From an uncultured Candidatus Saccharibacteria bacterium (GTDB lineage Bacteria > Patescibacteriota > Minisyncoccia > UBA6257): DNA of 64,000 nucleotides. A program made the translations under genes and the position numbers. This document shows, piece after piece, positions 1 to 64,000 of the stretch. Where the stretch lies: positions 32,001-96,000 of the forward strand of contig CAYZJA010000001.1 of assembly GCA_964479005.1 (NCBI GenBank). Reading direction: 5' to 3'. The notes under the pieces were generated by a model that was given only the letters and a program-made list of their open reading frames with translations, was not told where the DNA came from and made no database searches. Numbering within the stretch: position 1 is the stretch's first letter; every line of letters begins with the position of its first letter.

Positions 1-2057
1 AGACTGTCTTGGATTTTCCTTGTCTTTTTACAGCTATTGTTGGTCCGAATGGTTCTGGAAAATCCAATATTGTTGATGCTGTCCGCTGGGCCTTTGGAGA
101 ACAAAGTTTTAAAAATCTTCGTATAGAGAGAGGCAGGGATTTAATTTTTTCCAGTAAAAAGAAAAATTCTTCTGCTGGATTTGCTGAAGTGGAATTAGTA
201 TTTGATAACAGCAAAAAGAATTTTCCTTTAGAAGTTTCCGAGTTAAGTATTTTAAGGCGAATTGATAAAGAAGATAATAATAGCTATTTTTTAAACCATC
301 AATCCTGCCGCCTAAAGGATATTGTTGAAGTGCTTGCTGGGGCCAGATTAGGGCTAAAAGGCCTTTCTATAATTAACCAAGGATCTATTGGGGATATTTT
401 AAAAGTTTCTTCTCAAGAAAGGAGAATGATGTTGGAAGAAAGTTTGGGATTAAAGAACCTGGAAATAAAGAAAGAAGAAGCAAAAAGAAAATTAGCAAAT
501 ACTTTGATTAATTTGGACAAAGCTCAAGCTCTTCAACAAGAAATTCTTCCTCACTTGCGCTCTTTAAAAAGGCAAGTTAGTCGTTGGGAAAAAAGAAAAA
601 AAATCAAGGAGGAATTGTTGAAGATAGAAAAGAAATACTTTGTTAATATTTATCACCAAACCCTGCAAGAAAATACTCATTCACATCTTGATATTGATAA
701 AATTAAAAAAGATATTGAGGCTTTGGAAAATGGGATTAGGGAAAAAGAAAAAGAGATTGGTTTATCAAATGAAAAATTTGATAAAAGCCTAGAAATTAAA
801 ATAAAAGACATTACCCAGCAAATTATTGATTTTCAAAACCAAAAATCAATCCAAATAAGGGCTTTAGGAAGAAAAGAAGTAAGCAGTAAATTAAATATTA
901 CAGGAGAATCTCTTGAAAAAAGGATTTTTTCTATTAAAGAAAAATTACAACCTTTATTAAGCTTTTCCAATTTAGAGGAAATAAAAAAAGAGATAAAGGA
1001 TATAATCCAGGATATAAATACTTTAATCAATTCTGGAAGCCAGGAAGAAGAAAAGGAAGAAAATCTTAAAGAAATTCAGAAAAACCTGGAGAAAATCGAA
1101 GGAGAGATAAATGGAAGAAATGAACAATTGAGTAACTGGCAGGATCAATTAAATAAAAGGGGATTGGATTTTAGAAGTAAGTTTCAAGAAATAGAGTCAA
1201 AAAGGGAAGAAAAGGAAAAACTATACAGGAAATTACAAAGAGAGGAAATTTTAAATGAAAAATTTCGTTTGCGCATGGAAGATTTTAAGAGGCGATTAGG
1301 TGAAGCTGGATTTGAATTCCAAGAAATTGAAAAACTCTATCAAAACGAAAAAAATACGCAATTAGTTTCTTTGGAAGAATTCTCTGTTTTAGAAAATAAA
1401 ATTTGGCGAAGGAAAAAAGAATTATCAGAAATGGGCGCAGAAGACGAAAATATAATAAATGAGTACGCAGATGTTTCTAATCGTTATGATTTTTTGAGCC
1501 GACAGATTGAGGATCTTAATAAAGGGGTGGAAGATCTTAATACTTTGGTAAAAGAATTAAATAATCAAATTGAAGAGAAATTCAGCAAAGCGATTAATGG
1601 AATAAATGAAGAATTTAATCACTATTTCCAACTTATATTTAAGGGCGGTTCAGCGAAATTAATTCAGGTTAAACAAGAATCCAATAATCATGATGTTGTT
1701 TGGGGGGTTGATATTAAAATTAATATTCCAAAAACGCAATTAAAAGGCATTGACATGCTTTCTGGCGGGGAAAAAACCCTAATTACTGCCTGTCTTCTTT
1801 TTGCCTTAGTTAATCAGTCTAATTCCCCATTGGTTGTTGTGGATGAAATTGATGCGGCTTTAGATGAAGAAAATAGCACCCATTTTTCTGAAATTTTAAA
1901 AGCGCTTACTAAAAATACCCAATTTATTATCATTACTCATAATAGAATGACTATGAATGCTGTTCAAATAATTTACGGAGTGACTTTATCAGAGAATGAT
2001 AGTTCCCAACTTTTTTCATTAAAATTGGAAGAAGCAAAAGCCTTGGCAGAAGAATAA
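1..2057 (+). CDS. smc: SMC-family chromosome segregation ATPase, 5'-truncated by the window edge (short coiled-coil form)
   Basis: Walker A TAIVGPNGSGKSNIVDA near the N-terminus, long K/E-rich coiled coil, C-terminal ABC signature LSGGEKTL plus Walker B VVVDEIDAALD. The frame is open back to position 1; the listed start at 9 is TTG. Confidence 0.8.
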   Translation, partial: TVLDFPCLFTAIVGPNGSGKSNIVDAVRWAFGEQSFKNLRIERGRDLIFSSKKKNSSAGFAEVELVFDNSKKNFPLEVSELSILRRIDKEDNNSYFLNHQSCRLKDIVEVLAGARLGLKGLSIINQGSIGDILKVSSQERRMMLEESLGLKNLEIKKEEAKRKLANTLINLDKAQALQQEILPHLRSLKRQVSRWEKRKKIKEELLKIEKKYFVNIYHQTLQENTHSHLDIDKIKKDIEALENGIREKEKEIGLSNEKFDKSLEIKIKDITQQIIDFQNQKSIQIRALGRKEVSSKLNITGESLEKRIFSIKEKLQPLLSFSNLEEIKKEIKDIIQDINTLINSGSQEEEKEENLKEIQKNLEKIEGEINGRNEQLSNWQDQLNKRGLDFRSKFQEIESKREEKEKLYRKLQREEILNEKFRLRMEDFKRRLGEAGFEFQEIEKLYQNEKNTQLVSLEEFSVLENKIWRRKKELSEMGAEDENIINEYADVSNRYDFLSRQIEDLNKGVEDLNTLVKELNNQIEEKFSKAINGINEEFNHYFQLIFKGGSAKLIQVKQESNNHDVVWGVDIKINIPKTQLKGIDMLSGGEKTLITACLLFALVNQSNSPLVVVDEIDAALDEENSTHFSEILKALTKNTQFIIITHNRMTMNAVQIIYGVTLSENDSSQLFSLKLEEAKALAEE

Positions 2058-2179
2058 TTTGTCAATTGCTTGCTTGACTTTCCTTTTTAAGTATTTTAAA
2101 ATAGAAATTATCCAGTGGCTAAGAGAGCGGTCGATAGCTACTTTAGTTGTTAAGTTAAGAAAATATTAATTCTGAAATC

Positions 2180-2539
2180 ATGGCAGAAACACATGTAGAT
2201 CAACAATTGCTCGAATTTATAGTTAAAAGCATCGCAAGTAATCCTGATGCAGTAAAGGTAGAGCGAAAAGTAGATGAAATGGGCGTACTCCTTTCTTTAA
2301 AAGTAGATCCTGAAGATATGGCCCAAATTATAGGCCGTCAGGGTTCAATGGCCAAAGCATTAAGGACTATTTTGAAAGTAGCTGGAGCGAAAAATAAAGC
2401 CCGAGTTAACCTCAAGATTGAAGAGCCTGAAGGCTCTTCAAGAGTAAGCCGAGAGGCTAGCGCTCCCGATTCATCAACTGATTCATCAAAAGAAGCAGAG
2501 AAAGCCGCAGATGATATTGTTGGGGATTTAAAACTCTAA
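2180..2539 (+). CDS. KH-domain RNA-binding protein (KhpA/YlqC-like) with an acidic/Ser-rich C-terminal tail
   Basis: KH GxxG motif IIGRQGSMAKALRTIL; small size; low-complexity tail. Confidence 0.65.
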   Translation: MAETHVDQQLLEFIVKSIASNPDAVKVERKVDEMGVLLSLKVDPEDMAQIIGRQGSMAKALRTILKVAGAKNKARVNLKIEEPEGSSRVSREASAPDSSTDSSKEAEKAADDIVGDLKL

Positions 2540-2564
2540 AATTACACTTAGGTGTAGTGGTAAA

Positions 2565-2630
2565 GGCGAGGAGAAATTGTTTCAAAAACACGCTAATCGC
2601 TATAGTTTTTTTCAACAACCTCTTCTCGCC
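2565..2630. repeat. Hairpin element, copy 1: imperfect ~16-bp stem around a conserved 33-nt loop (TCAAAAACACGCTAATCGCTATAGTTTTTTTC)
   Basis: GGCGAGGAGAAATTGTT ... AACAACCTCTTCTCGCC flank a loop that is almost identical to the loop of the second copy at 33657-33724. Confidence 0.6.
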
Positions 2631-2688
2631 TTTTCAATAGACAAATTTTTCCGCTTTTTTATGCTATTTGTTAATTGTTATTTGTATT

Positions 2689-3366
2689 ATGCGTTTTGAT
2701 ATTCTCACAATTTTTCCTGAGATTTTTGATTCTTATTTTGATGCTTCTATTCTGAAAAAAGCTCAAAAGAAAAGGCTTATAAAAATTCATATTCATAATT
2801 TGCGGAAATGGACGTTAGATCGCCACCAAACAACTGACGATTGTCCTTATGGCGGAGGCATGGGAATGATTTTTAAAGTGGAGCCGATTTTTAAAGCTGT
2901 AAAAGATTTAAAAAAGAAAAAAATTAAAAAATGCCGCATCATCCTTTTTTCCGCAAAAGGGAAGAAATTAACACAAAAAAAGGTAAAACAATTATCTAAA
3001 TACGACCAAATAATACTTATTTGTCCGCGTTATGAAGGCGTAGACGAGAGGGTTACTAAATATATTGCTGATGAGGAAATATCTATTGGGGAATATATTT
3101 TAACAGGCGGAGAATTGCCGGCAATGATTTTAGTTGATACTGTTAGTCGTTTTGTTCCCGGGGTTATTAAAAAAGAATCACTTTTAGAGGAATCATTTTC
3201 TATAGATTTTGAGGAAAAAGGCGAATATCCTCAGTACACAAGACCGGAAATTTTTTATCCAAATAAGAAAAAGAAAAAAATAGCTTGGCGAGTTCCTGAT
3301 ATTTTGCTTTCAGGAAACCATAAAAAGATTAAAGAATGGAGGCGTAGACATTTAAAAAGGATATGA
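2689..3366 (+). CDS. trmD: tRNA (guanine37-N1)-methyltransferase
   Basis: MRFDILTIFPEIF... and the trefoil-knot region GEYILTGGELPAMILVDTVSRFVPGV are typical TrmD. Start set at the MRFDIL methionine. Confidence 0.9.
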   Translation: MRFDILTIFPEIFDSYFDASILKKAQKKRLIKIHIHNLRKWTLDRHQTTDDCPYGGGMGMIFKVEPIFKAVKDLKKKKIKKCRIILFSAKGKKLTQKKVKQLSKYDQIILICPRYEGVDERVTKYIADEEISIGEYILTGGELPAMILVDTVSRFVPGVIKKESLLEESFSIDFEEKGEYPQYTRPEIFYPNKKKKKIAWRVPDILLSGNHKKIKEWRRRHLKRI

Positions 3367-3575
3367 TTTTTCTTTCTTTTAATACAATTGAGGGACAAAA
3401 ATATCGCATTCAAGTGGAAAAAAGCGATGAATTGCTTAAAACACTTGACAAATTTTTAAAAAAGAATAAAATAAAGACGGCAAGTATTAAAGATTGGAAG
3501 GTTGCTTTTTCTAAAGAAAAAAGCATCACTTCGCGAAGAATATCCCAATCTATTTTACACGCGCTAAAATTTTAA
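3363..3575 (+). CDS. Hypothetical small protein, translationally coupled to trmD
   Basis: ATGA start/stop overlap with the trmD stop. 70 aa, no recognisable motif. Confidence 0.4.
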   Translation: MIFLSFNTIEGQKYRIQVEKSDELLKTLDKFLKKNKIKTASIKDWKVAFSKEKSITSRRISQSILHALKF

Positions 3576-3705
3576 AATAGTCTCATTTTAGTTTCGACGT
3601 TTTTAAACAAAGCAAAAAGGTTATCATAACCTATTTTGAGCAGAGCGAGAAACAAGGTTCCGCGAAGTAGGTTCTTATTATAATTAGGAATTTTTTTGTT
3701 ATTAG

Positions 3706-6700
3706 ATGTCTAATCAACTGACAATAAAATCTTTTTCCCGTCATTCCCGGGGCATTTTAGAGCCTCCACGATTAACCCAATTTCAAACTGATTCTTTTCA
3801 GTGGTTTTTAGAAAAAGGAATACGGGAGGTTTTTAAAGAATTATTACCAATTGGGGATTATACAGGCAAAGATTTAGAATTGGCTTTTGGAGATTATTAT
3901 TTTGAACCTCCAAAAATATCTGAGATTAAAGCCAAAGAAAAAGGGTTAAATTATGAATCTACAATTCGTGTAAAGCTGCGTTTAATTCATAAAAAGACAG
4001 GTGTTGAGAGAGAACAAGAAGTATATTTTGGTGAAATTCCCGTTATGACTCCACGGGGGACTTTTATTATTAATGGTGTAGAAAAAGTTGTTATTTCGCA
4101 AATCAATCGTTCTCCAGGAGTATATTTTTCTTCTGTGAATTTTAGAGGACGAAGGCTATTTGGAGCAAAACTTATCCCTTATCATGGGGCCTGGTTAGAA
4201 TTTGAGACTGATAATGATGGGGTTATTAGCGTAAAAATAGACAGGAAAAGAAAAGTGCCAATAAGCGCTTTACTTAGGATTTTTGGCTTAAAGACAAATG
4301 ATGATATAAAAAAAGCGTTTAAAATTAAAAAAGAAAAATCTTCTATTGAATATATTGAAAGCACTTTAAAGAAAGATTTGTCTACTAATCAAGAAGAAGG
4401 TTATGTTGAAATTTATCGCCACTTACGACCCGGGGAATTAGCCACTTTTGATAATGCTTATGATTTAATTAATAATATGTTTTTCCGATCTGATAGATAT
4501 GATTTAGCTAAAGTTGGAAGGTATAAATTTAATCAACGGCTTGAGCTTGATACCTCTTTTGATGAAAGAAGTTTAAAATTAGATGATCTTGTAGCGATTG
4601 TTAAAGAAATTATCAGATTAAATGATGACCCAGAGGCTATTGATGATGACATTGATCATTTAGGAAATAGGAGAGTAAAAGCGGTTGGGGAAATTTTAAC
4701 AGAAAGATTTAGGGTTGGATTGATGCGTATGCGTCGGACAATACAAGATAGAATGGCGACTTTAGATCCTGAAACATTAGTCCCTGCCCAATTAATAAAT
4801 CCTCGACAATTAGTAGCTGTGCTGCGGGAATTTTTTAATGTTTCCCAGCTTTGCCAGTTTATGGAACAAATGAATATGCTTTCAGAATTAGAGCATAAAA
4901 GAAAAATTACTTGTATGGGTCCAGGTGGATTAGTAAGAGAAAGAGCGGGATTGGAAGTTAGGGATATTCATACCAGCCATTACGGACGTTTGTGTCCTAT
5001 TCAGACTCCTGAAGGGCAGAATATCGGTTTGGTTCTTTCCCTGTCTCTTTATGCGCGATTAAATGAGTTTGGTTTTATTGAAACACCTTATATCAAAGTA
5101 AAAAAAGCCAGGCTTACTAATGAAATAATCTGGCTCAACGCTTTTGACGAATTAAAATATAAGATTGCTCATGGCACTGTTAATGTTGATGAAAATGGAA
5201 GGATGAAAGAAGAATTAATAGGGGCAAGGGTTAAAGGGGAGCCAACTTTAATTCACAACAAAGAAATTGAATTAATTGATGTGTCTTGCCAGCAAATTAT
5301 CTCTGTTGCTGTTAGTTTAATACCATTCTTAGAGCATGATGAATCTAATAGAGCGTTAATGGGAGCGAATATGCAAAGACAGGCTGTTCCTTGTTTAAGG
5401 CCAAAAGCTCCGTTGGTTGGTACTGGAATGGAGGAAAAGATTGCTTTTGAGTCGGGCCAGTGCCTGATTAGCGATATTGAGGGAAAAGTTATTGAAGTGG
5501 ACGCAAATCATATTGTTGTAAAGACAAAGGATAAGAAAAATAGAACTTACGAATTAATTAATTTTGGCCGCAGCAATAAAAATAGTTGGTTGATGCAAAA
5601 ACCTGTTGTAAACAAAGGGGATGTTGTAAAGGAAGGAACTTTATTGGCAGATGGAGCAGCTACGGAAAACGGGGTTTTAGCTTTAGGGCAAAATTTATTG
5701 GTTGCTTTTATGCCATTTTTTGGAGCTAATTATGAAGATGCAATTGTTATTTCAGAACGAGTTTTAAAAAATGATTATTTTACCTCTGTTTATTTAGAAG
5801 AGTTTACTTGTGATGTAGTGGAAACTAAGTTAGGTCAGGAAAGCACCACTCGTGATATACCTAATGTTTCCGAAAATAAATTAAAGAACTTAGATGAGGA
5901 TGGAGTAATAATGATAGGAGCTGAGGTAAAAGGGGGGGATATTTTAGTTGGGAAAATTTCACCGAAAGGAAAAGCGGAATTAACTCCAGAAGAAAGATTG
6001 CTACAAGCTATTTTTGGAGAGCAGATGAAGGATATAAAAGATACATCTTTAACTCTTCAGCCATCTCGACAAGGCAGAGTTGTTAAAACAAAAATTCTTT
6101 CCCGTAAAGAAGGGGATAAATTAAATGTTGGCGTTATAAAAAGTATAAGCGTGGAAATTGCAGAGCTAAGAAAAACTATGGCAGGAGATAAATTATCTGG
6201 ACGGCACGGAAATAAAGGCGTTATTTCTGTTATTGTTCCTGAAGAAGATATGCCTTATTTAGAAGATGGAACTCCAATTGATGTGGTTTTAAATCCTTTG
6301 GGAATCGGCAGCCGAATGAATTTAGGGCAGGTTTTTGAAAATCATTTAGGTTTAGCAGCTCAAAAATTAGGATATAGAGCTGTTACTCCGTCTTTAGATG
6401 GTGCCACTGAGGAAGATGTAAAAAAAGAACTTGTAAAAGCCGGATTGCCAGAAGATGGAAAAATTGCTTTATATAATGGCAAAACTGGCGAGAAATTTCA
6501 TAAAGACGTAGCAGTAGGCATAATATATATAATGAAATTAGAGCATATGGTAAAGGACAAAGTTCATATGAGAGCAATTGGTCCATATTCTTTAATTACC
6601 CAGCAACCTTTAGGCGGTCGAGCTCATCTTGGAGGTCAGAGATTCGGTGAAATGGAAGTTTGGGCATTAGAAGGATATGGCGCCGCATACTCACTTCAGG

Positions 6701-6894
6701 AAATGATAACAATAAAATCTGATGATATATTTGGAAGGGGGTCAGCTTACGAAGCTATAATTACCGGGGAAAAAATTAAAAACCCAAATATCCCCGCCGC
6801 TTTTAACGTAATTCTCAAAGAATTGCAATCATTATCTTTATCAGTAAATTTGATTGGAGTAAAAAAAGAAGAAGAAACAAATAACGATAGATAG
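3706..6894 (+). CDS. rpoB: DNA-directed RNA polymerase subunit beta
   Basis: Conserved blocks across the protein, e.g. GPGGL...RDIHTSHYGRLCPIQTPEGQNIGLV and GNKGVIS. Confidence 0.97.
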   Translation: MSNQLTIKSFSRHSRGILEPPRLTQFQTDSFQWFLEKGIREVFKELLPIGDYTGKDLELAFGDYYFEPPKISEIKAKEKGLNYESTIRVKLRLIHKKTGVEREQEVYFGEIPVMTPRGTFIINGVEKVVISQINRSPGVYFSSVNFRGRRLFGAKLIPYHGAWLEFETDNDGVISVKIDRKRKVPISALLRIFGLKTNDDIKKAFKIKKEKSSIEYIESTLKKDLSTNQEEGYVEIYRHLRPGELATFDNAYDLINNMFFRSDRYDLAKVGRYKFNQRLELDTSFDERSLKLDDLVAIVKEIIRLNDDPEAIDDDIDHLGNRRVKAVGEILTERFRVGLMRMRRTIQDRMATLDPETLVPAQLINPRQLVAVLREFFNVSQLCQFMEQMNMLSELEHKRKITCMGPGGLVRERAGLEVRDIHTSHYGRLCPIQTPEGQNIGLVLSLSLYARLNEFGFIETPYIKVKKARLTNEIIWLNAFDELKYKIAHGTVNVDENGRMKEELIGARVKGEPTLIHNKEIELIDVSCQQIISVAVSLIPFLEHDESNRALMGANMQRQAVPCLRPKAPLVGTGMEEKIAFESGQCLISDIEGKVIEVDANHIVVKTKDKKNRTYELINFGRSNKNSWLMQKPVVNKGDVVKEGTLLADGAATENGVLALGQNLLVAFMPFFGANYEDAIVISERVLKNDYFTSVYLEEFTCDVVETKLGQESTTRDIPNVSENKLKNLDEDGVIMIGAEVKGGDILVGKISPKGKAELTPEERLLQAIFGEQMKDIKDTSLTLQPSRQGRVVKTKILSRKEGDKLNVGVIKSISVEIAELRKTMAGDKLSGRHGNKGVISVIVPEEDMPYLEDGTPIDVVLNPLGIGSRMNLGQVFENHLGLAAQKLGYRAVTPSLDGATEEDVKKELVKAGLPEDGKIALYNGKTGEKFHKDVAVGIIYIMKLEHMVKDKVHMRAIGPYSLITQQPLGGRAHLGGQRFGEMEVWALEGYGAAYSLQEMITIKSDDIFGRGSAYEAIITGEKIKNPNIPAAFNVILKELQSLSLSVNLIGVKKEEETNNDR

Positions 6895-6915
6895 TAATTA
6901 GTAATTAAGTAGTTT

Positions 6916-9900
6916 ATGATAAAAGACACAGAAAAAAAGGTTAGTGATTTTGAAGCGCTTGGTTTAAAAATTGCCTCTCCAGAGGAGATTTTATCTTGGT
7001 CATATATAGAAGGGAATAAGTCATACGGAGAAATTACTAAAGCTGAGACAATTAACTATCGGACTCAAAAGCCGGAAAAAGAAGGCCTCTTTTCTGAGCA
7101 GATTTTTGGACCTGTAAAAGATTATGAATGTCCTTGCGGAAAATATAAAGGCGCTCACTACAAAGGGATTATTTGCGATCGTTGCGGAGTAGAAATAACC
7201 CGTTCTTTTATTCGCAGAGAAAGGATGGGTCATATTAAATTAGCTACTCCAGTAGTTCATATTTGGTTTTTACGTAGCATTCCTTCACGAATTGCTTTGG
7301 CGCTTGATGTTCCAATGGCCGCTTTAGAAAGAGTCATTTATTACAATAGCTATATTGTAGCTTCTATAGATGAAGCCGCAAAAAAAAGAGCTTTAGATGA
7401 AATAGAATCTGAATACAAGATTAAATCAAAAACATGGCCCAAAGATAAGAAAAAAGATTTAACAAAATCCCGCAGTCAAGCGCGAATGGGATTAGATATG
7501 ATAAAGCCAAAAGCTATTTTTTCTGAAATTGATTATTTAAACCTTTCAAAAAAATATGGTGAAGTTTTCACAGCAGAAACAGGAAGTGAGCCAGTGAGAA
7601 AATTCTTGGAGCAGATAGACCTTAAAAAATTAGTTAGTGAGTTAGAAAAAGAAATTGAGAAAAAATCGCACTTAAAAAATGTTGATAAAAAACTTCTTAA
7701 TCGTCTTAAATTAGCGAAAGGGTTTTTACACTCAAAGGCGCGCCCAGAGTGGATGTTTTTAACTATACTCCCCGTACTTCCTCCTGATTTGCGTCCAATG
7801 GTTGAGTTGGATGGAGGAAAATTTGCTACATCAGATTTAAATGACCTTTATCGCCGTGTTATTAATCGTAATAATCGTTTAAAAAAATTATTAGAGCTTA
7901 GAGCACCTGAAGTTATTATAAAAAATGAAAAGAGAATGCTGCAGGAAGCAGTAGACGCTTTAATTGATAATTCTATAAGAAAAGGTTCTGGCGCTACACC
8001 TATGCATTCAGCTCAACATCGTCCGTTGCGTTCTTTAGCTGATATCTTACAAGGCAAGCAAGGGCGTTTCCGTCAGAATCTTTTAGGAAAAAGAGTGGAT
8101 TATTCAGGCCGTTCAGTAATTGTTATTGGTCCTGAACTAAAAATTCACGAATGTGGATTGCCAAAAAAAATGGCTTTGGAATTATTTAAACCATTCGTAG
8201 CTGGGGAGTTAATAAAAAGAGAAATTGTTTTTAATCCTCGCGCCGCAAACCATTTAATTGAAGAGGGGTCTGACGTTATATGGGAAATTTTAGAAAATAT
8301 AGTAAAAAATAAATACGTTCTTTTAAATAGGGCTCCTACGCTTCATCGTTTAAGCATTGAAGCTTTTCGTCCAAAATTAATCGAAGGATTAGCTATTCAA
8401 ATTCCTGCAATGGTTTGCCCTCCTTTTAATGCTGATTTTGATGGAGATCAAATGGCAGTGCATGTTCCTTTATCTGAGGAAGCTCAGAGGGAGAGTGAAA
8501 ATAGAATGTTATCAACCTTAGGATTATTAAAGCCGTCTAATGGAGAACCTGCTATGTTGCCTCGACATGAAATGGTCGCAGGTATTTATTGGTTAACAAT
8601 GGATATGACGGAGAAAGAGGTTAAAGGCGATGATTTAAAAGAAAAAATCTTTTCTGATTCAAATGATGCGTTATTAACTTATGAATATAAAAAGATCGGA
8701 CTTCAAGAAAGAATTAAGGTCCGTATTTTAAAAGAAAACAATAAATTGATTAGTACTACTGTAGGAAGAATTATTTTTAACGAGATTTTACCAGAAGACT
8801 TTCCGTTTATAAACAAACAATTGAAGAGCAAGGACATAAAAGGTATTACTAAGGATATAATCCATTATTTTAATGATTTTCATAAAAGCGCCGAAATTCT
8901 AAATAATATAAAGAAGTTAGGTTTTTATTATTCTACTTTATCAGGCGTGTCATGGGGGCTTACTGATATAAAAGTTCCTGTAAAGAAAAAAGAGATTTTG
9001 GATGAGGCATCTGCAAAAGTTGAAGAGATTACCATTCAATATGAAGAAGGGCTTTTAACTGCGCAGGAAAAGAAGATTTTAACAGAGACACAATGGAGGC
9101 ATGCCGTTGATCAAATATCAGGATTAGTTTTAAAGACTTTAGACCCGAAAGATTCAGTTTATATATTTTTTAATTCAGGGGCAAAAGGAAATTGGGCAGT
9201 GGCCGCGCAAATTATGGGTATGAAGGGATTAGTGGTTAATCCTCTTGGGCAGTTGATAGAAATGCCTATTTTATCTTGTCATCAGGAAGGGTTTAATGTT
9301 CTGGAATATTTTGCCGCTTCACATGGCGGAAGAAAAGGATTGGCTGATACTGCTTTAAAGACCTCTTTTGCAGGCTATCTCACCAGAAGATTAGTGGATG
9401 TTGCTCAAGATGTTCTTATTAGGGAAAAAGATTGCCGAACAAAAAAGGGCTTGATTGTTAATAGAAAAAAGGTTGAAGAACAAAATGAAGATTTATCAAA
9501 GAAGATTTTTGGAAGAATTTTGAGTGATAATGCTGTTGATAAAAAAGGCAAAATTATAGCTAAAAGGGGAGAATTAATGGATGAAATATTAACTAAAAAA
9601 ATAGTAGATTCTTCAGTTGGAGAAATATTAGTTCGTTCTCCAATCACTTGCGAAAGCTTAAATGGAATTTGCCAGAAGTGTTATGGGCTTGATTTAGCAT
9701 GGAGAAAACTTATTGATTTAGGAGAAGCAGTTGGTGTTGTAGCTGCTCAATCTATAGGAGAACCAGGTACCCAGTTAACTTTAAGGACATTTCATACAGG
9801 TGGAGTAGCTCAAGCCGTTGATATTACTCAAGGGTTGCCAAGAGTAGAAGAAATTTTTGAAGCCAGGATACCTAAAGGTGAGGCGCCTATGAGCGAAGTA

Positions 9901-10524
9901 GATGGAGAGATTATTGAAATAAAAAAAATAAATCATCAAAAATTTATCAGGATAAAACCAAATGACAAAAAATCTCGTGTACTTGAATATGTTATATCTG
10001 AAACAGTAACTTTATGGGTTAAAAATGGAGAAGAAGTCAAAAAAGGCGATCAGCTTTGCGAAGGGCATCTTAATCTTAAAAAACTTTTTAGGATTTTGGG
10101 CAAAAATGCTTGTCAGGAATATATATTGGCGGAAATAAAGAAAGTATATGATATTGCGGGCGAGAATATTAATAATAAGCATTTTGAGATAATCATTAAA
10201 CAAATGTTCTCTCAATTAAAAATTACACATAGTGGTGATAGTGAGTTTATTCCAGGTGAAGTGATATCTAAAAAATCTTTTCAAGAAGAAGTAGATAGAT
10301 TGAAAAGTTTAAAGAAAGAAGCGCCTAAGGGAAGCGAAATACTTATGGGAATTAAAAATGTTGCGTTGAATTCTGACAGCTTACTTTCAGCTGCGTCCTT
10401 CCAAGAAACATCAAGAGTATTAATCAGAGCTGCTGTTGAAGGAAAAAAAGATTATCTGAAAGGCCTTAAAGAAAATGTTATTATTGGCAGGTTGATTCCT
10501 GCTGGGACAGGGTTTAGGGAATAA
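6916..10524 (+). CDS. rpoC: DNA-directed RNA polymerase subunit beta'
   Basis: Zn-finger CPCGKYKG...CDRCGVE, catalytic NADFDGDQMAVHVPLS, trigger-loop region. Confidence 0.97.
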   Translation: MIKDTEKKVSDFEALGLKIASPEEILSWSYIEGNKSYGEITKAETINYRTQKPEKEGLFSEQIFGPVKDYECPCGKYKGAHYKGIICDRCGVEITRSFIRRERMGHIKLATPVVHIWFLRSIPSRIALALDVPMAALERVIYYNSYIVASIDEAAKKRALDEIESEYKIKSKTWPKDKKKDLTKSRSQARMGLDMIKPKAIFSEIDYLNLSKKYGEVFTAETGSEPVRKFLEQIDLKKLVSELEKEIEKKSHLKNVDKKLLNRLKLAKGFLHSKARPEWMFLTILPVLPPDLRPMVELDGGKFATSDLNDLYRRVINRNNRLKKLLELRAPEVIIKNEKRMLQEAVDALIDNSIRKGSGATPMHSAQHRPLRSLADILQGKQGRFRQNLLGKRVDYSGRSVIVIGPELKIHECGLPKKMALELFKPFVAGELIKREIVFNPRAANHLIEEGSDVIWEILENIVKNKYVLLNRAPTLHRLSIEAFRPKLIEGLAIQIPAMVCPPFNADFDGDQMAVHVPLSEEAQRESENRMLSTLGLLKPSNGEPAMLPRHEMVAGIYWLTMDMTEKEVKGDDLKEKIFSDSNDALLTYEYKKIGLQERIKVRILKENNKLISTTVGRIIFNEILPEDFPFINKQLKSKDIKGITKDIIHYFNDFHKSAEILNNIKKLGFYYSTLSGVSWGLTDIKVPVKKKEILDEASAKVEEITIQYEEGLLTAQEKKILTETQWRHAVDQISGLVLKTLDPKDSVYIFFNSGAKGNWAVAAQIMGMKGLVVNPLGQLIEMPILSCHQEGFNVLEYFAASHGGRKGLADTALKTSFAGYLTRRLVDVAQDVLIREKDCRTKKGLIVNRKKVEEQNEDLSKKIFGRILSDNAVDKKGKIIAKRGELMDEILTKKIVDSSVGEILVRSPITCESLNGICQKCYGLDLAWRKLIDLGEAVGVVAAQSIGEPGTQLTLRTFHTGGVAQAVDITQGLPRVEEIFEARIPKGEAPMSEVDGEIIEIKKINHQKFIRIKPNDKKSRVLEYVISETVTLWVKNGEEVKKGDQLCEGHLNLKKLFRILGKNACQEYILAEIKKVYDIAGENINNKHFEIIIKQMFSQLKITHSGDSEFIPGEVISKKSFQEEVDRLKSLKKEAPKGSEILMGIKNVALNSDSLLSAASFQETSRVLIRAAVEGKKDYLKGLKENVIIGRLIPAGTGFRE

Positions 10525-10547
10525 TTTTTAATATTTAATTTATTATT

Positions 10548-13181
10548 GTGCCTTTAGGAAGATTTACAGCAAAAGCTCAAGCGGCGATAGAAAGGGCTCA
10601 GCAAATGGCTATGGAAAGAAACCAGGGAGAGATGCGCGCTCTCCATCTTTTGTATGTTTTGTTGGACGAAGAAGGGTCTGGCCCAAGGGAGATTTTAGAA
10701 AAAGAATTAAAAATTAATGTAGAAAAATTCTTAAAGAAGATATTAGAGGAAATTGTTAAATTACCGCGCATCTTTTCTGTTGGCAAGGGTTTTGGTCCAA
10801 TGTATCTTTCTCAGGAAATGTTGCAAATTATAGAAGTTACCGCTAAAAAAGCGATGGAGGAAAAAAATGAATTTATTTCCCCAGAATATTTATTTTATGG
10901 CATACTTGCTTCTAAAAATTCTGCGCAGGAATTAATAAGCGAATTTAATATTAGCAAGGAAGAGTTTTTAAAAGCTCTTCATCATTATACAGCTGGTGAA
11001 AAAATTACTGATGAATTTCAAGAAGTTGGCGCTAATGCTATAGAAAAATATACCCAAGATCTTACTGAATTAGCAAGAGAGAATAAATTGGACCCAGTGA
11101 TAGAAAGGGAGGAAGAATTACGGCGAGTTATGCAGATATTGTCACGCAGGACAAAAAATAACCCAATATTAATGGGTGAAGCAGGTGTAGGAAAAACCGC
11201 TATTGTAGAAGGATTGGCTCAACGTATTGCTTCTTCCGAAGTTCCGGAAAGTTTAATTGATAAAAAAATTATATCATTAGATTTAGGGGCATTAATAGCC
11301 GGGACCCGTTTTAGAGGGGAGTTTGAAGAACGATTAAAAAATCTTCTTAAAGAAATAAAAAAGGCCGGTAATATTATAATTTTCATTGACGAAATTCATA
11401 CATTGGTAGGAGCAGGAGCGGCTGAAGGAGCTATTGACGCTTCTAATTTATTAAAACCCGCATTAGCCAGAGGTGAATTGCGGGCTATTGGAGCGGCAAC
11501 TTTTAAAGATTATCGTGAATATATTGAAAAAGACCCGGCTTTAGAAAGACGTTTTCAGCCAGTATTAGTAGAAGAACCTTCAATTGAAGAAGCAATTGAG
11601 ATTTTACGGGGATTAAAATCAAAATATGAAGCTCATCATGGATTAAAGATATCTGATCAAGCAATTATAATGGGAGTACAATTATCCAGCCGTTATATTA
11701 CCTCCCGTTTTTTGCCTGATAAAGCCATAGATTTAATGGATGAAGCCGCTTCATCAATGAGCTTGGATATTGGTAGCATTCCTTTGCCCATCTCTGAATT
11801 AGAAGCCAAAATAAAATCTCTGGAACTGCAAAAAGAGGCAAGCAAAAAGGAAATACGGGAAGGTAAAAAAATAACGCAAGATAGAAGAAGAATCGGAAAC
11901 GAGTTGAAGAAATTAAAACAAAAATATAATAAGATAAAAAGTAAATGGCAGAAGGAAAAAGAAATATTTAACGAAGTGAGCGCCATTAAAAAAGAAATAG
12001 AGGAATTAGAAAAAAATTCGCAAGAATTTGAGAGGACTGGGCAATTAGATAAAGTTGCGGAAATAATTTATGGTAAAATTCCCCAATTAAAAAAAACATT
12101 AAGATTCAATGGAAAGTCTTTGAGTAAAATTTCCGAAGAAGAAAGGTTTTTAAAAGATGAGGTAACAGCTGAAGATATCGCCCGCGTAGTTTCCCGATGG
12201 ACTGGAATTCCTGTAACAAGAATGCTTGAAGAGGAAAGCAAAAAATTAGTGAGAATGGAGAAAGACTTAAGCAAAAGAGTTGTGGGGCAAAAAGAGGCTA
12301 TTTTTGCGGTAAGCAGGGCTATTAGAAGAGCCCGCGCAGGAATATCAGAAGAAGACAGACCCATAGGTTCTTTTATGTTTTTGGGGCCAACTGGAGTGGG
12401 AAAAACAGAGCTTGCTAGGGCTTTGGCAGAATTTATGTTTTCTAATGAAAAAGCAATGATTCGTATAGATATGTCCGAGTATATGGAAAAACATAGTGTT
12501 GCCCGTTTAATTGGTTCTCCTCCTGGATATGTTGGTTATGAAGAAGGGGGGCAATTAACAGAAGCAATAAAACATCGCCCATATAGCCTGATTTTGTTTG
12601 ATGAAATAGAAAAGGCCAATCCAGAGGTATTTAATATTCTTCTTCAAATATTAGATAATGGCCGTCTTACTGACGGTAAGGGTCGGGCAGTGAATTTTAA
12701 AAACACAATTATTATTATGACCTCTAACTTGGGCGGGGAATATTTACAGGAAATGGTTTCTTTGGGATTTGTTGCGAATAAAAAGAATAAGGTGGAACAA
12801 CAGAAAGAGGAATTAAAAAATAAAATTCATGATGCTTTAAGGGAAAAATTCCGTCCAGAATTTCTTAATCGTGTTGATGAAATTGTCATTTTTAATACTT
12901 TAAGCATTCGGAGCATAGAAAAAATTGTGGATTTGCAAATAAATATAATTAATCATCGGTTAGTTGATAAGAAGATTGCTTTAAAATTAAGCAAAGAGGC
13001 AAAGAAATATTTAGCTCAAAAAGGTTATAATCCTAATTATGGCGCACGACCGTTAAAAAGACTTATTGAAAAAGAAGTCCTTGATCCTTTAGCTGATGAA
13101 ATTATCAAAGGCAAAATAAAAGAAGGAAACAAAATTACCGTTTCTTTCAAGAAAAATACTCTGAATTTATGCAAAAAATAA
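10548..13181 (+). CDS. clpB: ClpB-type AAA+ disaggregase chaperone (two AAA modules plus a middle coiled coil)
   Basis: Clp N-domain; Walker [16 protein letters not shown] and [15 protein letters not shown]; long middle coiled coil; sensor regions. Confidence 0.9.
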
Positions 13182-13816
13182 AAGATTTTTTTTCTTTTAT
13201 CGGAATTAGAAAGTTTCTCTTTTTTTTGTTCTACGGCTTTTGTCTGATTGGTAGCATCCTTTTTTCTTTATCTTTTTTTCAGTCTATTTTTATATGTTTT
13301 TTGCTAATTTTTCTATGGAAAGCGTTTTTAGGCCTTTCCTGGTTTAATTTTATCTTTCTTCTTTTAGCTTCTCTCGAAGTCAATATTTTAGTCTTTTTTG
13401 TAAAACCTTTGTGGGCTATTGGTTTTGTTTTAATATTTCTGGGTCTTTTTTGGAAGAAATTGTTTTTTCCTCTACCTAGAGAAAAGTATTGGCAGGAACT
13501 TTTATTTTATTATCTTTTTTTATTTTGGATAATTATTTCCTACGGCCTTTATTTTTTTCTTAATTATCCTTTTTGGATTGGGTTTTTAATTTATGCTTTA
13601 GGGCTAATAGGTTTTTCCTATTTTTATTTTTTTTCCACTGACACCTTGCGCTCAGATTTTCTACCGTCATTTTTGGTTTTGATTCTTGTGAATTTGGAAT
13701 TTTTCTTGCTTCTAAGTTATCTTTCCCTGAGTACTTTGGCATTAGGAGTACTTAGCATTTTAATTTTCCGTTTTGTTATTTATCTCTTCCAATATGATTG
13801 GGAAAAGTTTTTCTAA
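13169..13816 (+). CDS. Hypothetical polytopic membrane protein (F/L-rich)
   Basis: Highly hydrophobic 215-aa ORF. Its start overlaps the clpB stop; its 3' end overlaps pth convergently by 57 bp. It may be an artefact of T-rich sequence. Confidence 0.3.
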   Translation: MQKIKDFFSFIGIRKFLFFLFYGFCLIGSILFSLSFFQSIFICFLLIFLWKAFLGLSWFNFIFLLLASLEVNILVFFVKPLWAIGFVLIFLGLFWKKLFFPLPREKYWQELLFYYLFLFWIIISYGLYFFLNYPFWIGFLIYALGLIGFSYFYFFSTDTLRSDFLPSFLVLILVNLEFFLLLSYLSLSTLALGVLSILIFRFVIYLFQYDWEKFF

Positions 13817-14305
13817 AACCTTATTTTCTTGCAGAGTGAAATTTTTGAGAACCAATTTATCGGCTTTTTCCCTTTTTTTGGAAGAAGGCCTGATGCCTAT
13901 TCTTATTCTATAAAAAGTTTTTGATTTGAGGTAATTAATAATAGATTTAATACCATTGTGTCCTGCTGATCCGCGATCATAGCTTATTTTAAAATCTCCT
14001 AAGCTTATATCAGCGTCATCTTGCGCAATGAATATATTTTTTAGCGGTACGTTATAAAATTTTTTAAGCTGGACCACGCTTTTTCCTGAATTATTCATAA
14101 ATATCAGTGGTTTGGCTAAGATAATCTTTTTATCTTTTTTTTCAACGTAGCTTATTTCAGCAAAGCATCTTTTATTCTTTTCCCAGCCAGAACCACGCCA
14201 CTCTTTTTCTAAAAACATGACAAAATCAGAACCGATATTATGTCGGTTTTTTTCATATTTTTTATCAGGATTTCCTAAGCCAATGAGAAGATAGTTTTTA
14301 TTCAT
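13760..14305 (-). CDS. pth: Peptidyl-tRNA hydrolase
   Basis: LIGLGNPDKKYEKNRHNIG ... ISYDRGSAGHNGIKSI. Confidence 0.9.
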   Translation of the reverse strand: MNKNYLLIGLGNPDKKYEKNRHNIGSDFVMFLEKEWRGSGWEKNKRCFAEISYVEKKDKKIILAKPLIFMNNSGKSVVQLKKFYNVPLKNIFIAQDDADISLGDFKISYDRGSAGHNGIKSIINYLKSKTFYRIRIGIRPSSKKREKADKLVLKNFTLQENKVLEKLFPIILEEINNKTEN

Positions 14306-15308
14306 AAATTTTTTCCTTAATATAATTATTTATTTCTTCATAATTTTCAAATCCTTTGGCTGGTATAAGAATATAAATATCCTTGTCAGCCCAATTGTCA
14401 TATATTGTAGATGTCATTAATAGTTCATCAGGGGGTTTGTTTGTTATGCTGAGATATTGGATTTGGCTGGATGATATATCCTTCACAACAGGGAATATTT
14501 GCCATATTGTATTAAAATCCAGGTTAGTGATAACATGCCCGCTTAAAGACTGCCAAATCTTTAACCAAGTAATTAAATTCCAAATGTCAGCTAATTTAGT
14601 AAGTTTATCTTTTAATGCGGCAATTATTTGTTGTTGATGCTCAATTCTATAGAAATCGCCATTAGGGGCATAACGTGTGCGAATAAATTTTATAACTAAT
14701 GCTCCGTCTAAATGGCGCCAGCCAGCAGAAAGATGAAAAATTTCCGAAGGATTATGGGGATTTACTAAACTTGGATCTATTATATCTTTTTCCAGCCAAA
14801 TATCTATTCCTCCCAAAGCGTCAATTAACTTTTCAAATCCTTTTAAATCAAGAATAACAATATAATTCATAGGCAATCCTGTTATGTCCTCTATTTTTTC
14901 TTTTATTAATTCATAAGAGTCTGCTTTTGAGAATCTTTTTCCTTTGTTTTCTAATTCATAAAGGGAATTAATTTTAACGCCAGTAGAGCCACTTGGAATT
15001 TTTACCCATAAATCTCGGGGCAGGGAAATCATTGAGATTTGTTTTTTAGATGGAATAATACTCGCGACGAAAATAGTGTCGGTAAGAAAAGCGCCTCGCG
15101 ATTCTTCTCCTGCTATTCCTAAAAAGAGGATATTAATTGGTGAATTTTCTGGTTTTGGAAATTCTTCTTTTGAGAAGGCGTTGGAATCATTATTATAAGA
15201 AAAAGAGTATTTTTTTGAATCATTTAATCCATAAAATAAAAAGAACAGAAATATAATTCCGCCAATAATTAACCCCAATACGATGGTTTTTTTGTTAATT
15301 AACGTCAT
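14298..15308 (-). CDS. LytR-CpsA-Psr (LCP) family cell-envelope phosphotransferase
   Basis: N-terminal TM anchor and LCP core FLTDTIFVASI...SLPRDLWVKIP. Overlaps the pth start by 8 nt, so the two are likely an operon. Confidence 0.85.
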   Translation of the reverse strand: MTLINKKTIVLGLIIGGIIFLFFLFYGLNDSKKYSFSYNNDSNAFSKEEFPKPENSPINILFLGIAGEESRGAFLTDTIFVASIIPSKKQISMISLPRDLWVKIPSGSTGVKINSLYELENKGKRFSKADSYELIKEKIEDITGLPMNYIVILDLKGFEKLIDALGGIDIWLEKDIIDPSLVNPHNPSEIFHLSAGWRHLDGALVIKFIRTRYAPNGDFYRIEHQQQIIAALKDKLTKLADIWNLITWLKIWQSLSGHVITNLDFNTIWQIFPVVKDISSSQIQYLSITNKPPDELLMTSTIYDNWADKDIYILIPAKGFENYEEINNYIKEKIYE

Positions 15309-15427
15309 GCTTTCTATAATCTAACATATTTGCTTTGATGGTTCAATTATGGTATTATCAGCAATAGTTTTTACTAATTATGAGCCAAAGGCGAATAACA
15401 AGGTTCTTGTAAACGAGGTTCTTATAT

Positions 15428-15958
15428 ATGTGGAAGAAAATTCTTCGGGAAAATATAGAAATGATTTTTATCGCTATTCTTATAGTCGCTCCTATAAGAT
15501 ATTTTTTAATTCAACCTTTTATAGTTCATGGCAGCAGTATGGAGCCAAATTTCTATACCCAGGATTATCTCATTATTGATGAATTGTCGTATCGCTTTCG
15601 TCAGCCAACAAGATATGAAGTAATAGTTTTTAAAGCCCCTAATCATCCACATCAATATTATATCAAAAGAATTCTTGCTTTACCTATGGAAACAATAATC
15701 ATAGAAGATGGCAATATAACCGTACTTGATAGTTCTGGGGCTCAAATCTCTTTAGAAGAAAATTTTTTACCTAAGGCATCAAATACCTCAGGCAATCTTG
15801 AGTTAACCCTTGGAGAAAACGAACTTTTTGTTTTAGGCGACAATCGTTTGGCTTCTTACGATTCACGTAATTGGGGGCCCTTGGATGAAAAATTGGTAAT
15901 AGGCCGGGTATGGCTTCGGCTTTGGCCTTCACAAAGAATAATGGCTTATGGTTTATAA
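15428..15958 (+). CDS. lepB: Signal peptidase I
   Basis: Catalytic Ser box VHGSSMEPNF, Lys box YIKRILALP, box E LGDNRLASYDSRNWGP. Confidence 0.85.
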   Translation: MWKKILRENIEMIFIAILIVAPIRYFLIQPFIVHGSSMEPNFYTQDYLIIDELSYRFRQPTRYEVIVFKAPNHPHQYYIKRILALPMETIIIEDGNITVLDSSGAQISLEENFLPKASNTSGNLELTLGENELFVLGDNRLASYDSRNWGPLDEKLVIGRVWLRLWPSQRIMAYGL

Positions 15959-17252
15959 AAGAAAATTTTTTCAAACGCTTCGCGGAATGAAAGATATCTT
16001 GGCAAAAGATTGGCTTTATTATGATTATATTTTATCTAATGCTAAAAAGATTTTCGAATTTTACGGTTTTCAAAGAATAGAAACTCCCATATTAGAAAAA
16101 GCCGAATTATTTACCAAAGGAATAGGTAAAAAAACAGATATTGTAGGCAAAGAGATGTATATTTTGAGAGCCAAAGAAAATAAGGAATTATTGGCTCTTC
16201 GGCCAGAAGGAACAGCTTCAATAGTAAGGGCATATATAGAAAAAGGGATGTTTAATTTGCCTCAGCCAGTCAAGCTTTATCATTTTGGTCCTTTCTTTCG
16301 CCATGAAAAACCACAAGCCGGCCGTTACCGTCAATTCTATCAATTAGGAGCGGAAATAATTGGGGAAGGTTCTCCAGCCACTGATGTAGAAATAATTATT
16401 GCTTCAAAAGTTTTTTTAGAAAGCTTGGGATTTAAGCAAAAGAATATTTGTTTATCTCTTAATAGTATTGGTTGTTCTGAATGTAGGCCTGTCTATATAA
16501 AAGAATTAAAAAAATATTATAGAAAATATATTAAGCAAATCTGCGCTGATTGCCGAAGGCGCATAAGAGAAAATCCTTTAAGGGTTTTAGATTGTAAAAA
16601 TGAGAAATGTTTATCTATTAAAAATGGCGCTCCAACTTTTTTAGATTACCTTTGTTTAGAATGTCATAGCCACTTTAAAGATATTTTAGAATTATTGGAT
16701 TATTTAGGCATTTCTTACATACTGGACAAAACATTAGTCCGGGGGTTTGATTATTACACAAGAACTGTTTTTGAATTTTCTCTTGGCAGCGAAATAAAAA
16801 GCATTGCTTTAGCTGGTGGTGGAAGATATGATAAATTGGTAAAATTTTTAGGCGGAACATATAAACCGGCTGTTGGCGTTGCTTTTGGCGTTGAAAGATT
16901 GATAAATGAGTTGATAAAAAAAGGCAAAGAATTAGTTTTGCCAAAACCAAAAATATTTTTGGTGCAAATAGGAGATGCGGCAAAGAGGCAATCTTTCAAG
17001 CTTTTAGAGCAATTTCGTAAAGAAAATATTTTTCTTGGGGAGAATTTAGGAAAAGAGAGTTTAAGGGCTCAATTAACAGCTGCCAATAAATTAAATGTAG
17101 ACTATGTTCTTATACTTGGACAGGAAGAGGTTTTAAATGGTATGATAATTTTGAAAGATATGGATTCAGGGCTGCAAGAATTAATTCCTCTGGAAAAGAT
17201 AATCAATGAAGTTAAAAAGCGATTAAAGAAGCAGAAAACAAAGAACAAATAA
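15948..17252 (+). CDS. hisS: Histidyl-tRNA synthetase, with a Cys-rich (CxxC x4) insertion domain
   Basis: N-terminus RGMKDIL, RPEGTASIVRAY, motif 2 FRHEKPQAGRYRQFYQLGAEIIG, motif 3 GGGRYD. The insertion-domain residues are replaced by CSEC...CADC...CKNEKC...CLEC. Confidence 0.9.
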   Translation: MVYKRKFFQTLRGMKDILAKDWLYYDYILSNAKKIFEFYGFQRIETPILEKAELFTKGIGKKTDIVGKEMYILRAKENKELLALRPEGTASIVRAYIEKGMFNLPQPVKLYHFGPFFRHEKPQAGRYRQFYQLGAEIIGEGSPATDVEIIIASKVFLESLGFKQKNICLSLNSIGCSECRPVYIKELKKYYRKYIKQICADCRRRIRENPLRVLDCKNEKCLSIKNGAPTFLDYLCLECHSHFKDILELLDYLGISYILDKTLVRGFDYYTRTVFEFSLGSEIKSIALAGGGRYDKLVKFLGGTYKPAVGVAFGVERLINELIKKGKELVLPKPKIFLVQIGDAAKRQSFKLLEQFRKENIFLGENLGKESLRAQLTAANKLNVDYVLILGQEEVLNGMIILKDMDSGLQELIPLEKIINEVKKRLKKQKTKNK

Positions 17253-17279
17253 CAAATAACAAATAACAATTTGTAAGAT

Positions 17280-17495
17280 ATGCCTATTACAGTAAAAAGA
17301 AGACAAGGAGAAAATCAGAATTCTTTTCTCGGCCGAGCCTTTAAGATTATAAAAAAGAGTGGTGTGCTTTTGGAAGCTCGAAAAAGAAAATATTACCATT
17401 CTAAACCGACTAAAAGAAGCCAAAAATTATCAGCTCTTCATAAAATAAAAGTTCTCAAAGAAGTAGCTATTAAAAGAAAAAAGGGGATTCTTTAA
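17280..17495 (+). CDS. rpsU: 30S ribosomal protein bS21
   Basis: MPITVKRRQGENQNSFLGRAFKIIKKSGVLLEARKRKYYHSKPTKRSQK. Confidence 0.85.
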   Translation: MPITVKRRQGENQNSFLGRAFKIIKKSGVLLEARKRKYYHSKPTKRSQKLSALHKIKVLKEVAIKRKKGIL

Positions 17496-17504
17496 CATAA
17501 AACG

Positions 17505-17990
17505 ATGGTTTTCAAGCATGAAGTTTTAATATATAATTTAGATAGACAAAATATCCCTTCTAAAAGATTCTTTTACGGCATTGTTGAGAAGTCCTTAATC
17601 GTTCTAAAAGAAAACAAAAGAATAGTTTTATCTTTAATTTTTGTCAATTCTCAAAATATTCGCCGGTTAAATAATTATTGGCGAGGAAAAAATAAAGAGA
17701 CCACTGTTCTTTCTTTTCCCTTGAATGAAACTCTTCCGCTAGAATTAGGAAAAAAAGAAAAAATACTTGGGGATATTTTTCTTTGCCCTGAAGAAATAAA
17801 AAGACAAGTTAAAATATTCAATGTATCCCTGGATTCTTTTTATCAAAAATTAGTAGTCCATAGCCTATTGCATCTTTATGGGTATACTCATGATAAAAAG
17901 GAGAACAAGTTGAAAATGGAACGTTTAGAAAATAAAATTCTGCTCACTCTGGCTCCCAGAATTTTGTTTTCTCGCTTTGCTCAAAAATAA
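17505..17990 (+). CDS. ybeY: rRNA maturation endoribonuclease YbeY
   Basis: Zn-binding HSLLHLYGYTHD (HxxxHxxGxxH). Confidence 0.8.
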   Translation: MVFKHEVLIYNLDRQNIPSKRFFYGIVEKSLIVLKENKRIVLSLIFVNSQNIRRLNNYWRGKNKETTVLSFPLNETLPLELGKKEKILGDIFLCPEEIKRQVKIFNVSLDSFYQKLVVHSLLHLYGYTHDKKENKLKMERLENKILLTLAPRILFSRFAQK

Positions 17991-18045
17991 AATTCTACAG
18001 GCAATTAATGAGTAATTAATAATTTGTAATTGGAAAATAACAAAT

Positions 18046-19254
18046 ATGCGTTCTCATATTTTAGCAATAGATTTAGGCACGTCTAATATGAAAGCTTTAG
18101 TTGGAAAGCAAGATTCTGACAATTGGAGTGTTGTTTTGTCTGCCCATAGAAAATCTCGCGGCATTAAAAAAGGAGAAATTGTGGATATAGAGGGAACAGC
18201 TGAGGAATTAGATAATTTGGTGGCAGAAATAGAAGGAATGCTAAAGAATGTTCATTTTAAAGAATCCATTATAGGCATAGGAGGTCCTAATATAAAAACC
18301 CGTCTTTCTAAGGGTGTGGCCGTAGTTTCACGGCCAGATCAGGAGATTACTGAGGAAGATAAAGAAAGGGCAGATAAAGCTGCCCAAGCTTTTGCTCTTC
18401 CATCTAACAGAACATTAGTTCAAACTGTTTCAAGAAGCTACATTGTTGATGGAGTGGCAAAAGTAAAAGATCCAGTAGGAATGAAAGGATTAAAAATTGA
18501 GACCGAGTGCCTTTTAATTGATGCTTTTAGCCCTAATATTAGTTATATTAATCGTTTAGGCGAAATAATTGGTTTAAGGCTTGATCCAAAAATTATTTTA
18601 CCATTTGCAGGGGCAGAAATTGTTCTTACTGACCAAGATAAAGATTTAGGGGTAATTGCTTTGGATTTAGGCGCTGGAACTACTAGCGCTTGTGTTTATG
18701 AAAATGATGAGATTTTGGATTTGCAGGTGTTTTCAATGGGAGGGGATAATATTACAAATGATATTGCAGTAGGCCTAAAAACTTATGTTGATATTGCTGA
18801 AAAAATAAAAGTTAATGAAGGTGCGGCAATAAAAAAGAAAATTAGCAAGAATGAAAATGTAGATTTAAATATTTACCTGGAAGAAACTGAATCTAGCGAG
18901 AAAGTAAGTAAAAGATTTTTAGCGGAAATTATTGAAGCTCGCTTATCAGAAATTTTCGATTTAGTAATAAAAAGATTAAAAGAAATTGATCGCTTTGGAA
19001 AACTTCCTGGCGGCGTGGTTCTTTATGGCGGTGGGGCTAATATGCCTTTTATTGTTGAGTTAGCAAAAGAAAAATTCAAACTTCCTGTAAGATTAGCTAA
19101 TCCGGATATTGAATGGTATAGAGAAAACCCAGATTTATCTTTTATTCCTGTATTGGGATTACTTAACTTGAGATTTCAAGCAGAAAATGGTCCGATTCCC
19201 ATGGAAAATAAGATTTTTCAAAAAATTAGGAATTTTTTCAATGGCCGTTTATAA
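18046..19254 (+). CDS. ftsA: Cell division protein FtsA
   Basis: Actin-like ATPase: N-terminus ILAIDLGTSNMKALVG, phosphate-2 DLGAGTTS, adenosine motif GGGANMP. Confidence 0.9.
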   Translation: MRSHILAIDLGTSNMKALVGKQDSDNWSVVLSAHRKSRGIKKGEIVDIEGTAEELDNLVAEIEGMLKNVHFKESIIGIGGPNIKTRLSKGVAVVSRPDQEITEEDKERADKAAQAFALPSNRTLVQTVSRSYIVDGVAKVKDPVGMKGLKIETECLLIDAFSPNISYINRLGEIIGLRLDPKIILPFAGAEIVLTDQDKDLGVIALDLGAGTTSACVYENDEILDLQVFSMGGDNITNDIAVGLKTYVDIAEKIKVNEGAAIKKKISKNENVDLNIYLEETESSEKVSKRFLAEIIEARLSEIFDLVIKRLKEIDRFGKLPGGVVLYGGGANMPFIVELAKEKFKLPVRLANPDIEWYRENPDLSFIPVLGLLNLRFQAENGPIPMENKIFQKIRNFFNGRL

Positions 19255-19310
19255 TATCAAATATTAAACATTAAACTTTTAAACTGACAGCGTAGCATTA
19301 CAATAATTTT

Positions 19311-20540
19311 ATGAAAAAACAAAAAAAAAGAGTACTAATAGAAAAAAAACAGAATAAAGGGTTAAAACATAAACAGAAGCCAAAACAGAAATTGGTTGAG
19401 AAACCAAAACAAAGATTGAGGCCAATAAGGAAGAAAGCAAAGGAAAAGGAAAAGAAGAAGTTTTTAACTAAAAATATTCGTGTAAAAATAGTTGGTGTAG
19501 GGGGAGCTGGTGGAAATGTAGTGACAAGGATGAAAGAGAAAAAGATTGAGGGAGTAGAGTTTATTACTATTAACACTGATACTCAAGGTTTGCATAATAC
19601 AAAGGCAGATATTAAATTACAAATTGGAAAAGAAGTTTGCCGCGGGTTAGGGGCTGGAATGGACCCAACAAGGGGAAGAGAAGCGGCAGAGGAAAATATT
19701 GAAGAAATAAATCAGATAATCCAAGGCGCTGATATGCTATTTCTTACATGTGGTTTGGGAGGAGGAACTGGTTCAGGCGCTTCGTCTATTATTGCAAATT
19801 TGGCAAGACAATCAGGAGCTTTGGTGATAGCGGTAGTAACAAGGCCGTTTGTTTTTGAAGGAGAAAAAAGGTTGGAAATTGCCGAGGAGGCATGGAGCAG
19901 GCTTTTCAATGAAGTTGACGCTTTAGTGACAATTCCTAATGATAGAATTTTTAATATTATTGATGAAAAGACGCCGATTCTTGACGCTTTTATTAAAGTT
20001 GATGATGTTTTAAAGCAGGGAGTGGAAGGAATGGTTAATTTAATTGCTTATCCTGGTTTAATTAACTTAGATTTTGCAAATTTAAGAACAACTTTAACAG
20101 AGGCGGGAAGCACTTTATTGGGGATAGGAAAAGCAAAAGGGCAGGAACGGGCGAAAAAAGCGGCTCAATTAGCTATTTCCTCGCCTTTATTAGATATTTC
20201 TATAGACGGGGCAAGACGTGTTCTGTTTAATGTGGCTGGCGGGAAAGATATGTCATTAGTGGAAATTCATGACGCGGCTCGAGTTATTACTGAATCTATA
20301 GCAAAAGATGCGCAGGTGGTTTTCGGCGCTAGTTTTGATAATGATCTTAGGAAAGGAGAAATGAAAGTTACAGTTGTAGCTGGAGGTTTTGGAGAAGAAT
20401 TTAAAGAAACCAGTCGCGTTTTACCATTAGAAATAAAAATTCCTGTGAACGAAGAAGAAAAAAAAGAAGAAAAAGCAAAAGAATTTGAGATTCCCGCTTT
20501 TCTCCGAAGAAAAAACAAGAAAGACGACGAAGAAGAATAA
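19311..20540 (+). CDS. ftsZ: Cell division GTPase FtsZ, with a ~50-aa Lys-rich N-terminal extension
   Basis: GVGGAGGNVV, tubulin signature GLGGGTGSGASSIIA, T7 loop NLDFANL. Confidence 0.95.
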   Translation: MKKQKKRVLIEKKQNKGLKHKQKPKQKLVEKPKQRLRPIRKKAKEKEKKKFLTKNIRVKIVGVGGAGGNVVTRMKEKKIEGVEFITINTDTQGLHNTKADIKLQIGKEVCRGLGAGMDPTRGREAAEENIEEINQIIQGADMLFLTCGLGGGTGSGASSIIANLARQSGALVIAVVTRPFVFEGEKRLEIAEEAWSRLFNEVDALVTIPNDRIFNIIDEKTPILDAFIKVDDVLKQGVEGMVNLIAYPGLINLDFANLRTTLTEAGSTLLGIGKAKGQERAKKAAQLAISSPLLDISIDGARRVLFNVAGGKDMSLVEIHDAARVITESIAKDAQVVFGASFDNDLRKGEMKVTVVAGGFGEEFKETSRVLPLEIKIPVNEEEKKEEKAKEFEIPAFLRRKNKKDDEEE

Positions 20541-20617
20541 TAATAATCAAGAACCAAATAACAATTAACATTTTTGTTAGCTGTTAGTTGTTCATTCTTA
20601 ATTTATATTTTATTTGT

Positions 20618-22729
20618 ATGTCCCCAAAAAGAAAATTTCATAATCATATAAAGCAAGTAGAAAAAAGAACAGGGGATATTGTTCTTTTTGATAAAAAGAA
20701 GATTGAGGAAGTTGTTTACAAAGCTTTAACAGCCACTGATGAAGGTGGTAAAGTTTTATCACGGCAATTATGCACTCGTGTAATAAAAATTTTAAACAGG
20801 AGATTTAAAAAAGAAGAAATTCCTACTGTAGAACAGATTCAGGATATTGTTGAAGAGGTTTTCATTTTAGAGAATTTGGTGGAAACAACAAAAGCTTATA
20901 TTTTATACCGTGAGCAGCGCAAGAAAATAAGAGAGAGTCGCATTGTTTCCGAAGAAGCAATAAGTTTAGTGGATGAATACTTGAAAGAAAAAGATTGGGA
21001 GGTAAAAGAAAATAGCAATATGGCTTTTTCTTTGCAGGGATTAAATCATTATGTTGCTGCTTATGTGGCAAAAAAATATTGGTTAAGGAAAATTTATCCG
21101 CCAGAAATTAGGGAAGCAGCTGAAACAGGCGATTTTCATATTCATAATTTGGATATTTTAGCTACTTATTGCTGCGGTTGGGATTTATATGATCTTTTGT
21201 TAAAAGGATTTGGCGGGGTTTTTGGCAAGATACAATCCAAACCTGCAAAACATTTTCGTCCTGCTTTAGGCCAAATAGTTAATTTTTTCTATACATTACA
21301 GGGAGAAGGGGCTGGTGCTCAGGCTTTTTCTAATTTTGACACTTTGTTAGCGCCTTTTATTCGTTATGATGATTTAAATTATAATGAGGTAAAACAATCC
21401 TTGCAGGAGTTTCTTTTTAATTGCAATGTTCCGACTAGGGTAGGGTTCCAAACTCCATTTGAAAACATTACATTGGATTTGAAAGTTCCAAATCATTTCA
21501 AAGACTTGCCTGTGATAATTGGCGGTCAGTCCCAGAAGGAAACTTATAAAGAGTTTCAGAAAGAAATGGATATGCTTAATCAGGCGCTTTGTGAGGTTTA
21601 TGTAGATGGTGACGCCAGTGGCAGAGTTTTTACTTTTCCCATTCCCACATATAACATTACTAAAGATTTTGATTGGAATAATCCAATTTATGATGGAATT
21701 TGGAAGATGACGGCAAAGTATGGCATTCCATATTTCTCAAATTTTATTAATTCTGATATGAGTCCTGACGATTCACGTTCAATGTGCTGCCGACTCAGGC
21801 TGGATAACAGAGAGCTTTATAAACGCGGGGGAGGATTGTTCGGAGCAGCGCCCTTAACAGGAAGTATTGGCGTAATAACCATTAATATGCCTCGCTTAGC
21901 ATATTTATCAAAAACAAAAAAAGAATTTTTCCAAAGATTAGCTGATTTAATGGATTTAGCAAAGGTTAGTTTAGAAATAAAAAGGAAAGTTTTGGAAGAT
22001 TGGACAGACAAGGGGCTTTATCCTTATGCGCAACATTATTTAGATGGAGTAAAAAAGATGAGGGGTTATTATTGGGGCAATCATTTTTCCACTATCGGAT
22101 TGATTGGAATGAATGAAGCTTTGCTTAATTTTTTGGGAATAAATATTGCAAATAAGAAGGGCATAGAATTTACTTTAGAAGTATTAGATTTTATGCGCGA
22201 TAAATTAGTAGAATATCAGGAAGAAACTGGAAATATGTATAATTTGGAAGCTACTCCTGCTGAAGGGACATCTTATCGTTTGGCGCTAAAAGACAAGAAA
22301 AAATATCCTGATATTATTACTGCAGGGGAAAAAGAACCTTATTATACCAATTCCACCCAATTGCCTGTAAATTATACAGATGATTTATTTGAAGCTTTGA
22401 AATTGCAGGATGAATTACAAACAAAATATACTGGCGGTACGGTATTTCATGCTTTTTTAGGGGAGGCAGTGTCTAATTCTGAATCAGTAAAATCTTTAAT
22501 TAAGATTGTTTTTGAAAAATTCCGTTTGCCGTATTTTACTCTTACGCCTACTTTTTCTGTTTGTCCTATTCATGGATATATAGCAGGGGAACATTTTATT
22601 TGTCCAAAATGCACAATAGAACAAACTTGCGAGGTTTATTCCAGAATTGTCGGATATTTGCGTCCTGTACAACAATGGCATAAAGGAAAACAAGAAGAAT
22701 TTGGAGAACGTTCCACCTTTAAAATATAA
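20618..22729 (+). CDS. nrdD: Anaerobic (class III) ribonucleoside-triphosphate reductase
   Basis: N-terminal ATP-cone, Cys-rich C-terminus CPKCT, glycyl-radical motif RIVGYLRPV. Start set at MSPKRKF. Confidence 0.9.
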   Translation: MSPKRKFHNHIKQVEKRTGDIVLFDKKKIEEVVYKALTATDEGGKVLSRQLCTRVIKILNRRFKKEEIPTVEQIQDIVEEVFILENLVETTKAYILYREQRKKIRESRIVSEEAISLVDEYLKEKDWEVKENSNMAFSLQGLNHYVAAYVAKKYWLRKIYPPEIREAAETGDFHIHNLDILATYCCGWDLYDLLLKGFGGVFGKIQSKPAKHFRPALGQIVNFFYTLQGEGAGAQAFSNFDTLLAPFIRYDDLNYNEVKQSLQEFLFNCNVPTRVGFQTPFENITLDLKVPNHFKDLPVIIGGQSQKETYKEFQKEMDMLNQALCEVYVDGDASGRVFTFPIPTYNITKDFDWNNPIYDGIWKMTAKYGIPYFSNFINSDMSPDDSRSMCCRLRLDNRELYKRGGGLFGAAPLTGSIGVITINMPRLAYLSKTKKEFFQRLADLMDLAKVSLEIKRKVLEDWTDKGLYPYAQHYLDGVKKMRGYYWGNHFSTIGLIGMNEALLNFLGINIANKKGIEFTLEVLDFMRDKLVEYQEETGNMYNLEATPAEGTSYRLALKDKKKYPDIITAGEKEPYYTNSTQLPVNYTDDLFEALKLQDELQTKYTGGTVFHAFLGEAVSNSESVKSLIKIVFEKFRLPYFTLTPTFSVCPIHGYIAGEHFICPKCTIEQTCEVYSRIVGYLRPVQQWHKGKQEEFGERSTFKI

Positions 22730-22732
22730 ATT

Positions 22733-23428
22733 ATGTTGTTTGGCGGTCTACAAAAAACAACTTTAGTTGATTATCCGGGGAAAGTGGCAGCTACTGTTTT
22801 CGCTGTTGGCTGTAATTTTCGTTGTCCATATTGTCATAATCCAGAATTAGTTTTACCAGAATTAATAAAAAAACAGCCAAAAATTACAGAAAAAGAAATT
22901 CTTGATTTTTTAAAAGAACGCCAGAAATTATTAGAAGGATTATGTATTACTGGAGGAGAACCCACTATTCAACCTGATTTAATTGATTTTATAAAAAAAG
23001 TAAAGGATTTGGGTTTTTTGATAAAATTAGACACGAATGGTTCTTGCCCAGATGTTTTAAATAGTTTAATCGAGGAAAAGTTAATAGACTATGTGGCAAT
23101 GGATATAAAAGCGCCGAAAGAAAAATATGAAATTTTTAGTGAAGATGAGAAGATTATAGAAAAAGTTAATAAAAGTATTGAATTATTAAAGAAAGATAAA
23201 ATTGATTATGGATTTAGAACAACTTTGGTGTCTGATATTTTAGATGAGCAGGATATTTTGGCCATTGTTAATTGGATAAAATTCGCTCCTCATTATTATC
23301 TTCAGCGTTTTCAAAAAGGCAAGGTTTTGGATGAGAAATTTCAAAATGCCCAACCGTGGTCAGAACAAAGAACAAAGCAACTATTAAAAAAAATAAAACC
23401 GTATTTTTCCAAATGTAGTATAAGATGA
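22733..23428 (+). CDS. nrdG: Anaerobic RNR activating enzyme (radical SAM)
   Basis: GCNFRCPYCHNPELV (CxxxCxxC), immediately after nrdD. Confidence 0.85.
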   Translation: MLFGGLQKTTLVDYPGKVAATVFAVGCNFRCPYCHNPELVLPELIKKQPKITEKEILDFLKERQKLLEGLCITGGEPTIQPDLIDFIKKVKDLGFLIKLDTNGSCPDVLNSLIEEKLIDYVAMDIKAPKEKYEIFSEDEKIIEKVNKSIELLKKDKIDYGFRTTLVSDILDEQDILAIVNWIKFAPHYYLQRFQKGKVLDEKFQNAQPWSEQRTKQLLKKIKPYFSKCSIR

Positions 23429-24819
23429 CGCTCTCGGCTTCAAAAGTATTTCGTCAATGCGGGGCGTCTTTTTTAATTGGTGTAATTTTATCTTATTACT
23501 TTTCCTTATCTGTTGTTTTCTTCTTTGCTTTCTTACTTTGCGTTTATCTTTATTATAAAAGAAAAGAATTTATTGTTTTGATTTTAGTTTTATTAAGTTT
23601 ATTTTTAGGGGGATATCGATATTTTGTTGTTTTTAGAGAATTAAAAAATACTGCAATTGTGGAAGAAGTGCAAATAGAAATCAAAGCTCCAATTATTGCA
23701 GAGCCTATTCTTAAAGAGAATTATCAAAGAATTATCATCTCAAAAATTGTTATCTATGCAGATAGATATCCTCGTTATCATTATGGGGATATTATAAATA
23801 TTAAAGGCAAAGTTAAACCCTTTTCTGACTTTCGTTCATATAGCTCAATAATTGTTTCTGGAAGAATGAGTTATCCCTCAATTGAGCTTTTTTCTCCAGC
23901 TAAATTTTCTTTGAGAAGAGCCGCTTTATTAGTAAAAAATAAAATTACATCATCTTTACAAAAAATAATTCCTGAACCCAAATCCAGCCTTCTTATTAGT
24001 TTAATGTTTGGCGCTAAAAATAATTTAACGTCTATTTTGGAAGAACAAATAAGAAGATGTGGTTTATCTCACGTTATTGTCGCGTCTGGCCTTCATTTAT
24101 CAATAATAGCAAAAGCGCTTTCTGGTTTTCTTGATATTTTATGTATGAGTAATTCTGTTAATTTTATTATTTCTTTTCTGTTTATATTAAGCTTTGCTTT
24201 TATGGCAGGTTTAACTCCGTCTATTATTCGGGCTGCTATTATGGCGTCTTTATTGATTTTATCCCGTTTCAGTTTTCGTCTTTACAATTCCTTTAATGCT
24301 CTGCTTTTAGCTGCTGTGATAATGATTTGGTTAAATCCTTTGGTTCTTTTTTGGGATTTGGGTTTTCAACTTTCTTTTTTAGCTACTGCAGGGATAATTT
24401 TTCTTTATCCTATATGGAAAGAAAGTCCATTTTGGCAACAAGATTGGTTTAATCAAAAAGGCCAGATTATCAGGGAAACAGCTCTTTCTACATTTTCAGC
24501 TTTAACATTTGTTATTCCTTGGGTGATATTTAAAATGCAGGTTTTTTCTCTGGTTTCTCCAATTACAAATCTTTTAATCCTTCCTTTGGTTCCTTTAATA
24601 ATGGCAGGCGGAGCAATTGTAGCGATTTCTTCTTTATTGTTTTATCCATTAGGGCTTTTTCTCGGGGCTTTGCTTAATTTAATTCTTGCCTATTTCCTAA
24701 AAGTTATTTCATTATTTTCTTCTTTGCCTTGGTCGCAGATTTATATTCCATCCATTTTACATTGGCTCATTATTCCTTATTATATTTTTCTTTTCTTCTA
24801 CATTCGCAAAAGAACATGA
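23425..24819 (+). CDS. comEC: ComEC/Rec2 competence channel, membrane domain
   Basis: Polytopic membrane protein with the ComEC signature LSHVIVASGLHLSIIA. Confidence 0.8.
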   Translation: MTLSASKVFRQCGASFLIGVILSYYFSLSVVFFFAFLLCVYLYYKRKEFIVLILVLLSLFLGGYRYFVVFRELKNTAIVEEVQIEIKAPIIAEPILKENYQRIIISKIVIYADRYPRYHYGDIINIKGKVKPFSDFRSYSSIIVSGRMSYPSIELFSPAKFSLRRAALLVKNKITSSLQKIIPEPKSSLLISLMFGAKNNLTSILEEQIRRCGLSHVIVASGLHLSIIAKALSGFLDILCMSNSVNFIISFLFILSFAFMAGLTPSIIRAAIMASLLILSRFSFRLYNSFNALLLAAVIMIWLNPLVLFWDLGFQLSFLATAGIIFLYPIWKESPFWQQDWFNQKGQIIRETALSTFSALTFVIPWVIFKMQVFSLVSPITNLLILPLVPLIMAGGAIVAISSLLFYPLGLFLGALLNLILAYFLKVISLFSSLPWSQIYIPSILHWLIIPYYIFLFFYIRKRT

Positions 24820-25640
24820 AAAAACTTTTTAAGTATTTTTTAATAATTTTCATTTGTGCCAACATTTTTGCTTATTGGATTATTCTTGATTTTCTTTATA
24901 TGCCTAAAGGTGAAGTGAGTTTTTTATCTGTTGGACAGGGTGATGCTCAACTTATTCAAATTTTAGCTGGCAATATTTTAATTGACGCTGGCCCTGACGC
25001 GAAAATTCTTTCTGAATTAGACAAATTATTGCCTTTTTACGACAGGACAATTGATCTATTTATACTTTCTCACCCTAACAAAGACCATCTTAATGGTCTG
25101 TTTGATATATTGGAAAGATATAAAATTAGGGCTGTAATGCTTAATAATTTATCTTATTCTAGTTCTTTGTTTCAAAAACTGCTCCAAGAATTAGACAAAA
25201 GAGGAATATTGATAATTAAGGGAATAACTGGTGTAAATGTAAGTTGGGAAAATCAAGACAATCTTTTATTTCTTTATCCAGATACAATGGTTTCTTCCAG
25301 GCAAGATCCTAATAAATTTAGTTCGGTTAATATGTTATTTTTGGGACAAAATTGTTTTCTTTTTACTGGAGACATTAGTTTTGCCCAAGAAAAGAAAATC
25401 CTGCCTTTGCTTTCCTGTTCTAATGATAATTCTCACATACTAAAAGTGCCGCATCATGGTTCTCGTTATTCATCTTCCAATCTGTTTTTAGAAAAATTTA
25501 AACCTCAAATAGCGGTTATTGAGGTAGGGGAAAACAGTTATGGTCATCCACATCCTGACACGCTTGAGCGTTTAAAAAACATTGGCGCTCAAATCTTTCG
25601 CACTGATTTAGACGGTACAATCCGTTTTAAAATTAAATAG
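24816..25640 (+). CDS. ComEC C-terminal metallo-beta-lactamase domain, encoded as a separate coupled ORF
   Basis: MBL motifs HPNKDHLNG and VPHHGSR. Its ATG overlaps the upstream stop as ATGA. Confidence 0.75.
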   Translation: MKKLFKYFLIIFICANIFAYWIILDFLYMPKGEVSFLSVGQGDAQLIQILAGNILIDAGPDAKILSELDKLLPFYDRTIDLFILSHPNKDHLNGLFDILERYKIRAVMLNNLSYSSSLFQKLLQELDKRGILIIKGITGVNVSWENQDNLLFLYPDTMVSSRQDPNKFSSVNMLFLGQNCFLFTGDISFAQEKKILPLLSCSNDNSHILKVPHHGSRYSSSNLFLEKFKPQIAVIEVGENSYGHPHPDTLERLKNIGAQIFRTDLDGTIRFKIK

Positions 25641-25678
25641 TTGCCTAATAACGCTTTTTATTATACAATAAAAACATT

Positions 25679-27088
25679 ATGCGCCTTTGGATAAAAGATA
25701 CTCCACAACATATTGATAAAGAGATAACCCTTTATGGATGGGTAGATTCCCGTAGAGATCACGGGAAGATTATTTTTATTGATTTGCGCGACAGAACAGA
25801 AAAAGTACAAGTTGTTTTTTCCCCAGACAAAAAAGAAACTTATGAATTAGGCAATAAACTGCGTCCAGAATGGGTTATAGAGATAAAGGGCGTTGTGAAG
25901 GCTCGTCCCAAATCAATGGAAAATCCCAAAATGCCAACTGGCTCCATAGAAATTGAAGCAACTGGTTTAAAAATATTAAGTGAAGCGCTTACTCCGCCAT
26001 TTGATTTATCAACTGATGGCAAGGATGTTAAAGAAGAAGTGCGTTTAAAATATAGATATTTGGATTTGCGTCGAGAACGCTTGAGTAAAAATATTGTTTA
26101 TAGGCATAAAATAATTAAGTTTATTCGCGATTTTCTTTCTGATGATGGTTTTATAGAAGTGGAAACGCCTATTTTAACTAAATCTACTCCAGAAGGAGCC
26201 CGTGATTATATTGTACCTTCCCGTCTAGATCCTGGAAAATTTTATGCTTTACCACAAAGCCCCCAACAATATAAACAACTTTTAATGGTGGCTGGGCTTG
26301 AAAGATATTTTCAAATTGCCCGTTGTTTTCGGGACGAAGATACGCGTGGCGACAGACAACCTGAATTTACCCAATTAGATTTGGAAATGGATTTTCCTAC
26401 GCAAGAGGACATTTTAAGTTTAATAGAAAATTTATTCAAGCAATTAATTGAAAAAATTTATCCTGAGAAAAAGATTAAAGAATTTCCTTTTCCGCGCATT
26501 AGCTATAAAGATGCAATTGAAAAATATAAATCAGACAAGCCTGATTTGAGAAAAGATAAAAACAATCCAAATGAATTAGCTTTTGCTTTTGTTGTTGACT
26601 TTCCTCTTTTTGAATTTAAAAAAGAAGAAAAGAAATGGGGAGCTGTTCATCATCCATTTACAAGGCCTAAATTAGAAAAAGACGAAACAGTTGAGCAGTT
26701 GATTAAAAGAATTAAAAAAGATCCAGGTAAACCATTTGCCGACCAGTATGATTTTGTTTTAAATGGTTATGAGATTGGAGGTGGTTCTTTAAGAATTCAT
26801 GAGCCAAAATTATTGCAAGCTATTTTTGAACTATTAGGTCATAAAAAAGAAGACATTGTAGAAAAATTTGGCCATTTAATAGGAGCGTTTAAATACGGAG
26901 TTCCTCCTCATGGAGGTATTGCATTGGGGCTTGATAGAATTGTAATGATTTTTGAAGATGAACCGAGTATTCGGGAAGTAATTGCTTTTCCTAAAACCGG
27001 AGACGGCAAAGATTTAATGATGAATGCTCCAGCAGAAGTGGATGAAAAGCAGTTGAAGGATCTTCACATTAAGACTTTAAAATCTTAA
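25679..27088 (+). CDS. aspS: Aspartyl-tRNA synthetase (short form without the GAD insertion)
   Basis: OB-fold N-domain, motif 2 FRDEDTRGDRQPEFTQLDLEM, motif 3 GGGSLRIH. DKPDLR runs straight into VVDFPLFE, so there is no GAD domain. Confidence 0.9.
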   Translation: MRLWIKDTPQHIDKEITLYGWVDSRRDHGKIIFIDLRDRTEKVQVVFSPDKKETYELGNKLRPEWVIEIKGVVKARPKSMENPKMPTGSIEIEATGLKILSEALTPPFDLSTDGKDVKEEVRLKYRYLDLRRERLSKNIVYRHKIIKFIRDFLSDDGFIEVETPILTKSTPEGARDYIVPSRLDPGKFYALPQSPQQYKQLLMVAGLERYFQIARCFRDEDTRGDRQPEFTQLDLEMDFPTQEDILSLIENLFKQLIEKIYPEKKIKEFPFPRISYKDAIEKYKSDKPDLRKDKNNPNELAFAFVVDFPLFEFKKEEKKWGAVHHPFTRPKLEKDETVEQLIKRIKKDPGKPFADQYDFVLNGYEIGGGSLRIHEPKLLQAIFELLGHKKEDIVEKFGHLIGAFKYGVPPHGGIALGLDRIVMIFEDEPSIREVIAFPKTGDGKDLMMNAPAEVDEKQLKDLHIKTLKS

Positions 27089-27104
27089 ACCTTTGTGCTA
27101 TAAT

Positions 27105-27258
27105 GCACTGGGTCTTGCCGGATTAAGGAACGATTCAGGACAAGTTGGTTTTCAAAGGGAGCTCAATGTCTTTTGTCCTGTTGGGCAAAAGCGCGAGCAC
27201 CCACTTTACTACTAGCTGATTCGACCTTAGTTGCGGGTAAGGCCCGTTATTTATACTT
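27105..27258 (+). ncRNA. GC-rich structured intergenic element, candidate small ncRNA of unknown class
   Basis: Local GC is well above background. Closing helix GGGUCUUGCC / GGUAAGGCCC (10 bp with G-U pairs). Internal helix CAGGACAA / UUGUCCUG. Lies between aspS and rpmB. Confidence 0.35.
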
Positions 27259-27277
27259 TTAAACCTTTTATATAATT

Positions 27278-27469
27278 ATGTCACGAGTTTGCTCAATTTG
27301 CGGAAAAAGCTATCAGAATGCCATTAAATACAAAAAAGTTCATTCAGCTTATAACCCAACTTCCCGGCATCGTCAGATGCCTAATTTGCAATGGTTTAGA
27401 ATGCCAGACGGCAAAAGAGTAAAGGCTTGCACTAAATGCCGCAAACGCCTTTCCAAAACAATCTCTTAA
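27278..27469 (+). CDS. rpmB: 50S ribosomal protein bL28
   Basis: MSRVCSICGK...PNLQ...ACTKCRK: L28 N-terminus and the PNLQ motif. Confidence 0.8.
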   Translation: MSRVCSICGKSYQNAIKYKKVHSAYNPTSRHRQMPNLQWFRMPDGKRVKACTKCRKRLSKTIS

Positions 27470-27475
27470 ACCTTT

Positions 27476-27688
27476 ATGAAAAAGGTAAAAATAGATAAAC
27501 AAAAATGCCTCGGTTGCGGAGTATGTATTAGTCTTTGCCCCGAGGTTTTTGAATTAAAGGACGGAAAATCACAAATAAAAGGAAAAGTTGATTTTAAAAA
27601 ACACAAAGATTGTATTAAAGAAGTAATTGATTCCTGCCCTGTAAATGCGATATCATCAGTCATTGCGAGCAAAGGGAAGCAATCTTAA
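27476..27688 (+). CDS. Small 4Fe-4S ferredoxin
   Basis: CLGCGVCISLCP cluster motif plus a distal CP. Confidence 0.8.
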   Translation: MKKVKIDKQKCLGCGVCISLCPEVFELKDGKSQIKGKVDFKKHKDCIKEVIDSCPVNAISSVIASKGKQS

Positions 27689-27730
27689 TTACTAGTTATT
27701 TGGTTGTTTTTTCACTTTTGATTTTCTTCC

Positions 27731-27807
27731 CGGGGTGTGGCCTAGTGGTTTAGGGCGCTCGCATGGGGTGCGAGAGATCTTCGCAGGTTCGAGTCCCGCC
27801 AGCCCGA
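27731..27807 (+). tRNA. tRNA-Pro (anticodon GGG)-like gene with a long variable region
   Basis: Perfect anticodon stem CTCGC/GCGAG with loop ATGGGGT; D-arm with GG; T-loop GGTTCGAGTCC. One G-G mismatch in the acceptor stem, one A-C mismatch in the T stem, and an 8-nt variable region. Overlaps the 3' end of rlmE on the opposite strand. Confidence 0.55.
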
Positions 27808-28386
27808 CAAAACAACAAATACTTCTTTACTTCTTTTCCGCGTTGCTTTGGGTCTGAACATTTTAAAGAATTTAAAAAGCGAAGATACTTTTTTAGCTAA
27901 AAAATGAACATCATTACTTTCAAAGGCTTTACAAACAAAAGAGCCTTCTTTTTTTAATAAAGGGGGAATAAAAGAAAAAGCTTTTTTGATTAATTCAAGA
28001 GAGCGTTCGCTATCAACATCTTTAATTCCAGAAGTTGCTGGAGCAAGATCAGATATAATCACATTGAATTTATCTGGAAGATTATTTTTTTTAAGCAAAT
28101 TTTGAATTTTCTCAACTTTTAGCTTAAAAATATCTTTTTGAAGGAAAATAGCTTTGGTAGAAACAGTAATTGGCTTTAAATCTACTCCCACAACTTTTCC
28201 ATTGGGTTGAATAACTTTTTGGGCGTAAAGTAACCAAGAACCTGGGAAACAACCAAGGTCCAAAACTAAGTCACCAGGTTTAAAAATATGGAATCTTTCG
28301 TCAATTTCTTTTAGTTTATAAACTGAACGGGCAGGATAGCCCTCTTTTTTTGCTTTTTTGAAATAATGGTCTTGGGATTTATACAT
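27742..28386 (-). CDS. rlmE: 23S rRNA (uridine-2'-O)-methyltransferase RlmE/FtsJ
   Basis: SAM-binding region VLDLGCFPGSWLLYA and the FtsJ fold motifs. The C-terminal ~20 codons overlap the tRNA on the other strand. Confidence 0.85.
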   Translation of the reverse strand: MYKSQDHYFKKAKKEGYPARSVYKLKEIDERFHIFKPGDLVLDLGCFPGSWLLYAQKVIQPNGKVVGVDLKPITVSTKAIFLQKDIFKLKVEKIQNLLKKNNLPDKFNVIISDLAPATSGIKDVDSERSLELIKKAFSFIPPLLKKEGSFVCKAFESNDVHFLAKKVSSLFKFFKMFRPKATRKRSKEVFVVLSGWRDSNLRRSLAPHASALNH

Positions 28387-28474
28387 TATGTTCAGTATAA
28401 GGAATAAAAATTAAGAGGGCAAGGATATTAATATGTGATTGTGAATAAAGCACAATCATAGTAAAATAATATTA

Positions 28475-31063
28475 ATGAAGAGAATGTGGCATAGTCTTTC
28501 TTGGCAGGAAGCATTGCAAATATTAGATTCAGACTTTAAACAAGGTTTGTCTAAGGAAGAAATAAAGATTCGCCAAAAAGAATTTGGAAAAAACAAGCTT
28601 CCTGAAGAAAAACCATTATCAAAATTAAAAATATATTTGGAGCAGTTTAATAGCCCCTTTGTTTATATTCTAATAGTTGCTGGAATTGTTACTTTATTTT
28701 TAAGAGAATTTGCTGATACTATTGTTATTTGGGCGGCAGTGTTTATGGATACAACCGTTGGGTTTATTCAGGAAAACAGAACTTCAAACGCTTTAAAAGA
28801 ATTAAAAAAGATTATTAAACAAGAATCTGAAGTTCTCAGGAATGGAAATTTAAAAATTATTAATTCTGAAGAATTGATTCCTGGCGATATTATCATTTTA
28901 AATCCTGGAGATAAAATTCCTGCAGACGCGAGAATAATTGAGTCCCAGGGCCTAAAAGTGAATGAGATGACTTTGACTGGAGAATGGTTGCCATCAGAAA
29001 AGATTTTCAGAACATTATTAGGTCAGACGCATTTGATGGACAGGGACAATATGGTTTATATGGGATGTATTATAGAAGCTGGAAAAGGCAAGGCTATTGT
29101 GGTAAATACCGGCATATATACAGAAATTGGAAAGATTGCCAAAATGGTAAAAGAGGCGCCAGAAAGAAAAACTCCTTATCAAAAGAAATTAGCAAGTTTT
29201 TCAACTATGATAGGAATAGGCATTACTTTTGTTTGTGCCTTTATTTTTTTTGAGGGATTAATAAAGGGAAAAGAATTTGTAGAAATGTTTACTACTTCTG
29301 TTGCTGTGGCTGTTTCTGCTATACCCGAAGGATTACCTGTGGCAATAACAGTAATTTTAGCTTTAGGAATGCAGAAAATTTTAAAAAAGAAAGGATTAAT
29401 AAGAAAATTGGCTTCAGCAGAAACCCTGGGAAATACCAGTATAATATGCACTGATAAAACAGGTACTTTGACTAAAGGAAAGATGAAAGTTAGTGAGATA
29501 ATTGGTGATAAATCTTTGGTTCTTAAATCAGCTGTTTTAACATCAGAAGCGTTTATTGAAAATCCAGATGATATTATGAAAAAATGGATTCTAAGAGGTA
29601 GGCCCACAGACAGGGCTTTATTAGAAGCTGGAATTGAAAATGGATTGATTAATATGAAGAAAAAGATGGAAGAAGATAAATTATCTGAGGTTCCTTTTAA
29701 CCCAATAAATAAATTTGCTGCTGCTTTTTATAAAGAATCAGGGGAAATGAATTTGTATATTTGCGGCGCTCCAGAAAGAATTTTTGAAAGAAGTAATTTA
29801 AATGATGAACAAAAAAGAAGATTAGAAGAAAAATTAAAAGGATTAACTAGTAAAGGATTGCGTGTACTTGCTACAGGCTGCAGGAAAGTTGAAAAAAGTG
29901 AGAATATAACTTATGAAATTAAAGGATTAGAAGTGCTTTGTTATGATTTTATTTTTACTGGTTTTATTGCTTTAAATGATCCAATTCGTAAAGAGGTAAA
30001 ACAAGCAATAAGAGTTTGCCAAAAAGCTGGTATGAGACCTATTATAGTTACTGGAGACCATAAATTAACAGCTAAGGCAGTGGCAGAAGAATTAGGTTTT
30101 GAAATAACAAAAGAAAATATTTTAGAAGGAATGGATTTGGATAAATTGTCTAATAAAGAATTTGAAGCAATTCTGGATAAAATACAGATTTATTCTAGAG
30201 TGGAACCTAAGCATAAGATGAGAATTATTGATGCTTGGCAGGATAGAGGTGAAGTTGTGGCAATGACCGGAGATGGAATAAACGACGCGCCAGCTTTGAA
30301 AAAAGCGGATATTGGGATAGCCTTAGGTTCTGGAACAGCTGTGGCAAAAGAAAGTTCAGATTTAATTTTATTAAATGATAGTTTTTCTATCATTGTTAAA
30401 GCCATAGAAGAAGGAAGGGTTATTATTGATAATATTAGGAAGGTTATTACATATTTACTTTCAGATAGTTTCACAGAAGTAATTTTAATAGGGACGAGTA
30501 TCTTTATTGGAGCTCCTTTACCAATAATCGCCGTACAGATATTATGGGTTAATTTAATTGAAGATGGTTTGCCTGATATTGCTTTGGCTTTTGAACCCAA
30601 AGAAGAGGGAATAATGGAACAAAAAGCCCAAGGCCATGAAGTTCATTTATTGACCAAAGAAATGAAATTCATAATTGTGATTATTGGAGTGATTACTGAT
30701 TTAATGCTTTTAGGATTATTCTTTTGGTTATGGAAACTAAATTTTGATATTACATATATCAGAACAATGATTTTTGCCTGCCTTTCAATTGATTCAATTT
30801 TTTATGTTTTTTGTTGTAAAAGCCTGCGTAAGAATTTATGGCAGATTAATATTTTTTCCAATAAACTTTTATTAGTAGCAGCAGTTTTAGGAATAATAAT
30901 GTTGGTAGCTGCTGTTTATGTTCCAATGCTTCAAAGTCTTTTGAAAACAGTACCTTTGGGAATTTATGATTGGTTGATTGTATTGACCTTGGGAATAATT
31001 GAGTTAATTGCTATTGAAGCGGCAAAGCATTATTTTATTGTCCGCCACCAAACCGAAGATTAA
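28475..31063 (+). CDS. P-type cation-transporting ATPase (type IIA/Ca2+-ATPase-like)
   Basis: Phosphorylation site ICTDKTGTLT, hinge GDGINDAPALKKADIGIA, TGES-region, about 10 TM helices. Confidence 0.9.
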   Translation: MKRMWHSLSWQEALQILDSDFKQGLSKEEIKIRQKEFGKNKLPEEKPLSKLKIYLEQFNSPFVYILIVAGIVTLFLREFADTIVIWAAVFMDTTVGFIQENRTSNALKELKKIIKQESEVLRNGNLKIINSEELIPGDIIILNPGDKIPADARIIESQGLKVNEMTLTGEWLPSEKIFRTLLGQTHLMDRDNMVYMGCIIEAGKGKAIVVNTGIYTEIGKIAKMVKEAPERKTPYQKKLASFSTMIGIGITFVCAFIFFEGLIKGKEFVEMFTTSVAVAVSAIPEGLPVAITVILALGMQKILKKKGLIRKLASAETLGNTSIICTDKTGTLTKGKMKVSEIIGDKSLVLKSAVLTSEAFIENPDDIMKKWILRGRPTDRALLEAGIENGLINMKKKMEEDKLSEVPFNPINKFAAAFYKESGEMNLYICGAPERIFERSNLNDEQKRRLEEKLKGLTSKGLRVLATGCRKVEKSENITYEIKGLEVLCYDFIFTGFIALNDPIRKEVKQAIRVCQKAGMRPIIVTGDHKLTAKAVAEELGFEITKENILEGMDLDKLSNKEFEAILDKIQIYSRVEPKHKMRIIDAWQDRGEVVAMTGDGINDAPALKKADIGIALGSGTAVAKESSDLILLNDSFSIIVKAIEEGRVIIDNIRKVITYLLSDSFTEVILIGTSIFIGAPLPIIAVQILWVNLIEDGLPDIALAFEPKEEGIMEQKAQGHEVHLLTKEMKFIIVIIGVITDLMLLGLFFWLWKLNFDITYIRTMIFACLSIDSIFYVFCCKSLRKNLWQINIFSNKLLLVAAVLGIIMLVAAVYVPMLQSLLKTVPLGIYDWLIVLTLGIIELIAIEAAKHYFIVRHQTED

Positions 31064-31120
31064 AAACCCCGAAGAGTTATTGACAACCAGTTATTAATAT
31101 ACGATTATATAAATGATAGA

Positions 31121-31561
31121 ATGTTCTTAACGCTCTTTGATAATATAGTTCCCAAAAGTCCTGACCTAAGAATGACAGTCAGGAGAAAGGAGGAAAATAA
31201 AATGGGAACGTCTCAGGTCGTTCTAACAAAGAAAATTTCTTTGTGGGAAGACCCGGAAATCAGAAGTGAGGGTTTAATAGGAACCAAGAATGAGGTTCTA
31301 AAAATTCTCAGCGAAATTCTTGATAAGAATCAACATCCATTGTTTGATTTAGTGCTGTATACAGACGGTCAAGGTAGCACTGGGCCTTTTGTGAATAAAA
31401 TTTTTATTCTTGGAAGACGAGAAGTTATTTCCTGTAATCTACAAGAGATTGCAGAGAGAATAGCTTCTAAAAAGAGATTGAAGAAGAATGAAGTCTGGAT
31501 TAGGGGAATCTGGATCGGGTTTGATCCTTTAGGAAAACCAAGGATTGAGGAATTGACTTAA
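31121..31561 (+). CDS. Hypothetical protein
   Basis: ORF with no recognisable motif; the start may be the internal Met MGTSQ. Confidence 0.4.
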   Translation: MFLTLFDNIVPKSPDLRMTVRRKEENKMGTSQVVLTKKISLWEDPEIRSEGLIGTKNEVLKILSEILDKNQHPLFDLVLYTDGQGSTGPFVNKIFILGRREVISCNLQEIAERIASKKRLKKNEVWIRGIWIGFDPLGKPRIEELT

Positions 31562-31613
31562 TTTTTTCTAGTCTTTGTTATAAAAGAAAGAAACGCGTAC
31601 TTATAAAAAATAG

Positions 31614-31654
31614 AAGGAGTAAAGTATTATGATTTTCATAATACTTTCTCCTTC
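31614..31654. repeat. Near-perfect 19-bp inverted repeat (hairpin)
   Basis: GAAGGAGTAAAGTATTATGA-ttt-TCATAATACTTTCTCCTTC. Confidence 0.6.
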
Positions 31655-31810
31655 CCAAACATTTCAAAATTTTAAGCCTAATTATAGGGCTTTTTTTATT
31701 ATTTACGTTTAATTCAAAGGGTTAACATAGCATAGAAAAGGGAGTAAAATATGTTATATAGCTGAAAACTCAAAATTTAAAGGGTTGGAAGTTAATTAAA
31801 AGATAAATTT

Positions 31811-32311
31811 ATGGAGAAACAAGAAAATAATTTTGCCTTTATTGATAGTCAAAATCTTAACTTAGGAATTCAAAGTTTAGGCTGGAAATTGGATCATCGA
31901 AGATTTAGAATTTATTTAAAGGAAAAGTATAGAGTCTCAACGGCATATCTTTTTATTGGTTATATTCCGGCTAATCAGGATTTATATTCTGCATTACAAA
32001 GAGATGGTTATGTTTTAATTTTTAAACCAACATTACCTGATAAAAGCGGAGAAGTTAAAGGTAATGTAGATGCGGATTTAGTCTTACAAGCAATGGTTGA
32101 TTATAAGAAATATGATAAAGCCGTAATTGTTACAAGCGACGGAGATTTTTATTCTTTAATTAAACATTTATACAAAAATAAAAAGCTTATATGTGTAATA
32201 AGCCCATATGTCAAAACTTGTTCTGTTTTATTAAAAAAGACGGCAAAAGAGAAGATATTCTTTATGGCTAATTTAAGAAAAAAACTTGAATATAAAGAAA
32301 AACACCGCTAA
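31811..32311 (+). CDS. NYN-domain (LabA-like) predicted ribonuclease
   Basis: AFIDSQNL ... GNVDADLVLQAM ... VIVTSDGDF: the acidic residues of the NYN/PIN-like fold. Confidence 0.75.
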   Translation: MEKQENNFAFIDSQNLNLGIQSLGWKLDHRRFRIYLKEKYRVSTAYLFIGYIPANQDLYSALQRDGYVLIFKPTLPDKSGEVKGNVDADLVLQAMVDYKKYDKAVIVTSDGDFYSLIKHLYKNKKLICVISPYVKTCSVLLKKTAKEKIFFMANLRKKLEYKEKHR

Positions 32312-32439
32312 GGGACAAAACCCATAGAGGTGTTTTTCATGTGTATTCTGATTAAATTATAGCGAAAATACGCCCATTGTCAAGTACTACTTATTCACAA
32401 GAGATTATTTAAAAATTAATAATTTATTAATGCAATAAA

Positions 32440-33456
32440 ATGAGTTTAAAAATAACTAAAATATTGTCTAAAAACTGGCTTTCTAATAAACAATGGGGGG
32501 AGATTTTGCGTCAGAAAGATAAAACAAATTTTAAGGTAAAAATTGGTCATATTGATCCAAGGCGTCTTGCTGATCCTAATTTTATCAATCGCAGGGTTTT
32601 TTCAGAAAGTAAAACCAAAGAAACGATTATAATTGGTTCAGAGCATCCACACGGTCCAAAGATATGGGAAAGAGCTCAGCAGGAAGCTTCAAAAATGGTG
32701 GAAGAGTGCGCTCAAGCATTTGGGCAAGCAGATCTTATTCAGAAAGCGCAGGAATTGAAAGAGCAAAGTGGCGAGGCAATAAAAACCTTGAAACAAGATG
32801 ATTTACTTGCTCCTGTATCAGAAAAATTTGATTATCATAGTTTTATTATCATTACAGAGTGTACTGATGAGAAAACAGCTAAACAAACCTTGGAAAACCG
32901 TTATTTAGTGCCAACCCATGGTTTTTTAGATGCTCCTGTTCCAGGAATGAATATACCGGGAATGAGTGATAAAACTACTCTAAGAGAACTCTTAAAGACT
33001 GATATGATGAAGGATTATATAACCAAAGAACAGATTAAGGAGATGGAGAAAGCAATGGAGGAGGTAAAGGGTAAATTTCCCAAAGATGTTAAGATTCGCA
33101 AGGGGAAATATCAAGGATTTGATGTTGTATTTCTTGAAGGCAAGAATAAGAGTTCTGTTGTTTCTTACATTAAAGAAAGTAAAGACAGGAATAAGGTTTT
33201 TGATATGGTAAGAGCAGGACGTTTTATTGTGTCAGGCACTTTATTGCGAATAATTAATAGTTTTCCATTAGGAAGTACTCCTTGTGATTCTTTAACAAAA
33301 TTCAAAACAAAAACCACAACTTACGAAATAGGAGGAGAGACTTTCACTACTAAAGAGATTTATCCCATCAAAAGCACCCTTTCTAAGGAGGGTTATCTTT
33401 ATAAAGAAGAAGTTGATAAAATATTCAAATCTATTTTCTCGGCAATTAAAGGATAG
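32440..33456 (+). CDS. Hypothetical protein
   Basis: Long ORF, no recognisable motif. Confidence 0.5.
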   Translation: MSLKITKILSKNWLSNKQWGEILRQKDKTNFKVKIGHIDPRRLADPNFINRRVFSESKTKETIIIGSEHPHGPKIWERAQQEASKMVEECAQAFGQADLIQKAQELKEQSGEAIKTLKQDDLLAPVSEKFDYHSFIIITECTDEKTAKQTLENRYLVPTHGFLDAPVPGMNIPGMSDKTTLRELLKTDMMKDYITKEQIKEMEKAMEEVKGKFPKDVKIRKGKYQGFDVVFLEGKNKSSVVSYIKESKDRNKVFDMVRAGRFIVSGTLLRIINSFPLGSTPCDSLTKFKTKTTTYEIGGETFTTKEIYPIKSTLSKEGYLYKEEVDKIFKSIFSAIKG

Positions 33457-33656
33457 ATTATTTTTTTTAAAGATAGTGAAAAATGCTATAATAAAATAAG
33501 GAGGAAAATTCAGTTCCTCCTTTACCTATAGATATTATTCGTAAATGGCGATGGAGAGAAAAACAAAAAGTTATACTTAAAATAAACGAAAAAAAGAAAA
33601 CAATTACTATCAGCGATTGGAAACCAAAGAGTTAATCTATTCTGTCATCCTGAAGT

Positions 33657-33724
33657 GAGGCGAGGAGATATTGTTTTAAAAACACGCTAATCGCTATAGT
33701 TTTTTTCAACAACATCTCCTCACC
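33657..33724. repeat. Hairpin element, copy 2 (same conserved loop as 2565-2630)
   Basis: GAGGAGATATTGTT ... AACAACATCTCCTC (13/14 bp) flanks a loop TTAAAAACACGCTAATCGCTATAGTTTTTTTC that differs by 1 nt from copy 1. Confidence 0.6.
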
Positions 33725-33860
33725 TTTAAACCTTTAAACCTTAACAATATAACAATTTAAAACCATGCCCCACCGTATTTAGGTGGTTTTTATTTATGGA
33801 TTTAAAATAAATATATGAAAAATCTTGATTAGCAATAAGAATAATTAATAAGCTAAATCA

Positions 33861-34976
33861 ATGGATAAAATAAGAAAAATTTTTATTGTTGTAGCAGGCG
33901 GTAATCCAGAGGCTCAAAAACACTTTGAAGATACAATTAAACGGAAAAGAACACTTAGGGAAGTTCGACAGTCTTTGCCTGCGTCAGAAATAGAAAATCT
34001 GAAGAATATTTATCATGATGCTGCATTTATTGTTTGGGGTTCTGTTCCAGGAAAAATGAATGAACCTCGATGGGAGAAAATGGATGTTGGTGATATTGTT
34101 TTAATTTACAATAAAGGATTTATAAAATTTATTGGTGAAGTTGCTGCGAAGGTACGCAATAAAGAATTAGCGCGTTATTTTTGGAAAGAAACAGAAGAGC
34201 GCAAAACTTGGGAATTAATGTATTTTATAGTTAACGATGAAAAAATTAATGTCCCTATAGAAGAGATTAATAAACTTTTCGGATTTAAGGAAAGATATAT
34301 ACCACGAGGATTTAATATGGTAAATGAAAAAGCCGTTATAGATTCTATGAAGAAGTACGGCGATATTCGAGGAGTATTAAAAACTTTAGAAAGAGGTCAA
34401 CGACTTATTCAAATTCCTGAGAAGCAAAATATTATCTACGAAGCTGAAGAAAAAATTAAACATGTTACTACAGAACATGATGAAATGCAGTGGCGTTTAA
34501 TTCATTTAGGAGGACTAGCAAAATGCGATATTTGGGTTCCTAAGAACGATCAAACGCATCAATATGAGGGACGTCGATTTAAGGATTTTGTTTTACCTGA
34601 ATTTCACCAGACATTAGATGTACCGCTTACAATAAAAAATATTGATGTAGTGTGGAAATTTGGACCTTATTCGATAAAATCAGCCTTTGAGATCGAACAT
34701 TCTACTCAAGTTTATTCCGGAATATTGCGTCTTTCAGATCTACGTGCAGCAAATCCAAATTCAAATTACCCGCTTTTTATAGTAGCTCCTGAGGAACGTA
34801 AAAGAAAGGTTTTTGATGAACTAAGGCGCCCAACTTTTTCGAGCCCATGTTTAAGATTAAATGAAGTAATTAAATTTTTAGGATATAAAACAATTAGAGA
34901 AATTGATAAATCTATAGAAGGTCAAAATGAATTTGATAGCAATGTTTTATTTTCTGCAGGAGAAAAAATAGTATAA
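33861..34976 (+). CDS. Hypothetical protein; possible PUA-like N-domain fused to a restriction-endonuclease-like C-domain
   Basis: N-terminal pattern AAFIVWG...VGDIVLIYNKG...IGEV (PUA/EVE-like); C-terminal D...EIEHS block. Read by eye only. Confidence 0.4.
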   Translation: MDKIRKIFIVVAGGNPEAQKHFEDTIKRKRTLREVRQSLPASEIENLKNIYHDAAFIVWGSVPGKMNEPRWEKMDVGDIVLIYNKGFIKFIGEVAAKVRNKELARYFWKETEERKTWELMYFIVNDEKINVPIEEINKLFGFKERYIPRGFNMVNEKAVIDSMKKYGDIRGVLKTLERGQRLIQIPEKQNIIYEAEEKIKHVTTEHDEMQWRLIHLGGLAKCDIWVPKNDQTHQYEGRRFKDFVLPEFHQTLDVPLTIKNIDVVWKFGPYSIKSAFEIEHSTQVYSGILRLSDLRAANPNSNYPLFIVAPEERKRKVFDELRRPTFSSPCLRLNEVIKFLGYKTIREIDKSIEGQNEFDSNVLFSAGEKIV

Positions 34977-35003
34977 TTTATAATGCTATTAAAGAAATTC
35001 AAC

Positions 35004-35030
35004 CAAAAGGTTAAAAATTAATTAAAAAAT
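35004..35030 (+). promoter_or_regulatory. Island 5' cassette motif (variant copy) directly before the ATG
   Basis: CAAAAGGTTAAAAATTAATTAAAAAAT-ATG. Confidence 0.5.
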
Positions 35031-35906
35031 ATGAAAAGAATATTTTATATTATAGGTGGGATAATTGTTTTAATTATCATTATTATCACAAGTAGTGGAG
35101 GTAAAAGGAGTGGAATAAAATCAGAAGAACTCACCGCTGGAGTCATTGTTGGGGATAAATTATTGGTTGAAGAAGAAAAAACTTATTTAGTGACAAAAGT
35201 AATAGATGGAGATACTATTACTATAGAAGGTGGTGAGGTAATTCGTTATATTGGGATTGATACTCCTGAAACTGTTCATCCTTCAAAACCAGTGGAATGT
35301 TTTGGAAAAGAAGCTTCTAGTAAAAATAAAGAGTTAGTTGATGGGAAGAGGGTAAAATTAGGAAAAGATGTTTCGGAAACAGATAGATATGGACGTCTTC
35401 TTCGTTATGTTTGGGTTGGCGATATTTTTGTAAATGATTATCTTGTAAGGCAAGGTTATGCTTATGCTTATACATATCCTCCTGATGTAAAATATTCTGA
35501 ACAATTTGTTCAAGCCCAACAAGAGGCAAGAGAAAATAATAGGGGGCTATGGGAAGGTTGTCCAGTTACATCTACAGAATATCCTACTACAACCATAATA
35601 ACTCAAGTTGTACCACCAACTACGACAACTACAATAGTAGCCCCCACTACTACAACAACCACAATAGTAGCTCCTACCACTACAACAATCACAACATTGC
35701 CACCTACGACTACTACTGTACCTCCCACTACTACCATTACTTATTTTACCGAGGAAATAATTTGTTCTTATAATGCTTATAATTGTTCTAATTTTTCTAC
35801 TCATGCCGAAGCTCAAGAAGCCTATGAATTCTGCGGTGGAGTTAGTAATGATATCCATCGACTTGATAGAGATAAAGATGGACTAGCATGCGAAAGTTTA
35901 CCTTAG
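35031..35906 (+). CDS. Secreted/membrane-anchored thermonuclease (SNase-like) with a Thr/Pro-rich linker and a C-terminal Excalibur Ca-binding domain
   Basis: N-terminal TM helix; SNase motifs GDTITIEG...IGIDTPE...RYGRLLRYVW; TTTT(I/V)(A)P repeats; DRDKDGLACE Excalibur motif. Confidence 0.85.
   Translation: MKRIFYIIGGIIVLIIIIITSSGGKRSGIKSEELTAGVIVGDKLLVEEEKTYLVTKVIDGDTITIEGGEVIRYIGIDTPETVHPSKPVECFGKEASSKNKELVDGKRVKLGKDVSETDRYGRLLRYVWVGDIFVNDYLVRQGYAYAYTYPPDVKYSEQFVQAQQEARENNRGLWEGCPVTSTEYPTTTIITQVVPPTTTTTIVAPTTTTTTIVAPTTTTITTLPPTTTTVPPTTTITYFTEEIICSYNAYNCSNFSTHAEAQEAYEFCGGVSNDIHRLDRDKDGLACESLP
35590..35740 (+). repeat. Tandem ~30-nt coding repeats (ACTACTACAACAACCACAATAGTAGC...) encoding the Thr/Pro-rich linker
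   Basis: At least two near-identical units plus degenerate copies, visible by eye. Confidence 0.6.
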
Positions 35907-35937
35907 AAGAATTTATGACTTATTCAAATTTAATTTT

Positions 35938-35971
35938 GTAAAACGTCAAAAATTAATTAAAAAATAAAATT
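35938..35971 (+). promoter_or_regulatory. Island 5' cassette motif copy
   Basis: GTAAAACGTCAAAAATTAATTAAAAAATAAAATT-ATG. Confidence 0.55.
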
Positions 35972-37807
35972 ATGGTGAAGGAAAAAGGGAAAAAGAAAGA
36001 ATATCCTAGTGAAACAGCTGTTCAGCTGATTCCTCATTTAAGCGAAGGCACATATACCACTTTTGCAAAAGCAGCAAAGGAATTGGTTATTAATGCATTC
36101 GATGCTAACGCATCGGAGATTCGTATAGATTTTGATAAAGATTTTTCAAGCCTTATATTACTTGATGACGGAGATGGGATGTCATCGAAGAAGTTCAAAA
36201 CAGAATTTCTCCGTATAGCGGGGTCAAAAAGACGGCTAGAATCTCAAAAGAGAAAATACAATAGACCGATGGTGGGAAGATTTGGAATAGGCTTTCTTTC
36301 TGTAGCGAGATTGTGTAAAACCGTTAAAGTTTATTCAAAAGAAAAAGGGAATAATTTTGGCATTGCTAGAGAAATACCCTTGGAGCATCTTTTTGATAAA
36401 GGTAATCAATTAAAGAATTTAAAGGAACAATATTATTTTTATTCTTTACCCGACTTTAGAGATGATAAAAAGAAAAGCTATACGAAAATAATCCTCAGCG
36501 GGCTCCGTCAGGATATTCAGGAAGACCTAAAGTCCGCAAAGAAATTCAAGAAAGTTTGGGGTAGGGTGGATGATCTTTGCGGAATTGAGAAATTTAAGTG
36601 GGAATTAGGCATACTCTCACCTGTGAAATATTTTAATAATTTTCCAGTGCACAGACTATCTAATAGTCAAATTGAACGAGCTAAACAAGAATTAGATAAA
36701 TTTAGTTTTAGAGTTTTTGTTAATAAAAATGAAATATTGAAACCAATTTGTTTAGGATACCATTATTTTACTAACGCTAAATGGGAATATCTTACTAAGG
36801 CTGTACCGAGAAATCATTGTGGTATTATCCCAATCATGTCTCCTCCGGGAGAAAAATTTAAATTTTATGGTTATATTTATAATCAAACTAAACAAATTCA
36901 GCCCTCTTCGCTTAGAGGTATTCTTTTGTGCATTAATCACATTGGCATAAAAGGCTACAGTAAGTCATTATTTGAATTTCCTAAAAACATAGGACCTATT
37001 CTTTCAGCAATTAGTGGAGAGATTTTTCTTGACCCTGCTTTCGAAGAAATACTGACTATTGATAAAGATGATTTTAAGGAAGACCATCCATTATTTAAGA
37101 ATTTAGCAGGTTATATTCATAATGCCATAGATGAAGTTGCTGCTAACTCTCGAAAAAGATCCAGTAGGATTAAAGCAAAAAAGAAGGAAGTTGCAAGAAT
37201 AAAAGACTTAGATCTTTCTTCGGAGGAAGTAAAACAAGCACAGAAGATTTTAGGCAAAAAAGAATTCAAACAAGAATATTTCCCGAATCCCGATATTTCA
37301 ATAAGAACAAATATCAAAAATTTAAAGACTCGAGTAAGAAATTTGGTCGGGAAGACCATAGACCAAGACGAGGCAAGCTATTTAATAGAATCTCTCGAAT
37401 GTTTTGAGGCGGATTGTTTCAGGGGGTCTATATTAATGGCATGGAATACAGGGATGTTTCGTATTCACCGAAAGATAGCAAAAAATATAGGGTTTGCTAA
37501 ATTTCAGAGCGAAATTATAAAGATGAGAACTTCATTACAAACACCACAAGCTCAAAAAAGCAGGCTGAAAAATTGTAATTGCTTAGATGATTTGAAGTAC
37601 TATAATGAAGAAATGATTTGTAGACTTTTGAAAAAAATTCAGTTAATGGACAGCATCACGGCGAAATTATTTTATGAAGTACTAATCAAGATAAGGCATT
37701 ATTGCGCACATCCTACTGGGCACAGAGCAACTGATGGAGAGGCTATTTTTATGATTCAGTCTGTCTTAGATAGAATTTTGAATAGTAATAGGTTTATTAT
37801 TAAATGA
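35972..37807 (+). CDS. GHKL (Hsp90/MORC-like) ATPase with a C-terminal HEPN-like domain
   Basis: Bergerat-fold motifs ELVINAFDA (N box), LLDDGDGM (G1), GRFGIGF (G2). C-terminal Rx4H motif IKIRHYCAHPTGH. Confidence 0.7.
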   Translation: MVKEKGKKKEYPSETAVQLIPHLSEGTYTTFAKAAKELVINAFDANASEIRIDFDKDFSSLILLDDGDGMSSKKFKTEFLRIAGSKRRLESQKRKYNRPMVGRFGIGFLSVARLCKTVKVYSKEKGNNFGIAREIPLEHLFDKGNQLKNLKEQYYFYSLPDFRDDKKKSYTKIILSGLRQDIQEDLKSAKKFKKVWGRVDDLCGIEKFKWELGILSPVKYFNNFPVHRLSNSQIERAKQELDKFSFRVFVNKNEILKPICLGYHYFTNAKWEYLTKAVPRNHCGIIPIMSPPGEKFKFYGYIYNQTKQIQPSSLRGILLCINHIGIKGYSKSLFEFPKNIGPILSAISGEIFLDPAFEEILTIDKDDFKEDHPLFKNLAGYIHNAIDEVAANSRKRSSRIKAKKKEVARIKDLDLSSEEVKQAQKILGKKEFKQEYFPNPDISIRTNIKNLKTRVRNLVGKTIDQDEASYLIESLECFEADCFRGSILMAWNTGMFRIHRKIAKNIGFAKFQSEIIKMRTSLQTPQAQKSRLKNCNCLDDLKYYNEEMICRLLKKIQLMDSITAKLFYEVLIKIRHYCAHPTGHRATDGEAIFMIQSVLDRILNSNRFIIK

Positions 37808-38940
37808 CAAAAATCCTATTAGTAGAACCAAATTTTCCTATACCACCTAAAAGTAAAAATCATAGGGATTTTTTACCTATTGGATTATTAAAACTAGCAA
37901 ACTATCACAGAGGAAAGGGGGATAAAATTAAACTTGTTAGGGGAAATTATTATTTCCCCGATTTTTATCCCAGTCAGGTAAAAATAACTTCGCTTTTTAC
38001 ATATTGGTCTAATTATGTGTGGGAAAGTGTAAAATTCTACAAAGAAAACTATCCGAAAGCCAAAGTGATAGTTGGCGGCATTTATGCATCGTTAATGCCG
38101 GAGCATTGCAAAAAATCAGGTTGCGACGAAGTATTCATTGGAGTGGATAAGAACGCTGAAAAGTATGAACCAGCCTATGATTTGGTAAATGTAGATTACC
38201 AGATAATGCATACAAGCAGAGGTTGTATTAGAAGATGCAAGTTTTGCGGCACATGGAAGATAGAGCCGGAATTCAAATATAAAAAAAGCATAAAAGACGA
38301 GATTTGTAGCAATCGAATAATCTTTTATGATAATAATCTCTTAGCCAATCCTTATATAAAAAATATTTTTGAAGAGCTAAAGAATTCTAAATATAATGGC
38401 AGGGTTGTATATTCTGAAAGTCAATGTGGCATTGATGGTAGATTGCTTACGCCAAAACTAGCGAAATTGCTAAAACAAGCGAGATTTCTGAATCCGAGAA
38501 TTGCATGGGATCATAGTTATGGTCAGCGAAAAATGATAAAAAAACAAATTGATATGTTGGTAGATGTCGGTTATCCCGTTAAAGACATCTATATTTTCAT
38601 GATCTATAATTTTGAACAAGATTATTATGAAATGCTGAATAAACTTAGGCAATGCAAAAAATGGGGTGTCCAGATTGCGGATTGTAGATATCGACCCTTG
38701 GATCAAACTTTTGATAATTATAATCCTCGAATAAGCCAGACAAATAAAGATTATTATATTCATTCTAAATGGAGTGATAGGCAAATTAAACTTTTCAGAA
38801 AGAAAGTCAGACAACAGAATATTATGATAAGACATGGGTTTGATTTTTACAGTAAAGAGTTGGAAAGATTGGGGACGAAGAAAAGAAATAAAAAAAATAG
38901 TGTCAAATCTATCCTAAATAACCAAAAGGTCAAAAATTAA
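37804..38940 (+). CDS. B12-binding-domain radical SAM enzyme, translationally coupled to the upstream GHKL-HEPN gene
   Basis: ATGA overlap with the upstream stop; N-terminal B12-binding-like segment; radical SAM cluster motif SRGCIRRCKFCG (CxxxCxxC). Confidence 0.75.
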   Translation: MTKILLVEPNFPIPPKSKNHRDFLPIGLLKLANYHRGKGDKIKLVRGNYYFPDFYPSQVKITSLFTYWSNYVWESVKFYKENYPKAKVIVGGIYASLMPEHCKKSGCDEVFIGVDKNAEKYEPAYDLVNVDYQIMHTSRGCIRRCKFCGTWKIEPEFKYKKSIKDEICSNRIIFYDNNLLANPYIKNIFEELKNSKYNGRVVYSESQCGIDGRLLTPKLAKLLKQARFLNPRIAWDHSYGQRKMIKKQIDMLVDVGYPVKDIYIFMIYNFEQDYYEMLNKLRQCKKWGVQIADCRYRPLDQTFDNYNPRISQTNKDYYIHSKWSDRQIKLFRKKVRQQNIMIRHGFDFYSKELERLGTKKRNKKNSVKSILNNQKVKN

Positions 38941-38955
38941 TTGAAAAATAAAAAT
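38923..38955 (+). promoter_or_regulatory. Island 5' cassette motif copy; its 5' half encodes the C-terminus (QKVKN*) of the radical SAM gene
   Basis: CAAAAGGTCAAAAATTAATTGAAAAATAAAAAT, followed after 24 nt by the ATG at 38980. Confidence 0.55.
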
Positions 38956-38979
38956 TAGGAATAGAAGGCGGAAATTATT

Positions 38980-40296
38980 ATGGGAAAAGAAGAAACAAAA
39001 AAAGAAGAAATGAAACCATGTCCTTTATGTGGGACAATGCTTTTATATGATAAATGGTTACAAGTAGTAGGTGTATATGAAGAACAGCAGAAATATAAAA
39101 AACAATTGGAATTAGAATTAAGCAAAGCCAAAAAGCAAGAATTAAAGCTAAAAGAAGAATATAAAAAAATTCGTCAGAAAGAAAAAGAAATACGGACTCA
39201 GTACGCTCTTAAAAAATCAAAACTTAGCCAGCAGCATAAAACGCAATTAGAAAAACTCCAAAAAAGATTTGAAAAAGAAAAACGAAAAGTGCTGAATCAG
39301 GCTAAAAAGGAAGGCATTAAAATCGGTTTTGAGAAAGAACAAGCAAGATTAAAAAAGCTCAAACAACAACAAAAGAAGATCAAAAAGCAATTAGAAAGAC
39401 AAAAACAAATAGAATTAAAACGAATTTATCGTAAAGGAATTGGAATGGGGGAAGAAAAACAGAAAGCAAGAACAGAAAAAGTAAGTCTGATGGCTGAGAG
39501 ACGTCGTAAAGAAAGGGACAAAGCAATGGAGAAAGTAAAACAACTTGAGGAAATGATGAAACAAGGTACAACACCACAGATAGAAGGGTTTAATTTTGAG
39601 AAAGAGTTTGCTAAGCAACTCAAGCAAAAATTTCCAGAGGATGACATAAAGCCAACTGGACATAAGGGGGATATTATCCATACAGTTCAAGCAAAAGAGG
39701 AGAAAATTGGAAAAATTATCTATGAGTGCAAAAAAACTAAAGAATTCGAAAACAAATTTATTGAACAAATTCGACGAGATAAAACTAGAGTAATTGCAGA
39801 TTATGGAGTAATTGTTACTTGGACCACAAAAGAGAGTAAGCAGAATTTTTGGTTGGCGGGAGATATAATTATAGTTCATCCCTATGGGGCCTTAGATATA
39901 GCAACACTTCTCCGCGAAACACTGATACAAATGTATACACTTAAGTTATCAAGGGCAGAGTTTGAGACCAAGGGTAAAGCTATTCTTAAATTTATGCAAT
40001 CTGAGGAATTTAGAACAAGAATTCAAAATTCTATTGTTAAAAGCAGAGAAGCTTATGAATCTTTAAAGAAGGAGATTACAACGCATTTTAATACTTGGGA
40101 TAAGAGAGCCAAGATATACGAAAGTATCTATAAAAACACAAATATTATTCAGCGTACCGTTCAATACGTATTACTTTATAGTAAGATTCCTGAAAATTTA
40201 CCCGAAACAAAAGGACTTCCGCCACTCCAAATATTACCCAAAAAAGAATCAAAAGAGCAAGAAAAAGAGCAAAATGAACAAAACAGACAAAAATAA
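38980..40296 (+). CDS. Coiled-coil protein with a C-terminal PD-(D/E)xK nuclease-like domain (DUF2130-like architecture)
   Basis: N-terminal CPLCG Zn-ribbon-like motif; ~200 aa of K/E/Q coiled coil; GDIIHTV...KIIYECKK gives a D...ExK motif. Confidence 0.55.
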   Translation: MGKEETKKEEMKPCPLCGTMLLYDKWLQVVGVYEEQQKYKKQLELELSKAKKQELKLKEEYKKIRQKEKEIRTQYALKKSKLSQQHKTQLEKLQKRFEKEKRKVLNQAKKEGIKIGFEKEQARLKKLKQQQKKIKKQLERQKQIELKRIYRKGIGMGEEKQKARTEKVSLMAERRRKERDKAMEKVKQLEEMMKQGTTPQIEGFNFEKEFAKQLKQKFPEDDIKPTGHKGDIIHTVQAKEEKIGKIIYECKKTKEFENKFIEQIRRDKTRVIADYGVIVTWTTKESKQNFWLAGDIIIVHPYGALDIATLLRETLIQMYTLKLSRAEFETKGKAILKFMQSEEFRTRIQNSIVKSREAYESLKKEITTHFNTWDKRAKIYESIYKNTNIIQRTVQYVLLYSKIPENLPETKGLPPLQILPKKESKEQEKEQNEQNRQK

Positions 40297-40353
40297 CCAT
40301 TTTTTAGTATAAATTATCTATTTTAAATTTGTGGATTATATAATATTTGTGCC

Positions 40354-41310
40354 ATGGATGATTTATTTTTTCAAGACCAAAAAGACTATAATGAATTTAC
40401 AGTGTTTCAGGATGAAGCAGGATGTAAAGTCTCCAATTATTTTTATCATGGGTTTCTATTTATAGATAATAGATTTGGGAGAGAGATTCTTGATAGTTTA
40501 ATAAATATCAAAAAAGATGAGAATCATAGGTATACAGAAGTCCATTTTACAGATATTAAAGCTGGTAGTAATAAAGAATATGGATATAAGACAAAAATTG
40601 CTCTTGAATGGTTGAATCTAGCAAAAGGATGGTTGTTTAATAGAAAGATTAAATTTTATATTTTAGGAATTAATAAGAATAATTTAGGAAATTTTTGGAA
40701 TAATAATTGGCGATATGAAAAGAATATTTATTTACGATTTTTTGAATTAGGACTTAAGACATCTATGGGCTGGTTTGGGAATGATAAAAGGTTGATTAAA
40801 CCATTAAGAGCATCACATTTATTTTACGAATATGGAAAATATAATGATGACAGAAAGAATAAAGTAATTTGGTTAAGTAAATTCAATTTTGGAAATTTAT
40901 TAACTAATCAAAATATACAGCCAATTTTCTCTGATGAGAAAAAACAACAAAAACAAAATCCGCTACTTGCTGAATTCTCAAATTTAGACCAATTAACAGA
41001 TCTTATACTTGGCGTGACTAAATATAGTTTTATTAACATAAACCTAAAGCATATAGGAAAGCAGGAATGCATTGTTAGCTTTATTGATATAATAGAAAAA
41101 TTTAATAATCAAAAAACCGCTTTTAATACAAACGATGATTTTTATAAGAATTTTTGTCTTAGCTTTTTTCCTAAAAATGAGATAGATAAAAAAGATTTTT
41201 TGGAAAAGACTACAGATTACTATATTAAGACTATAGATAATTTTTACCCTGATAGATTTACATATAGGCAGCAATTAGCCAAAGACAAAAATTTAACACT
41301 TAATTTTTAA
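40354..41310 (+). CDS. Hypothetical protein, possibly DUF3800-like
   Basis: N-terminal FTVFQDEAG resembles the DUF3800 DExG start. No upstream cassette motif, so it is probably co-transcribed with 38980. Confidence 0.35.
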   Translation: MDDLFFQDQKDYNEFTVFQDEAGCKVSNYFYHGFLFIDNRFGREILDSLINIKKDENHRYTEVHFTDIKAGSNKEYGYKTKIALEWLNLAKGWLFNRKIKFYILGINKNNLGNFWNNNWRYEKNIYLRFFELGLKTSMGWFGNDKRLIKPLRASHLFYEYGKYNDDRKNKVIWLSKFNFGNLLTNQNIQPIFSDEKKQQKQNPLLAEFSNLDQLTDLILGVTKYSFININLKHIGKQECIVSFIDIIEKFNNQKTAFNTNDDFYKNFCLSFFPKNEIDKKDFLEKTTDYYIKTIDNFYPDRFTYRQQLAKDKNLTLNF

Positions 41311-41323
41311 AAACTGAACTTAG

Positions 41324-41367
41324 CAAAAGGTCAAAAATGAATTGAGAAATAATTTAATTATAAAAAT
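41324..41367 (+). promoter_or_regulatory. Island 5' cassette motif copy (variant)
   Basis: GCAAAAGGTCAAAAATGAATTGAGAAATAATTTAATTATAAAAAT-ATG. Confidence 0.5.
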
Positions 41368-41958
41368 ATGCCAAGAAGAAAAACATTGCTTGATGAAATA
41401 TTTTATATATTAGAGAGAATTAGTGTTGTATATGTAATAGCATTATTTTTTATTTGGTTTTCTGACAAAGAATTATTTTTTAAATTATTAGGATGGGGAC
41501 TCGCAATATTAGGTATTTTAATCGCAATTGTAATATTTACGAAAAGATCGAAGATTCATAAACGAAGTCAATTTGATACTGATAGGGAGTTACAGAAATG
41601 GCTAGGTGATTTGAAGCATTGGGAATTTGAAAATTACATTGGAGATTTATTTAATAAATTAGGATATAAAACTCGGGTTATTGGTGGATCATATGATGAA
41701 GGAATTGACGTTATTGCTGAGAAAAACGGAATAAAACATTATATCCAATGCAAAAAATATAGTAATAGTGTTGGGGTGAAGGATGTGAGAGAATTTTATG
41801 GAGCTTTATCTGATAAATTATCTAATGATAAAGCCTTTTTTATCACCACTAATTTTTTTACTGAAGGAGCTGAAAGATTTGTCGAAGACAAACCAATTGA
41901 ATTAGTTGATGGTAATCAACTCGTTAAATACATTCGCCTTGCCGAAAAATCTAACTAA
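41368..41958 (+). CDS. Membrane-anchored Mrr-cat restriction endonuclease-like protein
   Basis: Two N-terminal TM helices; Mrr_cat core FENYIGDLF...GGSYDEGIDVIAE...IQCKKY (D/ExK). Confidence 0.7.
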   Translation: MPRRKTLLDEIFYILERISVVYVIALFFIWFSDKELFFKLLGWGLAILGILIAIVIFTKRSKIHKRSQFDTDRELQKWLGDLKHWEFENYIGDLFNKLGYKTRVIGGSYDEGIDVIAEKNGIKHYIQCKKYSNSVGVKDVREFYGALSDKLSNDKAFFITTNFFTEGAERFVEDKPIELVDGNQLVKYIRLAEKSN

Positions 41959-41995
41959 AACGTCAAAAATTAATTGAAAAATGAAAAATAAAATT
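41955..41995 (+). promoter_or_regulatory. Island 5' cassette motif copy
   Basis: CTAAAACGTCAAAAATTAATTGAAAAATGAAAAATAAAATT; the ATG is 20 nt downstream. Confidence 0.5.
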
Positions 41996-42015
41996 TAGTC
42001 CGAAGTTGGATAATT

Positions 42016-42588
42016 ATGTTTAAAAATCTTTTGCTAAAAAACAAATCATTAAAAATTTTAATACTCATTAATGCCGTTTTTTTACTTGGAGCCAGTATGT
42101 TTCCTCCAATTTTTGCTTTGTTTGTAGAAGAAATAGGGGGAAATGCCTTTACTGCAGGAAGTATTTGGGCAACCTTTGCTATTGGGACAGGATTTTTAAT
42201 GCTGATTATCAGTCGTTATGGTGACAAACTGAAAGAGAGAGAATATTTAGTAGCAGCAGGCTATATTTTTAGATGTTTGGCTTGGTTAGGTTACTTTTTT
42301 GTTAATGCGCTTTGGCAGTTATATTTCTTGCAATTAATATTGGCTTTGGGTGAATCTTTTGGAACTCCCGCGTTTCTGGGTATATATTCTGAGCATTTAG
42401 ACAAAGGAAGACATATAAGACAGTGGGGAGTTTATACTTCTTTTACTATAATTATCGGAGGAGTTGCCGCCTTTCTGGGAGGGGCAATAGTTTCTCAATT
42501 CGGATTTAGGGTTCTTTTTCTTGTAATGACCTCTTTATCTGCTTTAGCTTTTTTTCTTTTGATTATTCAGCCTCGAAAACTGCTCTAA
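42016..42588 (+). CDS. MFS-transporter C-terminal half (6 TM); possibly a truncated gene
   Basis: Hydrophobicity pattern and the GxxxG-rich helices typical of MFS TM7-12. Only a half-transporter is present. Confidence 0.5.
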   Translation: MFKNLLLKNKSLKILILINAVFLLGASMFPPIFALFVEEIGGNAFTAGSIWATFAIGTGFLMLIISRYGDKLKEREYLVAAGYIFRCLAWLGYFFVNALWQLYFLQLILALGESFGTPAFLGIYSEHLDKGRHIRQWGVYTSFTIIIGGVAAFLGGAIVSQFGFRVLFLVMTSLSALAFFLLIIQPRKLL

Positions 42589-42661
42589 GGAAAAAGTCTG
42601 TCTTTTTTGGGCCATTCTTTCCTGGGCCATCAAATTTAGTTCGAAGTTGAGAAAATTTAAC

Positions 42662-42692
42662 CAAAAGGTCAAAAATTAATTGAAAATAAAAA
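42662..42692 (+). promoter_or_regulatory. Island 5' cassette motif copy
   Basis: CAAAAGGTCAAAAATTAATTGAAAATAAAAA-ATG. Confidence 0.55.
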
Positions 42693-43019
42693 ATGATTAA
42701 AAAACATAATAAGTTAATTCGGGATAGAATTTTGGAAATTATTGAGGCAAATAAAGAGAAGTCTTATTTTCGGATTCTAAATAAAAAAGAATATATTAAA
42801 GAGATAAAGAAGAAAATATTAGAAGAAGCTAAAGAATTAATTGAAGCCAAAAGCAAAAAGGAAGTTATTAATGAAATTGTTGATATTCAAGAATTAATTG
42901 ATGTTTTGATATCTGAAAGTGGTTTAACAAAATTACAGATTCAAAAACAGCAAGAAGTAAAAAATAAAAAGCGAGGCGGATTTAAAAAGCGACTATTTTT
43001 AATAAAGACAAAAAATTAA
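42693..43019 (+). CDS. Small MazG-like/PRA-PH-like nucleotide pyrophosphohydrolase (putative)
   Basis: N-terminal KLIRDRILEII resembles MazG-like NTP-PPases. All-alpha, 108 aa. Confidence 0.45.
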   Translation: MIKKHNKLIRDRILEIIEANKEKSYFRILNKKEYIKEIKKKILEEAKELIEAKSKKEVINEIVDIQELIDVLISESGLTKLQIQKQQEVKNKKRGGFKKRLFLIKTKN

Positions 43020-43092
43020 TCCTTCGACACGGTTCAGGACAAGTTGAGAAAAATAACTCAAAATTGAGAGGATTAAGAATTTTAGAAATTTG

Positions 43093-43875
43093 ATGAAAAT
43101 TAAGTTTATTAAAATCAAAGCAAAGCAAATTTTTACTAAAACTGGCATTCCAGGGGCAAAATGGGTCTTAAATCAGTATGTAGGATGTGAACATGCTTGT
43201 CCATATTGTTATGCTAAGTTTATGGGCAGATGGCGGCCGAAAAACTATGGAAAATGGGGAAACTGGGTTGAAGTAAAAGAAAATGCTTCTGAATTAGTAA
43301 AAGGCAAGTATGTAGATTCTTGGGTATATATGAGTTCTGTTTCTGATCCATACCAACCCATTGAAAAAAAATTAAAAATAACTCGTAAAGTTTTAGAAAA
43401 TTTAGATAAAAGAATTAAATTAGCTATTCTTACTAAGTCAGATTTAGTGTTACGAGATATAGATTTATTTAAGAAGTTTAAGAATATTGAGGTTGGGTTA
43501 ACTATAAATAGTTTTGATAGTTCTCTGAAGAAGGTTTTTGAGCCGTTTTCATCAAAAAACGAGGATAGAATAAAGGCTTTGAAAGTCCTTAAAGAGAATG
43601 GAATAAGAACTTATACTTTTATTAGCCCGATAATTCCTGGACTAATAAATTTAAAAGATGTAATTAGAAAAACTAAAAATTTGACTGATTATTATTGGTT
43701 CGAAATGATTAATATGAAACTAGCTGGTAGAGAATTTATCAAGATTTTGAGAAAAGAATCTCCCGAAAGTTTAGAAGTCGTTACTAATAAAAGGAAGTTT
43801 GAAAAGTTTGTAAAAGAATGTAAAAATATTATTAATTCAGAAGATATAAAGGTTAGAGGGATAGAGATTCACTAA
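43093..43875 (+). CDS. Radical SAM protein of the SplB/DNA-photolyase-like (COG1533) type
   Basis: VGCEHACPYCYA CxxxCxxC cluster close to the N-terminus, typical of the family. Confidence 0.7.
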   Translation: MKIKFIKIKAKQIFTKTGIPGAKWVLNQYVGCEHACPYCYAKFMGRWRPKNYGKWGNWVEVKENASELVKGKYVDSWVYMSSVSDPYQPIEKKLKITRKVLENLDKRIKLAILTKSDLVLRDIDLFKKFKNIEVGLTINSFDSSLKKVFEPFSSKNEDRIKALKVLKENGIRTYTFISPIIPGLINLKDVIRKTKNLTDYYWFEMINMKLAGREFIKILRKESPESLEVVTNKRKFEKFVKECKNIINSEDIKVRGIEIH

Positions 43876-43905
43876 AGGGTCAAAAATTAATTGAAAAATA
43901 AAAAT
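43874..43905 (+). promoter_or_regulatory. Island 5' cassette motif copy
   Basis: AAAGGGTCAAAAATTAATTGAAAAATAAAAAT-ATG. Confidence 0.55.
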
Positions 43906-44358
43906 ATGGCAATAAAATGGAACAAGATCGATTTTGATTTAGTTAAACGTCTTAGAGGATTGGCTGAATTATCTTGTAATAATGGAGATTATATAGGGGC
44001 CTTTGTTCTTCAGATGCTATTTTTGGAGGGTACGTTAGTGTTCATAGTTAAGAATTTATTAAATCAAAAAAGGGTAGACAAGGAATTATCTAATAAATTT
44101 TCTCAAGGATACCCAACATTCGCTTCTCTTATGGATTATTTTTTTCTGTTGACAACGAATCACGATATATTTAATAAGTTAAGAGATGTAAATAAACGTA
44201 GAAATAAAATAATTCATAATATTTTTGAATTTGAAACTTTTGATGCTCTCCAGCAAGAATCGCGAGAACTGTATTTAGAATCGCGGAAACTAGAAGTTGA
44301 TTTAATAGGTCAATACCTTAGTAAGTTTTTGAAAAATAAAAAATTAATTGAAAAATAA
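43906..44358 (+). CDS. Hypothetical protein with a possible HEPN-like Rx4H motif
   Basis: KRRNKIIHN near the C-terminal third. Start set at the ATG that follows the motif rather than the upstream TTG. Confidence 0.35.
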   Translation: MAIKWNKIDFDLVKRLRGLAELSCNNGDYIGAFVLQMLFLEGTLVFIVKNLLNQKRVDKELSNKFSQGYPTFASLMDYFFLLTTNHDIFNKLRDVNKRRNKIIHNIFEFETFDALQQESRELYLESRKLEVDLIGQYLSKFLKNKKLIEK

Positions 44359-44362
44359 GATT

Positions 44363-44935
44363 ATGGAGAGTAAAGCTTATATTAATTTTCGCGCTCAAGT
44401 ACATAAACAAAGCATAGATGTTTTAATGCGTATTTTCGGTGATTTAATATCTAAAAATATAAAAGATGTGACTTTAATTGTTTCTTCATCTGGTGGACAA
44501 GTTCAACCAGCTCTTGATTTTTATGATTTTGCAAAAGGATTACCAATAACTATCGCCACGTATACTATTGGACAGGTTGCTTCTGCGGCTATCGTAATCT
44601 ATTGTGTAGCTGAAAAGCGATATACGCATAGCCGAAGTAAATTCCTAATTCATGGTATTCGTGGGGATGTAAAAGGTTTCTCTATTAAGGATATGAAAGA
44701 AAAGATAATGCCAAATTTAACAGATCAAAGTAATAAGATTGCGGAAATTATTGCCGAAGCAACAAAAAAGAATAAATCAGATGTTGAAAAAGATATGACC
44801 GAAGAGAAAGAATTAAGTGCAGAAAAAGCGATCAAGTATGGTTTAGTTACCGCTAGTGTCGATGATCAACCCATTAAAATGATAGGAGATCCAGTAATAA
44901 CTATTGGTGATGATCTTTTCAAAGATAAACGATAG
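44363..44935 (+). CDS. ClpP-family serine peptidase paralog
   Basis: ClpP-like blocks SSSGGQVQPALDFYDF, GQVASAAIVIY (Ser), LIHGI (His). A partial cassette motif is encoded in the last codons of the upstream gene (KKLIEK*). Confidence 0.6.
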   Translation: MESKAYINFRAQVHKQSIDVLMRIFGDLISKNIKDVTLIVSSSGGQVQPALDFYDFAKGLPITIATYTIGQVASAAIVIYCVAEKRYTHSRSKFLIHGIRGDVKGFSIKDMKEKIMPNLTDQSNKIAEIIAEATKKNKSDVEKDMTEEKELSAEKAIKYGLVTASVDDQPIKMIGDPVITIGDDLFKDKR

Positions 44936-44967
44936 AAAAGCTAAAACAAGAGTCAATTTTATTTTTA

Positions 44968-44999
44968 ACAAAAGGTCAAAAATTAATTAATAAAAAAAT
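44968..44999 (+). promoter_or_regulatory. Island 5' cassette motif copy
   Basis: ACAAAAGGTCAAAAATTAATTAATAAAAAAAT-ATG. Confidence 0.55.
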
Positions 45000-46259
45000 A
45001 TGTATAAAAAAATTATATTAATTGGAATAATATTTGTTTTGTTTGCAGGTATAGCTGTTGCTGCAGTATTGTTCCTTTTTCCTTATGAGCCAAATGAGCC
45101 ACCTCAAGCAGATAATACTGGTTCAACAGAACAAGGGATACAAGATGTAGTTAATGCAAATAATCAATTTGCTTTTGATCTTTATTCTGAATTAGATAAA
45201 TCTGAAGATGGAAATATGTTTTATTCTCCATACAGTATCTCTGCAGCTTTGGCAATGACTTATGAAGGCGCAGAAGGGCAGACAGCAGATGAAATAAAAT
45301 CAGTTTTTCATTTCCCAGAAGATAATATTTTAAGACCTAATTTTGCTGCTATTTATAATGATATTAATAAAGAAAATGGAGATTATGAGTTGAAAACCGG
45401 AAATGCTTTATGGGTTCAAAAAGATTATTCTTTTTTACAAGAATATATAAGCAGAGTTGAAAACTATTATGGCGGAAAAGCGGCAATTTTAGATTTTAAG
45501 AAAGAAACCGAAAAATCAAGGCAAACTATTAATAGTTTTATAGAAGAACAGACTAATGACAAAATTAAGGATTTAATTCCTAAAGGTTATCTTGATGAGA
45601 TGACAAGACTTGTTTTAACCAACGCAATCTATTTTAAAGGCATTTGGGAATGGGAATTTGATAAAGATGATACTCGTGACGGAATTTTTAGGATAACTCC
45701 TGATAATACTGTAGAGACTTCTATGATGCACATGAATCCTGAAGAGGCAAAATTTAATTATGCCGAAACAGAAGATTTGCAGATATTGGAATTACCATAC
45801 AAAGGTGACAAAATTTCAATGCTGATACTTTTGCCAACTGAAAATCTTGATGTAATAGAATCTTCTCTGACAACAGAAAAATTAAATGGATACAAATCTC
45901 AGATGAAAGAAACAAAACTAGATTCAATATCGCTTCCTAAATTTGAATTTGACACAAAATATTTTATGAAAGATACTTTGATTTCTTTAGGGATGCCAAC
46001 AGCTTTTTCAGAAAATGCTGATTTTTCTGGAATGACTGGCAAAAAGGATTTATTCATTAGTCATGTTATTCATCAAGCGTATGTTGGTGTTGACGAAGAG
46101 GGAACAGAAGCAGCTGCTGCAACTGCTGTGGTTATGACGATGTCAGCAGTTCTGCAAAGAAAAGTATTCAATGCGGATCATCCATTTATATTTCTAATAC
46201 AAGAGAAAGACACTGGAAATATTTTATTCTTCGGCAGAGTAGTTGATCCAACAAAATAA
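45000..46259 (+). CDS. Serpin (serine protease inhibitor) with an N-terminal signal/anchor
   Basis: FSPYSISAALAMTYEGAEG, NAIYFKGIWEWEFD, hinge EEGTEAAAATAVVM, C-terminal HPFIFLI. Confidence 0.9.
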   Translation: MYKKIILIGIIFVLFAGIAVAAVLFLFPYEPNEPPQADNTGSTEQGIQDVVNANNQFAFDLYSELDKSEDGNMFYSPYSISAALAMTYEGAEGQTADEIKSVFHFPEDNILRPNFAAIYNDINKENGDYELKTGNALWVQKDYSFLQEYISRVENYYGGKAAILDFKKETEKSRQTINSFIEEQTNDKIKDLIPKGYLDEMTRLVLTNAIYFKGIWEWEFDKDDTRDGIFRITPDNTVETSMMHMNPEEAKFNYAETEDLQILELPYKGDKISMLILLPTENLDVIESSLTTEKLNGYKSQMKETKLDSISLPKFEFDTKYFMKDTLISLGMPTAFSENADFSGMTGKKDLFISHVIHQAYVGVDEEGTEAAAATAVVMTMSAVLQRKVFNADHPFIFLIQEKDTGNILFFGRVVDPTK

Positions 46260-46340
46260 AGGAGAACTGTTCTCCTTTATTTTGTTAAGCAGAAATTAAT
46301 CCTTCGGCAAACTCAGGACAAATTAAAAAATAGAAAATAA

Positions 46341-46856
46341 ATGGTTAAATTAAATTTTGTTTATAAAAAAGAAGAATTATTGAAGATCTATAAAGCAGGA
46401 TGTGATGTCTGGAAAGTTCCTTTTGATTTAAAAGATTTTTTGCAAAACTATCCTGAAGGAGACGATACAAATATTCCTTTCTTTAGGGGGATGAATCGTG
46501 CTCATTTTGTTGAGCTTTGGAAAGAAAAAGAAGAGAATGTGATTACTGAGATTGGAAAGGTTTATAAGCCCTTCTCTGAAGGGGAAATTATTATTGGTTT
46601 ATTTCCGAGTAGAGATATTTTTTGGAAATTTGAGACACAGAAAAGTTATGCTATTCTGGGTCCTGATAAGAAGGCTTTAGTAGCTTTAGTTCCTGGTCCT
46701 GATCGTTTTAGATATTTAATTCATGAACTTTTTCATGCTAATAATGATTTGAGAATGGAAACAGGTTTAACCCCTATTAAAAAGCATCAATGGTTTGATG
46801 ATCAATCCCTGGAGATCGCAAAGAAATATTTTAAAATTTCTTTTAATAAATTATAA
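46341..46856 (+). CDS. Hypothetical small protein with an HExxH motif (putative Zn-metallopeptidase)
   Basis: IHELFHA. The upstream region carries the TCAGGACAAATT repeat variant. Confidence 0.4.
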   Translation: MVKLNFVYKKEELLKIYKAGCDVWKVPFDLKDFLQNYPEGDDTNIPFFRGMNRAHFVELWKEKEENVITEIGKVYKPFSEGEIIIGLFPSRDIFWKFETQKSYAILGPDKKALVALVPGPDRFRYLIHELFHANNDLRMETGLTPIKKHQWFDDQSLEIAKKYFKISFNKL

Positions 46857-46880
46857 AATCCTATCAAAGTCGAATTTCGT

Positions 46881-46913
46881 AAAAGGTCAAAAAAATAATT
46901 AAAAATAAGATTT
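46881..46913 (+). promoter_or_regulatory. Island 5' cassette motif copy
   Basis: AAAAGGTCAAAAAAATAATTAAAAATAAGATTT-ATG. Confidence 0.55.
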
Positions 46914-47516
46914 ATGAAAAAAGTTATTATAATTCACGGTTGGGGCGGTTCTTCAGACGAACCTTTACTTAGGTGGTTGAAATCAGAATTAGAGAAAAAC
47001 GATTTTGAGGTTATTGTGCCGGAAATGCCCAATCCAGAAAAGCCAAATATTGAAACTTGGGTTTTAAAACTCAAGGAATTAATCGAAATACCAAATAAAG
47101 ATACAATATTGGTAGGACATTCTATTGGTTGTCAAACAATATTGAGATATTTAGAGAAATTACATCCTACATCAAGAATCGGTGGCGTTGTATTTATTGC
47201 GCCGTGGCTTACTTTGTCAAATTTAAAAAATGATGAGGAATGGCGAGTCGCTGGCCCTTGGCTCAATACGCCAATTAGAGAAATAAATATTATAAAACAC
47301 ATTCCGAAAATAACGGCTATTTTTTCAGATAACGATCCTTATGTGCCGAGCGAAAATATAGAGATGTTTAAGAGAAAGTTTAATGACTACATTAAAGTCA
47401 TTGTTGAACACAAAAAAGGGCATTTTACTGCTGATGATGGTGTAGAAAAATTAGAATCTGCCCTGGATGCTATATTTGAGGTAAATAATTATATATGGGA
47501 AAAATTAAAATTGTAG
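46914..47516 (+). CDS. RBBP9/YdeN-family alpha/beta serine hydrolase
   Basis: IIIHGWGGSSDEP ... VGHSIGCQ (GxSxG). Confidence 0.7.
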   Translation: MKKVIIIHGWGGSSDEPLLRWLKSELEKNDFEVIVPEMPNPEKPNIETWVLKLKELIEIPNKDTILVGHSIGCQTILRYLEKLHPTSRIGGVVFIAPWLTLSNLKNDEEWRVAGPWLNTPIREINIIKHIPKITAIFSDNDPYVPSENIEMFKRKFNDYIKVIVEHKKGHFTADDGVEKLESALDAIFEVNNYIWEKLKL

Positions 47517-47550
47517 AAAATTATAAAATTAGAATAAAAATTTAAACTTC

Positions 47551-47580
47551 AAAAGATCAAAAATTAATTAAGAAAAATTT
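47551..47580 (+). promoter_or_regulatory. Island 5' cassette motif copy
   Basis: AAAAGATCAAAAATTAATTAAGAAAAATTT-ATG. Confidence 0.55.
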
Positions 47581-48441
47581 ATGCTCTCGTATGCTAATGG
47601 AAAATTTATTTCAACAGACGAACTATCTCTACCTGTGCAAAAAGATTTGATAGGCACTTTTCGTGGTTTTCGCATTTTTACTGCTTGTCGCACTTTACCA
47701 AATGGAAAGATTTTTCGTTTTGAAGATCATATTAACCGTTTGTTTAGTTCTGCTAAAGTCATTCATATGGAATTGCCGCATAACAAAAATGAATTAAAAG
47801 AAATTGTTCGAGAGGTAATAACTAAAAATAACAAAGACAACGGGGAATTGTTGCTTGAGATAATGTATAGTGGCGGTAAAGCAGCTTCAAACGGGATAGC
47901 GCCAGTAGGGGAGACTATTTTGTATATTTTGGTTTTGTCTTTAAATCTGCCGCCTGAAGAGTGGTATCAGCAAGGTATAAAGTTGGCAAGTTTTCCTTAT
48001 CAGCGTCAGTGGCCAGAAATTAAGTTCTTAAACTATGTTGGTGCTGTGATTGCCCATCAAACGGTAGTTAAAGAATACGGAGCAGATGAAGTTCTTTTTC
48101 TTTCGCCAGACGAAAAAAACATTGTGTTGGAAGGCACTACTTTTAATTTTTTTGTTGTTAAAAATGGTGTTGTGTTTACTCATGCTTTAGATGGTAAGAT
48201 TTTGCCTGGTATAACGCGCAAGGTGGTTTTAGAATTAGCGTACAAAGAAGGTGTTGAGGTTAAAGAGATAAATTTTTCTCTTAATGAATTAGCTGAAATG
48301 GATGAGGCATTTATTACATCTTCAACACGCAATATAGTGCCTGTGATTAGGGTTGATAACATAATAATAGGCAATGGTAAACCAGGTGAACTAACCCTTA
48401 AACTGGCAAGGATTTTTAAAAAATATCAAATCAACTATTAA
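47581..48441 (+). CDS. Class IV (fold-type IV) aminotransferase (branched-chain/D-amino acid type)
   Basis: FEDHINRLFSSAK, EVLFL...GTTFNFFVVKNG...LPGITR. Confidence 0.8.
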   Translation: MLSYANGKFISTDELSLPVQKDLIGTFRGFRIFTACRTLPNGKIFRFEDHINRLFSSAKVIHMELPHNKNELKEIVREVITKNNKDNGELLLEIMYSGGKAASNGIAPVGETILYILVLSLNLPPEEWYQQGIKLASFPYQRQWPEIKFLNYVGAVIAHQTVVKEYGADEVLFLSPDEKNIVLEGTTFNFFVVKNGVVFTHALDGKILPGITRKVVLELAYKEGVEVKEINFSLNELAEMDEAFITSSTRNIVPVIRVDNIIIGNGKPGELTLKLARIFKKYQINY

Positions 48442-48462
48442 CTAATTGAAGTTTAATTTCGT

Positions 48463-48492
48463 AAAAGGTCAAAAATTAATTGGGAATAAAAA
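48463..48492 (+). promoter_or_regulatory. Island 5' cassette motif copy
   Basis: TAAAAGGTCAAAAATTAATTGGGAATAAAAA-ATG. Confidence 0.55.
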
Positions 48493-49485
48493 ATGAGTTT
48501 GTTTATAAGAAAAAATTTAGTAAAGACATTAATCTTTTTGTTTTTTCTGATTTTGGCAGGAGGCATTTTTCTTATAGAAGAAGAATTGTATACAGGGACA
48601 ACCCTTGAAGAAGATTTTGTTTTAGAAAAAGGGTTGAATGAGGCTCCAACAGAGAGCCCAGAATTAAAAGAGCCTTCTTTTATAGTTTTATTTTCAGCTA
48701 CTGAGCTTCAGCAAGGAAATACATTAATTATTATGGCAGAGAATATTCCTGAGGGGGAAAAAATTACGGGAAAATTTAACGGTAAATCATTTGATTTTTT
48801 TCCAGTTAAACCAGAAGGAAAATGGAGAGCTCTTTTGGGAATTGATGCAAAAAAAGCTCCTGGAGAATATTCTTTATCAGTTTTTCTTTCTGATGAATCA
48901 GAAATCAAAGAAACAATAACAGTAAAAAAGAGCAACTTTCCTGTAACCAAAATTGTAATAACGCCAGAACTGGAAGAAAAGGGTTTTACTGCATCAAATA
49001 TAGCAGGAAATATTGCTACTAAAGACGGGGTTATTATTTATGGGGTTTTAGAAAAATATAGTTCTATGGCATATTTTAACCAGAGTTTTATTTATCCGTT
49101 TGAGGAAATAATAAACGTGGGCGCTTTTGGAAACATTAGAAAAGACGGAAAGATTACAATTCAGCATTTGGGAGTGGATTTAGATGCTGTTGAGGGGACA
49201 TCAGTTTATGCGATTAATAATGGTAGAGTAGTTTTTGTTGAAGAATTAACAGTTTTTGGTAATACAATTATTATAGATCATGGCTTAGGAATTTATTCTT
49301 TATATTTACATCTTTCTGAATTTAAAGTTTTGGAAGGAGAAATACTGGAAAGGGGAGAATTAATTGGACTTTCTGGAAACACTGGTTGGTCAGTAGGGCC
49401 TCATTTACATCTTTCCATAAAAGTAAATGGAGCAAGCGTTGATCCTTTGGAGTTTATTAGAACGGTTGATGAATTTTTGAAATAG
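48493..49485 (+). CDS. M23 (LytM-type) metallopeptidase with an N-terminal TM anchor
   Basis: HLGVDLDA...IDHGLGIYSLYLHLS...GNTGWSVGPHLHLSI. Confidence 0.85.
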   Translation: MSLFIRKNLVKTLIFLFFLILAGGIFLIEEELYTGTTLEEDFVLEKGLNEAPTESPELKEPSFIVLFSATELQQGNTLIIMAENIPEGEKITGKFNGKSFDFFPVKPEGKWRALLGIDAKKAPGEYSLSVFLSDESEIKETITVKKSNFPVTKIVITPELEEKGFTASNIAGNIATKDGVIIYGVLEKYSSMAYFNQSFIYPFEEIINVGAFGNIRKDGKITIQHLGVDLDAVEGTSVYAINNGRVVFVEELTVFGNTIIIDHGLGIYSLYLHLSEFKVLEGEILERGELIGLSGNTGWSVGPHLHLSIKVNGASVDPLEFIRTVDEFLK

Positions 49486-49491
49486 CGAAAC

Positions 49492-49526
49492 AAAAGGTCG
49501 AAAATTAATCGAAAATGAAATCTGTT
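49492..49526 (+). promoter_or_regulatory. Island 5' cassette motif copy, displaced ~50 nt from the ATG by an inserted GC-rich segment
   Basis: AAAAGGTCGAAAATTAATCGAAAATGAAATCTG then GGAGGTTGGGCCTCGC before the ATG at 49575. Confidence 0.45.
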
Positions 49527-49574
49527 TGGAGGTTGGGCCTCGCATTATTCTTTTTAAAATGATAATCTTAATAT

Positions 49575-50186
49575 ATGAGATTAGTTTTAAAAAATAAATA
49601 CTTCTTACTAAGGCACGGAAAAACTATTCATCAAGCAGAGAAGGAGGATATTGTTTATTACCATCCTGATGATAATCCTGCTTGTGCTTTATTAGAGAAA
49701 GGAATAAAGGAAGCTCAGCTAGCTGGGGAAGCACTAAAAGAAAAAAACATCGATTTAATATTTTCATCAGATATTTTAAGAACAAAACAGACAGTTAAAA
49801 TTGTTGCTGAATTAATTAACTATGATCTAGAGAAAGTAGTTTATGATGTAAGGTTAAGAGATGTTAATTGGGGAATATTTGGAGGAAAGAGTGAAGAAGA
49901 AGCTTGGTCATACTATAACAATGATATGATGAACAAGTTTGAATCAAGTGTTCCTCAAGGAGAGAGCTGGAATCAGTGCAGAGAAAGGATGGTTGAAGTT
50001 TTAAAGGAAATTGAAAATAATTTTGCAAATAAGAATATTTTAATAGTTTCTCATGGAGATCCTTTATGGCTTTTAGAAGGATATATTAAAGGAAAAAGTA
50101 ATGAAGAATTGGTTTTTGGAAAGAATAGAAAAAAAGATATTAAAACCGGGGAAATAAGAGAAATTAATAATCAAACCAAAAAGTAA
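49575..50186 (+). CDS. Histidine phosphatase superfamily (phosphoglycerate mutase-like) protein
   Basis: LLRHGKT catalytic RHG motif; downstream His in SHGD. Confidence 0.75.
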   Translation: MRLVLKNKYFLLRHGKTIHQAEKEDIVYYHPDDNPACALLEKGIKEAQLAGEALKEKNIDLIFSSDILRTKQTVKIVAELINYDLEKVVYDVRLRDVNWGIFGGKSEEEAWSYYNNDMMNKFESSVPQGESWNQCRERMVEVLKEIENNFANKNILIVSHGDPLWLLEGYIKGKSNEELVFGKNRKKDIKTGEIREINNQTKK

Positions 50187-50208
50187 GAATTAATTGGGAA
50201 ATAAAAAT

Positions 50209-50544
50209 ATGTCGAAAATGACTATAAAAGAAGCTCAAGAAATTGTTGATAAATGGATTAACACAACCGGGGTGCGATATTTTTCTGAACTTACAAATTT
50301 AGCTCAATTGGTTGAGGAAGTAGGTGAGGTTGCTCGAGTTATGTCCAGAACTTATGGTGATCAGAGTTTTAAGAAATCAGAAGAGGGTAAAAAATTAGCC
50401 GATGAATTGGCGGATGTACTTTTTGTACTTATATGTCTTGCCAACCAAACGGGTGTTGATTTGACAGAAGCACTTCAGGGGAATATTGAGAAAAAGACAA
50501 AAAGAGACAAAGATCGGCATCGAAATAATCCAAAATTAAAATAA
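50209..50544 (+). CDS. MazG-family nucleotide pyrophosphohydrolase
   Basis: EEVGEVARV...ELADVLFVLICLA EExxE motifs. A partial cassette motif is upstream; the ATG was chosen over the TTG. Confidence 0.8.
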   Translation: MSKMTIKEAQEIVDKWINTTGVRYFSELTNLAQLVEEVGEVARVMSRTYGDQSFKKSEEGKKLADELADVLFVLICLANQTGVDLTEALQGNIEKKTKRDKDRHRNNPKLK

Positions 50545-50573
50545 AAAACGTCAAAAATTAATTGAAAATTAAA
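50545..50573 (+). promoter_or_regulatory. Island 5' cassette motif copy with no gene behind it (followed by a 10-codon mini-ORF and a hairpin)
   Basis: AAAACGTCAAAAATTAATTGAAAATTAAA-ATGCCC... Confidence 0.5.
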
Positions 50574-50576
50574 ATG

Positions 50577-50600
50577 CCCAAGGATAAGCTTATCCTTGGG
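50577..50600. terminator. Perfect 12-bp palindrome (CCCAAGGATAAG/CTTATCCTTGGG); likely terminator for the convergent minus-strand gene
   Basis: Perfect inverted repeat. A T-rich run follows on the minus strand. Confidence 0.5.
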
Positions 50601-50618
50601 CGGTGATAGTGGGATTTA

Positions 50619-50855
50619 TTATTTCTTTTCATGATAAACTACCATAAAGATTGCAAATATTGCTACGAGCAAATAAATAGTAAAATCCGAGCTCATTATA
50701 CCAATATTTTTGACCGTTAATCTTTCTATTGAAGAAAACATAATGATAATACAACAGACAAGAGATGTTACAATAGAAATTATAAGCAGAATTGTCAAAG
50801 ACGCTAACACACGAGAGAAAATCTTCTCAATTTTAAAAGGAAAAAATTCTTTCAT
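50619..50855 (-). CDS. Small two-TM membrane protein
   Basis: Good SD (GGAGGAAGGGATCA-ATG) on the minus strand; two hydrophobic helices. Confidence 0.5.
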   Translation of the reverse strand: MKEFFPFKIEKIFSRVLASLTILLIISIVTSLVCCIIIMFSSIERLTVKNIGIMSSDFTIYLLVAIFAIFMVVYHEKK

Positions 50856-50997
50856 TGATCCCTTCCTCCTTCTTATTTATTAAATCTTTTATCAAAGATT
50901 TTAATATACTATTTGTACAAAATAATACCATAAACTATTGGTTAGAAAACTTAAAAGATTATGAAAGTAGGGACAAGGAGAGCTAGAGAACTGGCTA

Positions 50998-51201
50998 TTA
51001 GCCTCCTTGTCGCCCGTGAGTTATTAAAAGAATTTTTTGTTTTTCGATTTCTATTTCAATCGTATTTAGTCCACCGTGGGTACTATCTGAGTAACCCTTG
51101 CCAGATCCGCAAACTGGACACGCTCCATCTTTCCAAAGTTTATGATGGGTTTTGTATAAGCAATGGCTGCATCTCCAGATCCTTTTAGGTACATTTTGCA
51201 T
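50998..51201 (-). CDS. Small zinc-ribbon protein
   Basis: CSHC...CPVC motif; SD AAGGAG 6 nt before the ATG. Preferred over the overlapping + strand ORF 50961-51188. Confidence 0.5.
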   Translation of the reverse strand: MQNVPKRIWRCSHCLYKTHHKLWKDGACPVCGSGKGYSDSTHGGLNTIEIEIEKQKILLITHGRQGG

Positions 51202-51300
51202 TTGCTTTCACTCCTTCTTTTTTCTCTTTTTATTAGATTTTAAGATGTCAATATGCTATTTGTATAAGATGATACCATTAATTATAATAAAGGTCAAGTT

Positions 51301-51332
51301 CGTAAAAGGTAAAAATTAATGGAATATAAAAT
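51301..51332 (+). promoter_or_regulatory. Island 5' cassette motif copy (variant), ~90 nt upstream of the ATP-cone gene
   Basis: CGTAAAAGGTAAAAATTAATGGAATATAAAAT. An extended -10 TGGTATAAT follows at ~51387. Confidence 0.45.
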
Positions 51333-51422
51333 AATAGTTAGACTTTCTAATGTATTAGATTTTTGAAAAATCTGGTATAATTGAAAAGGTCGTTAACATT
51401 AATAAATAATTCTTAATAAATT

Positions 51423-51701
51423 ATGGCAGAAGTTATTAAAAAAAATGGAATGAAAGAACCATTTGATCCTGAAAAAATTAAAAAATCAATTGCTGGTGCT
51501 GCTCAACAGGCTGATGTCCCAGAAGAGAGAAAAGACGAAGTAGTATATGAAGTGGCAGGAACAGTAATCCCTATGTTTGAAGGTAAAGAGGAAATTGATA
51601 CAAGTGATATTAAGAAAGCTATTCTTAGTGAGTTGGATAGGGTTGAACCGGCTGTAGCTAGTGCTTGGAGAAAATATGAGGAAGGTAAAAGGAAAGTTTA
51701 A
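51423..51701 (+). CDS. Stand-alone ATP-cone domain protein
   Basis: VIKKNGMKEPFDPEKIKKSIAGAA matches the ATP-cone consensus (VIKRDG..E.F...KI). Confidence 0.55.
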   Translation: MAEVIKKNGMKEPFDPEKIKKSIAGAAQQADVPEERKDEVVYEVAGTVIPMFEGKEEIDTSDIKKAILSELDRVEPAVASAWRKYEEGKRKV

Positions 51702-51898
51702 TAAAGAAGGATGAAAGGCGTCCCAATGGGGCGCTTTTCAATTTAGGTAAAAAAGAAATTAAAGTAATCTTTATTATCTATTACTTTTTCTACTTTTTAA
51801 TTCCTTTATTAGCTAAGATATTAATTATATTATATACTTATATATAATTTTAATAAACTAATCTTTATAAAAAGCTAAAAATTAAGGGAGAATTTATT

Positions 51899-52105
51899 AT
51901 GGAATGTCAAAAAGAAGAAAATTTAAAAAGTTGTCCTTGTACTTATCCTGATTGTCCAAGAAAAGGCATTTGTTGTGAGTGTATAAAATATCATTTGGCG
52001 CGCAATGAATTGCCAGCTTGTTGTTTTTCAAAGGAAGCAGAAAAGACTTTTGATCGTTCCTTTGAAATGTTTATTAAAAATCAAAAAGGCAAATTGAAAG
52101 AATAG
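51899..52105 (+). CDS. Small cysteine-rich protein (CPC...CP...CCEC...CC)
   Basis: 9 Cys in 68 aa arranged as a metal-binding-like pattern. Confidence 0.5.
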   Translation: MECQKEENLKSCPCTYPDCPRKGICCECIKYHLARNELPACCFSKEAEKTFDRSFEMFIKNQKGKLKE

Positions 52106-52140
52106 AGAAGATAATAAGCATTTTATGTTAAAATATATTA

Positions 52141-52174
52141 AAAGGTCGGAAATTAATTAAAGAAATTAAATACT
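52141..52174 (+). promoter_or_regulatory. Island 5' cassette motif copy (last clear copy in the island)
   Basis: AAAGGTCGGAAATTAATTAAAGAAATTAAATACT-ATG. Confidence 0.5.
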
Positions 52175-52339
52175 ATGAAAAAAGAATTTCCTTATCAAAT
52201 TCATATGGCCCTTGGACTCATTTGGCTTTTTGTTGGGGTAGTTTTTCATTCAGGAATTGAGTTAGCTATTTGGGTCGCTGGAGGATTAGTGATGGTAACA
52301 ATTGGTTTTTTAAACAAAAAAGGCAAAGAAAATCATTAG
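52175..52339 (+). CDS. Small (54 aa) two-TM membrane protein; not in the ORF track because it is under 60 aa
   Basis: MKKEFPYQIHMALGLIWLFVGVVFHSGIELAIWVAGGLVMVTIGF... preceded by the cassette motif. Confidence 0.35.
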   Translation: MKKEFPYQIHMALGLIWLFVGVVFHSGIELAIWVAGGLVMVTIGFLNKKGKENH

Positions 52340-52362
52340 TAGGTAAAAATAGTAAAAATAAT

Positions 52363-52584
52363 ATGAATAATAAAATCTTAAAAGCCCTAAGAGAAGATTT
52401 AATTGGGGAATTAGGGGCTATTAATCAATATCAGGAGCATATTGATGAAATTGATGATGAAGAGGCCAAAAAAGTATTAAGTCATATTAGAGATGATGAA
52501 AAAGAGCATGTCGCTGAGTTAATTAAGATAATTAGAAAATTAGATACTACACAGGAAGAAAAGTTCCAGAAAGAAGAGCTCTAA
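52363..52584 (+). CDS. Small all-alpha protein, possibly ferritin-like
   Basis: EDLIGELGAINQYQEHIDEIDDEEAKKVLSHIRDDEKEHVAELI. Start set at the internal ATG. Confidence 0.4.
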   Translation: MNNKILKALREDLIGELGAINQYQEHIDEIDDEEAKKVLSHIRDDEKEHVAELIKIIRKLDTTQEEKFQKEEL

Positions 52585-52589
52585 ATCAT

Positions 52590-52880
52590 ATGGTAGGAAA
52601 ATCTGAAAAATATTGGTCTAAAGAAGTTACTTTAAAGAGTCGCGCTTTAGTCTTAGAAGAGGGTGTTTTTACTTGGCAAGATCCAAAACATATTGCTCAA
52701 TCGCTGAAAAAATCAGCTGAAGAAAGTACTGAGCGAAAGGGAACACCGCTTCAATCAGCGATGTCAATGCTTAATTTTTATATTAACCGCGCTGGTAAAA
52801 ACCTTGATTCAAAGCAACGCAAGATTTTGGAACAAGCCAAAAAAGAATTGAGAATAGTTTTTGGAAAAAATAAAGAATAA
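52590..52880 (+). CDS. Hypothetical protein
   Basis: 96-aa ORF, no motif recognised. Confidence 0.45.
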   Translation: MVGKSEKYWSKEVTLKSRALVLEEGVFTWQDPKHIAQSLKKSAEESTERKGTPLQSAMSMLNFYINRAGKNLDSKQRKILEQAKKELRIVFGKNKE

Positions 52881-52892
52881 TTAATAAAAAAG

Positions 52893-53894
52893 ATGAAGAA
52901 AGGAAGTAATATTAATAAAGGCGAGATTGTTATTTATCGTCCCAAAAGTGGTGAAGTTGAAGTAAAAGTTAAATTGGAGAAAGAAACAATTTGGTTAACG
53001 CAAGCGCAAATTGCTTCACTTTTTGGTACAAAAAGACCAGCAATTACCAAGCACCTTAGTAATATTTTTAAAAGCGGGGAATTAGATAAAAATTCAGTAT
53101 GTTCCATTTTGGAACATACTGCCGCTGATGGAAAAACGTATAAAACCAAGTTTTATAATTTAGACATAATTATTTCTGTTGGCTATAGAGTGAATTCTAA
53201 AAGAGCGACACAGTTTAGGGTTTGGGCAACAAGAGTTTTAAAACAGCATATTCTTCAGGGTTACACCATTAATCAAAGGCGTTTATTAGAAACCAGGTCC
53301 AAGTTTAAAGAATTGCAGAATGCCATTGCTTTTTTACGGGAAAAATCAAGCAAGAAAACACTTAAAGGACAGGAAAAAGAGATATTAGATTTATTAGGTA
53401 ATTATGCTAAAACACTGACTATTTTAAGGCAGTATGATAAAGGAAGAGTGCGGAAGTCAAAGGGTATGGAGGCTAAGTTTGTTTTAAGATATGATAATTG
53501 CAAGAATATTATCGTTGTATTAAAGAAAAATTTAATAGCAGAAAAAAAGGCTAGTGGTTTTTTTGGCGTTGAGACTGAAAGTAAATTTGAAGGTATAGCT
53601 AAAAATTTATACCAGACATTTGATAGAAAAATATTGTATAAAACTATTGAGGAAAAAGCAGCGCATTTACTTTACTTTACTATTAAAGATCATCCATTTG
53701 TAGATGGTAACAAGCGAATTGCTTCGTTTTTGTTTGTTTATTTCTTAGATAAAAATGATTATCTTTATCGTAAGAATGGTGAGAAGAAAATAAATGATAA
53801 TGCTTTAGTTGCTTTAGCTCTCTTGGTTGCAGTAAGTGATTCTAAAGAAAAAGATATTTTGATTAAAATAATCATAAATCTTATAAATACTTAA
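52893..53894 (+). CDS. RhuM-family N-domain fused to a Fic/Doc domain protein
   Basis: RhuM-like N-terminal region and the Fic motif HPFVDGNKRIASF. Confidence 0.85.
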   Translation: MKKGSNINKGEIVIYRPKSGEVEVKVKLEKETIWLTQAQIASLFGTKRPAITKHLSNIFKSGELDKNSVCSILEHTAADGKTYKTKFYNLDIIISVGYRVNSKRATQFRVWATRVLKQHILQGYTINQRRLLETRSKFKELQNAIAFLREKSSKKTLKGQEKEILDLLGNYAKTLTILRQYDKGRVRKSKGMEAKFVLRYDNCKNIIVVLKKNLIAEKKASGFFGVETESKFEGIAKNLYQTFDRKILYKTIEEKAAHLLYFTIKDHPFVDGNKRIASFLFVYFLDKNDYLYRKNGEKKINDNALVALALLVAVSDSKEKDILIKIIINLINT

Positions 53895-53926
53895 TTTTTA
53901 AATTTAAAAAGATAATTAATAAAAAT

Positions 53927-54640
53927 ATGAAATTAGATAAAAAAGTAGCTTTAGTAACAGGCGGTTCAAATGGCATTGGAAAAGCTATTGCCCAGAGATT
54001 TTTAGATGAAGGAGCAAAGGTTATAATCTTTGATATTGTAAAACCAGATTATGATGTGAATTTTTATAAAGTTGATATAAGTAAAGAGGAACAAATCAGA
54101 AAAGCGTTTGAGAAAATTGAAGAATTAGATATTGTTGTTAATAACGCTGGAATTTATTTTCAAGCATCTGTTGAAGAAACATCAGGCGAACAATTAGACA
54201 AAATGATGGATGTAAACTTTAAAGGAGCATATTTGATTTCTAAATACGCGCTTCCTTTGGTTAGAAAAAACAAAGGAAATATTATCAATATTTCTTCTGC
54301 CATTGGAATTGCACCTGAGCCAGGATCTCCAGCTTATTGTTCATCTAAAGCAGCGATAATAATGCTTACTAAATGTATGGCTCAGGAATATGCTGCAGAA
54401 GGAATAAGAGTAAATGTGATATTACCAGGACCTATAGATACTCCATTATTGAGAAGAGTTCTTTCTTCTGATGAAGCGATTCATAAGTATGCTGAGTTAA
54501 ATCCCATGAGAAGAATTGGAAAACCTCAAGATGTTGCAAATGTGGCAGTCTTTTTGGCTTCAGATGAAGCAGGTTATGTAACTGGTGGAATATATTCAGT
54601 GGATGGCGGAGAATCCAGTTCTAGCCGATATTCAAAATAA
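53927..54640 (+). CDS. Short-chain dehydrogenase/reductase (SDR)
   Basis: TGGSNGIGKA, NNAG, YCSSKAA (YxxxK). Confidence 0.85.
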   Translation: MKLDKKVALVTGGSNGIGKAIAQRFLDEGAKVIIFDIVKPDYDVNFYKVDISKEEQIRKAFEKIEELDIVVNNAGIYFQASVEETSGEQLDKMMDVNFKGAYLISKYALPLVRKNKGNIINISSAIGIAPEPGSPAYCSSKAAIIMLTKCMAQEYAAEGIRVNVILPGPIDTPLLRRVLSSDEAIHKYAELNPMRRIGKPQDVANVAVFLASDEAGYVTGGIYSVDGGESSSSRYSK

Positions 54641-54687
54641 GAACCTGCTTCGCAGAACCTTGTTTTTCATTTCATTCAAAATAACAA

Positions 54688-55065
54688 TTGAAAAATATTA
54701 TGCTTAAATTAACAATTTTTGAAGCATTATTGATTACCCACGTTCTAGTAGATTGGATATTTCAATGGAAGTGGGAGGCGATGAATAAATCTAAAAAATG
54801 GTTGCCTTTATTTTTTCATTGCGCAGTTTATACAATAGGTTTTATTCCAGTGTTTTTGATATATAAAATTAATTTAATTTGGTTAATTTTATTGTTTGTT
54901 TCTCATGTTGTTTTTGACAGACGGAAATTTGAGGTATGGTTGTTAGAAAGTTTTAAGGGAATCACCAAAAAAGACACACCCGAATCTCTTTGGAGGATAT
55001 TGTTGATTGGAACTGACCAAATTTTACATATTGTAATTTTAACATTGGTAGTTATATTTAATTAA
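54688..55065 (+). CDS. Hypothetical membrane protein
   Basis: Three to four hydrophobic helices. Confidence 0.5.
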   Translation: MKNIMLKLTIFEALLITHVLVDWIFQWKWEAMNKSKKWLPLFFHCAVYTIGFIPVFLIYKINLIWLILLFVSHVVFDRRKFEVWLLESFKGITKKDTPESLWRILLIGTDQILHIVILTLVVIFN

Positions 55066-55218
55066 CAAAAAAATATGAAAAATGATTTTATAAAATATTT
55101 ATTCTTGTTTATTATTGGAATGTTAGGAGTTTTTGTTGGTAGAAGGATGGCGATTAAAAGAATGATAAAAAAATCTTCGTCAGATAAGGAAGATATGGTA
55201 TAGTAATAAAAGAAAGAT

Positions 55219-56004
55219 TTGTATATGTCCCAATATTACAATTCACAAAGAACGCATGGATTATATGATTCTGCTTCAAAAGAGCCGTTTAAAATTTCGC
55301 GGTCAAAAATTGATTTGTTTTTGCAATGTCCGCGATGTTTTTATTTGGACAGAAAATTGGGAGTCGCGCGGCCGCCAGGATTTCCATTTGCTTTAAATAG
55401 CGCTGTTGATACTTTACTAAAACAGGAATTTGATATTTATCGCGCTAAAGGCGCAAAACATCCTTTTATGGAAACTTATAAGGTTGATGCTGTTCCTTTT
55501 AAACATGAAAAGCTTGAAGAATGGCGTGATGCAAGAACAAGGGGAATAACTTATCTCCACAAACCAACAGATTTATTAATTACTGGTGGCATTGATGATA
55601 TTTGGGTAAATTCTAAAGGAGAATTAATTATTGTTGATTACAAGGCAACATCAAAGAACGGAGAAGTGAGTTTAGACGCTGATTGGCAGATTAGCTATAA
55701 AAGACAAATGGAAATATATCAGTGGTTGTTTAGAAAAAACGGATTTAAAGTTTCTGATACTGGATATTTTGTTTATTGTAACGGTAAAACAGATGTAAAA
55801 GTTTTTGATAATAAATTGGAATTTGATGTCACTTTAATAGCATATAAAGGTGATGATTCTTGGATAGAAAAAACTATTTCTGATATTCATAAATGTTTGA
55901 ATAATGATAAAATTCCAAAAGCAGACGCTGATTGTGATTATTGTAACTATGTTGAATCAGTAAAATCTAAAACAATAGAATCTAAAAACGGAACATTGTT
56001 TTAG
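55219..56004 (+). CDS. Cas4-like PD-(D/E)xK nuclease (RecB-family) with an Fe-S Cys cluster, stand-alone
   Basis: N-terminal C...CPRC, core GGIDDIW...IVDYKAT, C-terminal CDYCNY. Confidence 0.7.
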   Translation: MYMSQYYNSQRTHGLYDSASKEPFKISRSKIDLFLQCPRCFYLDRKLGVARPPGFPFALNSAVDTLLKQEFDIYRAKGAKHPFMETYKVDAVPFKHEKLEEWRDARTRGITYLHKPTDLLITGGIDDIWVNSKGELIIVDYKATSKNGEVSLDADWQISYKRQMEIYQWLFRKNGFKVSDTGYFVYCNGKTDVKVFDNKLEFDVTLIAYKGDDSWIEKTISDIHKCLNNDKIPKADADCDYCNYVESVKSKTIESKNGTLF

Positions 56005-56009
56005 AAAAT

Positions 56010-56489
56010 ATGAAAAAACAAAATCTTTTAATTGGTTCAATAGTTATTCTGATATTGGTCTTAGTAGGAGTTATTGGGTATTTTATTATTGGACAAGAAA
56101 AAACCATGACAGTAAAGATATTTTTTGGAAATATTAAAGAAGATCCAGAAGTTCTAAATTGCGAGAAAGTTTATTCTGTAGAAAGGCAGGTTCTTAAAAG
56201 CAAAGCAATAATTCAAGCATTAGAAGAACTTTTAAAAGGTCCAACTGTAGAGGAACAAGAAAAAGGATATTTAACTAATATTAATTCTGGCGTGAATATT
56301 AATAATTTGATTGTAAAAAATAATGTAGCTAGAGTTGATTTTGATGAACAATTAGAATTTCAAGTAGGAGGGTCTTGTCGGGTAATGGCTATTCGTTCTC
56401 AAATTACTGGAACTCTAGTACAATCTTCTGAAATTAATGATGTTATAATTTCTATTAATGGTCGTATTGAAGATATTTTACAACCTTAA
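56010..56489 (+). CDS. GerMN-domain protein with an N-terminal TM anchor
   Basis: GerMN-like region ALEELLKGPTVEEQEKGYLTNI...ARVDFDEQL. Confidence 0.6.
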   Translation: MKKQNLLIGSIVILILVLVGVIGYFIIGQEKTMTVKIFFGNIKEDPEVLNCEKVYSVERQVLKSKAIIQALEELLKGPTVEEQEKGYLTNINSGVNINNLIVKNNVARVDFDEQLEFQVGGSCRVMAIRSQITGTLVQSSEINDVIISINGRIEDILQP

Positions 56490-56498
56490 ATATATCAA

Positions 56499-56726
56499 AT
56501 GCTAATTAAAGTTAAAGTTTTCTCGCATTCAAAGAAGCGAGGAATAATTAAAAAAACTGAAGATAGTTTTGAAGTAAGAGTAAAAGTAAAGCCATTGCAA
56601 GGTCAGGCAAATAAAGAAGCAATTAAAGTTCTGGCAGAATATTTTGAAATTCCAGAATCAGATATAAGATTGATTAAAGGATTTAGGCACACAAATAAAG
56701 TTTTTACAATATCAGAAATTAAATAA
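56499..56726 (+). CDS. DUF167 (YggU-like) protein
   Basis: KVKPLQGQANKEAIKVLAEYF...IRLIKGFRHTNKVF. Confidence 0.7.
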   Translation: MLIKVKVFSHSKKRGIIKKTEDSFEVRVKVKPLQGQANKEAIKVLAEYFEIPESDIRLIKGFRHTNKVFTISEIK

Positions 56727-56730
56727 ATTT

Positions 56731-56856
56731 ATGAAAAAGGAGATTAAAATTAGAAGAAAAGTGCATACGCCGTTGCGCCGTCCGCCTCGTTTAAGTGGGA
56801 AAAGGCATAAATTTGGAATAAAGCCAATTAAGAAAAAAGCAAAAGGTCGGAAATAA
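56731..56856 (+). CDS. Small, very basic 41-aa protein with GC-rich codons; possibly a divergent bL34-like ribosomal protein
   Basis: MKKEIKIRRKVHTPLRRPPRLSGKRHKFGIKPIKKKAKGRK. The RRKVH and AKGRK segments echo bL34. Its 3' end encodes a cassette-motif-like sequence just before rarA. Confidence 0.35.
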   Translation: MKKEIKIRRKVHTPLRRPPRLSGKRHKFGIKPIKKKAKGRK

Positions 56857-56866
56857 CAATTAAAAT

Positions 56867-58075
56867 ATGGATTTTGTAGATAAAAACAAGCCATTGGCTG
56901 ATAGAATGAGACCAGACTCTCTGGGTGATTTTTTAGGTCAGGAAGAACTTGTTGGGGAAGGAAAACTATTAAGGCAGGCAATTGAATCTGATAAAGTCCC
57001 TTCAATGATTTTTTGGGGACCTCCAGGAAGTGGTAAAACCACCTTGGCTTATATTATTGTCAAACAAACTAAATCTGAATTTAGACGGATGAGCGCTGTT
57101 TCCAGCGGAATAAAAGATTTAAGAGAAACTGTAAAACAGGCAGAAGAAAACAAAAAATTAGGAAAAAGGACAATTTTATTTATTGATGAAATTCATCGTT
57201 GGAATAAAGCTCAGCAGGACGCATTGCTTCCTCATATTGAACAAGGATTGATAATACTTATTGGGGCTACAACAGAAAATCCCAGTTTTGAAGTTATAGG
57301 GGCATTACTTTCCCGTTGTAGGGTTTTTGTTTTAAAACAGCTCAATAAATCTCAGATTTCAGAGATTATTAAAAGAGCGCTGAAAGATAAGAAAAAAGGA
57401 TTAGGCAAATTAGGCATAAAAATAGATAATGAAATAATTGATACTATTTCAGAGATGAGCAATGGGGATGCTAGAATTGCTCTTAATGTTCTTGAATATG
57501 CGTCTTCTATTTCAAATGAAATCACATTAGATCTTGTAAAAGACGCTTTTCAGAAATCCAATTTGTTTTATGATAAAAATGGTGAAGAACATTATAATAT
57601 AATTTCAGCATTACACAAATCAATGCGTGGATCTGATGCTAATGCCGCTTTGTATTGGTTAGCAAGAATGTTGGAAGCAGGTGAGGACCCTTTGTATGTA
57701 GCTAGAAGAATTGTACGGTTTGCTTCAGAAGATATAGGTTTATCTAATTCTCAGGCATTACAACAAGCTGTTACTGCTTATCAGGCTTGTCATTTTATAG
57801 GAATGCCAGAATGTAATGTTATATTAGCCCAGGCAGTTGTTTATATGGCTAAATGTAAAAAATCAAATGATTTATACGTTGCTTATAAAAAGGCCGCTGA
57901 AGATGTGAGGAAATATGGAAATTTGCCAGTGCCTTTGCATATTCGTAATGCCCCGACAAAATTAATGGAGGATTTAAAATATGGTAAAGGATATAAATAT
58001 AGCCCTGATTATGATTACAAAGAAAATCAAGAATATTTACCAAAAGAATTAAAAGATAAAAAGTATTTAAAATAA
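56867..58075 (+). CDS. rarA: Replication-associated recombination protein A (AAA+ ATPase)
   Basis: GPPGSGKTTLA Walker A, ILFIDEIHR Walker B, MgsA C-terminal domain. Confidence 0.9.
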   Translation: MDFVDKNKPLADRMRPDSLGDFLGQEELVGEGKLLRQAIESDKVPSMIFWGPPGSGKTTLAYIIVKQTKSEFRRMSAVSSGIKDLRETVKQAEENKKLGKRTILFIDEIHRWNKAQQDALLPHIEQGLIILIGATTENPSFEVIGALLSRCRVFVLKQLNKSQISEIIKRALKDKKKGLGKLGIKIDNEIIDTISEMSNGDARIALNVLEYASSISNEITLDLVKDAFQKSNLFYDKNGEEHYNIISALHKSMRGSDANAALYWLARMLEAGEDPLYVARRIVRFASEDIGLSNSQALQQAVTAYQACHFIGMPECNVILAQAVVYMAKCKKSNDLYVAYKKAAEDVRKYGNLPVPLHIRNAPTKLMEDLKYGKGYKYSPDYDYKENQEYLPKELKDKKYLK

Positions 58076-58113
58076 AAATCCTCTCATTCCTTTTTTGTAG
58101 AAATAAGAGGATT

Positions 58114-58830
58114 TTAAATTTTGTCTGCCATGTTTAAGAGTTCTTCAATTATGGCTTCTCTTGTTTCCTTTTTGCTTTCTTTATTATCAAGCATTTTTTC
58201 CAAATCCTCAAGAGAAATATGGTCACCAATTTTTACTTTAATTCTTACTTTTCGGAGTAAGTAACCAATCCAATCCCCATCTGGTTTTCCATAAGGACCT
58301 TCCGCTTCAATTCTGAGAGGGAAAACAGCGATTTTTTGATTAGTTGTTTTTTCTGTTTGTTCGATAACCAGACTAACTAATCCCCCGACTCTTTTGTCTT
58401 TTGGGACTACTGTTCCCTCAGGGAAGATAACTATACTGACACCCTGCTTTATAAGACTGATCATTTCTCTAATAGTGTCCCTTTTTGTATTTTTTTGATT
58501 GATAAAGATAATATAAGGGCTTAAACAAAGGCATTTGAAAAGCGTTCTTAAGTTATCTTTAGCAACATATCTTGTTGTGCTATACAGAAAGATATGTCGA
58601 AACTGAAGTTTCCAAAAAGCAGCTGCCAGAAAAACCGGATCCCAACAACCGAAGTGGCGAGCTACAAAAATAGAACCGAGATTATTCCGTTTTTGCCAGA
58701 GAGAGATTTTCTTTTGACCATATACCCGCACTCCGAAGAAAATTAGAGAAAGTAAAAAGCACAATAATCCGTAGACTTGATAAATCCAAGCATAAACAAT
58801 TTTCAAAGAGCTTGATTTCATTTCTATCAC
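58114..58830 (-). CDS. Lysophospholipid acyltransferase (PlsC family)
   Basis: N-terminal TM; HxxxxD acyltransferase motif ARHFGCWD; FPEGT motif. Confidence 0.75.
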   Translation of the reverse strand: MIEMKSSSLKIVYAWIYQVYGLLCFLLSLIFFGVRVYGQKKISLWQKRNNLGSIFVARHFGCWDPVFLAAAFWKLQFRHIFLYSTTRYVAKDNLRTLFKCLCLSPYIIFINQKNTKRDTIREMISLIKQGVSIVIFPEGTVVPKDKRVGGLVSLVIEQTEKTTNQKIAVFPLRIEAEGPYGKPDGDWIGYLLRKVRIKVKIGDHISLEDLEKMLDNKESKKETREAIIEELLNMADKI

Positions 58831-58985
58831 CTCCTAAAGTGATTATTAATTATTTATAAAACTATACAATTAACCAAGATAGATGTCAACTGGCATGCTT
58901 TAGGAAAAATATCCTGAGATTCCAGTAATAACCGTTAGCCTAAAAGAAACTAAAAATTCAATAGAGAGGGGAATCTTAGAACTAC

Positions 58986-59014
58986 TTGACAAGAGCAAGG
59001 AACTATGCTAACAT
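58986..59014 (+). promoter_or_regulatory. Sigma70-like promoter (TTGACA-N17-TAACAT) in the plsC / antiporter divergent region
   Basis: Exact TTGACA, 17-nt spacer, 4/6 match at -10. Confidence 0.4.
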
Positions 59015-59020
59015 AAATGT

Positions 59021-59273
59021 AGTACATTTTGAGAATAAATTGAGAATACAGAGAGTCCTTGGTTTTATTAAAAGCTCTAAGATAGAGTTTTATGAGATAA
59101 TAGGGTTATCCAGATAACCTAAAGAAATATCTCAATATTGATAAACTAGCTAGAATGTAGCAATTACCGCAACAATTAAATAAGTTGTAATTGAAGAAGC
59201 GAGGACTCTTAATTAATCGGCGGTGTCAGGTTAGTCAGGAAAAAGGAACTAATCTGATACCGCCTTTTTTCTT
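59021..59273 (+). ncRNA. Candidate ~250-nt non-coding RNA or 5' leader ending in an intrinsic terminator
   Basis: No ORF; internal hairpin GGTTATC/GATAACC; 11-bp terminator stem GGCGGUGUCAG/CUGAUACCGCC followed by a T-run at 59265-59273. Confidence 0.3.
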
Positions 59274-59317
59274 TGTCAAAAAATTGATAAGATATAATAG
59301 ATCTGAAAATATTAAAT

Positions 59318-60286
59318 ATGTTTATAATATATAGCTTAATTTTTATAACCTCTTGCGTTGCACTTTATTTTTCAGGCAATTGGCTCATTGATGGGTTAAA
59401 AAGAATTGGTAGATTTTTACGTTGGAGGGAATTTATCATTGCTTTTTTCGTTATGGCTTTTGCAGGGTCTTTGCCAAATCTTTTTGTAGGAATCAGTTCA
59501 GCTCTTCATAAAGTTCCGCAACTCTCTTTTGGTGATATTGTTGGAGGTAATTTAATTGATTTAACATTGGCTGTGGCTTTAGCTGTTTTAATTGGTGGCA
59601 ATGCTATTCCTACCAAGGGCAAGATTTTAGAGAGAAGCGCTCTTTTTACGACTTTTGTCGCCATTTTACCCCTGCTTTTAATATGGGACGGCGTATTGGC
59701 AAGAGGTGATGGATTAATACTACTTTTCGTTTTTGTTTTTTATATCTTTTGGCTCGTTTTAAATAAAGAAAGATTCAGAGAATTTTCCGGAGATGAAGAA
59801 AAACAAATGCCAAGTATTTTAAAAGAATTCAAGGTTTTTATAAAAGATATTGGGTTAATTCTTTTGTCTTTTATTTTGCTTTTATTAGCAGCAGAGGGCA
59901 TGGTACAAAGCGCTAAATTTTTTGCTGTGGCTTTGAATATTTCCTTGCCTATTATTGGGATTTTAATTGTAGGATTAGGTAATACTTTGCCGGAAATTCG
60001 TTTTGCTGTTGCGTCGGCTAAAGCTGGGAAAACAGAAATGATTTTAGGAAATTTAATGGGCGCTGTTATTATGCCTGCTACTTTGGTTTTAGGCACAGTC
60101 GCTTTGATTAGTCCGATTGTAATTCCCAGTTTTACGCCTTTTGCTGTTGCAAGAGTTTTTTTGATAATTTCAGCAGTAACTTTTTATATCTTTACAAGAA
60201 GATATAGAAAGATTACAAAGAAAGAGGCGATAATTCTGCTTTTACTTTATGTTGCTTTTGTCGTAATTGAAATTTTAATAAGATAG
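59318..60286 (+). CDS. CaCA-family Na+/Ca2+ exchanger (YrbG-like)
   Basis: Two alpha-repeat regions GDIVGGNLIDL and GNTLPE; ~10 TM helices. Confidence 0.8.
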   Translation: MFIIYSLIFITSCVALYFSGNWLIDGLKRIGRFLRWREFIIAFFVMAFAGSLPNLFVGISSALHKVPQLSFGDIVGGNLIDLTLAVALAVLIGGNAIPTKGKILERSALFTTFVAILPLLLIWDGVLARGDGLILLFVFVFYIFWLVLNKERFREFSGDEEKQMPSILKEFKVFIKDIGLILLSFILLLLAAEGMVQSAKFFAVALNISLPIIGILIVGLGNTLPEIRFAVASAKAGKTEMILGNLMGAVIMPATLVLGTVALISPIVIPSFTPFAVARVFLIISAVTFYIFTRRYRKITKKEAIILLLLYVAFVVIEILIR

Positions 60287-60287
60287 C

Positions 60288-60316
60288 TTGACAAAACAAG
60301 GAAAAGGATATATAAT
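60288..60316 (+). promoter_or_regulatory. Consensus sigma70 promoter TTGACA-N17-TATAAT
   Basis: Exact -35 and -10 hexamers with a 17-nt spacer. About 90 nt upstream of ORF 60412, which has SD AAAGGAGG. Confidence 0.6.
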
Positions 60317-60411
60317 CGGGGTAGTTATGGAGAAGATTGAGTTGCACCTTTACATTTTAAAAGATAAAAAAGATTAAAATATAAGAAAGATTAGAATATA
60401 AAAAGGAGGTA

Positions 60412-61002
60412 TTGAAAATGAAAAAGTTATTATTAATACTAATGATGATTGTTTTGGTGGCTTTTGCTTTAATGATCCTTGTTTTTCCTGTAGAGAGTAT
60501 GTATACTGCCCTAGATTCTGAACACGAGATACCTGAAACTATTTTGATAAGTAAATTAGGCATAGAGGTATCATACCAATATTGGTATGATACAAAAGAG
60601 GGTATAATGAAAGTAGAATTTGTAACCTATATAGATGAGGATGATCAAACATCGTGTGCGCAGATTGTTGATGCTGAGGTAGGAGATACCTTCACTGGGA
60701 TTTCCGGAAGAACCTATGTACTACAAGAACAAACAACGCTTACTCAGGCACAAATACAATATCTGACTCATAAGGATATTGTAGTTGTAGGTGAGTGGGT
60801 GCCGGTAGATGAAGCTAGTGATAGTGGAGGAAGTGAAGGTACTAGTAGTATAGGTATTTCTACTCTGGGGCCATATTATTTTATAGAAGGTGGCGTCACA
60901 TATAAATATTATATAGGATACATTCCGCCTCCACCTCCTATTACTGAAGTTGATGAAGCTGTCGATGGAGGATGGATTGTAACATACTTTCAGCAGAATT
61001 AA
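60412..61002 (+). CDS. Hypothetical secreted protein (signal peptide; Pro-rich near the C-terminus)
   Basis: Strong SD, N-terminal hydrophobic signal, no motif recognised. Confidence 0.55.
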   Translation: MKMKKLLLILMMIVLVAFALMILVFPVESMYTALDSEHEIPETILISKLGIEVSYQYWYDTKEGIMKVEFVTYIDEDDQTSCAQIVDAEVGDTFTGISGRTYVLQEQTTLTQAQIQYLTHKDIVVVGEWVPVDEASDSGGSEGTSSIGISTLGPYYFIEGGVTYKYYIGYIPPPPPITEVDEAVDGGWIVTYFQQN

Positions 61003-61144
61003 AATGAAGATGAATGAAGATAAAATTGTCAACTTTTCAATATATAAAGAGGCGTTTGGTTTAGAACTGAACGTCTTTTTCATTAACAAGGACTAGCTTT
61101 ACTAAATTTATGCCTTTGGCATTTGTCCTTATTTGGTGTGGGGG

Positions 61145-61172
61145 TTGACAAATTATTTTTCTTTGCTATACT
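61145..61172 (+). promoter_or_regulatory. Sigma70-like promoter TTGACA-N16-TATACT
   Basis: Exact -35, 16-nt spacer, 5/6 match at -10. Confidence 0.5.
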
Positions 61173-61176
61173 AAAG

Positions 61177-61237
61177 ATGCCGTTGTTTTGAGATATGTAG
61201 CTTGCTATATATCAATGGGCAGCGGCATTTTTTTTTG
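61177..61237 (+). terminator. Intrinsic terminator hairpin with a 9-T run, starting ~5 nt after the predicted TSS (short-transcript/attenuator unit)
   Basis: Stem AUGCCGUUG/CAGCGGCAU (9 bp with one G-U), 34-nt loop, then TTTTTTTTT. Confidence 0.55.
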
Positions 61238-61297
61238 CGCTTTTTGATGGTATAATAAAATATAGAAATAATTAAAAAAGATAAAGTATTAATTAAT

Positions 61298-61960
61298 ATG
61301 ATTAGTTTAAATCAAGTTAAAAAGAATCCGCAGATATTAGAATTTATCAAACAGTCAGATGAAGCTTTAGCGGCAGTAGGTTATACAGAGCATAGTTTGT
61401 CTCATGCCAAGATTGTTGCTACTCGAGCGAGAACAATTGCTAAAGAACTTGGTTTTTCAAAACAAAAGCAAGAAATAGCAGCTATTGCCGGTTTTTGTCA
61501 TGATATGGGGAATTTTTTAAGCAGAAGCCATCATCATTATTTTGGAGCTTTATTATTCCATCAGACTTTTAATCAGGATTTTACTCCAGAGGAATTAGCA
61601 ATAATCATGAATGCAATTTCCAATCATGATAAAGACGAAATGAATTTTTCCAACATTATTACTGCGATACTTGTTTTAGCTGATAAAACAGATGTGCGCC
61701 GTTCAAGGGTGGTTAATAAAAAACCTAAGAAAATAAAAAAGGATATACATGATAGGGTTAATTTTGCCACAAAAATATCAAGAGTAAGAATTAACAAAAA
61801 GAAAAAATTAATTACTTTAATTCTTAAAATTGATACTGGCTTTGTACCAATAATTGAATACTTTGAAATTTTTACAGATAGAATGGTTTATTGTCGAAAA
61901 GCGGCAAAGTTTTTAGGCTATAAATTTGGTTTAATAATTAATAACTTTAAATTACTTTAA
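61298..61960 (+). CDS. HD-domain phosphohydrolase
   Basis: H...HD metal-binding motifs (HAKIVA...FCHDMGNF). Confidence 0.75.
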   Translation: MISLNQVKKNPQILEFIKQSDEALAAVGYTEHSLSHAKIVATRARTIAKELGFSKQKQEIAAIAGFCHDMGNFLSRSHHHYFGALLFHQTFNQDFTPEELAIIMNAISNHDKDEMNFSNIITAILVLADKTDVRRSRVVNKKPKKIKKDIHDRVNFATKISRVRINKKKKLITLILKIDTGFVPIIEYFEIFTDRMVYCRKAAKFLGYKFGLIINNFKLL

Positions 61961-61972
61961 AATTAAAACAAA

Positions 61973-62650
61973 ATGGCAAATTTATTTATTGTTGCCACGC
62001 CGATAGGGAATTTAGAAGATATTTCTTTGCGAGCGCTTCGTATCTTGAAAGAAGTTGATATAATATTATGCGAGGATACGAGAGTAACAAGGAAGTTATT
62101 ATTGCGTTATGATATCAAAACTCCAGTTTTAAGTTATCATCAACATTCGCAATTAAAAAAAGTAAATCATATAGCAGATTTATTAGAAGAAGGAAAGAAC
62201 TTAGCATTAGTTTCTGATTCTGGTACTCCTGGGATTTCTGATCCGGGAAATAAATTAATAGATTTTCTTGTTAAGAAAAATATTAATTTAACAATTATTC
62301 CAATACCTGGCTGTTCAGCTTTAATAACTGCTGCCTCTATTTCCGGTTTTCCAATGGATAGATTCACTTTTTTAGGATTTCCTCCACATAAGAAAAAAAG
62401 AAATAAATTCTTTGAAGAATTATTAAAAATAAAACACCCAGTTGTTTTCTATGAATCACCTCATAGAATTATTAAAACATTAGAAGAGATTGGTAATAAA
62501 TCTCAAAAACTTAATCTTAATTTACAAGTAATCGCTTGTCGGGAATTAACTAAAAAATTTGAGACGATTTACAGAGGAACGATTAATGAAGTGATAAAAA
62601 AGGTAAAAGATGATAAAATAAAAGGAGAATTTACAGTAATAATAAATTAA
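61973..62650 (+). CDS. rsmI: 16S rRNA (cytidine1402-2'-O)-methyltransferase
   Basis: LFIVATPIGNLEDIS...ILCEDTRVT tetrapyrrole-methylase fold typical of RsmI. Confidence 0.9.
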   Translation: MANLFIVATPIGNLEDISLRALRILKEVDIILCEDTRVTRKLLLRYDIKTPVLSYHQHSQLKKVNHIADLLEEGKNLALVSDSGTPGISDPGNKLIDFLVKKNINLTIIPIPGCSALITAASISGFPMDRFTFLGFPPHKKKRNKFFEELLKIKHPVVFYESPHRIIKTLEEIGNKSQKLNLNLQVIACRELTKKFETIYRGTINEVIKKVKDDKIKGEFTVIIN

Positions 62651-62654
62651 AATC

Positions 62655-62975
62655 ATGTATAATTTGAAGCAATTATATAAACTTAAGCAAAAAGTAAGGA
62701 CATTAGAGGATGAAAAAAACAGAGTAGAAAGAGATCTGAGAAAGATAACAGTAGGCTATATTATTGCAGCCTTTGGTTTTGTGGCTGGTTTAGCTTGGAG
62801 GGATTTATCCATAGCCTTGGTAGAATATTTATTCCCGATGAGTAAAGACACTATTTTAGCTAAGTTTATTTACGCAATTTTGGTAAGCGTTGCATTAGCT
62901 TTTGCTAGTATCTATGTGCTGAGATTTATAGGTAAAACAAAGAAGAAAAAAGGCCTTGAAGATATACAACGATAG
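62655..62975 (+). CDS. Hypothetical protein with a coiled-coil N-terminus and two TM helices
   Basis: Composition only. Confidence 0.5.
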   Translation: MYNLKQLYKLKQKVRTLEDEKNRVERDLRKITVGYIIAAFGFVAGLAWRDLSIALVEYLFPMSKDTILAKFIYAILVSVALAFASIYVLRFIGKTKKKKGLEDIQR

Positions 62976-63000
62976 ATTATTTAAATAGAATTCTATATTT

Positions 63001-63888
63001 ATGGAAAATTTGGTAATAGGAGATGAGTTAGCTAAAAAATTAGCCAGGCAACTGAACTTAGATTTCATTTTAATAGAAGACAGGGTTTTTCCTGATGGTG
63101 AAGTACAGCCCCGTTTAGAAAAAGAGAAAAAAGCTAATAAAGCTATTTTAATTTTTCAGAAAAAACAAAACGAAGACATTAATACTTATTTAATTAAGTA
63201 TTTTTTATTATTAAGAAAGCTAAAAGATCTTGCGCAAGAAATAATATGTATCATGCCTTATTTTCCTTATGCTCGCCAAGATTCTATTTTCCAAGAAGGT
63301 GAATCTCTTTCCTCTTTGTACATTTCTGAATTAATAGAAAAAAATGCAGATGTTTTTATTACATGTAATATGCATGAACATAGAAAAAAAATTGGAGATT
63401 TATTTAAAATTTCAAGCCACAACGTCTTTCTTTTTCAGGATTTGGCAGAAGAATTTGAAGATTTTTCCCCTTCTAATTCAGTGGTTATAGGCCCAGATAA
63501 AGAGTCTGAAGCATTTGTTAATGATTTCTGTAAAAGATTTTCCGCGCAAAAAGTGATTTTTCAGAAAACAAGAGATATTAAGACAGGAAAGATAGATTTT
63601 TCTTATGATAAAAATTGTGACTTCACAAATAAAGATGTTATTATCGTAGACGATATTGTTTCAACTGGCAGAACTATTTTACAAGCGGCCGAGATAGCGA
63701 AAGAACTTAAAGCCAAAACAATTAGCTTTGCCTTTATTCATTCCATATTTGGGGACAAAGCAATAGAACAATTGAGTAAAATAAATCCTAAGAAGATTGT
63801 ATTTACAAATACTTTAGAAAACTCTTGTTTTTCAGTTGATATTACCAAGCCGATAGCAAAATATATTTTAGAAAATAAATTAGTTTAA
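63001..63888 (+). CDS. prs: Ribose-phosphate pyrophosphokinase (PRPP synthetase)
   Basis: FPDGE region and the PRPP-binding loop VIIVDDIVSTGRT. Confidence 0.85.
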   Translation: MENLVIGDELAKKLARQLNLDFILIEDRVFPDGEVQPRLEKEKKANKAILIFQKKQNEDINTYLIKYFLLLRKLKDLAQEIICIMPYFPYARQDSIFQEGESLSSLYISELIEKNADVFITCNMHEHRKKIGDLFKISSHNVFLFQDLAEEFEDFSPSNSVVIGPDKESEAFVNDFCKRFSAQKVIFQKTRDIKTGKIDFSYDKNCDFTNKDVIIVDDIVSTGRTILQAAEIAKELKAKTISFAFIHSIFGDKAIEQLSKINPKKIVFTNTLENSCFSVDITKPIAKYILENKLV

Positions 63889-63894
63889 AAAAGA

Positions 63895-64000
63895 TGAAAA
63901 AGAAAAACAATTCTAAAAATTCAAAAACAAACGGTATTTTTTTTCTCAAAGTTAAATATTTAGATATTAAAACAGGGCATCCTTGGATTGTTATTATTAA
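63895..64000 (+). CDS. Thymidine/AMP phosphorylase family protein, 3'-truncated by the window edge
   Basis: N-terminal LKVKYLDIKTGHPWIVIIN resembles the N-terminal domain of archaeal-type AMP phosphorylases. Confidence 0.45.

Follow-up and report, generated by a model that had tools for sequence, protein, structure and literature searches.

The stretch of DNA analysed here (the window, 64 kb) belongs to a Paceibacterota-type (CPR/Patescibacteria) bacterium and carries two hairpin elements, whose existence and positions had been reported in an earlier note and are confirmed by the sequence of both loci. Copy 1 occupies positions 2562–2633 (strong stem, 2565–2630) between khpA (2180–2539, + strand) and trmD (2689–3366, + strand). 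Copy 2 occupies positions 33656–33727 (strong stem, 33659–33724) between the start-less remnant of a MazE/AbrB-like open reading frame (33495–33635) and an open reading frame of 371 amino acids (33861–34976). Both pair better on the − strand, and a covariance model of the element scores them at 92.1 and 91.3 bits, respectively. At the centre of each lies the same 17-mer, CACGCTAATCGCTATAG, made up of a closing C-G pair and a 15-nt apical loop, ACGCTAATCGCTATA. This core is found exactly twice in the window, at 2589–2605 and 33683–33699, both times on the + strand, whereas shuffles of the window yield a mean of 0.06 matches. Read on the bottom strand, the core of copy 1 is TA-TAGCGA-T-TAGCGT. 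The frame upstream of copy 2, previously described as a start-less AbrB-like remnant, does lack a start codon; its match to the MazE/AbrB fold (E = 0.004) falls under the curated cut-off, with the N-terminal 11 profile positions missing, so the assignment is weak and the remark plausible.

The two copies are imperfect palindromes of ~72–73 nt that differ at five positions (93% identity) and sit in flanks unrelated to each other. A single long hairpin is predicted at both loci, with z-scores of −4.5 to −7.4. The predicted fold of copy 1 has a free energy of −27.6 kcal/mol on the + strand and −32.3 kcal/mol on the − strand; for copy 2, the values are −25.1 and −35.1 kcal/mol, and its outer helix on the − strand is perfect over 18 bp. 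In each copy the helix spans ~26 pairs rather than the 14–16 bp first described, and the region taken for a 33-nt loop is loop only in part. Within it, TTGTT pairs with AACAA across a 2 × 2 internal loop and an AAAAAC/GTTTTT helix follows, leaving a true apical loop of 15 nt. The impression of one loop on different stems is not significant from these two copies alone (the loop holds one of the five differences, against ~2.3 expected), but it holds across the wider family.

Scanning the window with the covariance model, filters off, returned no third copy. At the gathering thresholds of Rfam 15 the window contains only a tRNA-Pro and no family covering the hairpin, and an E-value scan of copy 1 returned only generic miRNA-type hairpin matches, none above 20 bits where the cut-offs are 39–230. 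A tRNA/tmRNA scan gave nothing at either hairpin locus. A general terminator scan found 22 terminator-like sites in the window compared with 13.6 in shuffles (sd 3.9), a modest excess, and a promoter scan returned too many promoter-like sites to be informative.

We searched metagenomes and MAGs related to the window organism by scanning for the 17-mer core and with the covariance model, and collected 57 distinct copies. Matches with the extended loop and different stems number five in genomes and ~55 in metagenomes, and the covariance model added 11 copies whose loops vary (TAT[A/G/C]G, CTATACGC and, in one copy, a 2-nt insertion). The density is about one copy per 30 kb, with two copies in the 64 kb window. 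The earlier note had allowed that no further copies might exist and that the two loci might be paralogous remnants of a single duplicated fragment; a window with just two closely similar copies would suit such a reading, or one of chance similarity without wider meaning. Because many genomes carry copies, at loci unrelated to one another, and the two in the window have unrelated flanks, this explanation is refuted and retains practically no probability. For Paceibacterota, we found nothing comparable in Rfam 15 or the literature searched, neither a family of dispersed repeats nor a structured non-coding element. Both window hairpins belong to a previously undescribed dispersed repeat of Paceibacterota-type genomes.

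The unit is an imperfect palindrome of 72–80 nt. Its outer helix is free in sequence yet complementary; inward of this come a conserved inner helix (ATTGTT/AACAAY) and the 2 × 2 internal loop, and at the tip an A5C/GT5 helix closes the nearly invariant 15-nt apical loop. The conserved part is therefore central, and the outer arms fall into at least seven sequence classes. Compensatory changes affect 17 of the 26 stem pairs (219 cells), and the observed covariation score was reached by none of 500 shuffles. The paired fraction of cells is 85.9%; shuffling lowers it to 73.3%, and sliding the partner columns to 59% or less. The stems covary strongly and the loop is almost invariant, which bears out the suggestion of selection on structure.

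Some subfamilies carry short tails. Copy 2 is preceded by TCATCCTGAAGTG (33646–33658, + strand), which is also present on the copy after comEC in L084, so that the repeat unit of this subfamily exceeds the hairpin. It is followed by CCTTTAAA-CCTTTAAA-CCTTAAC (33723–33746, + strand), an octamer repeat that begins in the hairpin foot. This 3′ tail recurs after copies at unrelated loci (L011, L066 twice, L084 and L018:312) and has grown to ~7 units in L066. Non-orthologous copies thus have common flanks reaching beyond the hairpin.

The copies occupy intergenic spacers, mostly 0–20 nt past the stop codons of unrelated housekeeping genes. The neighbours include khpA, pheS, rpoA, rpoC, ligA, pgk, tpiA, RNase J, secD, gltX, polA, comEC and mreC, most of these names coming from our reading of the sequences, and we found no functional theme common to them. 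The spacer to the next gene ranges from 17 to 146 nt, and the downstream gene is co-oriented at most loci. Between paired copies lie ordinary genes (a histidine kinase, a PD-(D/E)XK nuclease, PfkB kinases, S11 and a XerD-like recombinase); none of them is a transposase, and no mobilising enzyme was found. Inverted partial copies adjoin full ones in L068, L069 and L044.

This placement lends some weight to the idea that the element is a cis-acting RNA structure of + strand mRNAs, namely a terminator, attenuator or 3′-stabilising hairpin with a protein-bound loop. A co-oriented upstream gene ends 0–20 nt before the hairpin in ~34 of 43 loci, the + strand fold still averages −21 kcal/mol, and a bidirectional terminator would suit those copies that lie at convergent junctions (the RNase J locus, for example). 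Like intrinsic terminators, the elements lie just past stop codons, with A-rich 5′ and T-rich 3′ flanks and a G+C-rich stem foot. However, the hairpin is far longer than theirs and has a 15-nt invariant loop, and on the + strand the stem is trailed by only 2–5 U before mixed A/T. About 20% of the copies are inverted relative to their genes, and some copies lie at divergent junctions. In L049, moreover, a canonical terminator complete with its U-tract ends 4 nt before the element, and in most relatives this terminator stands alone. The element was rejected as the ordinary terminator of the upstream gene, since in relatives the junction has a canonical terminator distinct from it.

The asymmetry between the strands also speaks against a structure made in the mRNA. 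The − strand is the more stable in all 47 copies compared (mean of −30.3 versus −21.5 kcal/mol), and scoring the outer stem alone leaves 41 of 47 with this preference. G·U wobbles, which in a terminator would be expected on the RNA strand, occupy 96 cells on the − strand only and 31 on the + (gene) strand only, and the stem mismatches that are Y·Y on the + strand correspond to tandem G·A on the − strand. This mismatch pattern shows that the bottom strand is the one that must fold. The control of 28 other intergenic regions of the window displayed no comparable strand bias, which rules out a compositional artefact, and the canonical terminator at the khpA–trmD junction (T1) has the opposite polarity, with its G·U on the + strand. 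At ~80% of loci, this better-folding bottom strand lies antisense to the genes beside it. We conclude that the structural constraint acts on the strand opposite the flanking genes, and we regard a cis-acting element of the mRNA as unlikely.

A constrained bottom strand is what would be expected if the copies were multicopy genes for antisense small RNAs, with the loop serving as seed or protein-binding site. The G·U and tandem G·A that the bottom strand has in place of top-strand mismatches fit this proposal, as does L049, where TTCAAA-N16-TACAAT stands 8 nt upstream in bottom-strand orientation and the bidirectional T1 hairpin follows. Across the family, however, −10-like hexamers are not positionally enriched upstream (at most 6 of 57 copies at any offset) and the bottom strand has no U-tract after the hairpin. 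The varying distance to the next gene argues against it as well, and in L054, L057 and L085 the bottom strand lies inside an operon mRNA, with 6–9 nt on each side. Small-RNA genes are thus a very unlikely explanation.

GC skew and gene orientation mark the + strand as the lagging-strand template, so that the better-folding − strand is not the most exposed as single-stranded DNA. The rule known from IS200/IS605 is reversed here, the folding strand being the less exposed one, and this counts against a mechanism like theirs.

Comparison of close relatives revealed that copies come and go. Three junctions (khpA–trmD, rpoC–clpB and the comEC end) are polymorphic among genomes with 83–96% protein identity, and the same junction may have the element present, absent, halved or inverted. 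At khpA–trmD, relatives with 96%, 86%, 73%, 72% and 68% TrmD identity have T1 only and no element, those with 92% and 88% have a 3′ half-element, and another with 73% has both T1 and a full element. From the comparison of these spacers, CCGCTTTTTT (2651–2660, + strand) downstream of copy 1 is probably a remnant of the T1 3′ arm and T-run, a homology that concerns a short stretch. The rpoC–clpB spacer of the window is 23 nt long and lacks the element, which is present in L030 and, in L079 (93% identity), is inverted and adjoins an inserted uppS. At the comEC end, an insertion of ~114 nt in L084 (91% identity) supplies the stop codon; the window has no insertion there. The boundaries in these filled and empty comparisons are ragged, and no clean target-site duplication could be defined at any of the three.

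Other junctions retain their copy down to 61% protein identity, and at some of these, with 61–75% protein identity, the loop is 100% identical and the stems are compensated. Unless one hotspot received repeated insertions, such long-kept junctions look more as if purifying selection maintained a host function. The retention of copies with identical loops over this range counts against a purely mobile nature. The earlier note offered three options: small RNA, protein-binding element and miniature mobile element. The last of these, or a hairpin bound by a protein, agrees best with the data, because close relatives differ by the gain, loss and truncation of copies.

Several known systems share features with the family. 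REP/REPIN repeats and their RAYT partners are the closest in outline, being extragenic imperfect palindromes near gene ends that are dispersed and co-transcribed with their neighbours; their hairpin is thought to be read as a single strand, and its pairing is maintained in evolution. REPs, however, are 20–40 nt long with hundreds of copies and have a 5′ GTAG or CGTC tag, conserved arms and a less conserved spacer, whereas the present element has 72–80 nt, about one copy per 30 kb, an invariant loop and variable arms. Of the 57 copies, 7 have GTAG no more than 16 nt 5′ of the foot, and 3 have it on the other side. RAYT is a Y1 HUH transposase whose gene is usually flanked by REP repeats; no such gene was seen in the 64 kb window or in the fetched loci of ~1–17 kb (mostly <14 kb).

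Bacterial MITEs such as Correia/CREE, ERIC and RUP, which fold as hairpins in mRNA, are likewise small non-coding insertions in intergenic transcribed DNA; they are polymorphic for presence or absence, include truncated copies, and may affect termination or processing. Here, too, close relatives differed by insertions, at the three junctions. MITEs, in contrast, keep their terminal inverted repeats, drift inside and leave target-site duplications, whereas in this family the centre is conserved and the ends vary. No IS was found and there are no conserved terminal inverted repeats that would match an autonomous one. The variable outer arms, located where MITE terminal repeats would be, count against a mobile nature.

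Integron attC sites also lie 3′ of ORFs, fold on the bottom strand and conserve structure above stem sequence, but they carry R″/R′ boxes (RYYYAAC...GTTRRRY) at the foot and extrahelical bases, neither of which the element has. We rejected attC on the wrong box order (GTT before AAC on both strands), the AAAGG...CCTTT foot and the symmetric internal loops, together with the lack of an array or intI and the syntenic housekeeping neighbours. TIGR (Tas) arrays are tandem stem-loops beside a Nop-domain gene, with variable spacers in their loops (PMC12045711); they were set aside because the copies of this element are solitary and their loop is invariant. Likenesses spotted by eye to a parS half-site, the E. 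coli Ter core, Chi-like AGCG, HutP UAG spacing and 16S rRNA AAUCGCUA were discarded as too short.

The single-strand origin ssoA of rolling-circle plasmids bears on a further proposal, in which the element is a DNA-level signal for RNA polymerase: either a promoter module of the downstream gene or an ssoA-like hairpin with CS-6-type TAGCG(T/A) hexamers in its loop. The candidate promoter module reads TTGTTT-N18-TAT[A/G/C]GT on the + strand, with the −10 exposed in the loop; T1, A2 and T6 of this −10-like hexamer are kept in all variants, including the half-elements of L093 and L094, and the prevalent co-orientation of the downstream gene agrees with such a role. The CS-6 of ssoA is TAGCGT and is sited in the terminal loop (PMC4598088; PMC8860593). 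The bottom-strand loop of the element, TAGCGA-T-TAGCGT, resembles it in sequence and place, and ssoA, too, is an orientation-specific hairpin that functions in a single orientation. CS-6 is only a 6-nt motif, which makes the likeness weak evidence alone. Whereas ssoA has ~150 nt, a conserved RSB and a plasmid setting with rep and dso, the element is half that size, and its RSB-like arm is unconserved across the family. It lies in a chromosomal housekeeping context with no rep gene nearby. Local alignment to pE194 ssoA was no better than for shuffles, with no significant similarity past ~12 nt, and homology to ssoA was rejected. For a promoter, a co-varying 26-bp hairpin is unnecessary, and at convergent junctions there is no gene that it could drive. 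A polymerase signal of either sort is accordingly highly improbable.

A trace of the element was found in a CRISPR system. One 35-nt spacer in the type III-A array of L070, a Patescibacteria-like contig, corresponds to the invariant core and matches essentially every copy with ≤4 mismatches. Its crRNA is complementary to the + sense RNA of the element, as a cis-acting RNA of + strand mRNAs would lead one to expect. Type III-A adaptation has been reported to favour hairpin-forming DNA, and sso hairpins are reported hotspots of spacer acquisition by type III-A systems (PMC8860593). The matching spacer suggests that at least one related organism perceives the element as foreign. The related Csm loci L100 and L101 hold no spacer against it. 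Among IMG/VR viral contigs there were no matches to the exact or the degenerate core, nor to the second L070 spacer or the L070 repeat, and blastn against 72,556 plasmids gave only chance-level matches of ~20 nt. This absence from IMG/VR and chance level in plasmids count against a mobile nature.

Taken together, we favour a new REP/MITE-like mobile hairpin repeat that would be recognised as a folded single strand, and we put the probability of this reading, whose mechanism and function are deduced from comparison, at roughly 45%. The element would behave as a small non-autonomous mobile or recombining unit, whose landing sites would be the scarce intergenic spacers, usually just past a stop codon or beside an existing terminator. 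Its folded single strand, most likely DNA, may be read by an enzyme encoded elsewhere that binds hairpins sequence-specifically, through the loop and inner stem, and that would copy or move it. By analogy, such an enzyme might act as RAYT does on REP/REPIN, or as the TnpA of IS200/IS605 does on end hairpins. Once inserted, the hairpin would be co-transcribed with its neighbours and could act as a gene-boundary structure, a role that would explain the long retention of some copies.

More broadly, a strand-specific hairpin-reading system of CPR bacteria might have the hairpin as its cognate site, a quite unlikely proposition that may take any of three forms. One could be a new class of hairpin-mobilising enzyme that reads an invariant loop in place of terminal repeats; the others could be a chromosomal ssoA-like priming or termination signal and a template-strand hairpin promoter. 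Under any of these, the element is conspicuous enough that the type III-A system of another Patescibacteria-type organism carries one spacer covering every copy.

The genomes of CPR/Patescibacteria are small, compact and poorly understood. Its 17-nt invariant core makes the family easily recognised, and since the family marks gene boundaries and is gained and lost fast, it is usable as a marker of strain-level genome dynamics. The usual rule of mobile repeats is reversed in it, with an invariant centre, covarying arms and one constrained strand, and this reversed architecture offers a tractable entry to finding the protein that reads it.

The 17-mer CACGCTAATCGCTATAG, which spans the closing pair and apical loop of the hairpin, occurs exactly twice in the window, at 2589-2605 and 33683-33699, both on the + strand, against an average of 0.06 matches in shuffles. 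Around it we observe a repeat of ~73 nt with five differences between the two copies, beyond which the flanks are unrelated. Each copy forms a single long hairpin with a folding z-score of −4.5 to −7.4, and the whole helix (2562-2633 for copy 1 and 33656-33727 for copy 2) comprises ~26 pairs. An earlier note had described a common 33-nt loop on different stems; the shared central stretch is real, but it is not all loop, consisting instead of an AAAAAC/GTTTTT inner helix, a 2x2 internal loop that separates this helix from TTGTT/AACAA, and a 15-nt apical loop. A covariance-model search without filters found no third copy in the 64-kb window, and neither locus has a match in Rfam.

Other short repeats are present in the window. 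An octamer microsatellite, (CC)TTTAAA(CC), begins in the hairpin foot both at window 33723-33746 (two units) and in locus L066:1265-1330 (~7 units), and the array might reflect slippage or the footprint of repeated events. The motifs GTCATCCTGAG(G/C) and CTGTCATTGCGAGGAGTGAAA recur beside several copies (window 33645-33657; the flanks of L084, L039 and L046; the flanks of L018, L077, L064 and L071) and resemble fragments of a further short palindromic repeat that is widespread. The neighbourhood of copy 2 (31100-37800) resembles a variable or defence-type region, encoding an NYN-domain protein, two proteins without a Pfam match, a MazE/AbrB-like remnant, a secreted SNase-Excalibur nuclease and a HATPase_c_3 protein. 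Another small hairpin repeat, CAAGGAC...ATGCC..GGCAT...GTCCTT..GGTGTGGGGGT, occurs at window 61104-61146 and L049:3133-3175, in intergenic regions that are otherwise unrelated; the two copies are 93% identical along 43 nt. The 295-nt intergenic region at 61003-61297 contains several hairpins, including terminator-like ones; its + strand folds much better (−76 versus −46 kcal/mol, z = −4.4), and it has no Rfam match at E ≤ 0.1.

A search of species-representative genomes for the exact 17-mer returned 16 matches. Eleven are obvious chance matches with unrelated flanks, and five, three of them within one MAG, carry the same extended loop (CAAAAA...TTTTTT) in different but complementary arms. The corresponding metagenome scan gave 69 loci with ~55 true copies; because the A- and T-runs beside the 17-mer lie outside the search pattern, they confirm the matches independently. 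A covariance model built from 47 distinct copies recovered 11 more among the fetched loci, with slightly different loops (TAT[A/G/C]G, CTATACGC, CACACTATACGC and one with a 2-nt insertion). TrmD homologues at 63-72% identity carry the names Paceibacterota, Minisyncoccia or Parcubacteria, which indicates that the window is from a Paceibacterota-type CPR genome. As deposited, two of the three copy-bearing MAGs in the genome collection are labelled Saccharibacteria and one Paceibacterota.

The pairing of the stems is maintained by compensatory change, as the same note had anticipated. When 57 copies are aligned with the model as guide, 17 of the 26 stem pairs have changed on both sides (219 cells), and pairs 13-80 and 14-79 each appear as four or five pair types. 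Of all cells, 85.9% are paired, whereas shuffles give 73.3% and slid partner columns no more than 59%; the covariation score of 0.341 (0.131 in shuffles) was reached by none of 500 shuffles, and an ungapped alignment agrees with this result.

The structural constraint is strand-specific. Mean folding energy is −21.5 kcal/mol for the + strand and −30.3 kcal/mol for the − strand, which is the more stable in all 47 copies for the whole hairpin and in 41 of 47 for the outer stem only (+ strand, 0 and 6). Cells that are G.U on one strand only number 96 on the − strand and 31 on the + strand. At position 22-68 the + strand alternates among A.C, A-U and G-C, equivalent to G.U, A-U and G-C on the − strand, and the conserved internal loop and a recurrent second one read UC/UC on the + strand and tandem G.A on the − strand. 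This bias is absent from 28 further intergenic regions of the window that follow + genes (+ better in 17, − in 11), and in T1, the canonical terminator between khpA and trmD in relatives, the wobble pair is on the + strand. An antisense small RNA from the bottom strand would account for the asymmetry, but the element has neither promoter nor terminator for one, and no positioned −10 lies upstream in that orientation. GC skew (+0.06 to +0.26) together with gene orientation identifies the + strand as the leading strand.

Oriented as in the window, about 34 of 43 loci have a co-directional upstream gene that ends 0-20 nt short of the hairpin; the next gene mostly runs the same way, starting 17-146 nt past the hairpin. 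Three loci are convergent and three divergent, and ~20% of copies point the opposite way from their genes. The flanking genes are unrelated housekeeping genes, including khpA, pheS, rpoA, rpoC, ligA, pgk, tpiA, RNase J, secD, gltX, polA, comEC and mreC (most names being our reading of the sequences). In 11 loci a second copy lies 1-4 kb away, with ordinary genes in between. This position is what would be expected of a terminator or stabiliser acting in + strand RNA, a reading that leaves the strand asymmetry unexplained, as well as the co-existence with T1. A promoter reading is built on a short motif, TTGTTT-N18-TATAGT on the + strand. TTGTTAA/TTAACAA short repeats lie just 5′ of start codons at window 2669-2686, after the element in many loci, and in L092, which has no element; CAZUBI01-type genomes have TACGAAT repeats in equivalent spacers. 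These repeats are perhaps promoter or leader motifs particular to a lineage.

The khpA/trmD junction illustrates gain and loss. T1 (AAAATCGCGGTAT...ATACTGCGATTTTTT) is bidirectional-looking, with an A-run, a ATCGCGGTAT stem and a T-run, and is conserved across relatives of 68-96% TrmD identity. It stands alone in L092 (96% to the window; khpA-trmD spacer at 1401-1500), L095 (86%; spacer at 1415-1500), L097 (73%), L098 (72%) and L099 (68%), is joined by the 3′ half of the element in L093 (92%) and L094 (88%), and in L049 (73%) is followed after 4 nt by a full element. In the window itself (100%) the element is present and T1 mostly gone; CCGCTTTTTT at 2651-2660 may be its remnant. At rpoC/clpB, the window has a 23-nt spacer (10525-10547), L030 (83-86% identity) has the element, and L079 (93% protein identity) has it in opposite orientation adjoining an inserted uppS; the ~1.1-kb insert there (L079:913-2000) also holds another G+C-rich hairpin. 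After comEC, where the two genes abut in the window, L084 (91% identity) has a ~114-nt insertion that contains the element and supplies the stop codon. This insertion and window copy 2, which lies at an unrelated locus, have in common a 5′ extension TCATCCTGARGTG and a TTTAAACC tail. L004 and L032 likewise have flanks in common despite different preceding genes, and in L068, L069 and L044 full copies have partial, inverted ones next to them. Several junctions keep a copy at 61-80% protein identity, with loop identical and stems compensated (L054/L057, the RNase J locus, the infA-rpsM region). Such copies could have been retained over long periods or inserted repeatedly at one hotspot; the khpA/trmD and rpoC/clpB cases show that repeated insertion does occur.

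One locus, L070, carries a CRISPR spacer against the element. Its csm operon (2627-9852; cas10/csm1, csm2, csm3, csm4, csm5 and a CARF-HD effector gene), a set that identifies type III-A, is flanked by three or four mini-arrays with their own duplicated leaders (880-2030 and 9900-10589). The 35-nt spacer at 1879-1913 is the bottom-strand core, and 0-4 mismatches separate it from essentially every copy. Judging from repeat polarity and leader position, its crRNA would pair with + sense RNA. Among named homologues, the closest to L070 Cas10 belongs to a Patescibacteria group bacterium (71% identity), and two related Csm loci have no spacer against the element. Type III-A systems are reported to take up spacers preferentially from partially palindromic DNA that forms hairpins, for example sso origins (PMC8860593). 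The related Csm locus L100:2644-7918 adjoins VWA, Tubulin_2-domain and dCTP deaminase genes, perhaps a sign that this CRISPR lineage has a phage or plasmid setting.

The data are best fitted by a dispersed REP/MITE-like hairpin repeat, mobile now or recently. Its propagation or retention would depend on the folding of one strand and on an unchanged sequence in the loop and inner stem, with the folded single strand presumably recognised by a protein encoded elsewhere. We found no such protein, and with respect to replication the polarity is the reverse of what the IS200/IS605 rule predicts; we therefore hold this reading tentatively, at a probability of roughly 0.45. An ssoA-like reading draws on a CS-6 match (TAGCGA/TAGCGT on the − strand), again a short motif, but failed a sequence-similarity test, and the RSB and plasmid context of ssoA are missing. 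The element also lacks the defining size and GTAG tag of REPs, the conserved ends of MITEs, the R boxes, extrahelical bases and integron context of attC sites, and the defining features of every Rfam family. What it has in common with REP, MITE, attC and ssoA is the broad principle of an extragenic hairpin that is read in single-stranded form. We file it as a new variant within dispersed intergenic hairpin repeats and, to our knowledge and within the literature searched, the first described for Paceibacterota.

Follow-up and report, generated by a model that had tools for sequence, protein, structure and literature searches.

6S RNA is a global transcription regulator. 6S RNAs fold into a rod in which a central bubble lies between a closing stem and an apical stem; the 3' strand of the bubble holds a '-10-like' region, and product RNA is started in the 5' strand of the bubble and copied from the 5' strand of the helix next to it; in the E. 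coli type, the freed 3' strand of that helix and the 3' strand of the bubble then form a hairpin (PMC8876501, PMC9670815, PMC8414754). The length of 6S RNA is given as 160–200 nt (PMC8414754), product-RNA synthesis on 6S-1 is initiated with GTP, and the condensed genome of Aquifex has kept a 6S RNA (PMC8876501). The actinobacterial RNA Ms1, which was found via synteny, has a rod-like, 6S-related structure and binds the RNA polymerase core, not the holoenzyme (PMC9130861). Full-text literature searches returned no paper in which 6S RNA was brought together with Patescibacteria or the candidate phyla radiation. We describe here a segment that is likely to be a compact 6S RNA (ssrS) gene, about 140 nt in length, of a Patescibacteria (Parcubacteria-type) bacterium.

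The segment was found in a 64,000-nt stretch of DNA, which was analysed as a whole and is called the window below. The AspRS protein encoded in the window placed the organism among Parcubacteria-type MAGs of the Patescibacteria, with 66% identity for the best full-length match. The original prediction had drawn attention to a GC-rich, strongly structured stretch between aspS and rpmB (ribosomal protein L28), and the results bore out the composition, the structure and the location (Table 1). The GC content at 27110–27250 was 48.9%, as compared with 32.3% for the whole window, and the segment was a local GC peak whose value was equalled by only 0.13% of 141-nt windows, mostly over the nearby tRNA-Pro gene. 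The fold of the plus strand was a single long rod with -59 kcal/mol (z = -5.0 to -5.6; none of 200 shuffles was as good), consisting in the window of an interrupted closing stem of 26 bp, an apical arm and, between the two, a central loop of 18 + 13 nt; the minus strand of the segment was unremarkable (z = -1.9). Minimum-energy (MFE) folds across six lineages gave z-scores of -4 to -6.

Table 1. Coordinates of the RNA segment, its parts, its predicted transcription signals and the neighbouring genes in the window.
Feature	Position	Strand	Details
aspS	25679–27088		Class II Asp/Asn-type synthetase, Pfam E 1e-118
-35-like hexamer TTTAAA	27076–27081	+	Promoter scan: TTTAAA-17-TATAAT, 10/12 matches, TG before the -10
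Extended -10 element TGCTATAAT	27096–27104	+	Read from the sequence; 5 nt upstream of the rod's first G
GC-rich structured segment	27110–~27252	+	~140 nt, between aspS and rpmB
Closing stem, 5' strand	27110–27138	+	P1 27110–27119, P2 27121–27128, P3 CGA-U-UCAG 27131–27138; MFE fold
P1, 10-bp helix GGGUCUUGCC/GGUAAGGCCC	27110–27119 / 27236–27245	+	Covariation
Central loop, 5' strand	27139–27156	+	18 nt, GACAAGUUGGUUUUCAAA
Apical arm	27157–27202	+	P4, small internal loop, apical hairpin
P4, GGG-A-GCUC/GAGC-A-CCC	27157–27164 / 27195–27202	+	A/A mismatch after the third pair
Apical hairpin CUUUUGUCC-UGUU-GGGCAAAAG	27170–27191	+	Covaries
Central loop, 3' strand	27203–27215	+	13 nt, ACUUUACUACUAG; starts with conserved A-C-Y-U after CCC
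Closing stem, 3' strand	27216–27245	+	CUGA-U-UCG 27216–27223, CCUUAGUU 27225–27232, GGUAAGGCCC 27236–27245; MFE fold, covariation
U-rich tail GUUAUUUAUACUUUU	27246–27260	+	After the GC-rich rod base; terminator-like site by scan
rpmB (ribosomal protein L28)	27278–27469		Downstream neighbour of the RNA

Relatives were compared as loci on short genome pieces, which are designated by L numbers. When 80 species-representative aspS loci were searched with nhmmer, there was neither a sequence match to the element nor a GC peak; when metagenomes were scanned with the 199 C-terminal residues of the protein AspRS, a graded series of relatives (94% to 53% identity) was obtained, and nhmmer found the element downstream of aspS in 25 metagenome loci. 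These comprised group A, about 90% identical to the window copy, and group B, about 65% identical. A covariance model (R1) detected distant copies in L135, L013, L018 and L041, and a model rebuilt from these finds (R2) added L153, L122 and L124; L041 and L260–L268 were absent from the training sets, and R2 scored L041 at 38 bits. Once a covariance model existed, 3 of the 80 species-representative aspS loci were seen to hold the RNA. The ten L28 homologs from a word-index search gave two new group A relatives with the RNA and, at 55% identity, loci without it, and an exact search with the L28 protein returned only the source organism, with identical sequence. As the distant copies usually followed ndk, five ndk proteins, assigned by their NCBI record names to Wolfe-, Azam-, Colwell-, Levy- and Kaiserbacteria, were taken as anchors. 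The RNA was present in all five of these loci, 22–902 nt past ndk and with scores of 29–76 bits; aspS is thus a poor anchor for the RNA and ndk a better one. Since Levybacteria belong to the Microgenomates-type branch, the family spans much of the phylum. Altogether the RNA was found in 45 loci, near-identical contigs counted, and within the window the models detected a single copy. A negative control of 734 kb of viral DNA, unrelated and preselected for both conserved 9-mers, gave no model match; pattern scans of viral contigs with the two 9-mers gave 0, 44 and 43 matches, all by chance, and the model scored none of them.

The gene for the ~200-aa nucleoside diphosphate kinase, ndk, adjoins the RNA in most lineages (L013, L103–L105, L124, L153, L260–L268), and the RNA usually starts 22–112 nt past it (about 760–900 nt in L041, L135 and L264). 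The order is RNA-rpmB-ndk in L086–L096 and L162. The arrangement aspS-ndk-RNA-rpmB looks like the ancestral one.

Comparison of these loci showed that the rod is conserved in structure, with abundant compensatory changes. Eighteen sequences placed on the MFE structure of the window were 94% paired, as compared with 35–54% when the 3' partners were slid, and 10 pairs had changes on both sides. With 26 distinct sequences, 92.5% of the cells were paired (38–53% in the slid controls), 47 of the 49 pairs showed compensatory changes, and none of 500 shuffles was as good; since the alignment was model-fitted and the sequences are related, these counts overstate independence and are generous, although the signal is still far beyond the controls. 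In P1 and in P2 + P3, every pair had compensatory changes and 91–95% of the cells were paired in the 26 sequences, and such changes were also found in P4 and the apical hairpin. RNAalifold independently recovered the closing helix, GGG-A-GCUC/GAGC-A-CCC and the apical hairpin.

The 10-bp helix GGGUCUUGCC/GGUAAGGCCC, which the original prediction had proposed to close the element, is thus the base of the rod, and its pairing is kept in relatives via compensatory changes. The internal 8-bp helix CAGGACAA/UUGUCCUG proposed along with it fared differently: its strands are complementary in the window, but it showed no compensatory change, four of its eight pairs were lost in group B, and it did no better than shuffles. 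It also lies outside the minimum-energy fold and competes with the covarying apical hairpin CUUUUGUCC/GGGCAAAAG, within which the G-to-A change that breaks it is compensated. We therefore rejected this helix as part of the structure. A T-loop-like hairpin in the 3' strand, AGCUGA-UUCGACC-UUAGUU, is possible in group A; it is not kept in group B and was rejected as well.

The common plan of the family is a closing stem, an asymmetric central loop (17–18 nt / 12–13 nt) and an apical stem-loop, with the pattern GGG-N-NNNC, a variable apical arm and GNNN-N-CCC. The lengths of the loops are conserved while their sequences drift: the 5' loop measured 17–18 nt in 14 of 15 lineages and varied in sequence after starting with R-W-C-R-A-R, the third-position C (C27141 in the window) being present in 14 of the 15 lineages tabulated, and the 3' loop was 12–13 nt long in all lineages and started with AC(C/U)U. 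Within the central loop, a mini-helix of 3 bp between AGU (27143–27145) and ACU (27211–27213) showed a G-C/A-U exchange; only 79% of it was paired overall. The total length ranged from 125 to 165 nt. In L041 (5845–6001), L122 (3307–3472) and L124 (2780–2937), the apical arm is expanded by 34–55 nt, and these RNAs, of 155–165 nt, are nearer to the canonical 6S length.

We then considered whether the element has transcription signals of its own. In the window, the predicted transcription start is G 27110/27111, about 6–7 nt past the extended -10 element. The homolog in L153 has the promoter TTGACT-17-TGCTATAAT, a TGnTATAAT-like box was found 5–8 nt before the rod in nearly all homologs, distant ones included, and in groups A and B the TGnTATAAT box lay at a constant distance in every case. 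At the other end, the U-rich tail is a probable intrinsic termination region, so that the 3' end of the RNA would lie at about 27250–27260; group B homologs have CCCC-UCUUUUUU at the 3' end, distant homologs have a separate hairpin and U-run terminator, and wherever the 3' flank was readable, nearly every homolog ended in one of these two ways, rod base plus U-run or separate hairpin terminator. A conserved promoter upstream and a terminator downstream argue for an independent gene and not for a leader or a 3' UTR. Thus, the element is very probably an independent, conserved ncRNA gene with predicted transcription signals of its own, as the original prediction of a stand-alone structured ncRNA had proposed.

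The original prediction had not been able to assign the element to 6S RNA by eye; judged by the comparative data, it probably belongs there. Rfam 15 at gathering thresholds found only the tRNA-Pro in the whole window, in agreement with ARAGORN, and permissive searches (E <= 10) with 401-nt and 151-nt queries around the element gave no overlapping family; riboswitch, T-box, tmRNA and RNase P models (Rfam, ARAGORN) did not match at the element. The 6S model RF00013, which gave 139.8 bits with the control E. coli ssrS, did not match L013, even at E <= 10, nor five other homologs. With the 125-nt, Wolfebacteria-type family member L260, RF00013 gave a full-length match of 23 bits and E 0.0027 (corrected for all 4227 families), the sole match among these families, and the alignment had the loop and the core in register. 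The link between L260 and the window copy is R2, which scored L260 at 68.8 bits and had been trained without it. The score of 23 bits is the best obtained with RF00013 for the family and far under the RF00013 gathering score of 46.4 bits, and since RF00013 fails to detect the window copy, the latter lies outside the curated cut-off of that model.

The likeness was also seen in the consensus sequences. The RF00013 consensus reads ...cccCuGAgCC-gAaaauuuuuauaaua-GGGagccc ... gggcaCCC-ACCUggaAcagCa-GGuUCaAggg..., with loops of 16–17 and 13 nt, a single unpaired position behind the third pair on each strand, and a core by the loop of GGGagccc ... gggcaCCCACCUgg, in which CCC is followed by ACCUgg. 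The core of the family is GGGAGCUC (GGGAGCCC in L099) ... GAGCACCC-AC(C/U)U; in its loop-side form, GGGAGCUC...GAGCACCCAC(C/U)U, it matches the 6S consensus core and loop sizes, and the position of the mismatch in P4 is identical. A sequence-only profile of the 26 sequences matched the RF00013 consensus with 12.0 bits, as compared with 5.4 bits for the best of 2000 shuffles, and put GGGAGCCC and GGGCACCCACCTGG in register. The rod fold kept by covariation is a 6S feature, too.

Like the predicted genes of the family, E. coli 6S is an independent small RNA gene with a rod-like fold, whose apical stem opens with GGG-N-... and closes with ...-N-CCC followed by ACCU. The two have a 5' loop of 16–18 nt and a 3' loop of 12–13 nt in common, which by our own count are G42–A58 and A131–G143 in E. 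coli; we take A131 and U135 to be the mimics of -11 and -7. The third nucleotide of the 5' loop is a conserved pyrimidine, U44 at the product-RNA start in E. coli (PMC9670815) and a conserved C in the family. The family differs from 6S of the E. coli type in its length (125–165 nt vs about 180–200 nt), in its neighbourhood (ndk/aspS/rpmB vs ygfA) and in the covarying 3-bp helix within the central loop. As regards length, truncated 6S-1 of 78–82 nt still binds and releases polymerase in vitro (PMC8876501), so a natural version of 140 nt is plausible. RNAs of the 6S-1 type are, like those of the window's clade, without a long 3'-loop hairpin, but no convincing counterpart of their 'central bubble collapse helix' was found in the window's clade when such a pairing was sought there, and there was no sequence similarity outside the core. 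Lineage-specific models such as 6S-Flavo (Rfam RF01685) are a precedent for 6S RNAs of a phylum that go unrecognised by RF00013 and call for a covariance model of their own. The 6S-Flavo model did not match the element in the Rfam scans, permissive ones included, and the family has its own consensus. Ms1, about 300 nt long, is rod-like as well but does not have the GGG/CCCACCU core common to the family and RF00013.

A release switch of the 6S kind was looked for by blocking the presumed template in silico. Under this condition, most lineages outside groups A and B paired the 3' loop (CCUGGnn) with the 3' strand of the adjacent helix (nnCCGGG). When that segment was folded by itself, 10 of the 11 lineages that belong to neither group A nor group B gave a hairpin of 6–7 bp, with -7 to -11 kcal/mol and z-scores of -2 to -5. 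This hairpin is mutually exclusive with the helix UUCCGG/CCGGGA, and its topology is that of the release hairpin in E. coli (PMC8876501, PMC9670815). Three-way covariation was found in L262 (UUUUGG/CCAAAA/CUUGGCG) and L265 (CCUUAG/CUAAGG/CUUAGCU); where the shared strand changes, both partners change, suggesting selection on both pairings, as would be expected from the release cycle of 6S. No convincing release hairpin was found in groups A and B, the window copy (0.0 kcal/mol) included, and part of the central loop of the window's clade can be zipped by the 3-bp helix.

By analogy with the described systems, the rod would mimic an open promoter and occupy the sigma-70/sigma-A holoenzyme, thereby damping housekeeping transcription, with the apical arm as a stand-in for upstream DNA and the 3' loop strand (A-C-Y-U...), which lies at the '-10-like' place of E. 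coli, as a putative mimic of the -10 non-template strand (PMC8876501, PMC9670815). The 5' strand of the closing stem would then serve both as 'downstream duplex' and as template for the product RNA. On the return of NTPs, polymerase may start at C27141 and copy a short product RNA, predicted to begin 5'-GUCCUGAAUCGUUCC... (GUCCUGAAUCG... as predicted from the template); the conservation of the template C leads us to predict a product RNA that begins with G. Its synthesis would unzip the adjacent helix and free the enzyme, and in most lineages the freed 3' strand would pair with the 3' loop to give a release hairpin as in E. coli, while the window's clade would have to do without this hairpin. 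Polymerase binding, product-RNA synthesis from C27141 and release are thus inferred for the family.

The gene context speaks against the possibility that the element is a cis-acting leader of rpmB, that is, an autoregulatory site for L28 in which the rod and U-tract act as an attenuator. The window, most loci of groups A and B (with about 250–300 nt in L099–L101 and L123) and L153 have rpmB on the same strand 20–70 nt downstream, and the window has little room for a separate rpmB promoter. In L013, however, rpmB lies beyond a tRNA gene and runs towards the RNA from the opposite strand, in L153 there is a hairpin + U-run terminator and then a TTGACT promoter between the RNA and rpmB, and no rpmB was found downstream in L122, L124, L041 or L260–L268, where the next genes of the last set are those for adenine glycosylase (Pfam Adenine_glyco), an M50 peptidase, RecO and a DUF2238 protein. 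The rpmB loci L163–L170 of other relatives are without the RNA, and there was no match to a ribosomal-leader family in Rfam. We rejected the leader on the contexts in L013, L153 and L260–L268, and regard it as very unlikely. A divergent SRP (4.5S) RNA, or a universal RNA of another kind such as RNase P RNA or tmRNA, is an extremely improbable identity for the element: none of these was matched in Rfam at E <= 10 or by ARAGORN, and although a rod-like hairpin of roughly SRP size and a housekeeping-type gene with a strong promoter would suit an SRP RNA, the apical loop is variable (UGUU, UUG, GUG) and the length of the arm differs by up to 55 nt, which is incompatible with a conserved SRP domain IV, and the conserved nucleotides are at the central loop, not at the apex.

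Another reading is a conserved, Patescibacteria-specific small RNA with another job, e.g. as a scaffold, a protein sponge or a base-pairing regulator, which would resemble 6S in shape only and whose mutually exclusive helices would serve another switch. Such an RNA would account for the failure of the Rfam 6S model with the window copy, the short length and the partly paired central loop; the invariant CGAUUCAGRACAAG and CUGA(A)UUCGACCUUA of groups A and B could be binding sites, and the 5' strand UUCCGGAUCAA is single-stranded in some MFE folds and seed-like. The likeness to 6S nevertheless goes beyond shape, since the RF00013 nucleotides, the mismatch position and the loop sizes are all matched, and both the significant sub-threshold RF00013 match and the profile match that beat 2000 shuffles speak against another job, which we therefore consider unlikely. 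There is a small chance that the family is a distinct minimal class of RNA-polymerase-directed RNA: with its release hairpin lost and its central loop partly zipped, the RNA of the window's clade might use a release route unlike those of E. coli and Bacillus, be a non-releasable polymerase sponge suited to epibiotic life or, more radically, have acquired a partner that is not polymerase. A compact 6S RNA is the explanation that we consider probable.

A few further repeats and gene arrangements were observed in the window. According to the original prediction, part of the element recurs elsewhere: there is indeed an exact copy of the 14-mer TTCAGGACAAGTTG at 43033 and a variant with 11/14 matches at 46312, but the implied link with the RNA did not hold. 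The recurrences belong to a 31-nt intergenic motif, TTAATCCTTCGRCA-N4-TCAGGACAA (TTAATCCTTCGRCA-N4-TCAGGACAARTT at 43016–43046 and 46296–46325), with which the 6S-like RNA has the exact 14-mer in common. The motif was absent from all 268 related loci, the RNA models do not see its copies, and neither stretch was markedly structured (43008–43080, z -2.25; 46285–46345, z +0.23). With a single model match in the window, weak structure and no loci with the motif, we rejected the recurrences as copies or targets of the RNA and treated them as unrelated to it; we estimate that 64 kb should contain by chance about 0.05 exact 14-mers in common with some part of a 140-nt element, which is borderline.

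Another motif, AAAAGGTCAAAAATTAATTGAAAAATAAAA, has at least 13 intergenic copies within 35000–54000 of the window, just before the start codons of consecutive plus-strand genes (e.g. at 35941, 38925, 41326, 41958, 42664, 43875, 44971, 47552, 48464, 49493 and 50546), and looks like a common promoter or translation-initiation cassette of one gene cluster. Two 70-nt stretches 31 kb apart (2564–2633 and 33658–33727) are 93% identical, with hairpin-like ends AGGCGAGGAGA...TCTCCTCGCCTTT, and may represent a terminator present twice or the two borders of an inserted segment. Three copies of the sequence TAAACCTTT fall within 400 nt, one before the RNA promoter (27088–27096), one 9 nt before the rpmB ATG (27261–27269) and one directly before the ATG of a ferredoxin gene (27468–27476). 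No Shine-Dalgarno-like sequence was visible before rpmB or the ferredoxin gene. The gene for tRNA-Pro(GGG) (27731–27808, plus strand) overlaps the last ~65 nt of an FtsJ-like methyltransferase ORF (27742–28386, minus strand), whose Pfam match stops about 20 residues before the stop of the ORF.

The segment thus probably encodes the 6S RNA of its organism, in a shortened form that is typical of the ultra-small Patescibacteria (CPR) and that the standard Rfam model does not recognise. Because the current model misses the family, 6S genes in such genomes are probably unannotated; the alignment could seed a dedicated covariance model, and the linkage of ndk and 6S offers a simple route to more copies. 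At 125–140 nt, these RNAs would rank among the shortest natural 6S RNAs and would help to define the minimal features of a promoter mimic, and their small size would make them good targets for structural work. If bacteria with genomes of about 0.5–1 Mb keep 6S RNA, growth-phase control of the polymerase would be part of the minimal regulatory kit.

Follow-up and report, generated by a model that had tools for sequence, protein, structure and literature searches.

A hypervariable array of co-oriented gene cassettes joined by a short A-rich motif in a Paceibacterota chromosome

Layout of the array

The window (the whole analysed stretch of 64,000 nt) belongs to the chromosome of a Paceibacterota (CPR) bacterium, and its 35-52 kb region holds a hypervariable array of cassettes, mostly of one gene each and all in the same orientation, with the rpoBC region on one side and the S12-S7-EF-G-EF-Tu-S10 operon on the other. 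The motif-joined stretch spans 17-25 kb, with outlying degenerate copies at 31.8 and 56.8 kb (Table 1). Pfam assignments agree with the preliminary description that the genes behind the motif have unrelated functions; the cassette domains are SNase, GHKL ATPase, rSAM/B12, DUF2130, Mrr, half an MFS transporter, PRA-PH/MazG, rSAM, ClpP, serpin, alpha/beta hydrolase, class IV aminotransferase, M23, His phosphatase, MazG and ATP-cone. The cassette after copy 35940 holds two genes, a GHKL ATPase (35972-37807) and an overlapping rSAM/B12 gene (37804-38940). Some cassette genes lack the motif, such as the 318-aa gene 40354-41310, which follows the DUF2130 gene, and the M23 gene in the related arrays L239 and L240.

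The motif is asymmetric, unstructured and A-rich, 26-32 nt in length, with the joint consensus CC followed by AAAAGGTCAAAAATTAATTGARAAATAAAAT; its core contains the 15-nt imperfect palindrome TCAAnnAnTnnTTGA. A search with the 16-nt core GGTCAAAAATTAATTG, allowing up to 3 mismatches, gave 18 matches against 4.3 expected, a number reached in 0 of 100 shuffles; every match is on the + strand, 15 of them within 35009-52159. The repeated array of near-identical motifs is real by a separate measure as well: a model (R1) trained on 51 motif copies, all from other genomes, identified 14 copies, 12 of them at E<=2e-6 and the other 2 at E<0.01, each on the + strand within 35001-52171, and had no match at E<0.1 elsewhere in the 105 kb searched, which comprised the window and two loci reaching ~8 and ~10 kb past its ends (~85 kb outside the island). 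About six degenerate copies besides these were found by PWM or by eye, among them 31779, 46881, 50177, 51385 and 56838, and two split copies carry an insert of ~21-25 nt (43007-43056 and 46287-46340); at 43007..43056 the insert is ~25 nt, CCTTCG-N7-TCAGGACAAGT, and lies between AATTAAT and TGAGAAAAATAA. Core, PWM and R1 scans found no minus-strand copy in the window, and 70 of 71 copies point at the downstream gene. Neither the motif nor the joints display hairpin potential (folding z about 0, attC-like folds absent), and no Rfam family matches the motif.

Table 1. Motif copies and associated features, in window positions (R1, E value of the trained model)
Feature	Position	Strand	Gene or unit behind	Basis
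Degenerate copy	31779..31810	+	NYN-domain cassette 31811-32311	R1 E=4.6; Pfam
Candidate promoter, two overlapping TATAAT boxes	34972..34984	+		sequence read; inferred
Motif copy	35005..35036	+	secreted SNase 35031-35906	R1 E=1.1e-6; Pfam
Motif copy	35940..35971	+	two-gene cassette	R1 E=3.2e-7; Pfam
Consensus copy	38924..38955	+	DUF2130 38980-40296	R1 E=1.1e-9; Pfam
Motif copy	41325..41356	+	Mrr nuclease 41368-41958	R1 E=1.3e-6; Pfam
Motif copy	41957..41988	+	truncated MFS transporter 42016-42588	R1 E=8.3e-8; Pfam
Motif copy	42663..42694	+	PRA-PH/MazG-like gene 42693-43019	R1 E=5.4e-9; Pfam
Insert variant	43007..43056	+	radical SAM gene 43093-43875	sequence; Pfam
Motif copy	43874..43905	+	150-aa gene 43906-44358	R1 E=3.8e-9
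Degenerate copy without GGTC	44331..44362	+	ClpP paralog 44363-44935	R1 E=0.0047; Pfam
Motif copy	44970..45001	+	serpin 45000-46259	R1 E=8.2e-7; Pfam
Terminator-like hairpin after serpin gene	46258-46278
Variant with ~21-nt insert	46287..46340	+	171-aa gene 46341-46856	sequence
Degenerate copy AAAAGGTCAAAAAAATAATTAAAAATAAGATT	46881..46912	+	alpha/beta hydrolase 46914-47516	PWM 24.6; Pfam; missed by R1
Motif copy	47551..47582	+	class IV aminotransferase 47581-48441	R1 E=1.9e-6; Pfam
Motif copy	48463..48494	+	M23 peptidase 48493-49485	R1 E=8e-8; Pfam
Motif copy	49492..49523	+	His phosphatase 49575-50186	R1 E=9.4e-7; Pfam
Degenerate copy	50177..50208	+	MazG 50209-50544	PWM; Pfam
Orphan copy	50545..50576	+	no gene	R1 E=2.9e-7
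Perfect 24-nt palindrome	50577..50600	.		11 pairs; -13.1 kcal/mol, z=-5.15
Degenerate copy	51385			PWM or eye
GGTCG-variant copy	52140..52171	+	54-aa ORF 52175-52339	R1 E=0.0083
Degenerate copy AAAAGGTCGGAAATAACAATTAAAAT	56838..56866	+	MgsA/RarA gene 56867-58075	sequence; Pfam; undetected by R1

Cassette turnover and distribution among relatives

Comparison of related islands, which had been proposed for cassette gain and loss, shows that cassettes are gained, lost, transposed and duplicated, and that the breakpoints fall in the motif. The orthologous islands have a common backbone, and the differences between them concern single genes that were gained, lost, moved or duplicated; the motif is where homology between related genomes sets in and breaks off. 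The MazG cassette (50178-50572) is 94.5% identical in L010, a Ca. Nealsonbacteria MAG, and the homology stops at AATTAATTG of both flanking copies. The Mrr cassette together with both of its flanking copies is common to CAZUBI01 (79% nt identity), where the PRA-PH/MazG-like cassette is found as well, among other neighbours (91% nt identity). L034 has two extra cassettes at joint 48463..48494, before the M23 peptidase, and its NYN-domain cassette has a full motif and is placed between the aminotransferase and M23 genes; its blocks from aminotransferase (98% nt identity) to MazG are 95-98% identical to the window, versus 83-89% for the right-flank genes. At joint 56838..56866, L033 carries ~350 extra nt, and a NUDIX cassette is duplicated at 99% inside one array with the core at its bounds. 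The order of common cassettes differs among the window, L239 and L240, and arrays have only 0-7 of 23 ORFs in common. Homology-block ends fall within 15 nt of a motif copy in 29 of 62 cases, versus 4.7% expected, a coincidence that partly reflects the position of the copies at gene boundaries. Across these comparisons the AAAAGGTCAAAAATTAATTG core moves with the gene before it and the A-rich leader with the gene behind it; the earlier suggestion that the site marks the 5' end of every cassette is thus too simple.

The motif is present in at least eight related Paceibacterota assemblies, where it is also clustered. It is absent from more distant relatives, namely L237 and L238 (serpin 75% identical in both) and L241 (80%), and from the viral contigs of IMG/VR, which gave single chance matches only; the motif is conserved across species yet confined to a narrow clade. 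It is not the general gene-start signal of the organism, since no copy occurs in 31 kb of housekeeping genes of the window (in line with the preliminary description) or in ~18 kb of added flanks, the part of the ~552 kb genome covered being 84 kb. The possibility that it is an ordinary genome-wide leader was examined further in a relative's 483 kb contig, where all 5 exact matches fall within one 16 kb block; the search used an exact 20-mer, so degenerate copies elsewhere in that contig may be missed.

Translation and transcription signals at the joints

Stop codons within the motif cover three frames (TAA 15-17, TGA 19-21, TAA 26-28), and the next ATG lies ~10 nt past the 21-nt core, which is adjoined by a semi-conserved leader, ARAAATAAAA. 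In 46 of 65 copies the end of the core is 4-19 nt away from the start codon, most often 9-11 nt. The claim that the motif sits directly against the ATG holds for about 12 of 18 copies, which end within 3 nt of it, and not for the others, which lie farther away; 11-51 nt are added before the ATG at copies 38924, 41325, 41957 and 49492, including an extra leader with a 5-codon mini-ORF before the MFS gene and a 16-codon mini-ORF with a small hairpin (49529-49541) downstream of copy 49492..49523. Stop positions of upstream ORFs are broadly spread, and 8 ORFs terminate at the TAA inside the core. The overlap of the motif with upstream gene ends was borne out by stop codons at 38938-38940, where the TAA of the rSAM/B12 gene lies in the core of copy 38924..38955, and at 44356-44358, where copy 44331..44362 occupies the final codons of gene 43906-44358. 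Of 36 genes without the motif, only 5 have an SD-like core ahead of them.

A consensus scan of 31-51 kb for sigma-70-like promoter sites gave no excess, the motif itself contains no -35/-10 pair, and ordinary -10-like hexamers have no positional peak relative to it. Extended -10 boxes 1-5 nt upstream of the motif start number 5 against 0.38 expected, a clustering that rests on 4 independent cases; copy 52140..52171 has such a box, TGTTAAAAT, 5 nt upstream, and the ATP-cone leader of L239 and L240 has one 13 nt from the motif. With the box upstream of it, the motif would be transcribed. At the start of the array, the candidate TATAAT boxes lie at or just past the stop of gene 33861-34976, 20-27 nt before the first strong copy, and no other candidate promoter was identified there. 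A terminator is found within 90 nt upstream of 2 of 70 copies, equal to background. The orphan copy and the perfect palindrome after it were both found as described; the copy is read here as the 3' core of the last cassette in a terminator-free run, and the palindrome, which on the - strand resembles a terminator of the convergent gene 50619-50855, is read on the + strand as the end of the run.

Interpretation and closest known systems

The best explanation, with about an even chance of being correct, is that the motif is both a transcribed stop-and-restart leader for promoterless cassettes and a recombination joint. Judged by its position, it would be transcribed as an intercistronic or 5' leader and may serve promoterless cassettes as a standard translation module, stopping the previous ORF and starting the next in an organism where Shine-Dalgarno sites are rarely used; from 35.0 to 50.6 kb the array would be read as one long transcript, from the TATAAT boxes at ~34975 to the palindrome at 50577-50600. 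The motif would also supply short homology for cassette swap, insertion, deletion and duplication within or between related lineages, and the functional cassette would therefore be A-rich leader + ORF + core; exchange may proceed by general recombination once DNA has been taken up (23425-25640 encodes ComEC) or through an unlinked, unrecognised site-specific enzyme. Among the points against this explanation, the 21-nt conservation (GGTC, AATTAATTG) goes beyond the need of an unstructured A-rich leader and implies a sequence-specific partner, and a homology of 21-32 nt is about the shortest on which RecA-type recombination can act.

It is possible, though unlikely, that recombination is the dedicated role of the motif, which would make it the counterpart of attC/attI in a cassette-capture system not yet described; the recombinase would be encoded elsewhere in the genome and exchange strands at about AATTAAT^TGA, and the proximity to the ATG would be secondary, from the compactness of the cassettes. 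Three independent events with breakpoints at the 3' edge of the core are consistent with such a site, as are the ~21-25-nt insert that recurs exactly at AATTAAT^TGA in several genomes, the ORF-less tandem cores (L121 237/297, L055 4668, L197 3725/3770), the orphan terminal core after the last cassette, the imperfect palindrome in the core, and the 21 nt that are near-identical across species while cassette proteins are only 30-50% identical. However, no tyrosine or serine recombinase, transposase or HUH domain was found in 84 kb around the island (of a ~552 kb genome), the window having already been described as free of an integrase, or in 27 kb scanned from two other arrays; the inverted arms typical of tyrosine-recombinase core sites are lacking, as is a hairpin, and a pure recombination site does not need the tight ATG spacing or the semi-conserved leader. 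The breakpoints are unresolvable within the identical core, and homologous recombination therefore explains them equally well.

A role as island-specific promoter or operator, bound by an alternative sigma factor or regulator, appears quite improbable; transcription would start ~10 nt before each ATG, giving near-leaderless mRNAs and independent, coordinate control of every cassette. The lineage does have -10 boxes close to the ATG (e.g. aspS at 25679 and 28475; TGATATAAT-N12-ATG at the L238 serpin), CAAAAAT(9-14)-TAATTG-A looks like a -10 hexamer (with A2 and T6) plus discriminator and +1, a dimeric regulator could recognise the TCAA-N7-TTGA dyad, and behind the terminator-like hairpin after the serpin gene come a motif variant and a further gene. 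The island-wide promoter raised earlier is nonetheless unlikely, as the motif has no -35/-10 pair like those of housekeeping genes here and the extended -10 boxes lie outside it; terminator-isolated or unit-first cassettes have a separate box of this kind just upstream, which suggests that the motif is not itself a promoter. The orphan copy would fire straight into a terminator, and the island has no linked gene for a sigma factor or regulator: its 146-aa neighbour at 31121 is unrelated to the ECF sigma at the matching position of L241, which has that sigma and lacks the motif. Very doubtful is an action at the RNA level only, in which a small RNA in trans, an RNA-binding protein or an endoribonuclease would process the polycistronic transcript or coordinately silence or activate the cassettes, with recombination incidental. 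The strict strand specificity, the single-stranded character, the position of the motif at the transcript 5' end where promoters are visible and the sequence-specific 21-nt conservation favor this; it leaves the homology breaks at the motif unexplained, and neither an antisense partner in the window, a matching Rfam family nor a candidate binding protein linked to the island was found.

Of the earlier accretion interpretation, cassette turnover at the motif and its restriction to the island stand, and the integron and shufflon comparisons do not: all copies are direct with no inversions seen, which excludes a shufflon, and no IntI within 84 kb or attC-like hairpin accompanies the joints, so that the array lacks the defining features of an integron. 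Chromosomal integrons (IntI/attI/attC, as in the Vibrio superintegron with its VCR repeats) likewise have a near-identical site at every joint between compact single-gene cassettes of unrelated functions, which share one orientation and mostly have neither promoter nor terminator; upstream ORFs sometimes end in the site, there are units with no ORF and an orphan site at the end, and content and order vary between close relatives with breakpoints at the site. Whereas attC is a 57-141-nt imperfect palindrome, the present motif is linear, A-rich, asymmetric and 21-32 nt long without hairpin potential, is locked ~10 nt from the next ATG and resides in a CPR bacterium.

The PeSL repeats of T4-type phages are expression signals between non-essential genes of hyperplastic regions; their recombination produces insertions, deletions and replacements between close relatives with no dedicated recombinase (Arbiol et al. 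2010, PMC2839356; Comeau et al. 2014, PMC4122927). The short conserved repeats between genes and recombination at repeats that distinguishes relatives are shared; however, PeSL consists of a sigma-70-like early promoter and a stem-loop terminator in a phage genome (PMC2839356; PMC4122927), whereas the present motif has no canonical promoter or stem-loop, lies on the chromosome of a cell and does not occur in IMG/VR contigs. The 13 bp SAS of the SAS/ESAS sequences of Cluster K mycobacteriophages has an AGGAG Shine-Dalgarno core and a proposed, unproven role in translation initiation (Pope et al. 2011, PMC3203893); it is similarly asymmetric, in one orientation, a few nt upstream of the starts of unrelated genes with strong ATG association, limited to one genome part and sometimes includes the upstream stop codon. 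The CPR motif, at 26-32 nt, differs in having no GGAGG, in ending ~10 nt from the ATG and in coinciding with cassette breakpoints, while SAS is a phage feature not described as a recombination joint (PMC3203893).

An array joined by such a motif is apparently undescribed, with a mechanism that is inferred; related species have the same joint with different genes and gene order, and the motif therefore marks a plug-in gene array.

The joint motif and its confinement to one island

Between about 35 and 52 kb of the window the genes of a co-oriented array are separated by the motif, a 26-32-nt A-rich joint; its conserved part is CC followed by AAAAGGTCAAAAATTAATTGARAA, and conservation decays by about position +30. 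The 16-nt core GGTCAAAAATTAATTG, with ≤3 mismatches, matches the window 18 times, always on the + strand; shuffled sequences give a mean of 4.3 matches, and 0 of 100 shuffles reached 18. Scanning the window with a 32-mer and a PWM finds no copy at 1-31 kb; because this PWM was derived from the window itself, the motif was retested with an independent model made only from 51 copies of other genomes. The latter recovers 12 copies with E<=2e-6 and a further two with E<0.01, every one on the + strand at 35001-52171. In what remains of the 105 kb covered (the window and two loci reaching ~8 and ~10 kb past its ends) the best match of this model has E=0.16; the ~8 and ~10 kb outside the window ends hold zero copies. 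The non-randomness of the copies claimed in the preliminary description is borne out by both the shuffle test and the independent model; the array is real, non-random and conserved. The copies lie 0.4-3 kb apart, the sequence between them encoding proteins with Pfam domains, and the list of genes given in that description is broadly confirmed by Pfam; the statement that copies abut the ATG holds for about two-thirds of them (<=3 nt) and fails for the rest.

The window is 100% identical to contigs of several samples, one of which, Ga0309839_1000001, has 551,616 bp; its rpoB cluster at 90% identity is named Candidatus Paceibacterota, and the source is therefore a CPR bacterium with a small genome. 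The island has the rpoB/rpoC/clpB region on one side and the S12-S7-EF-G-EF-Tu-S10 operon on the other. Contigs of seven samples (JGI 3300008516, 3300008517 and 3300028837; SRR3085435, SRR3085416, SRR3095939 and SRR3095933) show either 100% identity or an unchanged gene order, and no within-population indels are seen among them. Housekeeping genes in 84 kb of the ~552-kb genome lack the motif, and several have ordinary TTGACA/TGnTATAAT-type promoters. This absence, together with clustering of the motif in a second genome, rejects the motif as the ordinary genome-wide promoter or leader of the organism, the outcome against which the preliminary description had set its reading. In the second genome (CAZUBI010000001.1, 483,822 bp) five of five exact matches lie inside two 8-kb tiles, which are adjacent since one ORF spans their junction; the motif is therefore island-restricted there as well. 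A DNA uptake sequence (DUS/USS) is ruled out by this island-confined distribution (window flanks; 16 kb of the 483-kb contig): ~58 kb of flanking chromosome contain 0 copies, and the motif is not over-represented genome-wide. Outside the array, a 70-nt repeat of 93% identity is found at 2564-2633, upstream of trmD, and at 33658-33727, in a 400-nt gap before gene 33861 and within a long inverted repeat GTGAGGCGAGGAGAT...ATCTCCTCACC; it has no Rfam match at the gathering threshold.

A 20-mer pattern scanned in 185,579 species genomes returns chiefly single chance matches and clusters in a few related MAGs: CAZUBI01, CAZEMH01, CAYWLA01, DAOVIY01, CAZNBO01 and a Ca. Nealsonbacteria MAG. At least seven further multi-copy loci were found in a metagenome scan, and the Ga0268276-80 bins also bear the motif; viral contigs yield 54 single chance matches and no clusters, by which a phage origin of the motif is rejected. 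With the highly conserved serpin as anchor, relatives with 86-88% serpin identity (loci L239 and L240) carry motif arrays at the orthologous locus and L236 (86%) carries a few copies; relatives at 75-80% (L237, L238 and L241) have no motif and ordinary TATAAT boxes instead. The motif thus characterises a narrow clade with several species. The serpin itself (45000-46259) is unusually conserved, with 74-90% aa identity over well above 100 Paceibacterota/Patescibacteria protein clusters and one match labelled Candidatus Woesearchaeota; its gene neighbourhoods differ widely, some with the motif and some lacking it. Typical arrays of 28-31% GC at three CAYWLA01 loci (L020, L043, L051) are filed as 'uncultured Methanosarcinales archaeon'; these contigs are taken to be CPR mis-binned into a Methanosarcinales MAG. 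Nealsonbacteria-like CPR are reported as methanogen episymbionts, a habit which would fit such binning.

Stop codons and a proposed restart signal at the gene boundaries

The motif carries stops in every frame (TAA at 15-17, TGA at 19-21 and TAA at 26-28); the internal TAA ends eight upstream ORFs, with the resulting tail ...NQKVKN. The distance from the core, the 21-nt conserved part of the motif, to the next start is tight (mode 9-11 nt; 4-19 nt in 46 of 65 copies), and the upstream stop lies at widely varying distances from the core; in degenerate copies the ATG-proximal AAAAATTAATTGAGAAATAAAATT is retained more often than AAAAGGTC. Only 5 of 36 non-motif genes are preceded by Shine-Dalgarno-like cores. 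AATTAAT lies upstream of 10 of the 36 (4.5 expected); it is rejected as a general ribosome-binding signal, as this enrichment is modest and the sequence is absent from genes of the ribosomal-protein operon. It is proposed that the motif would halt the previous ORF in any frame and then set up initiation of the next.

All array genes at 35-50.5 kb are on the + strand, with a TATAAT box at 34972-34984, and the run from 35.0 to 50.6 kb ends at one strong palindrome, 50577-50600. A terminator lies <=90 nt upstream of 2 of 70 copies, the same as the 3% background; at the few copies that follow a terminator, a canonical -10 box is situated between terminator and motif. Plain -10-like hexamers have no positional peak upstream of the copies. 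Where extended -10 boxes (TGnTAnAAT) occur near copies, they concentrate 1-5 nt ahead of the first base of the motif (n=5, four independent, versus 0.38 expected); as only these peak, the idea that each copy has a -10 box directly before it is rejected. The position of the extended boxes is suggestive of transcription starting in the leading A-tract, so that the motif would be transcribed. From these features the motif would be a transcribed leader or intercistronic joint, and not a promoter itself.

Two further leader elements recur in the arrays. One, AAATTTAG(T/G)YCGAAGTTGR, is found before or after motif copies and looks like a degenerate duplicate of the motif 3' end or a small hairpin (TCC...GGA). 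The other precedes the His-phosphatase gene: a 16-codon mini-ORF, its start at the usual motif ATG position, is followed by a small hairpin and T-run (GAGGTTGGGCCTC in the window, CGAGGTTAAATCTCG in L239) with stem sequences that differ by genome; it is a possible leader-peptide attenuator.

Cassette gain, loss and reordering between genomes

Genes common to the window and other arrays are single-gene blocks with differing neighbourhoods and order. The MazG cassette at 50178-50572 is 94.5% identical to that of the Nealsonbacteria MAG with unrelated flanks; the homology begins at AATTAATTG of the left copy and ends at AATTAATTGA of the right copy. The DAOVIY01 locus (L034) is 98% identical to the window over 47545-48486 and 95.6% over 48463-50575, with two extra cassettes at the joint between these blocks, one of which is an NYN gene kept at 31.8 kb in the window; the right-flank genes are only 83-89% identical. 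The comparison hints that these cassettes may have been exchanged more recently than the backbone. In CAZUBI01 a NUDIX cassette is duplicated as a unit that begins immediately behind one core and includes the whole of the next. Homology-block ends within the island lie <=15 nt from a motif copy in 29 of 62 cases versus 4.7% expected, partly since copies occupy gene boundaries.

A backbone of serpin, His phosphatase, ATP-cone, EncFtn and Fic genes is common to the window, L239 and L240, which differ in order and in the genes between its members. Across nine arrays the ORF sets scarcely overlap; of the 23 ORFs of the window, CAZUBI01 has 4, L239 has 7, L240 has 5 and the others 0-1. Nucleases are abundant in the left part of the window, and other arrays encode OLD-family and Mrr nucleases, NUDIX, HD and MazG enzymes, peptidases, methyltransferases and UDG. 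Such site-bounded gain, loss, reordering and duplication supports the reading of the island as a cassette array. The preliminary description placed the site at the 5' end of each cassette, which has to be revised: the comparisons show the core moving with the upstream gene and the A-rich leader with the downstream gene, a putative mobile unit of leader, ORF and core.

Several cassettes have features of their own. The MFS transporter cassette (42016-42588) encodes an N-terminal half only (190 aa; MFS_1 profile positions 1-173 of 347) and is probably decaying. The NYN cassette has a conserved ~110-nt 3' non-coding region with a terminator hairpin AAACACC...GGTGTTTTT, a TTGTCAAG box and the DnaA-box-like TTATCCACA (TTATTCACA in the window), after which come TAAAAT-N6 and the next motif copy. 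A copy at 50545-50576 has no gene downstream; this orphan is followed by a conserved small module of palindrome, 78-aa gene (- strand), 75-aa Zn-ribbon protein (+ strand) and ATP-cone-only protein with its own TGGTATAAT promoter, and the cassette upstream of the module varies, being MazG in the window and NUDIX in CAZUBI01. The ~21-25-nt insert CCTTCG-N7/8-(C)TCAGGACAAGT is a second recurrent element, with a TCCT...AGGA mini-stem and variable loop; within the motif it is always placed after AATTAAT and before TGAGAAATAA. An ORF-less mini-cassette, an exchange-point scar and a small leader hairpin are possible readings of it.

Positions of motif variants, duplicated cassettes and associated elements. 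L-numbers are loci of related genomes (L034, DAOVIY01; L023 and L055, CAZUBI01).
Feature	Window	Related genomes	Identity
Degenerate motif copies	31779, 46881, 50177, ~51385, 56838		
Motif copies with internal ~21-25-nt insert	43007-43056, 46287-46340	L150; L022 ~7860-7920; L023 (- strand) ~3018; CAZUBI 9305-9365; L236, three places	
AAATTTAG(T/G)YCGAAGTTGR element	41985-42010, 42625-42650	L240 ~1890, ~2600; L183; L022 ~7050	
His-phosphatase leader	49514-49574	L034 4720-4781; L239 ~13060-13116; L240 ~7030-7081	
NYN 3' region	32312-32439	L034 3027-3100; L055 (oriented) 3932-4036; L022 ~3166-3282	
Post-orphan module	50577-51701	L055 (oriented) 6205-7389; L043 568-1400; L239 8103-8910	
NUDIX duplicates		CAZUBI (L023+L055 joined) 9358-9865 and 13713-14220	99%
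149-aa gene duplicates		L148 4853-5348 and 9731-10224	89%
Tandem paralogs		L022 1271-2081	73%

Known systems and candidate mechanisms

Integrons have an IntI-type tyrosine recombinase adjacent to the array, with attI; their attC sites are imperfect inverted repeats (R''-L''...L'-R') that fold to hairpins on one strand. Like an integron array, the island consists of co-oriented, site-delimited and putatively promoterless cassettes, whose content varies among relatives with boundaries at a repeated site; unlike one, it has no IntI (84 kb) and no attC. Integron cassettes are transcribed from a promoter ahead of the array; the TATAAT box at 34972-34984 is a candidate for that role here. Pfam analysis of all ORFs of the window and flanks (84 kb of the ~552-kb genome) finds no Phage_integrase, resolvase or transposase and no linked recombinase, sigma factor or regulator, and 27 kb of arrays from two other genomes contain no recombinase domain. 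The motif has an A-rich, asymmetric sequence. Folding of nine cassette joints as bottom-strand ssDNA gives z of -1.3 to +1.7 against shuffles and no attC-like structure; being no more stable than shuffles, the joints are rejected as attC. Shufflons and other invertible loci undergo inversions between sites in inverted repeat, by the action of a linked recombinase (Rci, Hin, Xer-like); all copies here are direct on one strand, with no recombinase in 84 kb and no inverted segments between genomes. The integron and shufflon likenesses drawn in the preliminary description thus do not extend to membership, which is rejected for both. CRISPR arrays have 24-48-nt direct repeats with non-coding spacers of similar length; this family is excluded by the 0.4-3 kb between copies and by the coding sequence with Pfam domains found there.

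Two phage systems offer partial parallels. The PeSL repeat unit of T4-type phages comprises a strong sigma-70-like promoter and a stem-loop terminator (PMC2839356, PMC4122927); like PeSLs, the motif marks the limits of indels and replacements between close relatives where non-essential genes abound, but it contains no sigma-70 promoter and no stem-loop. The likeness is a functional analogy only, the host here being a cell. The start-associated sequence of Cluster K mycobacteriophages has an SD core that is complementary to the 3' end of 16S rRNA and lies 3-7 nt before the start, and such sequences are not known as recombination joints (PMC3203893). The motif is likewise short, asymmetric, in one orientation, upstream of the starts of unrelated genes and confined to part of the genome; it differs in having no GGAG/GAGG, its sole AAGG lying ~25 nt from the ATG.

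The best-supported model is a dual role, in which the motif would serve as both expression joint and recombination joint; it is held at about even confidence. The 21-nt core is near-identical across species whose cassette proteins have diverged strongly, for which a leader or joint role alone is not enough; a sequence-specific partner is one possible explanation, and another is continual homogenisation, since only sequence-bearing cassettes exchange. Because the exchange breakpoints lie inside identical core, homologous and site-specific exchange fit alike. Site-specific exchange is favoured by the insert recurring exactly at AATTAAT^TGA, by the existence of ORF-less tandem cores and by the orphan core at 50545, which fits a terminal site; general recombination is favoured by an island with no linked recombinase, by the presence of ComEC and by the precedent of T4-type phage PeSLs (PMC2839356, PMC4122927). 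The ComEC gene, either split or frameshifted, is found as two overlapping ORFs (23425-24819, Competence domain; 24729-25640, metallo-beta-lactamase domain) and bears on DNA uptake as a cassette-import route. That the motif is a dedicated recombination site is considered unlikely.

A special promoter or operator is quite unlikely. The motif contains no TTGACA/TATAAT pair and promoter-like sites are not in excess; the opposite-strand TTGACC has no conserved -10 partner, and an ordinary sigma-70 promoter within the motif is rejected. Sigma-54 and ECF consensus spacings, compared by eye, do not fit. An ECF sigma beside a P-type ATPase in L241 is dismissed as a candidate, as L241 lacks the motif and the 146-aa neighbour in the window is unrelated. 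A target of regulation acting at the RNA level only is very unlikely; by Rfam the motif is no known RNA family, the sole match in the window being tRNA-Pro at 27731.

A broader reading is tentative and of low probability: the island may represent a new cassette capture and shuffling system in Paceibacterota, parallel to integrons, with a linear 21-nt core site AAAAGGTCAAAAATTAATTG, exchange near AATTAAT^TGA, a three-frame stop with translation restart, and an unlinked enzyme that is non-IntI or not yet recognisable; its cassettes would circulate between species of the clade. Neither the motif nor any cassette array in CPR was found described in the searchable literature.

CPR/Patescibacteria have tiny genomes and are host-dependent, and little is known of how they gain and express accessory genes; the island provides a concrete, sequence-defined route. 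Through a connector shared across the clade, unrelated genes (nucleases, nucleotide-cleaning enzymes, peptidases, a serpin) can join one co-oriented array; the connector would also allow translation without individual Shine-Dalgarno sites as well as exchange between species. Should it prove to be a translation module, it would give a handle on non-SD initiation in CPR and a ready part for genetic tools; should it be a true recombination site, the problem solved by integrons would have a second answer, one independent of an integrase. As a probe, the motif should recover the flexible gene pool of the clade directly from metagenomes.
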